DNA from: a virus
Strand: one strand, 5' to 3'
IMG/VR virus record: IMGVR_UViG_3300033171_000037
Length of the DNA: 16,047 nt
A program made the translations under genes and the position numbers. Positions within the stretch are counted from its first letter, which is position 1. Each line of letters starts with the position of its first letter. Shown here in pieces: positions 1 to 16,047 of this stretch. The notes beneath the pieces were generated by a model, which ran no database searches, was not told the DNA's origin, and saw nothing but the letters and a program-made list of their open reading frames with translations.

Positions 1-1128
1 TCAGGCTGATGTGGATCGGATAGTCCAGGACCGGCTCGCCCGTGAGAAGACGAAATACGAAGAGCTGGAGGCCGAACGGGACGCCTTGAAAGACAAGGTG
101 GCCGAGTACGAAAAGACCTCCCTGGACTCTCTGAAGACGAAGATCGCCACCGACCTGAAACTCCCTCCGGCCCTGGCCAGCAGACTGGCGGGGACGACCG
201 AGGCGGAGCTGAAGGCAGACGGCGAGAAGCTGCTGAAAGAGATCGGACCCAAAGAGCCTGTGGGCGGCGGTGGCAATCCAGCGGGCGAGGTAAAGAAACC
301 TCTCACTCGCGAAGCTGTGAAGGCCATGAAGCCAGACGAGATCATCGCAAACATGGACCAGATCAAGAGCCAGATGAAAGAAGGCTCATTGAGGTAAAAT
401 CGCATGGCATTAACGAATTTCATAGGGGAGGTTTGGGCCGCCCAAATCCTCCAGAGTCTCCAGAAGTCTATGGTCTACGGTCAGGCCGGAGTAGCAAACA
501 GAGACTACGAAGGTACCATCCGGGGCAAAGGCGACACGGTGAGGATCACCGCCCACGGTCCGATAACGATCGATAACTACGACAAGACCACGGGGATAGG
601 CGACCCTGAAGACCTCGACGACGCTTCAACCACGCTGGAAATAACTCAGGCGAAGTACTTCAACTTCAGAATCGACGACATAGACAAGGCGCAGATGAAC
701 GTTAAGCTGATGGAGAGCGCCACAAGAGACGCGGCCTACCAGCTTGCAGACGTGGCCGATCAGTACATAGTCGCCCAGATGGTAGCGGGTGCCGGGAACG
801 CTGTGGGGGCGGATGGATCTGACAAGATCTTTGACGGAACCACCGACCTTGTAACCGAGGAGCTTCTGTCAGTCAAACAGCTTCTCGATGAAGACAACGT
901 ACCCTCTGAAGGCCGGTTTGTGGTGTTTCCGCCTTGGGTTATCAAGTGGCTTCTCCAGGAAGACGCAATCGTTAACCCCACGTGGTCCGGTGTGGAGAAG
1001 GCCATGTTGAACGGCGAGATCGCGAAGCTTTTCGGCTTCAGTATCCTTCAGTCCAACAACGTACCGAACACGGCGGGCGACCACTACAAGGTCGTTGCTG
1101 GAGTGGCGAGGGCGACGACTTTCGCCGA
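1..1128. repeat. Terminal redundancy, copy 1 (identical to 14920-16047; offset 14,919 bp)
   Basis: The window starts with tcaggctgatgtggatcgga, which recurs at 14920. The window ends with ttcgccga, which matches 1121-1128. The ORF track gives identical translations for both copies. The repeat ends fall inside the scaffold and capsid genes. Confidence 0.95.
2..397 (+). CDS. Scaffolding protein, 5'-truncated by the window edge (duplicate of 14921-15316)
   Basis: Same sequence as the complete copy at 14888-15316. It is charged, helical and Lys/Glu-rich, has a GGGG linker, and sits immediately upstream of the major capsid gene. Stop TAA at 395-397. Confidence 0.6.
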   Translation, partial: QADVDRIVQDRLAREKTKYEELEAERDALKDKVAEYEKTSLDSLKTKIATDLKLPPALASRLAGTTEAELKADGEKLLKEIGPKEPVGGGGNPAGEVKKPLTREAVKAMKPDEIIANMDQIKSQMKEGSLR

Positions 1129-1258
1129 CTCTGTGAATGAGACCGAAGCGTACCGACCTGAGAAATTCTTTGCGGATGCACTGAGGGGTCTGCACTGCTA
1201 CGGCGCAAAGGTCGTTGATCCTGACTGCCTGTGCGTTCTGACCTGTGCTCCAAGCTGA
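404..1258 (+). CDS. Major capsid protein (HK97-fold, P22-coat-like family by eye)
   Basis: 284 aa, with GAGG 9 nt upstream of the ATG. The N-terminus MALTNFIGEVWAAQILQSL...GKGDTVRI and the overall length and layout resemble small-phage coat proteins. It lies between the scaffold and connector genes. Confidence 0.8.
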   Translation: MALTNFIGEVWAAQILQSLQKSMVYGQAGVANRDYEGTIRGKGDTVRITAHGPITIDNYDKTTGIGDPEDLDDASTTLEITQAKYFNFRIDDIDKAQMNVKLMESATRDAAYQLADVADQYIVAQMVAGAGNAVGADGSDKIFDGTTDLVTEELLSVKQLLDEDNVPSEGRFVVFPPWVIKWLLQEDAIVNPTWSGVEKAMLNGEIAKLFGFSILQSNNVPNTAGDHYKVVAGVARATTFADSVNETEAYRPEKFFADALRGLHCYGAKVVDPDCLCVLTCAPS

Positions 1259-1269
1259 GGTGATCCAAG

Positions 1270-1650
1270 ATGGTAAGATCTGAAATCACAGTAAATGAGT
1301 TGGCCGGGGCATGGGCCGACAGAGAGACGCCCGACGCGATCGATAAGGGCAACGGCCACGTCATCGCCGCTGGAGCCAACTTCAAGAGGCTTCTGATCCT
1401 CGTCCACATCTCGGCGGGGACGGGAACCGGCGGTGCTGTGACTCTGAAGGCTGGAACCGCTCGCCCTGCCTTTCGGCGGAGTCTCGGCGACTTTGTGAGA
1501 GGAGACGACGTAGTCGCCAACGATGAGTTCTGTATCGGCCCGATCGAGACGGCTCGATACCTCCAGGCAGACGGAACGATTCACATCGACATCACCGACA
1601 CCACGGGAACCAACATCGCCGGAACGATCGAGGCCTACGCACTGCCTTGA
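1270..1650 (+). CDS. Hypothetical capsid-associated protein (possible decoration or accessory protein)
   Basis: 126 aa, with SD GAGGTGAT at 1256-1263. It directly follows the capsid gene. I recognise no motif. Confidence 0.5.
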   Translation: MVRSEITVNELAGAWADRETPDAIDKGNGHVIAAGANFKRLLILVHISAGTGTGGAVTLKAGTARPAFRRSLGDFVRGDDVVANDEFCIGPIETARYLQADGTIHIDITDTTGTNIAGTIEAYALP

Positions 1651-1681
1651 AAATATCACGATGGTTAAGCCATAACAACGA

Positions 1682-1708
1682 GGGGCCGCTCTTCGCACCG
1701 GCGGCCCC
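1682..1708 (+). terminator. GC-rich hairpin between the capsid genes and the connector genes (possible attenuator)
   Basis: GGGGCCGC (1682-1689) pairs with GCGGCCCC (1701-1708) across an 11-nt loop. Only a weak T run follows (ctccttt). Confidence 0.4.
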
Positions 1709-1734
1709 CACAGCTCCTTTAGGAGGTATTTTTC

Positions 1735-2226
1735 ACGGCTGAATATGTAACATCCTCAGAAGTTGATAGTTACGTAGCCGATAGACCCGACTCCTCGGCC
1801 TGGACCGGCGCATCCTCAGCAGATAAGGAAGATGCTCTGAAGTACTCTTCTAAGATCGTCGACTCGCTCCCCTTTGTGGGTAAGAAATATGAGACCGACA
1901 TCTCCACCCAGCCCCTCCAGTGGCCGCGATCGATCAAGACGCGCCGGGGATGGGTGATCTCTGACCTTGATGCTGATGGAAACGTGATGGTTCCACAGGC
2001 GATCAAAGATGCAGTCTGTGAGGAGATCCTGGCGAGACTAAGCACAGAGAACGCGGGCCGCCGAAAACTCCAGCGTGGTGGGGTCAAATCATTCAAGCTC
2101 TCCGAGGTATCCGAGACCTTCGACAGATCGCTTCAAGGTGGTGGAGTCCTGGGGGCTCCCCTGTGGTCCTGGACGGCTTACAGGCTGCTGGAACCCTATC
2201 TGGCGAAAGGGGCGCGGGCTCGATGA
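1735..2226 (+). CDS. Head-tail adaptor (gp6-like / DnaT-like head-tail connector); 5' end uncertain
   Basis: The frame is open from 1723. The translation AEYVTSSEVDSYV...ADKEDALKYSSKIVDSLPFVGKKYETDISTQPLQWPR matches the usual N-terminal layout of this adaptor family. AGGAGG lies at 1721-1726. There is no in-frame ATG, GTG or TTG before GTG 1876, so ACG 1735 is proposed as the start. TGA 2224-2226 overlaps the next ATG. Confidence 0.6.
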   Translation, partial: TAEYVTSSEVDSYVADRPDSSAWTGASSADKEDALKYSSKIVDSLPFVGKKYETDISTQPLQWPRSIKTRRGWVISDLDADGNVMVPQAIKDAVCEEILARLSTENAGRRKLQRGGVKSFKLSEVSETFDRSLQGGGVLGAPLWSWTAYRLLEPYLAKGARAR

Positions 2227-2819
2227 TCGAGGACTATCTCAACCAGGTTGCCGAGAAGAAGGGAGGAGTCACGACCGAGTTTTACAACGGGCCAGCGACC
2301 GCCGAGTCGATGTTATCTGATATTACGGCCACTGATTACGAAGGCGTCTATTATTTCACGATAATTTGGTTCACGGTGTCAGGTGGAGATCCGGCAACGG
2401 GCCAGATCGTTGTAATAGGCGAGGACCGTTATGGTGATCCTCAAGCCGATTACATCACCATCAACGGGAACGGCGAATATTACACAACGAGAGACGACTG
2501 GGGGAAGATAACCACCATCACAAGCTCGGGACTCGCCGACGAAGGCACCCCGCCGAACATAGTGATCAAAATCTGGGATCAATCCGAGGAGTACGTCGAG
2601 ACCTTCGGCTGGGAAGAGTTCGCGTGTCGATGGGAAGAGAACCCCGTTATCAAGCCATCTGGTGGCGGCTGGGATTACTCTGACGGCAAAGTCTTCACAA
2701 AAGAAGCAATCGAAATCGACGACGTGATCAAGTACAACGGGACCGAGGTCACGGTTTTGGATGTGCGAATCCACAGAAACCTTGATGGTGTTGAGCAATA
2801 CAGAACTGTGGTATACTAA
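2223..2819 (+). CDS. Head-closure / head-tail joining-like protein with an extra N-terminal domain
   Basis: An ATGA overlap couples it to the adaptor gene. The C-terminal ~90 aa (FACRWEENPVIKPSGGG...IEIDDVIKYNGTEVTVLDV) resemble SPP1 gp16-type head-closure proteins. The N-terminal ~100 aa are unassigned. I chose ATG 2223 over the track's GTG 2163. Confidence 0.45.
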   Translation: MIEDYLNQVAEKKGGVTTEFYNGPATAESMLSDITATDYEGVYYFTIIWFTVSGGDPATGQIVVIGEDRYGDPQADYITINGNGEYYTTRDDWGKITTITSSGLADEGTPPNIVIKIWDQSEEYVETFGWEEFACRWEENPVIKPSGGGWDYSDGKVFTKEAIEIDDVIKYNGTEVTVLDVRIHRNLDGVEQYRTVVY

Positions 2820-2820
2820 C

Positions 2821-2852
2821 CCGCCCTGCTAATGTGGGCGGTTATACCTTTT
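2821..2852 (+). terminator. Hairpin plus T-rich tail at the end of the head operon
   Basis: CCGCCC (2821-2826) pairs with GGGCGG (2836-2841), followed by ttataccttttg. Confidence 0.45.
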
Positions 2853-2913
2853 GTTAAACAATTCGTTTAACCTGGCATAGATATTTAACCGATCGTTTAA
2901 CAATTAGTTAAAC
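2853..2913. promoter_or_regulatory. Promoter and operator of the RHH gene: two inverted heptad pairs around a TATA-like box
   Basis: The first pair is GTTAAAC-aattc-GTTTAAC (2853-2871). ATATTTAA follows at 2881-2888. The second pair is GTTTAAC-aatta-GTTAAAC (2895-2913), which abuts ATG 2914. There is no SD. Confidence 0.6.
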
Positions 2914-3387
2914 ATGCCATTCTTAGGGGTCAAGATCTCAGAGGAGCTGGAGACCCTGATCGACGAAGAGGTTAAACGCTCCGATAAGTCCAAAAGCGAC
3001 ATCGTGAGAGATGCGTTAAACCAATATTTTAACGTCGCGATCCCTGAAGGTACAGGCCTAATAGTATTAGATAAAAAAGAGCTTATAAATCTGATTGATA
3101 GCAGACTAGGAGTTAAACCAGAAGTTAAACGCGAGGTTAAACTGATCCCAGAAGTTAAACCAAAAATTAAACAGGACGTTAAACCGGTTAAACAAGATGT
3201 TAAACCAGAGGTTAAACCCACAATTCAGAGGTTATCCGAGGACTCAGCAACACAAGAGAAAATCAAAGAGCTGTGGAGGAGTGGGGAGCGGAACCGACAG
3301 GCAATAGCTCAGCAGGTAGGATACAAGAATCGAACAGTCCAGCAGTACATCAAAGACTGCCTGGAAAGCGGCGAGCTGGAGAAATAA
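2914..3387 (+). CDS. RHH (CopG/Arc/MetJ-like) - repeat linker - HTH DNA-binding protein
   Basis: The N-terminus MPFLGVKISEELETLIDEEVKRSDKSKSDIVRDALNQYF has the strand-helix-helix pattern of RHH domains. The middle is VKPEVKREVKLIPEVKPKIKQDVKPVKQDVKPEVKP repeats. The C-terminus IKELWRSGERNRQAIAQQVGYKNRTVQQYI is HTH-like. Confidence 0.75.
   Translation: MPFLGVKISEELETLIDEEVKRSDKSKSDIVRDALNQYFNVAIPEGTGLIVLDKKELINLIDSRLGVKPEVKREVKLIPEVKPKIKQDVKPVKQDVKPEVKPTIQRLSEDSATQEKIKELWRSGERNRQAIAQQVGYKNRTVQQYIKDCLESGELEK
3112..3217 (+). repeat. Array of GTTAAAC heptads (8 exact copies and 1 near copy) inside the RHH gene
   Basis: Exact copies start at 3112, 3124, 3136, 3154, 3178, 3187, 3199 and 3211. A near copy ATTAAAC starts at 3166. 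Spacing is mostly 12 bp. Confidence 0.9.
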
Positions 3388-3420
3388 GTCGAGGAGCGAC
3401 GGAGATAGAACGGCTGGATT

Positions 3421-4221
3421 TTAGCATATCAGCTTGCTCTGTAATCCACTTTTTTGTGAAGATTTCCGGACTAAGTTATAAAGTTTAATGTTTTTTATAG
3501 AGATTTCTTCGAAATTGGGATTATCCTCGAATTCGATTAAATATATTTTATTTGCATCGATTGGCTTTACAGCGATTGGACAACAGGTAATTCCCGGGAA
3601 ATATTGCCTTGCATATTTAACCAAATTTGATATTTGAACCCATCCAATCATATCACGTGCGTCCGGACCCTTAGCTTCAATTGGTATAATATACTCGTTT
3701 CCATCGGTATCCACACCCACATAGAGATCATCTACCTCTACTTGACCTTCTTCCCTAATTGTGGTCCTAATATGCGACTGGAGATGAAAGCAAGTTATTC
3801 CGGTAAAAACATCAATAAGTCTATTATATCGTATACATGATAAAAGAGCTTGCTCATCGTTTGTAGAATATTTCTCTACAATCTCAGGTAAAGAATTTAG
3901 AATATCGATAGATGTTAGTCCCTCTTGTATTGTTAGATGCGGGGAGCGGCTTATCTTGCAAAACGCAAATTTTCCCTTCCCTTTAGGTGCAATAATCCAA
4001 TTGCCTTTATCAAGTATGGTCTTTGGCAGCGGTCGTCTCGATCGGTAGGTATAAATTATATCCGGAATATTTCTAATAGTTATGTTGAGATCGTTCGCCA
4101 CTTTAGCGACGTCATCTTTATCAAAATTAATAATATCTTCGCCCCCACAATCTGCTAATTTAGCCTGAAACAATTCTATAAGAATTTTATCATATTTTGT
4201 TTCGTTGTTTAAAGTAGTCAT
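3421..4221 (-). CDS. Putative Type II restriction endonuclease (PD-(D/E)XK-like)
   Basis: 266 aa. It lies 11 nt downstream of the methyltransferase gene on the same strand, and its SD GAGGT overlaps the methyltransferase stop. The candidate catalytic signature is VEVDDLYVGVDTDGNEYIIPIEAKG (D...E-x-K). It has the same low GC as the methyltransferase gene. Confidence 0.5.
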   Translation of the reverse strand: MTTLNNETKYDKILIELFQAKLADCGGEDIINFDKDDVAKVANDLNITIRNIPDIIYTYRSRRPLPKTILDKGNWIIAPKGKGKFAFCKISRSPHLTIQEGLTSIDILNSLPEIVEKYSTNDEQALLSCIRYNRLIDVFTGITCFHLQSHIRTTIREEGQVEVDDLYVGVDTDGNEYIIPIEAKGPDARDMIGWVQISNLVKYARQYFPGITCCPIAVKPIDANKIYLIEFEDNPNFEEISIKNIKLYNLVRKSSQKSGLQSKLIC

Positions 4222-4232
4222 TTAGGTCAACC

Positions 4233-5573
4233 TCAATCATTTTTAAGTATCAACACATTTTCATCTATGTTCATTTTTGTTGCTGTAGCTATTCTCGTGC
4301 GCCAAAGTTCGATACCCATGACATTATACCCTAGTGATCCAGCAATGTCCGCAATTAATTCGGCGGTTGGTATATAAACTCTGAAAAAAGACATTTGGTC
4401 ACCAAGGACATAAGCTAACTTAGCATCCTCTGATAAATATGGTTTTAGGCTCTTTAAATGGAGATACATTCCTCCAAAATAATGACGGACGATTTTGTGA
4501 TACATCTTTTCGAATCCTGAAGTTTTATTCAGATATATTCTTTTCTTCTCGATTTCATCTGCTATTTCTGTGATTTTACTATATTCTGCAATACAGTTAC
4601 CATCAACGTCTTTCGCAAAAATATTTCTAGAGTTGCTCCGTAGAAGATCCTCTTTAACGTTCCTTAAATCGCGCTTATTATTGATAAAATCAAGTAAAAT
4701 ACTCTCTAATCTGGTACTTCTCGTATAATCCTTTTCATTTGGGTATGGTGGGGAAGTTATAACGCAATTAATCTGTCCCATCAGTTCCTCTGGCAGACAT
4801 TTATCGATTTTACGTGCGTCCCCTTTGATAATTTTTGAGTTATCAATGCCACTGAATCTCGATACATCTTCGATCATTTGTTGAGTATTAGCTACGTAAT
4901 AATCCAATGCATTAATGTCTTCTTTCGGTTTAGTCCGATAAATCTCCGGGCCAAAAGCTATATTTCCTGCTCGATTTATAATTAAATTTGCTAATGAAAG
5001 TTTAAAAAATGATCGTATTTCGTCATCCTCAATCGAATCAATAACTTTTTTTAGTATTAAAACTTTATTTAACGGCACATCACTTATAAACCCCTTTGGT
5101 AGTATCTTTTGTTTTTCGCTTTTGAGTGTAGGTATAGAATCGACAACAAATAAGTTTAAATTCGTTTTTGGCTCGATTATCGAACGATTATCAGCAATAT
5201 AAAGTTTTTTATAAGACAACAGTGAAGAATTATAAATATAACCTAAATAATTGTGAAGATCCTCTACGTCCAGCATCATATTCGTCTTAACTTTTGCGGC
5301 AAAATATGCAACCGGATTTGCCTCAATTCCATAATTTGGTATATTACTTTTTAAGCATTCTACATTTGTTGTTCCGGTTCCACAAAAAGGATCCAAAACG
5401 ATAGCGTTATGTGAGATATTGAATTTATTTAAATACTGTGTGACTAGATGAGGTGGATATCCCAATACGAATTGATACCACCCGTGTATAGGTAAATCTG
5501 ACATACATATTTGGTTTTTCCCTCCGTTAGATCTTCTGCCAAGGTTACTTTTTTTAACCCCTATGCTTGCCAC
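4233..5573 (-). CDS. DNA N4/N6 amino-methyltransferase (motif order X-I...IV, alpha-like)
   Basis: Motif I is LDPFCGTGTT (aa 60-69). Motif IV is TSPPY (aa 273-277, nt 4743-4754). HGWYQFVLGYPPHLV is motif-X-like. The GTG start at 5573 is preceded by GAGGTG. An alternative start is ATG 5504. Confidence 0.85.
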   Translation of the reverse strand: MASIGVKKSNLGRRSNGGKNQICMSDLPIHGWYQFVLGYPPHLVTQYLNKFNISHNAIVLDPFCGTGTTNVECLKSNIPNYGIEANPVAYFAAKVKTNMMLDVEDLHNYLGYIYNSSLLSYKKLYIADNRSIIEPKTNLNLFVVDSIPTLKSEKQKILPKGFISDVPLNKVLILKKVIDSIEDDEIRSFFKLSLANLIINRAGNIAFGPEIYRTKPKEDINALDYYVANTQQMIEDVSRFSGIDNSKIIKGDARKIDKCLPEELMGQINCVITSPPYPNEKDYTRSTRLESILLDFINNKRDLRNVKEDLLRSNSRNIFAKDVDGNCIAEYSKITEIADEIEKKRIYLNKTSGFEKMYHKIVRHYFGGMYLHLKSLKPYLSEDAKLAYVLGDQMSFFRVYIPTAELIADIAGSLGYNVMGIELWRTRIATATKMNIDENVLILKND

Positions 5574-5806
5574 TTATACGCACCTCATTATACTCCCCAT
5601 TAGATGTACTAAACGTTGACCCCTCAACTTGACCGCAGGGTTTGATATAACAAGAACGTATTATACATTAGAGGGGCACACGCAGGCAAACACAATAAAC
5701 ATCACATCCCTATGTGATGTTGTAACTTGTCAAGCCCATTTGCTTGCTATGCCCCATGCACTTAATAACGAATACCGATTAATTCAGGAAGAAAACTGGA
5801 AATAAA

Positions 5807-5822
5807 CCGAGACATGTCTCGG
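5807..5822. repeat. 16-bp perfect palindrome CCGAGACATGTCTCGG, copy 1
   Basis: Read directly from the sequence. An identical copy lies at 5991-6006. The upstream flanks share TTCAG...AACTGG. Confidence 0.9.
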
Positions 5823-5855
5823 TCTCGGCTTGGCAAAACCAAGACAAGATAGCGA

Positions 5856-5901
5856 TTTTCTCTTTTGTTTATATATATTTTTCGTATATATATCTATATC
5901 T
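5856..5901. other. AT-rich TATA-repeat tract between the twin palindromes
   Basis: The sequence is ttttctcttttgtttatatatatttttcgtatatatatctatatct, and it includes TTTATATA at 5868-5875. Confidence 0.7.
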
Positions 5902-5990
5902 CCGACTAGATAATGTTACATTTTATCAGATGATCGTCACATCTGATGATCTGATTTTTAGCTGCTAGTGATTCCTTCAGAGAACTGGGA

Positions 5991-6006
5991 CCGAGACATG
6001 TCTCGG
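5991..6006. repeat. 16-bp perfect palindrome CCGAGACATGTCTCGG, copy 2
   Basis: Identical to 5807-5822. It lies 10 nt downstream of the stop of the minus-strand gene at 6016-6546. Confidence 0.9.
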
Positions 6007-6015
6007 TTTAAGTTC

Positions 6016-6546
6016 CTAAACTAATCTGATGAGATGACGTTGTTTATGGCGAGGATCTTTGATGACCTGGAAACGATGATCGTCGTCCAATAGCGGTTCT
6101 AATCGATTGATATGCCGTTTTGTCACTCCAAGAAGGCGAGCGGCGTCTTTCGTTGTGGTCTGACGCATCCTAAGCCGTTTCATCTCTGAGAAAAGGCGGT
6201 CCAGGTGGTCGGATGCGGTCTTTTGACTGAGAGCGGGGGCCGGGGCTTCGAGCTTGCTGATCCTCTGGCGATCGTATGCTCTTTCGAGGGCGGCCTCTTC
6301 CCGGAAGGTGTCCAGCTCCACCCTGAGCTTGTGGATCTCTTCTTCCTGGCGCTGGATGTCTCTCTGTCGTTGCTGGGAGATGCACTGGAGCCGGTGAATC
6401 TCATCCTCCTGCTGCTGGAGGACCTCGGCTAAAAGATGCTTAATTCTCGGGACGTCATCGAAAAGCTTATCCGCCAGAAGGGCCATGTTATCCTTGGTCG
6501 AGGACCGGCCTCTGGCATCCGCTAGGGGTTGGTCTACTAATTCCAT
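6016..6546 (-). CDS. Coiled-coil protein with a C-terminal HTH (excisionase/AlpA/MerR-like); candidate regulator
   Basis: 176 aa, with SD GAGGTGAT 6 nt upstream of the ATG. The HTH-like segment is TTKDAARLLGVTKRHINRL. It carries an internal repeat QEDEIHRLQ / QEEEIHKLR. It is transcribed divergently from 6702-7097. Confidence 0.6.
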   Translation of the reverse strand: MELVDQPLADARGRSSTKDNMALLADKLFDDVPRIKHLLAEVLQQQEDEIHRLQCISQQRQRDIQRQEEEIHKLRVELDTFREEAALERAYDRQRISKLEAPAPALSQKTASDHLDRLFSEMKRLRMRQTTTKDAARLLGVTKRHINRLEPLLDDDHRFQVIKDPRHKQRHLIRLV

Positions 6547-6648
6547 TCTACTATCACCTCATTCTATTGTGGTTACATGCGGCTACTGCTTTGTGATTCT
6601 ATCTAAATAATCTTTTTGCCGAGTTCCAAATCCCACAAGCCAGATTAG

Positions 6649-6692
6649 TTATGTGACCCTAGCCACCAAATATATATGGTATGGTCACATAA
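6649..6692. promoter_or_regulatory. Operator: 10-bp inverted repeat TTATGTGACC-N24-GGTCACATAA enclosing a TATA-like box
   Basis: The half-sites are 6649-6658 and 6683-6692. AAATATATAT lies at 6668-6677. ATG 6702 has no SD. Confidence 0.6.
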
Positions 6693-6701
6693 CTATTATA
6701 C

Positions 6702-7097
6702 ATGGCTACGCCGAAGATCATTTACGAAACCACAAGCGGGGAGGAGATCAAGGCCTTGCGAGAGGAGGCCCGGAAGCTGCGAGACGAGGCAGCGAAGCTC
6801 CGGCAGTTCCGGGGAATGGAACCGGCGGCGAGGGAGAGGGAGGCGGAGGCGGCCAGGCTGGAGGGCGAGGCCGAGGACCTGTGGAGCGCGGCGCGGTTGG
6901 AGGCGTTGACGGTCTACCTCGGCCCGGTGGAGAAGATCACCGCGAAGGGGCCGAAGACGTATGAGTACTATTTCGCGTCCTGGAAGATGGGGGATAAGGT
7001 CGTCAATAAGTACATCGGCTCTCCTCGGAAGATGACCCAAAAGGCGGCCACAGAGAAGGCCCGCCAGCTGAAGGCGGAGGCGCTGGCAGTTCTGTGA
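6702..7097 (+). CDS. Hypothetical coiled-coil protein
   Basis: 131 aa with a charged helical N-terminal half. The C-terminal segment GPKTYEYYFASWKMGDKVVNKYIGS is of unknown function. The start looks leaderless. Confidence 0.6.
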   Translation: MATPKIIYETTSGEEIKALREEARKLRDEAAKLRQFRGMEPAAREREAEAARLEGEAEDLWSAARLEALTVYLGPVEKITAKGPKTYEYYFASWKMGDKVVNKYIGSPRKMTQKAATEKARQLKAEALAVL

Positions 7098-7143
7098 TAT
7101 CTTCCAGATTTGGGCGTGAAATATAACAGAACTATCATCAAGG

Positions 7144-7186
7144 AGCTTCGGAAGTGAAGCTTCTCCAACTCTTCTCTCTTTTTTCT
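7144..7186 (+). terminator. Weak hairpin followed by a T-rich run
   Basis: AGCTTC (7144-7149) pairs with GAAGCT (7156-7161), followed by cttctctcttttttct. Confidence 0.3.
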
Positions 7187-7454
7187 AATCGTCCAAAGTG
7201 GGCTTGTTTACAACTCCTGCCCCTGCGTTCCACAGACTATGGAATCTGCCCCCTTCTGTCGCGCAAAGGTATGGGTAAATCGATCAAGTTTGGGCTTATC
7301 CGAGTATCTGCCCTCGGAGATGCGGCGACTGATAGCGTTTTTGTGGACGAAATTTTCAAGTGGACTTATCGATCGGTTATAACAAGTTTATGGCTAACAT
7401 TACATCAACAGACGCCTCAAACATCAAGTATATTTTTATCCTTACTTCATATTT

Positions 7455-7498
7455 CTTATGTAACCAATTGGTCGGTATAGGTGGGCAAGTTACATAAG
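7455..7498. promoter_or_regulatory. Second copy of the operator architecture: CTTATGTAAC-N24-GTTACATAAG
   Basis: The half-sites are 7455-7464 and 7489-7498. The TTATGTRAC core and the 24-nt spacer are the same as at 6649-6692. Confidence 0.6.
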
Positions 7499-7532
7499 AA
7501 AAACGACCCATGGCGGGCGAAGGAGGGTAACT

Positions 7533-7562
7533 TTTAAATAACTTACTCACCCACTTACTCAC
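7533..7562 (+). promoter_or_regulatory. TATA box plus tandem ACTTACTCAC repeats upstream of the zinc-ribbon gene
   Basis: TTTAAATA lies at 7533-7540. ACTTACTCAC occurs at 7541-7550 and 7553-7562. ATG 7563 follows directly, with no SD. Confidence 0.5.
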
Positions 7563-7907
7563 ATGCCTGGAGCGAAATTCGCCCCAATATTGGTCGAATG
7601 CAAAAACTGCGGCCACGAATGGATGTATGGCGGGCAGTCGATGTACTACTGCACATGTCCTGTATGCCACTACAAAAACCTCGTCCCTCTATTTGGTGAG
7701 AGGTGGCATGTTGCAATGGCGCGGTTGGCACAACTGATGAGTGAAAGCGGTATATCTCCAGCTGATGAGTATAAGCACGCCAATTATGTAATATCATTCA
7801 TAAGACGGCTACTAAAAGAGGACGGACTCGATGATTGGCGCGCGGGGCTTGAGACTGACTTGGAGGAGATGAAAAGACGAAGAGCCGAGGCAAAGGCCAT
7901 GATGTAG
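7563..7907 (+). CDS. Zinc-ribbon protein
   Basis: 114 aa. CKNCGH...(18 aa)...CPVCH is a four-Cys ribbon pattern near the N-terminus. Confidence 0.65.
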   Translation: MPGAKFAPILVECKNCGHEWMYGGQSMYYCTCPVCHYKNLVPLFGERWHVAMARLAQLMSESGISPADEYKHANYVISFIRRLLKEDGLDDWRAGLETDLEEMKRRRAEAKAMM

Positions 7908-8000
7908 ATTGATGAAAGTGGTGGTCATCCAATTGGTTTTTATATAATTTCGTTGGATAACATCAAAATCCTTAAATACTTCGCGCCAGATAATAAGGAC

Positions 8001-8031
8001 GGGTGACTTCGGATGGACCCCGAAGTCGCCC
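8001..8031 (+). other. Strong hairpin at the predicted 5' end of the primase leader
   Basis: GGGTGACTTCGG (8001-8012) pairs with CCGAAGTCGCCC (8020-8031) as 12 bp with one G-U pair and a 7-nt loop. CTTAAATA at 7971-7978 sits about 27 nt upstream. Confidence 0.55.
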
Positions 8032-8065
8032 GGGCGAAACTAACACATTTGGGGCTGTGTCAGTT

Positions 8066-8191
8066 ATGAATAGATTCTATTCAAAGGGATATAAACTTCC
8101 CGATTATAGGGAAGATCCGGATAAAGAGATCTCCGGAAGGATTGAAAGAGACCTCAACAGAGAGAGCAAGCAGTGGGGGCGGTCAAAATGA
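8066..8191 (+). CDS. Possible leader micro-ORF 1 (41 aa)
   Basis: It runs from ATG 8066 to TGA 8189-8191, and its stop overlaps ATG 8188 (ATGA). There is no convincing SD. Confidence 0.2.
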   Translation: MNRFYSKGYKLPDYREDPDKEISGRIERDLNRESKQWGRSK

Positions 8192-8277
8192 AGGTGGAAC
8201 CGCCACCCATTGACGATTACTTTCGCCTCGCACGTGGCGAAAAAATAAGAGATATCCTGCGAGAGGGGAGAAGATGA
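8188..8277 (+). CDS. Possible leader micro-ORF 2 (29 aa, MKVEPPPIDDYFRLARGEKIRDILREGRR)
   Basis: It has ATGA overlaps at both ends. Its start overlaps the stop of micro-ORF 1, and its stop TGA 8275-8277 overlaps the primase ATG 8274. Confidence 0.3.
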   Translation: MKVEPPPIDDYFRLARGEKIRDILREGRR

Positions 8278-10859
8278 CCCTCCCCCCGAAGCCTACGGCC
8301 CTTGAAGTCTGGCATCGGAACGCACCCGCTGCCCTGAAGGAGGTCGAAGGCTGGATTCTGTGGAAATATACCCCCGTCAATGGAAAATGGACCAAACCCC
8401 CATTTAACGAGGACGGGAAAAAGATCGACGCCCACGACCCCACAGAATGGATGACCTTTTCCCAGGCAGTCCAGGCCTACCAGCGGGGCGGATTCGACGG
8501 GATCGGGCTCTCTCTCAATGCTATGGAGGCTCTCGCCGGCGTCGACCTCGACCATTGCGTCAAGGGAGGGGAGATCGAGCCGTGGGCGCTGAAGATCGTC
8601 GAGGAGCTGGGAAGCTACGTTGAGATCTCACCGAGCGGTGAGGGGCTCCGAATACTGGGATATGGAAAGCTTCGCCGAGAGGGGCGCAAAAAGGGCAATG
8701 TGGAGGTCTACGATGGGGGCAGGTATCTCACCTTCACCGGCCACAGGCTGGATAGCGCAACCTCTGATATAGAGGACTTCGACGAGGCACTCAATCGAGT
8801 ACACCACCGGATATGGGCCGAGAACCCGAAGATCCCCATCCTCCAAAGCAATGGGGGCGAGGTGGGTGGTGATCTGGCCGAGAGATTCGCAGCCCTCTGC
8901 GATGATGACCCGAAATTTAAGGATAGATACTATTCTCCCGCGAGTGTCGGTGATAGATCTGATCACGAGTTCCACCTCTGCGCCCGGCTATGGGAAGAGG
9001 GGTTCTCCGAGTCTGAGATCAGATCTTTGATGGATTCGTCCCCCCAGGAGAAATGGAGAGAGAGGGGCGCCGACGACTACAGGGACACCACGATCAGAAG
9101 AGCTATTCAATCAGCAGCGGCGCCGAAGGGGAACAGAGGGGCCGAGGGGGCGAGACAGGTCTCCGAGGAGGAGCTCGCCACCATGAAGATGGACAACGGC
9201 CCCAAATTCAAGCTTAATCTACCTGGGAACCACTACTTAACCCGTTATATCGCATACGGGCGGGACGTCTCCGATGCTTATCCCGACTACTGGCTCGCCG
9301 GGGGGCTCTATCAACTGGCCGTGATCGCCGATAAGAAGATATGGGTCAAGCTGAGGCAGGGGACGATCTATCCTAATCTCTACATCTTCGTGGCGGGTAA
9401 ATCCGGACTCAGCCGAAAGACTACAATCATCGACGTCTCCGAGTCTCTCCTCAACGACCACAGGCCGGGGACGGCTGTGAACGCGGTCCCGACGGAGTTC
9501 TCGCCGGAGGCCTTCATCGAGCACCTCGACGCAAGCCCTCATGCCCCATGGGTCAGAGATGAAGCTGCCGGGGTTCTAAAGGCCATGAAACGGGACTACA
9601 TGAGGGGCTTCAAAGATTCGCTGATGCAGTTGTACGATTGCAGACCCATTCATCGAAAGCTTCGGACAAACCGGCGGTCGAAGAGTAAAACCGACTTTGT
9701 AGTGGACGACCCCTATCTCAACGTCCTGTGGGCGACGACGGACTCATCATTAGCGGCCAACACCGAGATCAACGACACCCTAAGCGGCTTCATGGCGAGG
9801 TTCATCTATCACTTTCCGAGGAGGCCTAAAGAGCGATGGCTCCCCCTCGAAGAGGGTGAGGCGATGAACTCCGAGCTGGAGCTCGTCGTCAGGGGCCAAC
9901 TGACGGCTATGGTGAACAAGGTCGCCGAGATGCCGGGGCGCCAACTCAAATTCAGCCCAGAGGCGGCCCAGTACTGGAGCGAATGGCAACTACAGAGAGC
10001 GAGGGAGATCGAGAAGCGGGACGACGCCAACGAGATGCAGATACACAGCCGACTGGTTCCGTTGGTGGCGAAACTGGCGATGCTCTTCGAGCTCGGATCT
10101 TCGGATTTTGATCCGGGATGGCCTCGGCCCATAGGGGTGGGATATGTCGTCGAGGCGTGCAGGCTTGTGGACGAATATTATCAGCCCATGGCCATGGCCG
10201 TCTATGACATGGTAGGCCGGGACCTGGAGAAGAACGTGATCGACCGGATCATAGCGTTTTTGAAGAGGCATGGTGGCGTTTCTACCAAGCGGAAAATATC
10301 CAGGCATGTGAAGATCAAGGCGAGGGAGCTCCAGGAGTATCTCGATACCATGGTCGGGGACGGAACCATCGAGTACTGTGAGATCCAGAACCCCAGGGGC
10401 GAAGCTACGATCAAGGTCGTCCTTAGTGTCGATACTGTATATACAGTCAATAAAGTCATATCTGTCAATACTGTCACTCGTAACACTGAGGATCGAGAGG
10501 ATAATCGTAACACTAAATCTGAAGATAAATTATCTTCTTGTGGGGAAGGTGTTACAGAGGAAGGCCGCAAACTAGGTGACAGTGAATACCCCTGTGACAG
10601 TGGTGACAGTTCCGACAGATTGACAGTATGCCCACCCCCGCAGCCCCCAAAGCCAAAAGCGGCAACAGCTACCGAAAAGACCGAGCCGCCGAGGATATTC
10701 AACCTGAGCATCCCCTACTATCTGGACCTGGGAGGAGGTCAACTCCCCACCGTGAAAGCCCTGATGAAAGATCAGAACTGGCCACAGGATAAGGCAGTAA
10801 TGGCTATCGGGATGCTGGAGCAACAGGGATATTCGAGAGGGTTTAATTGTCCTGATTAG
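8274..10859 (+). CDS. Replication protein: AEP prim-pol domain, PriCT-like helical region, DUF3987/helicase-like NTPase, wHTH and a repeat-rich C-terminal tail
   Basis: 861 aa. The AEP motifs are GVDLDHC (D91/D93), YVEISPSGEGLRILG and NVEVYDGGRYLTFTG. EFHLCARLWEEGFSESEIRSLM is PriCT-like. FVAGKSGLSRKTT and PWVRDEAAG are NTPase-like. ISRHVKIKARELQEYLDTMVGDGTI is wHTH-like. Confidence 0.85.
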   Translation: MTLPPKPTALEVWHRNAPAALKEVEGWILWKYTPVNGKWTKPPFNEDGKKIDAHDPTEWMTFSQAVQAYQRGGFDGIGLSLNAMEALAGVDLDHCVKGGEIEPWALKIVEELGSYVEISPSGEGLRILGYGKLRREGRKKGNVEVYDGGRYLTFTGHRLDSATSDIEDFDEALNRVHHRIWAENPKIPILQSNGGEVGGDLAERFAALCDDDPKFKDRYYSPASVGDRSDHEFHLCARLWEEGFSESEIRSLMDSSPQEKWRERGADDYRDTTIRRAIQSAAAPKGNRGAEGARQVSEEELATMKMDNGPKFKLNLPGNHYLTRYIAYGRDVSDAYPDYWLAGGLYQLAVIADKKIWVKLRQGTIYPNLYIFVAGKSGLSRKTTIIDVSESLLNDHRPGTAVNAVPTEFSPEAFIEHLDASPHAPWVRDEAAGVLKAMKRDYMRGFKDSLMQLYDCRPIHRKLRTNRRSKSKTDFVVDDPYLNVLWATTDSSLAANTEINDTLSGFMARFIYHFPRRPKERWLPLEEGEAMNSELELVVRGQLTAMVNKVAEMPGRQLKFSPEAAQYWSEWQLQRAREIEKRDDANEMQIHSRLVPLVAKLAMLFELGSSDFDPGWPRPIGVGYVVEACRLVDEYYQPMAMAVYDMVGRDLEKNVIDRIIAFLKRHGGVSTKRKISRHVKIKARELQEYLDTMVGDGTIEYCEIQNPRGEATIKVVLSVDTVYTVNKVISVNTVTRNTEDREDNRNTKSEDKLSSCGEGVTEEGRKLGDSEYPCDSGDSSDRLTVCPPPQPPKPKAATATEKTEPPRIFNLSIPYYLDLGGGQLPTVKALMKDQNWPQDKAVMAIGMLEQQGYSRGFNCPD
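10434..10627. repeat. Intragenic block of iterons and palindromes (candidate origin)
   Basis: Elements in order: palindrome ACTGTATATACAGT (10434-10447); ACTGTCAC (10470-10477); TCGTAACACT twice (10478-10487 and 10505-10514); palindrome GAAGATAA-a-TTATCTTC (10521-10537). GTGACAGT occurs three times (10576, 10594, 10603), with degenerate copies at 10613 and 10620. Confidence 0.6.
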
Positions 10860-10868
10860 GACAATTAA
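10843..10868 (+). terminator. 11-bp hairpin spanning the primase stop codon
   Basis: TTAATTGTCCT (10843-10853) pairs with AGGACAATTAA (10858-10868) across the loop GATT. The stop TAG is at 10857-10859. Confidence 0.45.
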
Positions 10869-10869
10869 C

Positions 10870-10885
10870 CAAAGCTATTTATATA
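10870..10885 (+). promoter_or_regulatory. BRE/TATA-like promoter of the packaging operon
   Basis: CAAAGC (10870-10875) is followed by TTTATATA (10878-10885). The box is centred about 27 nt upstream of ATG 10909, which has no SD. Confidence 0.5.
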
Positions 10886-10908
10886 TTGATTATCCTTATA
10901 GTACACTG

Positions 10909-11322
10909 ATGGCTAAAGGCGGTCCTGTCGCCGAGGACGAAGAGAAGGCGATCCTGGAGGCCCTGAAGGCGGGCCGATCCGTCCGGGACGTGGCCGAAGA
11001 GTTTCAGAGAGGGACGGGAACGATATCCCGGATCGCTTCCAGAAACGGCCTGGATCTAGGGGAACGTTCCACCACAAAAAGGGCCGCTCTTATCAAGTCC
11101 TGTTACGCCTCCGAGGACAGGATCAAGCTGATAGGCGAGGCCCTGAACAAAGGCCGGGAGCTTCTGAAAAGCTGCGATAACCCCCGCGATTTTCAGTATC
11201 TGATGACCGGCTTTGCGATTGGCATCGATAAGCGGCGGCTGGAAGAGTCCACCGACCCATCGGCGAGGGGCGGGGAGATCCGCATTTTGTTTGAGAAGAT
11301 GGGTGAGGAGGTGGAGGCGTGA
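10909..11322 (+). CDS. terS: Terminase small subunit
   Basis: 137 aa. It has an N-terminal HTH (ILEALKAGRSVRDVAEEFQRGTGTISRIASRNG) and sits immediately upstream of the large terminase gene, overlapping it. Confidence 0.65.
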   Translation: MAKGGPVAEDEEKAILEALKAGRSVRDVAEEFQRGTGTISRIASRNGLDLGERSTTKRAALIKSCYASEDRIKLIGEALNKGRELLKSCDNPRDFQYLMTGFAIGIDKRRLEESTDPSARGGEIRILFEKMGEEVEA

Positions 11323-12527
11323 CCTTCCAAGTCCCTGTGGGGAAACAGCGGGACTTCTGCCTTCACTCCGACGCCCGGGTCAACCTCGCCCACGGGGCGG
11401 TCAGATCAGCGAAGACCGTCGGGGCCAACGTCCGATGGTTGCGGGCTGTCCTGGAGGCTCCGAGAGACGTTAACCTGCTGATGACCGGGAAGACGTTGAC
11501 GAGCCTGGAGCGAAACGTCCTCCTCCCCATCTCGAAGCTCGTCGGGCCTGACAACTTCGAATACCGGCGGTCCCTGAAGGTCGCCACCATCTACGGGCGG
11601 CCTATCCTCTGTGAGGGTGCCAATGACGAGGCGGCCTATGCGAAGATCGCAGGCCTCACCCTCGGAGGGGCTCTCGTCGATGAGGGCTCCCTAACCCCTG
11701 AGAGCTTCTTTAACATGCTGATCTCTCGTCTCTCGGAGCCCGGCTCCCAGCTCTTCTTAACCACGAATCCCGGCAACCCCGGACACTTTTTAAAGAAACG
11801 ATGGATAGACCGAGAGGGCGAGCTGGACCTCAAGACATGGCATTTCGAGTTGACAGATAACCCCTGGCTGGATCCCGTATACGTCGCTGAGCTGAAGCGC
11901 CAGTTCGGGCCGAGAGGCTCCCTCTTCTATCAGAGGTACATCGACGGCTTGTGGGTGGCTGCTGAGGGCGCCGTTTACCGCAACTTCAACCGAGATCTTC
12001 ACTGCATCCCCCGCCTTCCCGATGGTCGGATCGAGGAGATGAGAGTCGCTGTGGACCCTGGCGCCACCCACCCCACAGCGATGCTGAAAGCGTACCGGCT
12101 AGCCGATAAATGGTACATCGCTGGAGAGTACCGCAAGGCCGACAAGTCCCCGGCTGAGGTCTCGAAGGATCTGAAGAAATTCCTGGCTGGGATGTACCCG
12201 ACCTCGATCGACGTTGACCCGGCGGCCAAAGCTCACCGGCTCCAGTTTGTGGGGGATGGGATCGAGGGCGTCCAGCAGGCAGACAACGACGTCCTCAACG
12301 GGATCCAGAAGGTGATCAACGCCTTCGACCAGGGCTGGCTCTACCTCGTCGGCTGCCCCATGCTGGCCGAGGAGCTGGAAGGCTACCGATGGGACCCCAA
12401 AGCCACCGAGCGGGGCGAGGACGCGCCCATCAAAGAAGACGACGACCTCGCCGACTGCCTTCGCTACCTGGTCAACAGGATCAGCAAGAGCCGCCGAGTT
12501 ACCGATTTTAGGAGGCCTTCAAGATGA
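11319..12527 (+). CDS. terL: Terminase large subunit
   Basis: 402 aa. The GTG start overlaps the terS stop (GTGA) and follows GAGGAGGTGGAGG. The motifs are Walker A-like GAVRSAKT, Walker B GGALVDEGS, the coupling motif LTTNPG, and nuclease acidic motifs VAVDPG and EDDDLADCLRY. Confidence 0.9.
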   Translation: MTFQVPVGKQRDFCLHSDARVNLAHGAVRSAKTVGANVRWLRAVLEAPRDVNLLMTGKTLTSLERNVLLPISKLVGPDNFEYRRSLKVATIYGRPILCEGANDEAAYAKIAGLTLGGALVDEGSLTPESFFNMLISRLSEPGSQLFLTTNPGNPGHFLKKRWIDREGELDLKTWHFELTDNPWLDPVYVAELKRQFGPRGSLFYQRYIDGLWVAAEGAVYRNFNRDLHCIPRLPDGRIEEMRVAVDPGATHPTAMLKAYRLADKWYIAGEYRKADKSPAEVSKDLKKFLAGMYPTSIDVDPAAKAHRLQFVGDGIEGVQQADNDVLNGIQKVINAFDQGWLYLVGCPMLAEELEGYRWDPKATERGEDAPIKEDDDLADCLRYLVNRISKSRRVTDFRRPSR

Positions 12528-13894
12528 CCGTATTCACCACGTTAGATTTTCTCAAACCCGGCCAGAAGTGGCCGCCAGACAAAGACCGGCTGGCTCGATA
12601 CGCAAAGAACCGGCTGCTGATGGAAGGAGACCACGATTTGGTCTTCGCCGGATTGAATGAGGACGACGCCCCCCGGATCATCAAGATGAGGGTCAACTGG
12701 TTCAAGAGGATCTGCACCCTCTTCTCCGATCTAGCTGTGGGGAACCCACCGAAGATCACCGCCGAGGATCAGGCCACGGTGGACAGGATCGCCGACGATA
12801 ACGGCTTCGAGACCCTGGCTTACGACCTCTTCAGCGACCTGATCGCCTTCGGTGATGGGGTCCTCAAGCCTCGATGGGATGGGAAGCGCGGGGTCATCAG
12901 TCGGATCGATCCCCGCCACTGGTTCCCGGTGGTGGACCCCGACGACTCCGGGGCGTTCTCGGCTCACGTTCTGGCCTGGGAGGTCCCCTTCGGCGATGAC
13001 AAGTACGTCAAGGTGGAGATCCACAAGCCCGGAAAGATCGAGCACAGGCTCTTGAAGCTCACCTCTGATGGTAAGGAGATCAAAGAGCCCGTCCCCCTGG
13101 CCACCATCGAGAGGTACTCCAGCCTGAAAGAAGAGGAGGAGACCGGCGTTGCTGGTTTCCTGGTCTTCCCCTTCTCCAACCTGAAGGCCGGGAACGGCGT
13201 CTTCGGGCTGGACGACTTCAAAGACATCTCCGACCTTGTGGAGGAGATCGAGAGGAGGCTGATTAAGGTCTCGGGGACTCTGGACGTCTTCGCCGATCCC
13301 TGGATGTGCGGGCCGTCGGGGCTTAGGGTCCGAGACCCTCTCACCGGCGAGGTCGTGTGGGCTTCCGATGAGAAGTACATCGCCCTTAACGAGGGCGAGT
13401 CCCCGCCAAAGATCCTAACCTGGGATGCTGAGATGGAGGCCACGTTCCGACAGATCGAGACCCTTCTCTCTCAGCTCTACGTCATGGCAGAACTCTCCCC
13501 GGCTGCCTTTGGTGAGACAAAGAACGGGCTCGCCGAGTCGGGAAGCGCCCTCAAGAGGTTGATGCTCCCCACCCTGGCGAAGGTTAACCGGCTGAGGCTC
13601 AGGATCAGGCCGAAGCTCATCGAGGTCCTCAAGACCACAGCAGAACTCGAGGTTGCATCCAGGATGAGCGGGGCTCAGAAGCTCACCACCGTCTCCCTGG
13701 AGTGGAGATCAGCCCTTCCCGTTGATCCTGTGGAAGCGGCCAACGTCGAAAAAACAAAGCGCGACGCCGGAGTCACGTCTCGCCGGTCCAGCATATCCAG
13801 GCTGATGGAAGGCGCATCAGAGAAGGACATCGACGCCGAAGTCGCCAGTATCGAGGAGGAAGAGGACCTCTTCAAGCGTGAGATAATGGTATGA
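12524..13894 (+). CDS. Portal protein
   Basis: 456 aa. An ATGA overlap couples it to terL, and AGGAGG lies upstream. Its size and its position between terL and the MuF-like gene fit a portal. Confidence 0.8.
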   Translation: MTVFTTLDFLKPGQKWPPDKDRLARYAKNRLLMEGDHDLVFAGLNEDDAPRIIKMRVNWFKRICTLFSDLAVGNPPKITAEDQATVDRIADDNGFETLAYDLFSDLIAFGDGVLKPRWDGKRGVISRIDPRHWFPVVDPDDSGAFSAHVLAWEVPFGDDKYVKVEIHKPGKIEHRLLKLTSDGKEIKEPVPLATIERYSSLKEEEETGVAGFLVFPFSNLKAGNGVFGLDDFKDISDLVEEIERRLIKVSGTLDVFADPWMCGPSGLRVRDPLTGEVVWASDEKYIALNEGESPPKILTWDAEMEATFRQIETLLSQLYVMAELSPAAFGETKNGLAESGSALKRLMLPTLAKVNRLRLRIRPKLIEVLKTTAELEVASRMSGAQKLTTVSLEWRSALPVDPVEAANVEKTKRDAGVTSRRSSISRLMEGASEKDIDAEVASIEEEEDLFKREIMV

Positions 13895-14796
13895 GACAGC
13901 TCACTATCGAAGAGATCAGGACCCTAACCGACTTCCAGAAGCGGTTAAAGCTCGGCATAGTCACGAACCCCACAGCGAAGGGGCGGGCGCTCCTCATGTC
14001 CATCTCCCTGGATGTGGAGGACGTGGCCTCTATGCCGCTCCGAGACCTGGCTTACTACATGGCCGCCTATAACGAAGGAATCCCGGTGGAGGTCGTGTCT
14101 CGTCTCGTCCGGGAAAAGGACCCCCTGGTTGAGAAATTCGAGCGGCGGCTGTGGTCGGATATGGCTGATCCCAGCTCGAAATATTATCTCGGCCTCCCCT
14201 ACAAAAACCAGGCAGAGGCCACCATCCACAAGCTCGAAGGACTGGACCTCTACGCATCCTTCCCATCAAAACGAGAACTCGATCCCCTGGTTGACGAGTA
14301 CCTCTCGAAGCGCGGCGGGGCCTTCATCAAGTCTGTGGGGGCTTCTGGCCGAAATGAAGTACGTCGAATCCTGATCGAGTCATATCGAGAGACCGGAACA
14401 TGGGAAGCTTTTGATAAGAAGTTCAGAGAAGAGTTCAGCTATTTACAGCGCTGGAAACGATACCAGATTTACCGAACAGAGCACGCCCTCGCCTCCAATT
14501 CAGCTTATTTCAACATCGCAGATCAGATAGAAGCGATAGATGGGTTCAATATCATTTTAGGGCCTCGCCCCTGTCCGTGGTGTCAGTTCATGGCCTCGTT
14601 TACGCACACCAGGGGAGAGGATAGGCCCCCTTATCATCCGTCGTGTCAGTGCCTTCCCTCGCCCGTTTTCAAGGGGGTGGGTGGTCGTCTAGGCCGCAAG
14701 GTCGATTCTGATGCACTGAGTTTCATGAAGGAAAATGAATACTTGAGGCTGAAACAAAATTACGCAACCTTCCAAACCGCTACAGCTATTTCATAA
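13891..14796 (+). CDS. Minor head protein, Mu F / SPP1 gp7 family
   Basis: 301 aa. An ATGA overlap couples it to the portal gene. It carries the signature RPCPWCQFMA...DRPPYHPSCQCLPSP (P-x-H-P-x-C-x-C). Confidence 0.85.
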   Translation: MRQLTIEEIRTLTDFQKRLKLGIVTNPTAKGRALLMSISLDVEDVASMPLRDLAYYMAAYNEGIPVEVVSRLVREKDPLVEKFERRLWSDMADPSSKYYLGLPYKNQAEATIHKLEGLDLYASFPSKRELDPLVDEYLSKRGGAFIKSVGASGRNEVRRILIESYRETGTWEAFDKKFREEFSYLQRWKRYQIYRTEHALASNSAYFNIADQIEAIDGFNIILGPRPCPWCQFMASFTHTRGEDRPPYHPSCQCLPSPVFKGVGGRLGRKVDSDALSFMKENEYLRLKQNYATFQTATAIS

Positions 14797-14814
14797 GCTA
14801 TTCTACAAAAAGGA

Positions 14815-14828
14815 CAAAGCTTTAAATA
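14815..14828 (+). promoter_or_regulatory. BRE/TATA-like promoter of the scaffold-capsid-connector operon
   Basis: CAAAGC (14815-14820) is followed by TTTAAATA (14821-14828). This is the same CAAAGC plus TTTAWATA arrangement seen upstream of terS. Confidence 0.45.
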
Positions 14829-14887
14829 CTATCCCGATAAGAATATACAATTAGGCAAACGAGGCCGTAAACTCGGAGATCGTGAAT

Positions 14888-15316
14888 ATGTCCGGCGATG
14901 ATGGTGAAAAGAAATTTACTCAGGCTGATGTGGATCGGATAGTCCAGGACCGGCTCGCCCGTGAGAAGACGAAATACGAAGAGCTGGAGGCCGAACGGGA
15001 CGCCTTGAAAGACAAGGTGGCCGAGTACGAAAAGACCTCCCTGGACTCTCTGAAGACGAAGATCGCCACCGACCTGAAACTCCCTCCGGCCCTGGCCAGC
15101 AGACTGGCGGGGACGACCGAGGCGGAGCTGAAGGCAGACGGCGAGAAGCTGCTGAAAGAGATCGGACCCAAAGAGCCTGTGGGCGGCGGTGGCAATCCAG
15201 CGGGCGAGGTAAAGAAACCTCTCACTCGCGAAGCTGTGAAGGCCATGAAGCCAGACGAGATCATCGCAAACATGGACCAGATCAAGAGCCAGATGAAAGA
15301 AGGCTCATTGAGGTAA
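14888..15316 (+). CDS. Scaffolding protein (complete copy)
   Basis: I prefer ATG 14888 (GGAG 9 nt upstream) to the track's GTG 14882. The protein is 142 aa, charged and helical, and lies upstream of the capsid gene. Confidence 0.65.
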   Translation: MSGDDGEKKFTQADVDRIVQDRLAREKTKYEELEAERDALKDKVAEYEKTSLDSLKTKIATDLKLPPALASRLAGTTEAELKADGEKLLKEIGPKEPVGGGGNPAGEVKKPLTREAVKAMKPDEIIANMDQIKSQMKEGSLR

Positions 15317-16047
15317 AATCGCATGGCATTAACGAATTTCATAGGGGAGGTTTGGGCCGCCCAAATCCTCCAGAGTCTCCAGAAGTCTATGGTCTACGGT
15401 CAGGCCGGAGTAGCAAACAGAGACTACGAAGGTACCATCCGGGGCAAAGGCGACACGGTGAGGATCACCGCCCACGGTCCGATAACGATCGATAACTACG
15501 ACAAGACCACGGGGATAGGCGACCCTGAAGACCTCGACGACGCTTCAACCACGCTGGAAATAACTCAGGCGAAGTACTTCAACTTCAGAATCGACGACAT
15601 AGACAAGGCGCAGATGAACGTTAAGCTGATGGAGAGCGCCACAAGAGACGCGGCCTACCAGCTTGCAGACGTGGCCGATCAGTACATAGTCGCCCAGATG
15701 GTAGCGGGTGCCGGGAACGCTGTGGGGGCGGATGGATCTGACAAGATCTTTGACGGAACCACCGACCTTGTAACCGAGGAGCTTCTGTCAGTCAAACAGC
15801 TTCTCGATGAAGACAACGTACCCTCTGAAGGCCGGTTTGTGGTGTTTCCGCCTTGGGTTATCAAGTGGCTTCTCCAGGAAGACGCAATCGTTAACCCCAC
15901 GTGGTCCGGTGTGGAGAAGGCCATGTTGAACGGCGAGATCGCGAAGCTTTTCGGCTTCAGTATCCTTCAGTCCAACAACGTACCGAACACGGCGGGCGAC
16001 CACTACAAGGTCGTTGCTGGAGTGGCGAGGGCGACGACTTTCGCCGA
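14920..16047. repeat. Terminal redundancy, copy 2 (identical to 1-1128)
   Basis: Same evidence as copy 1. This is consistent with wrap-around of a circular 14,919-bp molecule. Confidence 0.95.
15323..16047 (+). CDS. Major capsid protein, 3'-truncated duplicate of 404-1128
   Basis: Identical to the first copy, and cut by the window end. Confidence 0.8.
   Translation, partial: MALTNFIGEVWAAQILQSLQKSMVYGQAGVANRDYEGTIRGKGDTVRITAHGPITIDNYDKTTGIGDPEDLDDASTTLEITQAKYFNFRIDDIDKAQMNVKLMESATRDAAYQLADVADQYIVAQMVAGAGNAVGADGSDKIFDGTTDLVTEELLSVKQLLDEDNVPSEGRFVVFPPWVIKWLLQEDAIVNPTWSGVEKAMLNGEIAKLFGFSILQSNNVPNTAGDHYKVVAGVARATTFA

Follow-up and report, generated by a model that had tools for sequence, protein, structure and literature searches.

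Small viral contigs that encode a capsid but no recognizable tail pose a simple question: is such a sequence a piece of a tailed-virus genome, or is it a complete element that builds heads and relies on tails made elsewhere? We addressed this question for a 16,047-bp stretch of DNA (IMG/VR record IMGVR_UViG_3300033171_000037; hereafter the window). An initial annotation, made from the letters alone, had described it as a head-only, tail-less and integrase-less replicon. The window is the complete, self-closing genome of a small mobile element. Our preferred reading, held with moderate confidence, is that this element is an archaeal, independently evolved counterpart of the capsid-forming satellites called cf-PICIs, in a plasmid-like form, with the supply of tails by a helper being an inference. 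A tail-borrowing lifestyle of this kind has so far been described in bacteria only.

The window holds one complete unit

The first 1,128 bases of the window match positions 14920-16047 without a mismatch, and therefore the unit is 14,919 bp in length and is followed by an exact wrap of 1,128 bp. The scaffold gene crosses the unit junction uninterrupted (its first-copy equivalent occupies 1-397). Two contigs that were assembled independently (22,154 and 23,962 bp) run through the 14,919-bp unit 1.48 and 1.6 times at 100% identity, and the identical unit occurs in six samples, three from JGI and three from ENA, without foreign flanks. Completeness and self-closure, as initially proposed, are thus directly observed.

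It could still be argued that the window represents only part of a larger tailed-virus genome, a mis-assembly of one, or what remains of a dead prophage. Incompleteness is frequent in metagenomic contigs of similar size, and tailed viruses typically carry capsid, terminase and portal genes of this kind. This explanation is scarcely credible and already largely refuted, as evident by the exact self-closure and by the independent assemblies that circle the unit 1.5-1.6 times. It is also contradicted by several features of the relatives described below, namely their delimitation at 11-14 kb when integrated, the lack of tail genes in close relatives (among fetched IMG/VR or genome loci) and purifying selection in every measurable gene or gene segment.

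Table 1. Features of the 16,047-bp window
Feature	Position	Strand	Evidence or remark
Wrap-around copy	1..1128		Exact repeat of 14920-16047; marks 14,919-bp circular or concatemeric unit
Major capsid protein, 284 aa	404..1258	+	Pfam Phage_capsid_4; phrog_267 at 1.4e-61
Small jelly-roll protein, 126 aa	1270..1650	+	phrog_24894; always adjoins capsid gene
Head-tail adaptor, Ad1/gp6-like	1735..2226	+	Pfam DnaT_2; phrog_477 Ad1
Two-domain head-closure protein, 198 aa	2223..2819	+	hhalign to vir515 99-aa protein
RHH-linker-HTH DNA-binding protein, 157 aa	2914..3387	+	Pfam RHH_1
Type II restriction endonuclease, 266 aa	3421..4221	-	PADLOC REase_II PDLC03404, E 1.3e-62, full length
Type II DNA methyltransferase, 446 aa	4233..5573	-	Pfam N6_N4_Mtase; phrog_18146 1e-33; PADLOC MTase_II 1e-29
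Non-coding region, 442 bp	5574..6015		Candidate origin or operator
176-aa protein, coiled-coil and C-terminal HTH	6016..6546	-	Weak HTH_3 match
131-aa protein	6702..7097	+	TATA-like box ~27 nt before ATG
Zinc-ribbon protein, 114 aa	7563..7907	+	Weak HypA-like zinc-ribbon match only
Replication protein, 861 aa	8274..10859	+	Pfam DUF3987 at 1.8e-23; PHROG primase families at 1e-44
TerS candidate, 137 aa, N-terminal HTH	10909..11322	+	HTH_38/HTH_23
TerL, 402 aa	11319..12527	+	Terminase_3, Terminase_6C; phrog_2 at 8e-45
Portal, 456 aa, SPP1 type	12524..13894	+	SPP1_portal at 3e-16; phrog_533 at 2e-39
MuF-like head morphogenesis protein, 301 aa	13891..14796	+	Weak PHROG head-morphogenesis matches
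Scaffolding protein, 144 aa	14882..15316	+	Pfam DUF4355; phrog_233 at 3.5e-13

The head module stops where a tail would begin

Pfam and PHROGs profile searches recovered the full head and packaging set, from TerS to head closure, that the initial annotation had listed (Table 1). The TerS candidate carries TTTATATA ~27 nt before its ATG and overlaps the start of TerL by 4 nt, a position that is kept in 31 loci. A scaffold gene is present in 66 related loci, and in most relatives the MuF/minor-capsid-2 gene is instead located 3′ of the closure gene.

The observed gene order mirrors, gene for gene, the head module of vir515 (Caudoviricetes sp., BK063672.1). This tailed virus of 36.5 kb, which is assigned to Methanosarcinales, is 2.4 times larger than the element. 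Both carry, in the same order, a scaffold, a capsid protein (41%), a protein resembling the 126-aa protein, an adaptor (36%, the best phage match of this protein) and a closure domain, and their TerL (28%) and portal (26%) proteins are homologous too. However, vir515 goes on to neck, tail tube, tape measure and tail-tip genes, whereas the element's module ends exactly at the head/tail boundary.

The 126-aa protein had been taken for a small capsid-associated protein, and this assignment is borne out by the vir515 homologue in the same position and by BFVD matches of its structural model (AF2 pLDDT 90) to uncharacterised Caudovirales proteins of 115-130 aa (E 3e-7, TM 0.77). It is a capsid accessory, probably a decoration or cement protein, that occurs in tailed viruses too, and not a cryptic tail protein.

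No match to tail, lysis or integrase families was obtained for any window ORF in Pfam, PHROGs, NCBIfam or PADLOC, no transmembrane segment was detected in ORFs outside the known genes, and neither a tRNA nor an Rfam RNA was found in the window. Profile libraries contain few tail and lysis proteins of archaeal viruses, yet little unassigned coding space remains: the largest non-coding stretches measure 442 bp (5574-6015) and 465 bp (7098-7562), in agreement with the earlier estimate of about 440-465 bp. With the 126-aa and 198-aa proteins both identified as non-tail proteins, the claim that tail, lysis and integrase genes are absent withstood these searches.

Adaptor and closure proteins

The 198-aa protein combines an N-terminal beta-sandwich of ~120 aa with a C-terminal closure/stopper-like domain that includes a CRWE motif. 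The latter domain is a homologue of the single-domain, 99-aa protein encoded 3′ of the adaptor in vir515 (hhalign probability 93%, E 2.9e-7), in support of the head-closure role proposed earlier. Among 229 representative clusters related to the protein, many of ~98 aa match the C-terminal domain only. Foldseek searches with its model (AF2 pLDDT 84.7) gave weak top matches to the T1 stopper, the Pam3 neck and the FCWL1 head-to-tail interface.

The identification of a gp6-like adaptor was correct with regard to protein family (DnaT_2, Ad1), but the account of the gene requires revision. The reading frame is conserved from 1735 (163 codons), but the codon at that position is ACG, and the first canonical start is a GTG at 1876, which would yield a protein of 116 aa (1876-2226). 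In all relatives an ATG or GTG is present at the aligned position or no more than three codons upstream of it, whereas every copy of the 14,919-bp clone, in every sample, carries ACG and lacks an in-frame start before 1876. This change from ATG to ACG could have reduced or abolished the ability to join tails in this clone. The loss of the canonical start in every sample of the clone is an observation that counts against our preferred reading.

These two proteins are also central to a different possibility, which we consider quite unlikely, that the element is an autonomous minimal virus whose tail-less head, alone or with a stub made of the adaptor and the two-domain closure protein, can infect cells unaided. 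Adsorption would then fall to the additional, lectin-like N-terminal domain of that closure protein and/or to the 126-aa jelly-roll protein. The additional beta-sandwich is lacking from single-domain proteins of ~98 aa, including that of vir515, and both small proteins show weak Foldseek matches to lectin and TNF-like folds. Moreover, no helper has been identified, and a lineage that lacks adaptor and closure genes is kept as a perfect 11.9-kb repeat unit. However, the fold matches are weak (E 6e-3 or worse), ordinary tailed viruses also have the 126-aa protein, and the element is without membrane or lysis functions. Docking to a tail is implied by the homology of the adaptor and closure genes to tailed-virus genes. 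No tail-less infectious virion with an HK97-type capsid fold is known among prokaryotic viruses, which also counts against autonomy.

Plasmid-type replication and cargo genes

As initially proposed, a prim-pol/helicase replication protein is present. It comprises an N-terminal prim-pol (AEP primase) and a DUF3987 helicase-type domain, and its gene contains tandem iteron-like 9-nt repeats at 10427-10476. The suggested analogy to plasmid pRN1 holds in function only. In the PDB, the primase domain is matched by primases of the NrS-1 type (6a9w, E 9e-21).

A low-GC island spans positions ~2900-6000 (GC 32-42% versus 55-61%; 32-37% in the endonuclease gene), and the restriction-modification pair that had been assigned to it was recognized by PADLOC as a type II endonuclease and methyltransferase. 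The adjoining region at 5574-6015 remains a candidate origin or operator whose function is inferred. It contains two copies (5806 and 5990) of the 18-nt palindrome ACCGAGACATGTCTCGGT, which bracket an AT-rich stretch with TATATATA repeats and which, among the fetched loci, are confined to copies of this clone.

The notion of three small regulators requires correction. Only the 176-aa protein, which has homologues in many family members, shows a weak HTH match and is likely a regulator. No family match was found for the 131-aa protein in Pfam, PHROGs or NCBIfam, although it has homologues of 57-92% identity in several relatives, and the 114-aa protein, whose gene carries TTTAAATA 22 nt upstream of its ATG, likewise matches no family apart from the weak zinc-ribbon similarity. 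TATA boxes precede the operon-leading genes at a spacing suited to leaderless transcripts, in accord with the archaeal-looking promoters noted at first.

One of the closest known systems is plasmid pH6Ac of Methanothrix harundinacea (NC_016637.1, 11,991 bp), which is circular, similar in size and carries a DNA methyltransferase. It shares the RHH-HTH protein (42% at the amino acid level; 82% over 185 nt at the nucleotide level) and encodes a protein 63% identical to the C-terminal 95 aa (HTH domain) of the 176-aa protein. In contrast to the element, pH6Ac has no annotated capsid or packaging genes, and its 1,124-aa protein exhibits no tblastn similarity to the prim-pol of the window.

Given these shared genes and a plasmid-type maintenance set (prim-pol/helicase, RHH protein and restriction-modification addiction module), the element might be essentially a plasmid, with relatives as integrative islands, whose inherited head module serves some end besides its own horizontal transfer, for example GTA-like packaging or interference with incoming viruses, or is decaying in this clone. 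The mutated adaptor start in all samples and the widespread occurrence of the 14,919-bp clone as a circle in several digesters are consistent with this alternative. We nonetheless regard it as unlikely. Every structural ORF is intact, and purifying selection is evident in every gene or gene segment with usable pairs. Even the part of the adaptor frame that precedes the GTG is uninterrupted and conserved (dN/dS 0.07). In addition, gene order is conserved across 45-95% protein divergence, and possession of its own TerS argues for specific self-packaging.

A recurrent family in Methanotrichaceae

The element belongs to a recurrent Methanotrichaceae family of 11.9-14.9 kb in which both free circles and integrated forms were observed. 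In nearly all members examined, virion genes are limited to head, DNA packaging and head completion. In a sub-lineage of 11.9 kb (L085/L092), neither an adaptor nor a closure gene could be detected, a composition that fits a strict model of tail docking poorly.

Relatives of the capsid protein are encoded by 110 IMG/VR stretches, and those IMG/VR contigs whose capsid protein reaches 68% identity or more are at most 21.4 kb long. Core gene order is the same in all long relatives, whose extra genes encode MuF, integrase, nuclease, protease and repeat proteins but in no case tail proteins. Other self-overlapping members have units of 11,923 bp (100% identity), 12,884 bp, ~14,710 bp and 14,068 bp. 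Integrated relatives are bounded at 11-14 kb by integrase, tRNA-His att repeats and host genes: in one (L090), the integrase is followed by a 13-kb element and then by LeuRS, aminotransferase and archaeal Hel308 genes; in a 44-kb contig (L198), a 19-nt tRNA-His 3′ repeat lies ~13.3 kb downstream of the integrase; and a third (L109) resides in a 99-kb contig. The absence of an integration function therefore holds for this member but not for its kind, as relatives at tRNA-His carry tyrosine integrases. Judged from these sequences, the episomal, integrase-less state characterises this member and not the family as a whole.

Purifying selection acts on every family gene or gene segment with usable pairs, nine in all: capsid protein, the two segments of the adaptor, closure, TerS, TerL, portal, MuF and prim-pol (dN/dS 0.07-0.25). 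The scaffold and the 126-aa protein gave no usable pairs.

Family members were found in Methanotrichaceae MAGs and as a 14,527-bp Ca. Methanocrinis natronophilus contig (a free circle). An archaeal host, implied by the initial annotation, is supported because relatives are integrated beside archaeal housekeeping genes in Methanotrichaceae contigs, genes are shared with pH6Ac, and TATA boxes are placed for leaderless transcripts. On this genomic evidence, the hosts are methane-producing Methanotrichaceae archaea (Methanothrix/Methanocrinis).

Related systems and a proposed life cycle

The cf-PICIs of Proteobacteria (EcCIEDL933, KpCIDSM30104) produce and release DNA-filled tail-less capsids, which capture free phage tails (10.1101/2025.02.11.637232). 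The element resembles them in size (10-15 kb), in encoding its own TerS, TerL, portal, capsid protein, head-tail adaptor and connector/closure, in lacking tail and lysis genes, and in its primase-type replication protein and defence-type cargo. Family members likewise integrate by tyrosine integrase, and the expected product is also a small tail-less DNA-filled capsid. Unlike cf-PICIs, the element has an archaeal host and, in this member, a circular, integrase-less form. Its head ancestry also differs (SPP1-type portal, DUF4355 scaffold, MuF and Phage_capsid_4 capsid protein), without the prohead protease or HNH of their HK97-type operon, and its helper induction and tail piracy are only hypothesised.

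Other archaeal elements, namely pSSVx/pSSVi (Saccharolobus) and SRCE (halo/nanohaloarchaea), also join plasmid-type replication to a partial virus morphogenesis module, with dependence on a helper virus presumed (10.1101/2025.02.15.638363). However, these parasitise spindle-shaped viruses, encode no more than a capsid protein and/or ATPase, are unrelated to tailed viruses and lack a complete head-assembly and packaging machine. In a survey of terminally repeated metagenomic contigs of up to 20 kb with a tailed-virus-type (HK97-fold) capsid protein, most were noted to lack tail genes, and satellite lifestyles were suggested for them (10.1101/2025.06.18.659913). The group highlighted there comes from the human gut and lacks portal and terminase, whereas the Methanotrichaceae family, which is not described there, has a full packaging machine, neck proteins and an archaeal host.

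Under the satellite reading that we prefer, the element would persist as a plasmid-like circle replicated by its own prim-pol/helicase, while relatives would instead integrate at tRNA-His by means of tyrosine integrase. The restriction-modification pair is inferred to stabilise the element by addiction and/or to defend the host. TerS and TerL would recognise the element's DNA and drive it through the portal, likewise self-encoded, into a small capsid. The scaffold, capsid protein and MuF that would form this capsid are all encoded by the element, with the 126-aa protein as the probable decoration; a T=4-like size is inferred from the 12-15-kb genomes. The adaptor and two-domain closure protein would then seal the portal to give a DNA-filled tail-less head, particle formation itself being an inference. 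Infectivity would require the tail of a co-resident siphovirus of the vir515 type in the same host.

The element most likely takes its tails from another virus, but helper dependence and helper identity are inferred in the absence of particle, induction or transfer data. Since the proteins are only 26-41% identical, vir515 need not itself be the helper. Allowing that co-occurrence is confounded by a shared habitat (anaerobic digesters), capsid proteins 98-100% identical to that of vir515 are present in nine IMG/VR samples, five of which also hold family members.

A closed unit with a head-only gene set

On sequence evidence alone, the window element appears to belong to an archaeal, independently derived and partly plasmid-borne family of capsid-forming satellites. 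The element is complete, as evident by the way in which its contigs run past their own ends. The 14,919-bp unit is followed by an exact 1,128-bp copy of its start (0 mismatches), and the junction is crossed by the open scaffold gene. Exact look-ups with the window's own proteins recover the identical unit in JGI 3300037528 (a 23,962-bp contig, 1.6 units), JGI 3300033165 (22,154 bp, 1.48 units), JGI 3300033173 and three ENA assemblies, and no JGI or ENA contig carrying the unit has foreign flanks; each contains the unit itself only. Because of this wrap and these self-overlapping assemblies, the element is a closed circle or a head-to-tail concatemer, and not a fragment. Self-wrapping relatives have units of 11,923 bp (100% identity), 12,884 bp and about 14,710 bp. 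A further contig (IMGVR_UViG_3300034686_000057, 21,390 bp, loci L025 and L030) holds two diverged tandem copies at a spacing of 14,068 bp, which gives its unit size. TerS identity to the window is 90% for one copy and 67% for the second; either the assembly passed from one strain variant into another on its way around a circle, or the tandem is genuine.

The initial annotation had assigned scaffold, capsid, adaptor, TerS, TerL, portal, MuF, prim-pol and RHH-HTH proteins, and these assignments are borne out by Pfam and PHROG profiles (see table). The restriction-modification pair is likewise confirmed, with both genes located in an island of 32-42% GC within a backbone of 55-61% GC. The claim that tail, lysis and integrase genes are lacking also held, as the four profile libraries searched (Pfam, PHROGs, NCBIfam and PADLOC) returned no such family for the window. 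The window contains no tRNA genes or Rfam families, and no transmembrane segments were found in ORFs outside assigned genes or shadows of known genes. The largest non-coding stretches, previously put at about 440-465 bp, measure 442 and 465 bp.

Features of the window and of selected relatives (coordinates are those of the window unless a locus is named)
Feature	Coordinates	Strand	Family, match or remark
Scaffold			DUF4355, phrog_233
Capsid protein			Phage_capsid_4, phrog_267 at E 1e-61
126-aa protein	1270-1650		phrog_24894, function unknown
Ribosome-binding site AGGAGG	1721-1726		perfect; just upstream of the adaptor start
Head-tail adaptor	1735-2226		Ad1/DnaT_2 type
198-aa protein	2223-2819		no Pfam/PHROG family match
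RHH-HTH protein			Pfam/PHROG profiles
Type II restriction endonuclease, 266 aa		minus	PADLOC E 1.3e-62
Type II methyltransferase, 446 aa		minus	PADLOC/profile match
Palindrome ACCGAGACATGTCTCGGT pair with TATATATA repeats	5803-6010		candidate origin or operator
465-bp stretch	7098-7562		probably non-coding
108-aa ORF	7154-7480		rejected as a gene
18-nt inverted repeat	7447-7506		within the 465-bp stretch
CCAATTGG then TATA-like box	7464; 7929 (7929-7944)		precedes the 62-aa ORF and the prim-pol operon
Replication protein, 861 aa	8274-10859		prim-pol/DUF3987
Iteron-like repeats TGTCAATAC	10427-10476		3' part of the prim-pol gene
Small terminase (HTH)			immediately upstream of TerL
TerL			Pfam/PHROG profiles
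Portal			SPP1 type
MuF-like protein	13891-14796		compare L012 3752-4525
TerL-portal-MuF region	11802-14919		compare L114 1-2528, L116 1-1944
tRNA-His 3'-end repeat, 19 nt	L036 324-342; L198 13318-13336		exact
Collagen-repeat group	L075 11331-15630		also L073

Within the 465-bp stretch, the 108-aa ORF was rejected as a gene on the grounds that it has no family match and no homologue pattern and appears of low complexity by eye. Several repeats were observed elsewhere in the unit. The 18-nt palindrome ACCGAGACATGTCTCGGT is present in two exact copies 184 nt apart, with AT-rich sequence containing TATATATA repeats enclosed by them. The arrangement lies at the border of the low-GC island, in the interval between the methyltransferase gene and a 176-aa gene. 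Among fetched loci, this palindrome is confined to copies of the window's unit. In addition, five to six 9-nt iteron-like repeats (TGTCAATAC and variants) coincide with a local dip in GC content and may represent a replication origin inside the rep gene.

The N-terminal domain of the replication protein resembles NrS-1 phage primase-polymerase structures (PDB, E 9e-21). An analogy to the pRN1 plasmid family had been drawn earlier. The domain types of a pRN1-type module (prim-pol plus helicase Rep, and CopG/RHH) are present, but PDB sequence matches of the primase (E up to 1) include NrS-1-type and another primase and not pRN1 ORF904. The resemblance is functional, and membership of the pRN1 type is not shown.

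The structural module stops where the tail genes of a tailed virus begin

The tailed virus vir515 (Caudoviricetes sp., BK063672.1; 36.5 kb, from a bioreactor, host given as Methanosarcinales) carries, in order, genes for scaffold, capsid protein, a 126-aa-like protein, adaptor and closure protein, and then for neck, tail tube, tape measure and tail tip. The structural module of the window corresponds to this series, but ends exactly after the closure gene. The capsid proteins are 41% identical and the adaptors 36%, with the vir515 adaptor being the best match among all phage records; a comparison of the window's adaptor to the PDB gave no useful match. Tube or sheath, tape measure or knob, and tip or fibre genes, which vir515 possesses, were found in neither the window nor its close relatives. 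Contigs encoding vir515-like capsid proteins (98-100% identical) occur in nine IMG/VR samples, five of which (3300033169, 3300028601, 3300025713, 3300001592 and 3300010365) also hold family members. This co-occurrence fits a helper relationship, although it is confounded by shared habitat.

The 198-aa protein is modelled with good confidence as two beta domains (pLDDT 84.7). Its C-terminal ~65 residues contain a CRWE motif that is conserved, and they can be aligned to the 99-aa post-adaptor protein of vir515 (hhalign probability 93%, E 2.9e-7). We consider this match decisive for a closure role, and it substantiates the head-closure-like function guessed initially. Foldseek comparison to the PDB weakly returns the phage T1 stopper, the Pam3 neck and the FCWL1 head-to-tail interface; matches of both this model and that of the 126-aa protein are weak (E 6e-3 or worse) and serve only as supporting evidence. 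A full-library HMM search recovered 229 representative clusters, many of ~98 aa matching the C-terminal domain only and the rest comprising two-domain proteins of 180-210 aa. No match was obtained by tblastn against all phage records, and a PDB profile search (alignment A2) gave nothing meaningful. The vir515 alignment, the fold hints and the cluster architecture together argue that the 198-aa protein, as judged from sequence comparison and modelling, acts in head closure and has gained an N-terminal beta-sandwich whose role is unknown.

The 126-aa protein is modelled as a jelly roll (pLDDT 90), has a homologue at the same position in vir515, and resembles uncharacterised 115-130-aa proteins of tailed phages (BFVD E 3e-7, TM 0.77). 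By these predictions it is a capsid accessory and no tail part, plausibly a decoration protein. Neither of these two proteins is a tail component in disguise.

Relatives share the head module under purifying constraint and some are integrated

The window's capsid protein retrieves 110 IMG/VR stretches. At capsid-protein identities of 68% or more, the IMG/VR contigs do not exceed 21.4 kb. Long relatives share a core order of TerS, TerL, portal, scaffold, capsid protein, 126-aa protein, adaptor (~160 aa) and closure protein (~200 aa). The MuF/minor-capsid-2 gene is placed after the portal gene in the window and three relatives, or after the closure gene in most other members, and two MuF families are used (Phage_Mu_F and Phage_min_cap2; compare the window with relatives such as locus L012). 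Variable genes in relatives encode integrases, a DUF4417 nuclease, an SDH-type protease, PD40 and HEAT repeat proteins, alternative primase-helicases and HNH proteins, and no tail genes were found among them. Relative to other members, dN/dS ranges from 0.07 to 0.25 for nine genes or segments (capsid, both adaptor segments, closure, TerS, TerL, portal, MuF and prim-pol), whose pairs could be used; usable pairs were lacking for the scaffold and the 126-aa protein. These ratios argue that the head module, as far as can be estimated from sequence divergence, is maintained by selection in a context lacking tail genes.

Modules also appear to move within the family. Two ENA variants of the window's unit (L114 and L116) are only 83-91% identical to it across the TerL-portal-MuF region, and 99.7-100% identical over 9 kb, a pattern which suggests recent within-family exchange by recombination.

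The element had been described as episomal and integrase-less, and this is accurate for the window and for some relatives, but not for the family as a whole. Locus L090, on a 38.8-kb Methanotrichaceae contig, carries in order a tyrosine integrase, prim-pol, TerS, TerL, portal, scaffold, capsid, adaptor and closure, followed by a short gene in the MuF position. The element then gives way to genes for leucyl-tRNA synthetase, an aminotransferase and the archaeal Hel308 helicase, and GC content rises to 0.6. L109 is an integrase-bearing copy at the end of a 99-kb contig, and in L036 a tRNA-His gene adjoins the integrase. A 19-nt stretch of the tRNA-His 3' end recurs exactly in L198 (a related 44-kb contig), ~13.3 kb downstream of the integrase and directly before host-type genes. 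These repeats are a classical attL/attR pair, delimiting an element estimated at ~13.8 kb in which no called gene has a Pfam match to a tail family. Given these integrated relatives, the integrase-less episomal state is not family-wide.

Methanotrichaceae as hosts

Close relatives in species-representative genomes come mostly from Methanotrichaceae/Methanothrix metagenome-assembled genomes, and a few short contigs in bacterial bins are probably mis-binned. Methanothrix is a dominant acetoclastic methanogen of digesters and wetlands. One family member, 14,527 bp long, stands alone on its contig in the assembly of Ca. Methanocrinis natronophilus; it keeps the gene order and lacks an integrase. 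Ca. Methanocrinis natronophilus, whose culture is the source of contig JARFPK010000054, we take to be a cultivated or enriched methanogen and a possible bench entry point. A megablast search with the whole unit drew a blank among 50,697 phage records, and against plasmids the sole match was 185 nt of the Methanothrix harundinacea plasmid pH6Ac (NC_016637.1), where the RHH-HTH gene is 82% identical at the nucleotide level. This plasmid shares with the window the RHH-HTH protein and the HTH domain of the 176-aa protein. Finally, promoters that had looked archaeal in the initial annotation are supported by TATA-like boxes located ~27 nt before the ATG of the operon leaders (the TerS, 114-aa and 131-aa genes), as expected for leaderless archaeal transcripts, and internal genes have GGAGGT/GAGGTG ribosome-binding sites.

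Relation to capsid-forming satellites of bacteria

To our knowledge, all described satellites that build their own capsids and steal nothing but tails are bacterial. Full-text literature searches turned up neither an archaeal satellite of tailed viruses that forms capsids nor an archaeal counterpart of the bacterial elements (cf-PICIs). The window has several of the traits of a cf-PICI, including its own TerS, TerL, portal, capsid protein and assembly factor (Pfam and PHROG), head-tail adaptor (DnaT_2, Ad1) and closure genes (with a caveat regarding the adaptor start discussed below), a lack of tail and lysis genes and of transmembrane ORFs, and a size within ~10-15 kb. Residence as a chromosomal island with integrase and att sites is absent from the window, but is found in relatives L036, L090, L109 and L198. 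Ancestry is different, however. The cf-PICI packaging operon is of HK97-type origin, with prohead protease and HNH (10.1101/2025.02.11.637232), whereas the window has an SPP1-type portal, a DUF4355 scaffold and MuF, without a protease or HNH match, and its host is from Methanotrichaceae rather than bacteria. Based on this different head ancestry and the archaeal host, the predicted gene set is that of a convergent analogue of cf-PICIs that lies outside the cf-PICI family.

cf-PICIs release tail-less, DNA-filled capsids that capture free tails (10.1101/2025.02.11.637232). By the same strategy, the window element would replicate as a plasmid-like circle (relatives integrate), its own terminase would load its DNA into a small capsid that the element itself encodes, the portal would be sealed by adaptor and closure proteins, and infection would require a tail from a co-resident siphovirus. 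This four-step plan is the most economical reading, with function deduced solely from gene content. That small capsids hold the element's own DNA and become infectious only via helper tails is inferred, in the absence of particle or transfer data. The genomes of P4 and SaPI1 reside in T=4 capsids (as cited in 10.1101/2025.06.18.659913), and a T=4-type capsid may be inferred by analogy from family units of 11.9-14.9 kb, which match these genome sizes.

Two other known kinds do not fit. A gene transfer agent is not consistent with the element's own replication protein and TerS, with free circular units in many samples, or with the lack of tail genes (packaged content being inferred at most). A phage-plasmid would account for the plasmid-like maintenance genes, yet the virion set is head-only.

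Before the spindle-virus SRCE elements, pSSVx and pSSVi were the only archaeal satellites known (10.1101/2025.02.15.638363), and a putative Asgard satellite reported in a 2026 preprint is of another type, without a capsid. Small contigs with this capsid fold have been surveyed and were noted to lack tail genes often, but the window's family is not covered there (10.1101/2025.06.18.659913). If our reading is correct, Archaea evolved head-only parasitism of tailed viruses on their own, starting from another head lineage. Interactions among viruses and their hosts, and gene flow, would then have a further level in Methanothrix habitats that has not been described, in which the window element carries a restriction-modification system. 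The presence of free and integrated forms in one family would also bear on how plasmids, satellites and viruses interconvert.

An unusual adaptor start and members without adaptor or closure genes

The adaptor gene begins with ACG in all seven fetched loci of the window's unit, from six samples. Adaptors of relatives all begin with ATG or GTG at the aligned position or at most three codons upstream, and L035, the nearest relative in this comparison, has an identical upstream context but an ATG. There is no in-frame alternative start between position 1735 and a GTG at 1876, and the frame upstream of this GTG is still open and conserved (dN/dS 0.07). The adaptor in these copies may be translated from ACG, may yield a truncated product, or may have been newly inactivated in a plasmid-like spreading clone. 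A sub-lineage represented by contig CAZNGI010000023.1 (20,991 bp, loci L085 and L092) perfectly repeats its 11,923-bp unit and carries genes for TerL, portal, scaffold, capsid protein, 126-aa protein and MuF, with adaptor, closure, TerS and prim-pol undetectable.

The ACG start and the members lacking adaptor and closure genes keep alive both a plasmid-centred reading and one of autonomous particles. In the latter, the family would consist of autonomous tail-less or stub-necked methanogen viruses built on the HK97-type capsid fold, in which the adaptor and a closure protein with a lectin-like domain seal the portal, and this domain together with the jelly-roll capsid protein binds the Methanothrix surface without any helper tail. 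We judge such viruses to be improbable, and favor the satellite that borrows tails.

Two more distant sets of loci differ in what accompanies the head genes. L201 (JGI 3300064351, 20,853-bp contig) carries a distant two-domain closure homologue beside a DnaT_2 adaptor, a capsid protein from a different family (Pfam Phage_capsid), and a 134-aa protein with a weak match to tail completion/Neck1. The contig could be part of a tailed-virus genome, or else another head-only element, which bears on whether two-domain closure proteins are confined to head-only elements. L075 and L073 represent a group further removed, whose capsid protein is 50% identical and whose unit measures about 14.7 kb, that carries a 285-aa protein with an adaptor-like domain and, downstream of the capsid gene, encodes two collagen-repeat proteins of 683 and 502 aa. 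The particle of this group may be a head with fibres.

Follow-up and report, generated by a model that had tools for sequence, protein, structure and literature searches.

The stretch of DNA analysed here (16,047 nt in total, hereafter the window) contains a 14,919-bp element that is circular or terminally redundant, window positions 1–1128 being identical to 14920–16047. It is a replicon of viral or plasmid-like type whose hosts are archaea of the Methanotrichaceae. This host assignment was based on long-contig homologs of the protein p131 (DUF6788), labelled Methanothrix/Methanotrichaceae, and on a contig from a Ca. Methanocrinis culture; MAG labels were dropped as a source because they conflict (Synergistetes, Dehalococcoidia and Methanothrix). 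In Pfam and PHROGs scans, the element was found to carry capsid genes together with genes for TerL and a TerS-like protein; the same scans revealed no ParA, ParM or TubZ among the window ORFs. The locus described below comprises a gene for a ribbon-helix-helix (RHH)-linker-helix-turn-helix (HTH) protein and its upstream region, with the following features.

2841–2871, unstranded: putative distal operator of three 12-bp-phased heptads, GTTATAC (near copy, 2841), GTTAAAC (2853) and GTTTAAC (2865).
2876–2889, plus strand: CATAGATATTTAAC with the TATA-like box ATATTTAA (2881–2888), the box lying ca. 26–33 bp 5′ of the ATG.
2895–2913, unstranded: putative proximal operator, GTTTAAC (2895) and GTTAAAC (2907), situated between TATA box and start and abutting the ATG.
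2914–3387, plus strand: RHH-linker-HTH gene (157 aa), from a Pfam RHH_1 match and an AlphaFold model.
2971–3033, unstranded: three sites within the RHH-coding part, GTTAAAC at 2971 (codons 20–22, GTT AAA CGC) and GTTAAAC-N5-TTTTAAC at 3015/3027 (codons 34–40).
3058–3111, plus strand: AT-rich block, codons 49–66 (helix-3 part), directly 5′ of the array.
3112–3217, plus strand: linker array, eight exact GTTAAAC (3112–3211) and ATTAAAC (3166), mostly 12 bp apart.
3199–3220, unstranded: recombination joint between the operator, RHH and array module and the C-terminal domain, with breakpoints in locus L017 and in group B.
3220–3384, plus strand: C-terminal HTH-A domain, residues 103–157, from alignment and a confident three-helix bundle in the model.

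The predicted protein comprises an RHH domain (residues 1–48), an extra helix (54–65), a disordered linker (ca. 65–104) and a three-helix HTH (111–152). The RHH_1 profile (PF01402) matched residues 5–38 with 28.3 bits against a cut-off of 20.5, and the homologs also carry PF01402. In the AlphaFold model, the N-terminus forms a strand (ca. 3–6) and helices at 10–23 and 27–39 with moderate pLDDT (68–76); a further helix spans 54–65, and pLDDT is 31–35 at residues 65–104 and 82–87 in the C-terminal bundle. The above-threshold profile match, together with the predicted strand-helix-helix N-terminus, places the protein in the RHH (CopG/Arc/MetJ) superfamily. The C-terminal domain gave a weak HTH match at residues 120–153 in a profile search, and the HTH-A type is common to proteins with different N-terminal domains. 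Foldseek returned only generic HTH DNA-binding domains at non-significant E-values and no specific family for this domain, and a word-indexed protein search with the HTH domain alone returned one fragment. Matches of the C-terminal domain to protein kinase C in PDB sequence searches were spurious low-complexity hits and were discarded.

An exhaustive count on both strands of the window identified 14 exact copies of GTTAAAC/GTTTAAC, all within 365 bp (2853–3217), and none outside this interval; 200 dinucleotide shuffles gave a chance expectation of 1.09 copies and a maximum of 4. Twelve copies read GTTAAAC on the plus strand (2853, 2907, 2971, 3015, 3112, 3124, 3136, 3154, 3178, 3187, 3199 and 3211), and two represent the minus-strand form (2865 and 2895). 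These counts agree with those of an earlier description made from the letters alone (the sequence-only reading), as do the near copies that it had placed at 2883, 3027 and 3166; a further phased near copy, GTTATAC at 2841, was absent from it. That description had also arranged the upstream heptads as two inverted pairs of opposite polarity. This arrangement was not retained: the heptad is a palindrome, GTT-W-AAC, in which “forward” and “inverted” copies differ only in the centre base, and this base is flipped at fixed positions in relatives (e.g., at −7). The upstream sites thus form a 12-bp-phased row of symmetric sites. The coding array is entirely “forward” because the opposite orientation in the V-K frame would create a TAA stop. 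In total, there are six phased sites around the TATA-like box, three more in the DNA for the RHH and nine in the linker DNA. A 105-aa minus-strand ORF (2904–3221) was rejected as a repeat artefact, its “GLTS” repeats being the heptads read backwards.

The upstream sites overlap the putative promoter. The near-heptad ATTTAAC (2883–2889) constitutes the 3′ half of the TATA-like element, and CATA[GA]ATATTTAAC occurs nearly unchanged and in the same place in 24/24 group A/B upstream regions. In the operators of 24 distinct relatives, the heptads stay in place but are flipped at the centre base, and the 5-bp spacers between them are variable; the proximal sites are likewise kept, the −7 site being GTTAAAC in some relatives and GTTTAAC in others. 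No Shine-Dalgarno sequence was found 5′ of the ATG, and the distance of the TATA-like box from the ATG implies a leaderless archaeal mRNA. Judging from general archaeal promoter geometry, the box would serve as the promoter of this gene. Since the sites extend over the TATA box up to the ATG, the protein probably represses its own transcription.

Within the RHH-coding part, the pair at 3015/3027 lies in a different frame from the linker copies, and the copy at 3015 (GCG TTA AAC) encodes A-L-N. The sequence-only reading had noted the different frame of the 3015 copy and had listed four exact copies as non-coding; both points were confirmed. The codons at the in-RHH sites were invariant in 24/24 relatives; the Q37 spacer codon and the other Leu codons vary. 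These sites persist in locus L081, at 58% protein identity, where only two linker sites occur. The AT-rich block between the RHH-coding part and the array has a GC content of 0.28 and a GC3 of 0.17, compared with ca. 0.6 in the flanking domains, and its rare AT-rich codons (GTA, TTA and ATA) are fixed in 24/24 relatives. An equivalent block beside the array is present in groups A and B and absent from group C, so that an AT-rich unwinding element would not be a shared feature of the arrays.

The linker array is translated as the V-K or I-K of (E/D)VK(P/Q/R/L) repeats, and the earlier account of it as eight exact copies and one near copy, encoding V-K with a period of ca. 12 bp, holds for 3112–3217. 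Several lines of codon evidence indicate constraint on the DNA itself. In 24 distinct relatives, the linker V-K codons were GTT in 165/173 cases and AAA in 173/173, and the following base was C in 168/172 while the next residue varied (P, Q, R, L or H). The remaining linker Lys and Glu codons vary among relatives, and the spacers between the heptads have diverged both synonymously and non-synonymously, whereas the heptads are invariant. GTT accounts for 15% of Val codons in the window core genes; in the RHH gene, it occurs at 9/9 heptad Val codons and at 0/6 other Val codons. Back-translation with the codon usage of the element yielded a mean of 0.43 sites and a maximum of 4 in 20,000 simulations, and AT-rich codon usage yielded a mean of 2.2 and a maximum of 7, against 10 observed (P < 1/20,000). 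Where inverted linker heptads occur in relatives, they are read in a shifted frame (xGT TTA ACg, S/G-L-T), so that no TAA arises. Site density in the 24 relatives was 19.7/kb in the gene plus 130 bp upstream versus 0.024/kb elsewhere. The sequence-only reading had argued that duplication of a peptide repeat could not explain the whole pattern and had pointed to synonymous variation in relatives as a check; the relatives keep the peptide without freely varying the heptad codons, and the back-translation agrees. Overall, it is very probable that binding sites for the protein itself, under selection at the DNA level, generate the peptide repeat.

The motif changes with the N-terminal domain and is unchanged when only the C-terminal domain differs. 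RHH-C proteins, which have the same C-terminal HTH, show G[AC]TATAC/GTATAGC in the operator and in 3–5 linker copies that are translated as D/A-I-Q repeats. Cross-counts of the RHH-A and RHH-C motifs were near zero in both directions, VK heptads beside HTH-A decay where the RHH is of type C, and RHH-A proteins retain GTTWAAC with any C-terminal domain. RHH dimers characteristically place a two-stranded ribbon in the major groove of short symmetric or repeated sites, and the two types differ in alignment at the residues of the N-terminal strand (RHH-A, FLGVKIS; RHH-C, QYNVRLP). A third class, the Zn-ribbon/DUF6788 proteins, carries CTTAC-NN-AAGAC in 188 copies (57 upstream and 131 in the CDS), with no copy elsewhere in 131.8 kb; a single linker contains this motif in two frames, as LTKD and as LPKT, and it occurs once reversed, as S-Y-V-R. 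The covariation of motif and N-terminal domain suggests that the RHH domain binds the heptads. No sites for the N-terminal domain were found beyond its own gene and operator in any element examined, and such a distribution would, by analogy, be typical of centromere-binding proteins.

The operator, RHH and array together constitute a single portable cis/trans module, which recombination has joined as a whole to C-terminal HTH domains of different types. Over window positions 3199–7084, L017 shows 99.4% identity; to the left of 3199, where L017 has a different RHH, operator and array, the two are unrelated. Group B loci show homology to the window only over 2838–3217/3218. Swaps of specificity modules between near-identical backbones are compatible with incompatibility pressure. 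The linker array ranges from 2 to 14 sites, and some relatives have none: neither a motif shared between upstream region and CDS nor an array was found in P0062/L079, from larger tailed viruses, or in L112, L121, L123 and L128, which have short linkers. The array is thus dispensable for the protein as such. The literature, in a search of incomplete coverage, yielded no specific earlier account in which this family, or RHH proteins whose own CDS contains arrays of their sites, had been described.

The RHH gene is a transcription unit by itself, since a separate promoter serves the next gene. The sole constant neighbour across relatives is p131, which has an operator and a TATA box of its own, the box being flanked by a conserved inverted repeat; 3′ of the RHH gene lies either an RM insertion or p131, and the primase gene is not adjacent. 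A CopG-like arrangement, in which the RHH gene would drive downstream replication genes by co-transcription, was ruled out on the grounds that p131 has its own TATA box. No partition NTPase was found among the neighbour genes examined across relatives or in L078, a 12-kb contig on which the RHH-A module and array occur in an integrase-encoding element. The array is thus not bound to an obligately episomal lifestyle, which weakens the reasoning of the sequence-only reading, where the proposed role was tied to a replicon with no integrase. Of its interpretation, a centromere or copy-control site inside the gene of the binding protein, the DNA-level feature stands and the RHH domain is supported as the binder by covariation; the centromere or copy-control role is a candidate reading only, and no ParA/ParM/TubZ gene is present.

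These observations could be combined in the following mechanism. A dimer formed by the N-terminal RHH would recognise the 7-bp palindrome GTTWAAC. About six 12-bp-phased sites surround the TATA box, partly coinciding with it, and continue as far as the leaderless start codon; their occupation would exclude TBP/TFB and RNA polymerase, probably repressing the gene. Twelve further sites lie within the gene (three RHH-coding and nine in linker DNA), and the V-K-P/E peptide repeat is, on the comparative and codon evidence, the translation of the site array and not its cause. The array might act as a loading platform on which ca. 15–18 RHH dimers coat each genome copy, displaying about twice as many tethered C-terminal HTH domains at one locus; the outcome could be a centromere-like maintenance or anchoring complex of the omega/ParR/SegB type, with autoregulation matching protein supply to site number. 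We give this proposal as a whole, from the self-site module under DNA-level selection to autorepression and centromere-like anchoring, an even chance of being correct; for the centromere-like role of the array by itself, the chance appears to be slightly below even. A more specific version, held only tentatively and with considerable doubt, is that these archaeal elements share a portable “self-anchoring” module in which a DNA-binding domain goes together with its operator and with self-sites arrayed in the DNA of its disordered linker, and which would gather many flexibly tethered HTH domains at one locus as a motor-less centromere or tether. Such a tether might hitch-hike on host DNA or on the cell envelope, or it might pair genome copies.

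Pure autoregulation, in which the intragenic sites would be auxiliary operators acting through looping, an elongation roadblock or repressor titration with no segregation or tethering, is the alternative that survives best, and we consider it unlikely. It accords with an operator that covers part of the TATA box and reaches the ATG, with the stand-alone transcription of the gene and with the widely varying array length, including its absence in some relatives. Intragenic auxiliary operators are also well known (lac O2 and gal OI). However, 12–18 sites per gene have been maintained at the synonymous level in no fewer than three unrelated classes of DNA-binding domain, which far exceeds the normal need for autoregulation, and the N-terminal domain would give the protein no output if its own gene were the sole target.

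The array could alternatively belong to a replication origin or to iteron-based copy control, the protein being a lambda O-like initiator factor with linker iterons or a P1 incA-like factor acting by handcuffing or titration. The architecture is that of lambda O/ori-lambda (PMC7466680, PMC6022878), the AT-rich block of groups A and B directly precedes the array, and in many relatives the module lies 1–2 kb from a Prim-Pol or primase-helicase gene. Against this, a more origin-like set of repeats occurs in the primase-helicase gene: all five exact copies of ACTGTCA in the window lie within 10470–10627, in opposed clusters around an AT-rich spacer, and relatives have other 7-mer arrays at the matching place in that gene. 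These origin-like iterons argue against the RHH array as the origin and leave centromere-like or purely autoregulatory roles. Moreover, the group C array has no AT-rich block beside it, and Pfam, PHROGs and PDB sequence searches showed no similarity to known initiators. Covariation of C-terminal domain type with replicase type, as in lambda O-P, was ruled out, PrimPol-1087 being found with both HTH-A and C-domain B. Of two other indicators considered, the intergenic region 7098–7562 has inverted repeats and zero iterons, and GC skew was rejected since it follows only gene orientation and the RM insertion. An origin or copy-control function is accordingly quite improbable.

Another cis role of the bound array, as a terminase packaging site or a recombination hotspot for module exchange, seems very improbable. 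The element does encode TerS-like, TerL and capsid genes, and recombination breakpoints do fall at the array edge. In contrast, L078 has the module and array while no capsid or terminase genes were found on its 12-kb contig, the TerS-like HTH protein is encoded beside TerL with both far from the array, and breakpoints at domain boundaries would be expected from selection on functional chimeras alone. A purely peptide-level repeat, with a linker that needs (E/D)VKP, DNA identity arising from slippage or duplication and a coincidental likeness to the operator, would fit the single frame of the copies, their spacing in multiples of 3 and the differing copy number among relatives, but is scarcely credible given the diverged spacers beside invariant heptads, the back-translation result, four to six non-coding copies plus out-of-frame copies, inverted copies in a shifted frame, chemically unrelated repeats in other classes (AIQ; LTKD/LPKT), each agreeing with the operator of its own class, with one motif read in two frames, and the decay of VK heptads beside HTH-A with a type C RHH.

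The linker represents an unusually clean natural overlapping code, its sequence being dictated by an array of DNA sites. One DNA word serves in more than one reading frame, and the design has arisen several times, with DNA-binding domains that are unrelated. Where a DNA-binding protein of a mobile element contains low-complexity repeats, these should therefore first be checked against the operator of the same protein. At least three matched protein/site specificities are available as candidate orthogonal DNA-anchoring parts. If the motor-less tether is real, disordered linkers would be a free space in which cis-element arrays evolve, and DNA motifs would have produced, as a side effect, some of the peptide repeats seen in DNA-binding proteins. 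Should the array prove to be a centromere-like site that has no cognate NTPase, it would represent a new mode of archaeal episome upkeep. Methanotrichaceae are globally important acetoclastic methanogens whose viruses and plasmids are almost unstudied.

Among known systems, CopG and ORF56 of pRN1 are small RHH autorepressors of self-replicating archaeal or bacterial elements that are co-transcribed with the replicase and have promoter operators only; the present gene differs in standing alone, with the replicase outside its transcription unit. Lambda O/ori-lambda, the omega heptads and SegB appear, by analogy, to be the closest precedents. The iterons of lambda O lie mid-gene, in the DNA of a flexible linker between the N-terminal DNA-binding and C-terminal partner domains, with an adjoining AT-rich block, and two extra iterons in Stx phages add 13 aa to the O protein (PMC7466680, PMC6022878). 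The present gene resembles it in having an array of (predicted) own sites mid-gene between an N-terminal DNA-binding domain and a C-terminal domain, and in N-terminal specificity that goes with the iterons; in lambda, the C-terminal domain serves another partner. The two are unrelated in sequence and fold, the putative binder here being an RHH or Zn-ribbon domain. The units here are 7 bp long, at 12-bp spacing, and number 9–14, compared with 4–6 iterons of 19 bp in lambda, and they double as the promoter operator. Homology to phage replication protein O was not indicated either, as no Pfam or PHROGs replication match was obtained and the downstream gene encodes DUF6788 from its own promoter and not a helicase loader.

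The comparison with the omega protein of pSM19035 that had been drawn from the sequence alone was apt, since omega recognises heptads in either orientation that overlap its own promoter (PMC3074150). One omega RHH dimer binds each 7-bp heptad, direct or inverted, in arrays of 7–10 copies; the operator is also parS, and the non-RHH part contacts the partner (PMC3074150). Like omega, ParG and ParR of the type Ib/II partition systems, the protein described here is an RHH protein with a short-repeat array overlapping its own promoter, to which it probably binds. However, the omega heptads are contiguous and non-coding, whereas those of group A are 12 bp apart and mostly coding (the group C operator is contiguous). 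Omega also regulates other promoters, in contrast to the zero sites outside the own gene here, and acts with a partner, whereas no delta/ParA/ParM partner is encoded by this element. The extra domain also differs, being a C-terminal HTH on a long linker here and a short N-terminal tail in omega.

ParT/parS of the Streptomyces plasmid SCP2 likewise has a centromere inside the CDS of its binding protein (PMC12260392), but it consists of a single 18-bp inverted repeat bound by a ParB-like HTH protein that works with ParA, and there is no array or peptide repeat. SegB, an archaeal RHH centromere-binding protein, binds palindromes immediately 5′ of the operon that encodes it, and 83.7% of its chromosomal sites are intragenic (PMC12284271). 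Its 13-bp palindromes are scattered over the chromosome, whereas the present sites form an array in the linker DNA of their own gene, and SegB partners a ParA-like SegA encoded adjacently; the likeness is drawn as an analogy. If the array does act as a motor-less tether, EBNA1/LANA-type episome tethering and StbA-type positioning would be functionally comparable, with the difference that the present system would operate in Archaea.

An exhaustive count covering both strands of the window (16,047 nt) found 14 exact copies of GTTAAAC, all within 2853-3217, against an expectation of 1.09 copies (maximum 4) in dinucleotide-preserving shuffles. Every exact heptad coordinate proposed in the sequence-only reading was confirmed by this count, and the near copies that it had placed at 2883, 3027 and 3166 are real; an additional phased near copy, GTTATAC, lies at 2841. 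The heptad is palindromic (GTT-W-AAC), and "forward" and "inverted" copies differ in the centre base alone. Relative to the ATG of the RHH gene, the upstream sites are at -73 (near copy), -61, -49, -31 (near copy), -19 and -7, spaced by 12 bp save for one 18-bp step, and a conserved element, CATAGATATTTAAC, has the -31 site as its 3' half. Given a TATA-like box ca. 26-33 bp 5' of the ATG and the absence of a Shine-Dalgarno sequence, the gene would fit a leaderless archaeal transcript. The sites inside the gene (2914-3387, plus strand) were as follows.

2971: intragenic site, codons 20-22
3015/3027: intragenic pair GTTAAAC-N5-TTTTAAC, in another reading frame
3112-3217: linker array of nine sites, mostly at 12 bp spacing

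The coding array has one orientation only, because GTT TAA C in the V-K frame is a stop codon. Read in reverse, the array yields a 105-aa minus-strand ORF (2904-3221) with "GLTS" repeats; gene callers could report this ORF, although it almost certainly is no gene. The interval from the stop codon of the upstream 218-aa gene to the first heptads contains a GC-rich hairpin (CCCGCC-N9-GGGCGG) and, after it, a T-rich run (2821-2852), together resembling a terminator that would set the structural operon apart from the promoter of the RHH gene.

To a high degree of probability, the heptads are binding sites of the protein encoded by the gene itself, held by selection at the DNA level and generating the peptide repeat. 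Among 24 distinct sequences with the same RHH (groups A and B), gathered from viral, metagenomic and genome collections, motif discovery returned GTTAAAC in 24/24 as the top 7-mer common to the 130 bp upstream and the CDS, and site density was 19.7/kb in the gene and its upstream region versus 0.024/kb in the remainder of these loci. In the operators, site positions were fixed, the 5-bp spacers varied freely and the centre base flipped. In the linkers, the Val codon of V-K was GTT in 165 of 173 cases (the other eight were GTA, a variant tolerated in operators too), the Lys codon was AAA in 173/173, and the following base was C in 168/172 while the next residue was P, Q, R, L or H. Other codons of the same linkers were mixed (Lys: AAA 33, AAG 10; Glu: GAA 76, GAG 35), and in the core genes of the window the share of GTT among Val codons is 15% and that of AAA among Lys codons 35%. 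Within the RHH gene of the window, GTT was used for 9/9 heptad Val codons and 0/6 others. Back-translation of the protein gave a mean of 0.43 sites (maximum 4 in 20,000 trials) with the codon usage of the element and 2.2 sites (maximum 7) with that of the AT-rich restriction-modification (RM) genes, against 10 observed. Moreover, the linkers of several relatives carry an inverted heptad in a shifted frame (xGT TTA ACg, read as S/G-L-T), which a peptide-repeat model cannot explain. The earlier proposal of DNA-level constraint therefore stands: relatives do not keep the peptide with freely varied codons, and with their heptad codons constrained, the model survives this attempt at refutation.

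In alignment, the protein family was modular, with N-terminal and C-terminal domains in various combinations. The RHH of the window (RHH-A) was found with both its own C-terminal domain (HTH-A) and a winged-HTH-like alternative (C-domain B), and GTTWAAC was kept in both. Proteins combining HTH-A with a different RHH (type C, group C) lacked the GTTWAAC operator; theirs reads G[AC]TATAC G[AC]TATAC c GTATAGC TTATAGC and overlaps a TATA-like element ca. 30 bp 5' of the ATG. Their linker DNA holds 3-5 copies of G[AC]TATAC, encoding D/A-I-Q repeats in which Ile is always ATA and the C is retained whether the next residue is Q or H. Beside HTH-A in group C, leftover VK heptads have decayed to GTTGAAC, GGTAAAC and GCTAAAC.

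Motif counts upstream of the gene and in the CDS
GTTWAAC: group A, upstream 3.5, CDS 9.1; group C, upstream 0, CDS 0.2
G[AC]TATAC: group A, upstream 0, CDS 0.2; group C, upstream 3.3, CDS 3.3

A third class, which came to light when capsid-gene relatives were scanned for dense clusters of any 7-mer, occupies the same genome position as the RHH gene. Its Zn-ribbon/DUF6788-like N-terminus is joined to C-domain B by LTKDK/LPKT/LHKT/LTQD repeats, and its motif is CTTAC-NN-AAGAC(A), with 2-8 reverse copies 5' of the TATA box, one forward copy before the ATG and 6-12 in the linker. Across 15 distinct sequences, the motif occurred 57 times upstream and 131 times in coding DNA, and nowhere else in 131.8 kb; the back-translation expectation is about 0.1. 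Two frames are used for one 13-mer within a single linker (CTT ACC AAA GAC A as L-T-K-D and c TTA CCA AAG ACA as L-P-K-T); a reverse copy translates as S-Y-V-R. Weaker cases of a matching upstream and linker motif occurred in three further RHH types: CCCAAGGGC in loci L154/L159 (P = 0.0012), TTAAACC in L124 (P = 0.007) and AAGTAC in L138 and L010 (P = 5e-4 and 1e-4, respectively). Locus L081, with 58% identity to RHH-A, kept the operator and three intra-RHH sites and had only two linker sites; no array was present in L079, L112, L121, L123 and L128, whose linkers are short and non-repetitive. In these sequence comparisons, the motif tracks the N-terminal domain independently of the C-terminal domain, a pattern that in comparative terms marks the N-terminal domain as the binder, and the RHH domain would thus bind the heptads.

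In the 157-aa product of the RHH gene, RHH_1 exceeded the Pfam threshold at residues 5-38, and the C-terminal HTH match was weak. In an AlphaFold model drawing on 38 homologs, a strand-helix-helix N-terminus and one extra helix (54-65) precede a disordered segment (65-104, pLDDT 31-35) that coincides exactly with the array-encoded part; after it comes a confident three-helix bundle (pLDDT 82-87) that resembles generic HTH DNA-binding domains only.

Homology boundaries fell at the array. Locus L017, with an RHH of type C, matches window 3199-7084 at 99.4% identity and is unrelated to the left of 3199, and the homology of group B loci to the window is confined to 2838-3217/3218, a span that takes in the heptads from first to last. 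Because of these boundaries, the operator, RHH and array are one recombining block, with the linker as the joint. The block sits in a 14,919-bp element that is circular or terminally redundant (window 1-1128 is identical to 14920-16047), whose other features include the following.

Head module: scaffold protein, HK97-type major capsid protein (MCP), head-tail adaptor, TerS-like protein, TerL and portal
About 3388-6640: low-GC RM cassette (GC 32-39%) plus a 176-aa gene
3421-4221, minus strand: REase-like gene
4233-5573, minus strand: N6/N4 methyltransferase gene
6016-6546: 176-aa HTH/coiled-coil gene
8274-10859: primase/DUF3987-helicase gene

No tail genes, integrase, ParA, ParM or TubZ were found among the window genes. 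With a complete head module and a primase-helicase, yet no recognisable tail genes or integrase, the 14.9-kb element may be either a very small virus or an archaeal equivalent of capsid-forming satellites. Anaerobic-digester metagenomes are rich in its relatives, with 110 MCP matches in IMG/VR. The RM cassette and 176-aa gene form an insert that separates the RHH gene from p131, the DUF6788 gene at 6702-7097; this insert is absent from most relatives and 99.4% identical in L017, whose left arm differs completely. Between the methyltransferase and 176-aa genes lies a perfect 22-nt inverted repeat, TAAACCGAGACATGTCTCGGTC (5803-5824 and 5989-6010, arms 164 nt apart), both arms being palindromes in their own right (CCGAGACATGTCTCGG).

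The RHH gene is followed in most relatives by a p131 homolog. The p131 promoter (6650-6700) has its own TATA box, ATATATAT, within a perfect 11-bp inverted repeat (AGTTATGTGAC … GTCACATAACT), an arrangement kept in all groups whatever the RHH or C-terminal domain type. Another regulator, possibly p131 itself, probably uses this arrangement as its operator. As p131 has its own promoter, the RHH gene is a stand-alone unit, and no target of its N-terminal domain other than the gene itself was detectable. Directly 3' of the p131 homolog in L069-L071 (about 3990-4183 in L069), a truncated remnant of the RHH gene has one GTTAAAC ahead of an intact HTH-A frame and lacks the RHH domain and any obvious start codon. 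The 460 bp 3' of p131 in the window (7098-7562) are non-coding, which is long for a compact genome, and precede the Zn-finger and primase genes; they contain several inverted repeats (among them 7447-7464/7489-7506 and 7088-7100/7121-7133) and a tandem ACTTACTCAC x2 immediately 5' of the ATG at 7563.

The module also occurs on a 12,165-bp contig of Ca. Methanocrinis natronophilus strain Mx (L078), where RHH-A, C-domain B and the array lie 1.1 kb 3' of a 1062-aa Prim-Pol gene. The same contig has genes for a tyrosine integrase, an Hfq-like protein, a pentapeptide/ion-channel protein and DUF1699, and none for a capsid was found; the module is thus common to capsid-bearing and integrative plasmid-like elements.

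A second array lies within the primase-helicase gene. All five exact copies of ACTGTCA in the window fall within 10470-10627, one forward (with two near copies at 10443 and 10461) and four reverse (10577, 10595, 10604 and 10621), and the clusters are opposed across some 100 bp of AT-rich spacer. This DNA is also linker-coding: 10430-10630 encodes a low-complexity stretch (…SVDTVYTVNKVISVNTVT…GDSEYPCDSGDSSDRLTV…) 5' of the C-terminal domain. Relatives have GGTAACA (L092), TACAGAA (L145) or TATGCCA (L127) arrays at the same place, and L110 has a GGTCACA array just 3' of the gene. The 10430-10630 region is a likely replication origin inside the replicase gene, resembling lambda O, and its array is more origin-like than that of the RHH gene.

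By occluding the TATA box and start site, the RHH protein would repress its own gene. Three roles of the array are compatible with the data. We tentatively favour a centromere-like or anchoring platform of the omega/ParR/SegB type, in which many dimers would occupy an array that is also the operator while the other domain reaches a partner. The number of sites, the lack of another target of the N-terminal domain and the separate origin-like iteron set speak for this role, and the swapping of specificity between near-identical backbones suggests incompatibility-type pressure. However, the window has no NTPase partner, the C-terminal domain has no assigned partner, and the array is retained in the integrase-bearing L078. 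Pure autoregulation by looping, roadblock or titration would be simple, but it is hard to square with the 12-18 sites kept under constraint in each of three unrelated classes, and we regard it as unlikely. An origin or copy-control locus is quite improbable: despite a striking architectural match to lambda O/ori-lambda (PMC7466680, PMC6022878) and an AT-rich block (GC3 0.17) adjoining the array in groups A/B, this block is missing from group C, the C-terminal domain type does not follow the replicase type, and the primase-helicase gene of the window holds the more origin-like ACTGTCA structure.

In the literature, which was incompletely covered, we found no description of this family of modular DNA-binding proteins or, more generally, of an interdomain linker encoded by a DNA-binding protein's own site array. 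In archaeal mobile elements, at least three DNA-binding domains unrelated to one another share this design, with motifs to match. Its ingredients are already known, namely heptad arrays of RHH proteins, iterons or parS inside the gene of their binder, and autoregulation. Documented precedents for the centromere-like role are the omega heptads, an array doubling as operator (PMC3074150), the archaeal RHH protein SegB with its mostly intragenic sites (PMC12284271), and a parS site that lies within parT (PMC12260392).

Follow-up and report, generated by a model that had tools for sequence, protein, structure and literature searches.

A phased, inverted iteron block inside a primase-helicase gene as the most likely replication origin of a small Methanothrix-associated virus

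Why should the 3' end of a gene for a replication protein turn into short, regularly spaced DNA repeats while its reading frame stays open, and is it the DNA or the peptide that is being kept? The question arises in a 16,047-nucleotide stretch of viral DNA (IMG/VR record IMGVR_UViG_3300033171_000037; hereafter the window), and the element in question is a small Methanothrix-associated virus. Methanothrix and its relatives are key methanogens; we know of no cultured virus of this group, and to our knowledge very few archaeal viruses or plasmids have a known replication origin. A sequence-only reading of the window had proposed an origin within the 3' end of the gene, with the DNA under selection and the peptide tolerated. 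Comparison with relatives supports that proposal: the block at 10422-10630, about 210 bp long, is most likely the replication origin of a virus-like element of about 14.9 kb that is circular or circularly permuted. We infer this from its strict linkage to the winged-helix end of the initiator, its independence from packaging genes, and its match to the SaPI origin. A BLAST search against deposited phages gives no match. Literature searches on DUF3987 together with iterons, and on Methanothrix viruses with capsid or primase, found no earlier description, and broader searches gave only the analogues cited below.

The gene that carries the block encodes, in order, an AEP primase-polymerase with a helix bundle, a DUF3987 P-loop helicase core, a winged helix, a disordered linker and a small C-terminal domain (Table 1). 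The N-terminus shares homology with the NrS-1 primase-polymerase (6a9w, E 9e-21), and the primase plus helix-bundle domain with SaPI5 PriRep5 (7ola; profile E 1.5e-61). Pfam places DUF3987 at residues 407-644 (E 1.8e-23) and finds no family for the C-terminal domain; NCBIfam gives no match to the protein. A sequence search of the PDB with the helicase and winged-helix part returns no match to solved structures, those of the SaPI Reps included, beyond a marginal Z-alpha hit (E 0.23); because the DUF3987 core lacks such a match, the hexamer and the self-loading steps in the mechanism below are assumptions. The winged helix that the sequence-only reading placed directly upstream of the block is confidently predicted by AlphaFold2 in just that position. 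Among its Foldseek matches listed from the PDB, nearly all are winged-helix DNA binders or proteins that contain one (they include a ROK repressor, TFE-alpha, MarR, PadR, the Orc1/Cdc6 winged helix and Z-alpha), all of them weak, the best at E 4e-3.

Table 1. Coordinates of the primase-helicase gene and of the features at its 3' end (positions in the window)
Feature	Position	Strand	Basis and remarks
Primase-helicase gene, 861 aa	8274..10859	+	ORF; Pfam DUF3987; PHROG primase/helicase families
Winged-helix domain codons	10233..10424	+	AlphaFold2 pLDDT 84-97; predicted strand-helix-helix-strand-wing-strand topology
Left iteron array	10422..10475	-	Six 9-bp units CTTAGTGTC GATACTGTA TATACAGTC AATAAAGTC ATATCTGTC AATACTGTC; sequence, periodicity, homologous arrays in all relatives
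Disordered-linker codons (aa 721-803)	10434..10682	+	AlphaFold2 pLDDT < 50, model residues 162-244
Inter-array spacer	10476..10577	.	102 bp, G+C 0.42; candidate unwinding region
Two direct TCGTAACACT copies	10478-10487 and 10505-10514 (span 10478..10514)	+	27 bp (3 x 9) apart; second, iteron-like motif
GTGTTAC, inverted copy of the GTAACAC motif	10549..10555	-	Sequence
Right iteron array	10575..10630	+	Six units GGTGACAGT GAATACCCC TGTGACAGT GGTGACAGT TCCGACAGA T-TGACAGTA
Small C-terminal helical domain (about aa 806-850)	10689..10823	+	Predicted; pLDDT 70-80

The block consists of six 9-bp units of the form nnnnnnGTC, a spacer of lower G+C, and six inverted units of the form GACAGTnnn; read on the minus strand, the left units are of the GACAGTATT type. 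One unit of the right array has 8 nt, which shifts the last copy into a different reading frame, and the second unit of this array is GAGGACACG in several close relatives (L002, L003, L007 and L009). The individual elements listed by the sequence-only reading are all present, namely the palindrome ACTGTATATACAGT at 10434-10447, CTGTCA at 10462, ACTGTCAC at 10470-10477, the two spaced copies of TCGTAACACT, the palindrome GAAGATAAaTTATCTTC at 10521-10537 within the spacer, and GTGACAGT in exact copies at 10576, 10594 and 10603 and degenerate ones at 10613 and 10620; the reading frame is open through them and the peptide had been quoted correctly. What changes is the way in which they are grouped. 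The repeats are real, but they form two arrays of six phased units instead of three exact and two degenerate copies, and the two perfect palindromes, considered as functional elements, drop out: they are absent from relatives about 80-85% identical across the region, and are apparently by-products of the units or chance. The TCGTAACACT copies are a second motif that resembles the iteron (GTAACACT, compare GTGACAGT), and the pair is kept in close relatives, with the second copy inverted in L005 and L006. GTGTTAC has six of its seven bases invariant across eight relatives, the first G being an A in L004, L005 and L006.

Exact GTGACAGT occurs four times in the window, always inside 10470-10610, where shuffled sequences lead one to expect 0.20 copies and none of 200 shuffles reaches four; with one mismatch allowed the count is 9 against 7.5 expected, which is not significant. 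No 9-bp periodicity peak elsewhere in the genome is as strong as the left array, which stands about 4.9 sd above the mean, and the G+C of the block is 0.418 against 0.572 in the remainder of the gene. Among close relatives, core positions of the right array are conserved at 0.92 and non-core positions at 0.78 (p = 0.0016). Third-codon-position divergence of the block is not globally below that of the helicase domain, the constraint being confined to the iteron cores.

Whether relatives keep the DNA repeats had been set beforehand as a check on the origin proposal, and the repeats are found in all relatives examined, close and distant. Wherever enough downstream sequence was available the architecture is seen, in 16 distant loci read by eye (helicase core 41-60% identical) and in 47 distinct metagenomic array pairs. 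Both sets share one layout, with about six plus six units, a 9-bp period, and a right set that is the reverse complement of the left. Across the 47 metagenomic variants, the array is the top periodicity peak of the locus in 45, reverse-complement similarity between arrays exceeds direct similarity in 46 (0.77 vs 0.35, p = 1.5e-9), the modal unit count is six per array with periodicity at background just outside the six units, and the left array starts a median of 8 nt past the winged-helix end (-6 to 0 nt in the window). Position is thus conserved and sequence is not: the units are lineage-specific (for example GACAGT, GACGTTGG, CTACGTT, GGGACATTA, GACGGTAT and ATACTAAAT). Whether winged helix and iterons covary beyond shared ancestry was assessed with a partial Mantel test, which gives r = 0.13 and is not significant (p = 0.11). 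Stop codons within the arrays or ahead of them occur in four hand-read lineages (L025, L030, L033 and L038) and in 6 of the 47 metagenomic variants, and arrays are also present in long chromosomal contigs. On the evidence of these sequences the block is a DNA signal and the peptide incidental, as had been proposed; the former because the layout is kept in relatives whether or not it is translated, the latter because some lineages have stops in or before the arrays.

The closest known counterpart is the experimentally characterised SaPI origin, in which 6-12 short iterons lie directly 3' of rep, with an AT-rich centre and halves in opposite orientation; the protein that binds them is a hexameric, self-loading Rep, which uses its C-terminal winged helix (PMC9371898). 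The present block likewise has short iterons directly 3' of the end of the initiator gene that codes for the winged helix, two opposed half-sets around an AT-richer centre, and an initiator that is a primase-helicase with its own, here predicted, C-terminal winged helix and with an N-terminal primase and helix bundle homologous to PriRep5. There are differences: the host here is archaeal (Methanotrichaceae), the DUF3987 helicase core does not match the SaPI Reps (SF3 or MCM-like) in sequence, the units keep a strict 9-bp phase with six per side, and the origin usually lies within the open reading frame, whereas the SaPI origin lies downstream of rep.

In the mechanism that we propose, the protein that binds the block would be the initiator itself, the winged helix at the C-terminal end of its helicase module recognising the 9-bp iterons that follow its own codons. 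Each opposed sextet would nucleate one self-loading helicase ring, giving two rings in opposite orientations, the lower-G+C spacer between the sextets would melt, and the protein's own AEP primase domain would make the first primers for bidirectional replication. In the window lineage a small domain is fused downstream of the origin; translation may therefore have to run through the origin in frame, the product being tolerated as a disordered linker of tripeptide periodicity. Several points count against the origin reading, among them two features of the block. A spacing of 9 bp would be unusually close for sites read by winged helices, and the spacer of the window is only moderately AT-rich (G+C 0.42 vs 0.57 for the gene; 0.27-0.50 in other lineages). 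The spacer is 102 bp long in the window vs 14-47 bp in the other hand-read lineages.

A bolder version, which we put forward tentatively and with the odds against it, makes the six-plus-six, 9-bp-phased design a stoichiometric loading platform: one winged helix of the hexamer would sit on each iteron, the two rings would face opposite ways around the spacer, and nascent protein would load in cis during coupled transcription and translation. Around the helix, neighbouring 9-bp sites are separated by about 51 degrees, near the 60 degrees between ring subunits, and loading in cis is suggested because the origin sits in the linker codons of its own initiator. If this were true, tripeptide periodicity beside a winged helix would be a general signature of origins in uncultivated archaeal viruses and plasmids.

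Origins within or next to initiator genes are found in other systems, each resembling the present one in part. In lambdoid phages the iterons and the DNA-binding domain of the initiator are lineage-specific, and the lambda iterons form one direct series of units of about 19 bp, each internally palindromic, with an AT-rich tract on one side. The lambda origin has four to six iterons and lies in the middle of gene O, so that extra iterons are extra initiator residues (PMC7466680). The likeness is that the repeats here are also inside the initiator reading frame, where they code for the segment, predicted to be disordered, that joins the winged helix to the C-terminal domain. The differences are the 9-bp units, the two inverted sets around a spacer, and an initiator with its own helicase; O is neither helicase nor primase, recruits host DnaB through P, and has its DNA-binding domain at the N-terminus.

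Plasmid pRN1 of Sulfolobus encodes ORF904, with an AEP primase, a helicase and a C-terminal winged helix, and has its origin directly 3' of the gene; this origin is an inverted-repeat stem-loop of about 100 nt, for which the authors state that there is no iteron structure (PMC4234260). Similar 3' stem-loops accompany replication proteins of the phage BIP-1 type. What pRN1 shares with the present element is an archaeal mobile element, a primase-helicase with a winged helix, and a candidate origin by the gene end; the pRN1 helicase is SF3, however, and in the window tandem periodicity is dominant and hairpin potential is not significant. Phage P4 offers a further comparison; its sites are octamers, not phased sextets, with ori and crr distant from the alpha gene. 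P4 alpha is a single polypeptide with primase, helicase and, at its C-terminus, a winged helix that binds the origin at short repeated sites; its primase is of the bacterial Toprim type (PMC4234260).

The pRN1 case raises the alternative that the arrays act through their inverted symmetry and not as discrete duplex sites, forming a long imperfect hairpin or a cruciform when the DNA is single-stranded or supercoiled, or a regulatory structure in mRNA. Of 13 other lineages, 11 have an array-spacer-array segment whose folding beats that of its shuffles by at least 2.4 sd (z -2.5 to -8.3, none of the shuffles equally stable); L031 is marginal (z -2.2, with 4 of 200 shuffles reaching its stability) and L028 not significant (z -1.3). 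The pRN1 stem-loop stands 3' of a primase-helicase gene that also ends in a winged helix (PMC4234260). The block of the window, however, folds as a single strand no better than shuffles (z -1.5, 17 of 200 as stable), a stable mRNA hairpin within the reading frame would impede translation of the C-terminal domain, and folding leaves unexplained the strict 9-bp tandem periodicity, the six-unit length, and the conserved core with its variable unit remainder. We consider this unlikely; in part it is a variant of the main explanation more than a rival to it, a hairpin form being compatible with an origin.

A partition centromere, or a set of operators for the late operon, for which the gene end would be a convenient site, is quite unlikely. 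Plasmid centromeres are typically phased short tandem repeats to which RHH or winged-helix proteins bind; the window has a gene for an RHH protein (2914-3387), and AspA, the centromere binder of pNOB8, is among the Foldseek matches of the winged helix. But no partition NTPase was found in family searches that included Pfam and PHROG, and in L041, alone among the close relatives in having its middle region replaced (99.3% identical over 8265-14919, unrelated over 2816-8264), the RHH gene is replaced along with the whole of 2816-8264 and the block is retained. As for operators, the late genes follow the block at a distance of 250-450 bp, but a conserved archaeal TATA box with its own repeated ATTGTCC motif is separate from it, at 10843-10900, and in other lineages the arrays precede unrelated downstream genes.

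Packaging sites are commonly in or just upstream of terS and may hold repeated, oppositely oriented sites, as in lambda cosB and SPP1 pac. A candidate terminase small-subunit gene (a 137-aa HTH protein, 10909-11322) begins about 280 bp downstream of the arrays and directly precedes TerL, and the primase-to-terminase gene order recurs in several lineages, which could make the arrays a pac or cos site bound by the small terminase. This is very unlikely, for loci in which no TerS, TerL or portal match follows within the roughly 0.4-6 kb examined downstream carry the arrays just the same (at least 12 hand-read loci: L014, L015, L016, L026 and L033-L040). Their position, moreover, is fixed to the winged-helix end and not to the start of terS; L007 and L009 have about 250 extra bases between the gene end and terS, and the arrays have not moved.

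That the repeats are selected as a low-complexity tripeptide-repeat linker, with the DNA regularity a by-product, is hardly credible: the reading frame is open across both arrays in 41 of the 47 variants and the segment is a predicted disordered linker, but peptide selection cannot yield the reverse-complement symmetry seen in essentially every lineage, one unit of the window is out of frame, rare codons run throughout the block, and the lineages with stops, judged from their sequences, effectively refute it. The linker does show the repeats as a tripeptide periodicity (xTV... / GDS...), and its codon usage is aberrant, with AGT for 4 of 9 serine codons and ACT for 5 of 8 threonine codons vs 6% each elsewhere.

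Read as an origin, the block provides a sequence-defined candidate that would serve an entire family of mobile elements of Methanotrichaceae, with at least 47 variants of one architecture, and by analogy may link this family mechanistically to the staphylococcal self-loading helicases. The variants would be natural specificity variants for how a winged helix reads its iterons and for how many sites are needed per ring. The odd tripeptide repeats of a protein can reflect a signal carried by the DNA, which is relevant both to annotation and to the prediction of origins in metagenomes.

The sign changes in GC skew along the genome track gene strand and a low-G+C cassette, and are uninformative in a 15-kb co-directionally transcribed genome. 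Another structured, AT-rich intergenic region with palindromes, at 5800-6010, was considered as an alternative origin and is less likely; L041 keeps the repeat block without it. In L013, an unrelated replication protein shows the same arrangement, with a winged helix of its own and inverted iteron sets after it, and 3' of these lies a 69% identical copy of the C-terminal domain.

The block near the 3' end of the primase-helicase gene, proposed as a candidate origin in the sequence-only reading, contains every iteron and palindrome reported for it, each at the coordinates given, and its arrays prove more regular than described, with six 9-nt units per side. One right-array unit has 8 nt, so the last copy is shifted to another frame. 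The window has four copies of the exact unit GTGACAGT, all within 10470-10610 (0.20 copies expected in shuffled sequence; none of 200 shuffles reaches four), and the left array gives the strongest 9-bp periodicity peak of the genome. The block has a G+C of 0.418, versus 0.572 for the remaining gene. Close relatives do not conserve the palindromes ACTGTATATACAGT (14 bp) and GAAGATAAaTTATCTTC. They do keep the TCGTAACACT pair and its inverted partner GTGTTAC. These resemble the iteron (GTAACACT versus GTGACAGT) and may be inner degenerate sites of an expanded spacer peculiar to the window's family.

Coordinates of features in the window
Feature	Coordinates	Strand	Remarks
Capsid, scaffold, portal, head-morphogenesis and terminase genes	1-2819 and 10909-15316		
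Low-G+C methyltransferase cassette	3421-5573	minus	G+C 0.27-0.39 vs ~0.57 in flanks
Structured AT-rich intergenic region	5800-6010		
Primase-helicase, 861 aa	8274-10859	plus	AEP primase-polymerase N-terminal; DUF3987 P-loop core
Left array	10422-10475		Six units ending GTC, read in 9-nt steps
Spacer between arrays			102 bp
Right array	10578-10630		Six units starting GAC, read in 9-nt steps
11-bp perfect hairpin (TTAATTGTCCT gatt AGGACAATTAA)	in 10843-10900		Loop holds primase stop codon
Archaeal BRE/TATA-like AAGCTATTTATATA	10871-10884		Highly conserved; after hairpin
Third ATTGTCC-like motif GATTATCCT			After hairpin; with the BRE/TATA-like element, ~25 nt before ATG at 10909

In all distant relatives examined (helicase core 41-60% identical) the same position holds a pair of arrays, each with about six 9-bp units, the right being the reverse complement of the left, while the unit sequence is lineage-specific (ACCAACGTC / GACATTGGT; GTAGATAAC / (T)TATCTAC-type; GTCCCTAAT / ATTAGGGAC-type; ATACCGTC / GACGGTAT; and others). 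Of 80 metagenomic loci scanned, 73 were usable, representing 47 distinct array pairs. One of the two arrays is the top periodicity peak locus-wide in 45 of the 47, and reverse-complement similarity of the profiles exceeds direct similarity in 46 (mean 0.77 versus 0.35, Wilcoxon p = 1.5e-9). Across these pairs the left array begins a median of 8 nt past the end of the winged helix. Six is the modal number of units per side, with periodicity dropping to background exactly beyond the sixth. The start-to-start distance has a median of 89 nt, which implies that the spacer measures about 35 bp.

The suggestion that selection acts here on the DNA, the peptide being tolerated, is borne out by four independent lines: codon usage, core conservation, predicted disorder and the distant relatives, the last of which is decisive. 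AGT supplies 4 of 9 Ser codons and ACT 5 of 8 Thr codons in the block, versus 6% each in other plus-strand genes. Among eight close relatives the GACAG/CTGTC core is better conserved than other unit positions (0.92 versus 0.78, p = 0.0016), and the amino acids that the block encodes have diverged strongly. AlphaFold2 predicts residues 560-719 confidently, with a winged helix at their end, and residues 721-803, exactly the block's codons, as disordered. The reading frame is open across both arrays in 41 of the 47 pairs; elsewhere among related loci, units containing TAG are sited past the stop codon (L030), the arrays are intergenic (L025), the right array holds an in-frame TGA (L033), or the frame is broken (L038). 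The block is almost certainly a cis-acting DNA element.

The arrays are tied to the primase-helicase rather than to packaging genes, being kept in loci with no detectable downstream TerS, TerL or portal, and occurring also in long chromosomal contigs. L041, a related locus 99.3% identical to the window over 8265-14919, carries unrelated DNA where the window has 2816-8264, and therefore lacks the AT-rich region at 5800-6010 while retaining the block. Two copies of a 16-bp perfect palindrome, CCGAGACATGTCTCGG (about 5808 and 5990), enclose that region's TATATA-rich stretch and its repeated ATCAGATGATC / ATCTGATGATC motif; the region may have a regulatory role or be an alternative candidate for the origin.

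That the block is a replication origin is likely, the best-supported form of this reading being an iteron origin served by a self-loading primase-helicase through its adjacent winged helix. The predicted winged helix would recognize the iterons it adjoins, and the two opposed sets would place two rings around the lower-G+C spacer; we infer iteron binding, stoichiometry, melting and priming alike. For covariation of winged helix with iteron beyond phylogeny, a partial Mantel test gives r = 0.13 (p = 0.11). Foldseek matches to the winged helix are nearly all winged-helix DNA binders, all weak. The layout matches the experimentally established one of Staphylococcus aureus pathogenicity island (SaPI) origins, which have 6-12 short iterons directly 3' of rep, an AT-rich center and oppositely oriented halves; Rep, a hexamer, recognizes them through its C-terminal winged helix, and two hexamers have been proposed (PMC9371898). 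Phage lambda, whose origin is embedded in its initiator gene (PMC7466680), is a precedent for an in-gene origin, and pRN1, whose inverted-repeat origin lies 3' of the gene for an archaeal primase-helicase bearing a winged helix (PMC4234260), for one next to the gene of such an enzyme. Single-stranded folding of the array-spacer-array segment gives a long hairpin in most other lineages (z down to -8.3) yet none such in the window (z -1.5), so extrusion is treated as possibly accessory rather than as the selected feature.

Full-text literature searches on DUF3987 with iterons, and on Methanothrix viruses with capsid and primase, found no earlier description, and broader searches turned up only SaPI, lambda and pRN1 as analogues. 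The general kind of system is already known; what is new here is that it occurs in an archaeal setting, uses a DUF3987 helicase, keeps a strict 9-bp phase with six units on each side, and often embeds the origin in frame as a tripeptide-periodic linker.

The replication protein is modular. Its primase domain is homologous to that of the SaPI5 fused primase-Rep, PriRep5, and close relatives (L006 among them) share the helicase, winged helix and origin region but have a different primase domain. L013 encodes an unrelated 1001-aa replication protein, also a primase-helicase (1677-4682), that has a winged helix of its own. Behind this winged helix the protein's linker carries inverted sets TTCTGTA(G) / CTACAGAA, and next comes the small C-terminal domain that the window protein also has (residues ~806-850). 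It would seem that the origin linker is a domain-shuffling junction. In the C-termini of P0013, P0017, P0024 and P0033 (L014, L015, L037), which belong to other lineages, a Cys-rich zinc-ribbon-like module (RKEDPGFQKF...C..C...C..C) replaces the helical domain after the iteron linker.

The packaging and head operon is probably transcribed from a regulated, near-leaderless promoter in the segment 10843-10900; the TATA element there is separate from the iteron block. Window positions 1-1128 are identical to 14920-16047; this exact 1128-bp terminal direct repeat makes the genome unit 14,919 bp, exceeded by the window, and the genome is circular or circularly permuted. The 20-kb contig of L041 also extends past one unit. 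The element encodes an HK97-type capsid protein, a scaffold-like protein, a portal, a head-morphogenesis protein and a large terminase, whose gene is adjoined upstream by one for a 137-aa HTH protein; no tail genes are recognizable in its ~15 kb. Head genes without tail genes stand beside a SaPI-like replication module, a gene set we take to be like that of capsid-forming phage-inducible chromosomal islands, satellites that borrow only tails. If so, the element would be their archaeal counterpart. The methyltransferase cassette, encoding a 446-aa N6/N4 DNA methyltransferase-like protein and a 266-aa protein with no assigned function, appears to be a modification or restriction-modification module of recent acquisition; it lies within 2816-8264, the part replaced as a whole in L041.

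The source names of homologues come from Methanothrix, and assemblies of Methanothrix, Methanocrinis and other Methanotrichaceae contain related loci. One locus, L035, comes from a contig binned as bacterial (a Syntrophomonas MAG), all others being Methanotrichaceae; the label is probably a binning artefact of syntrophic co-occurrence.
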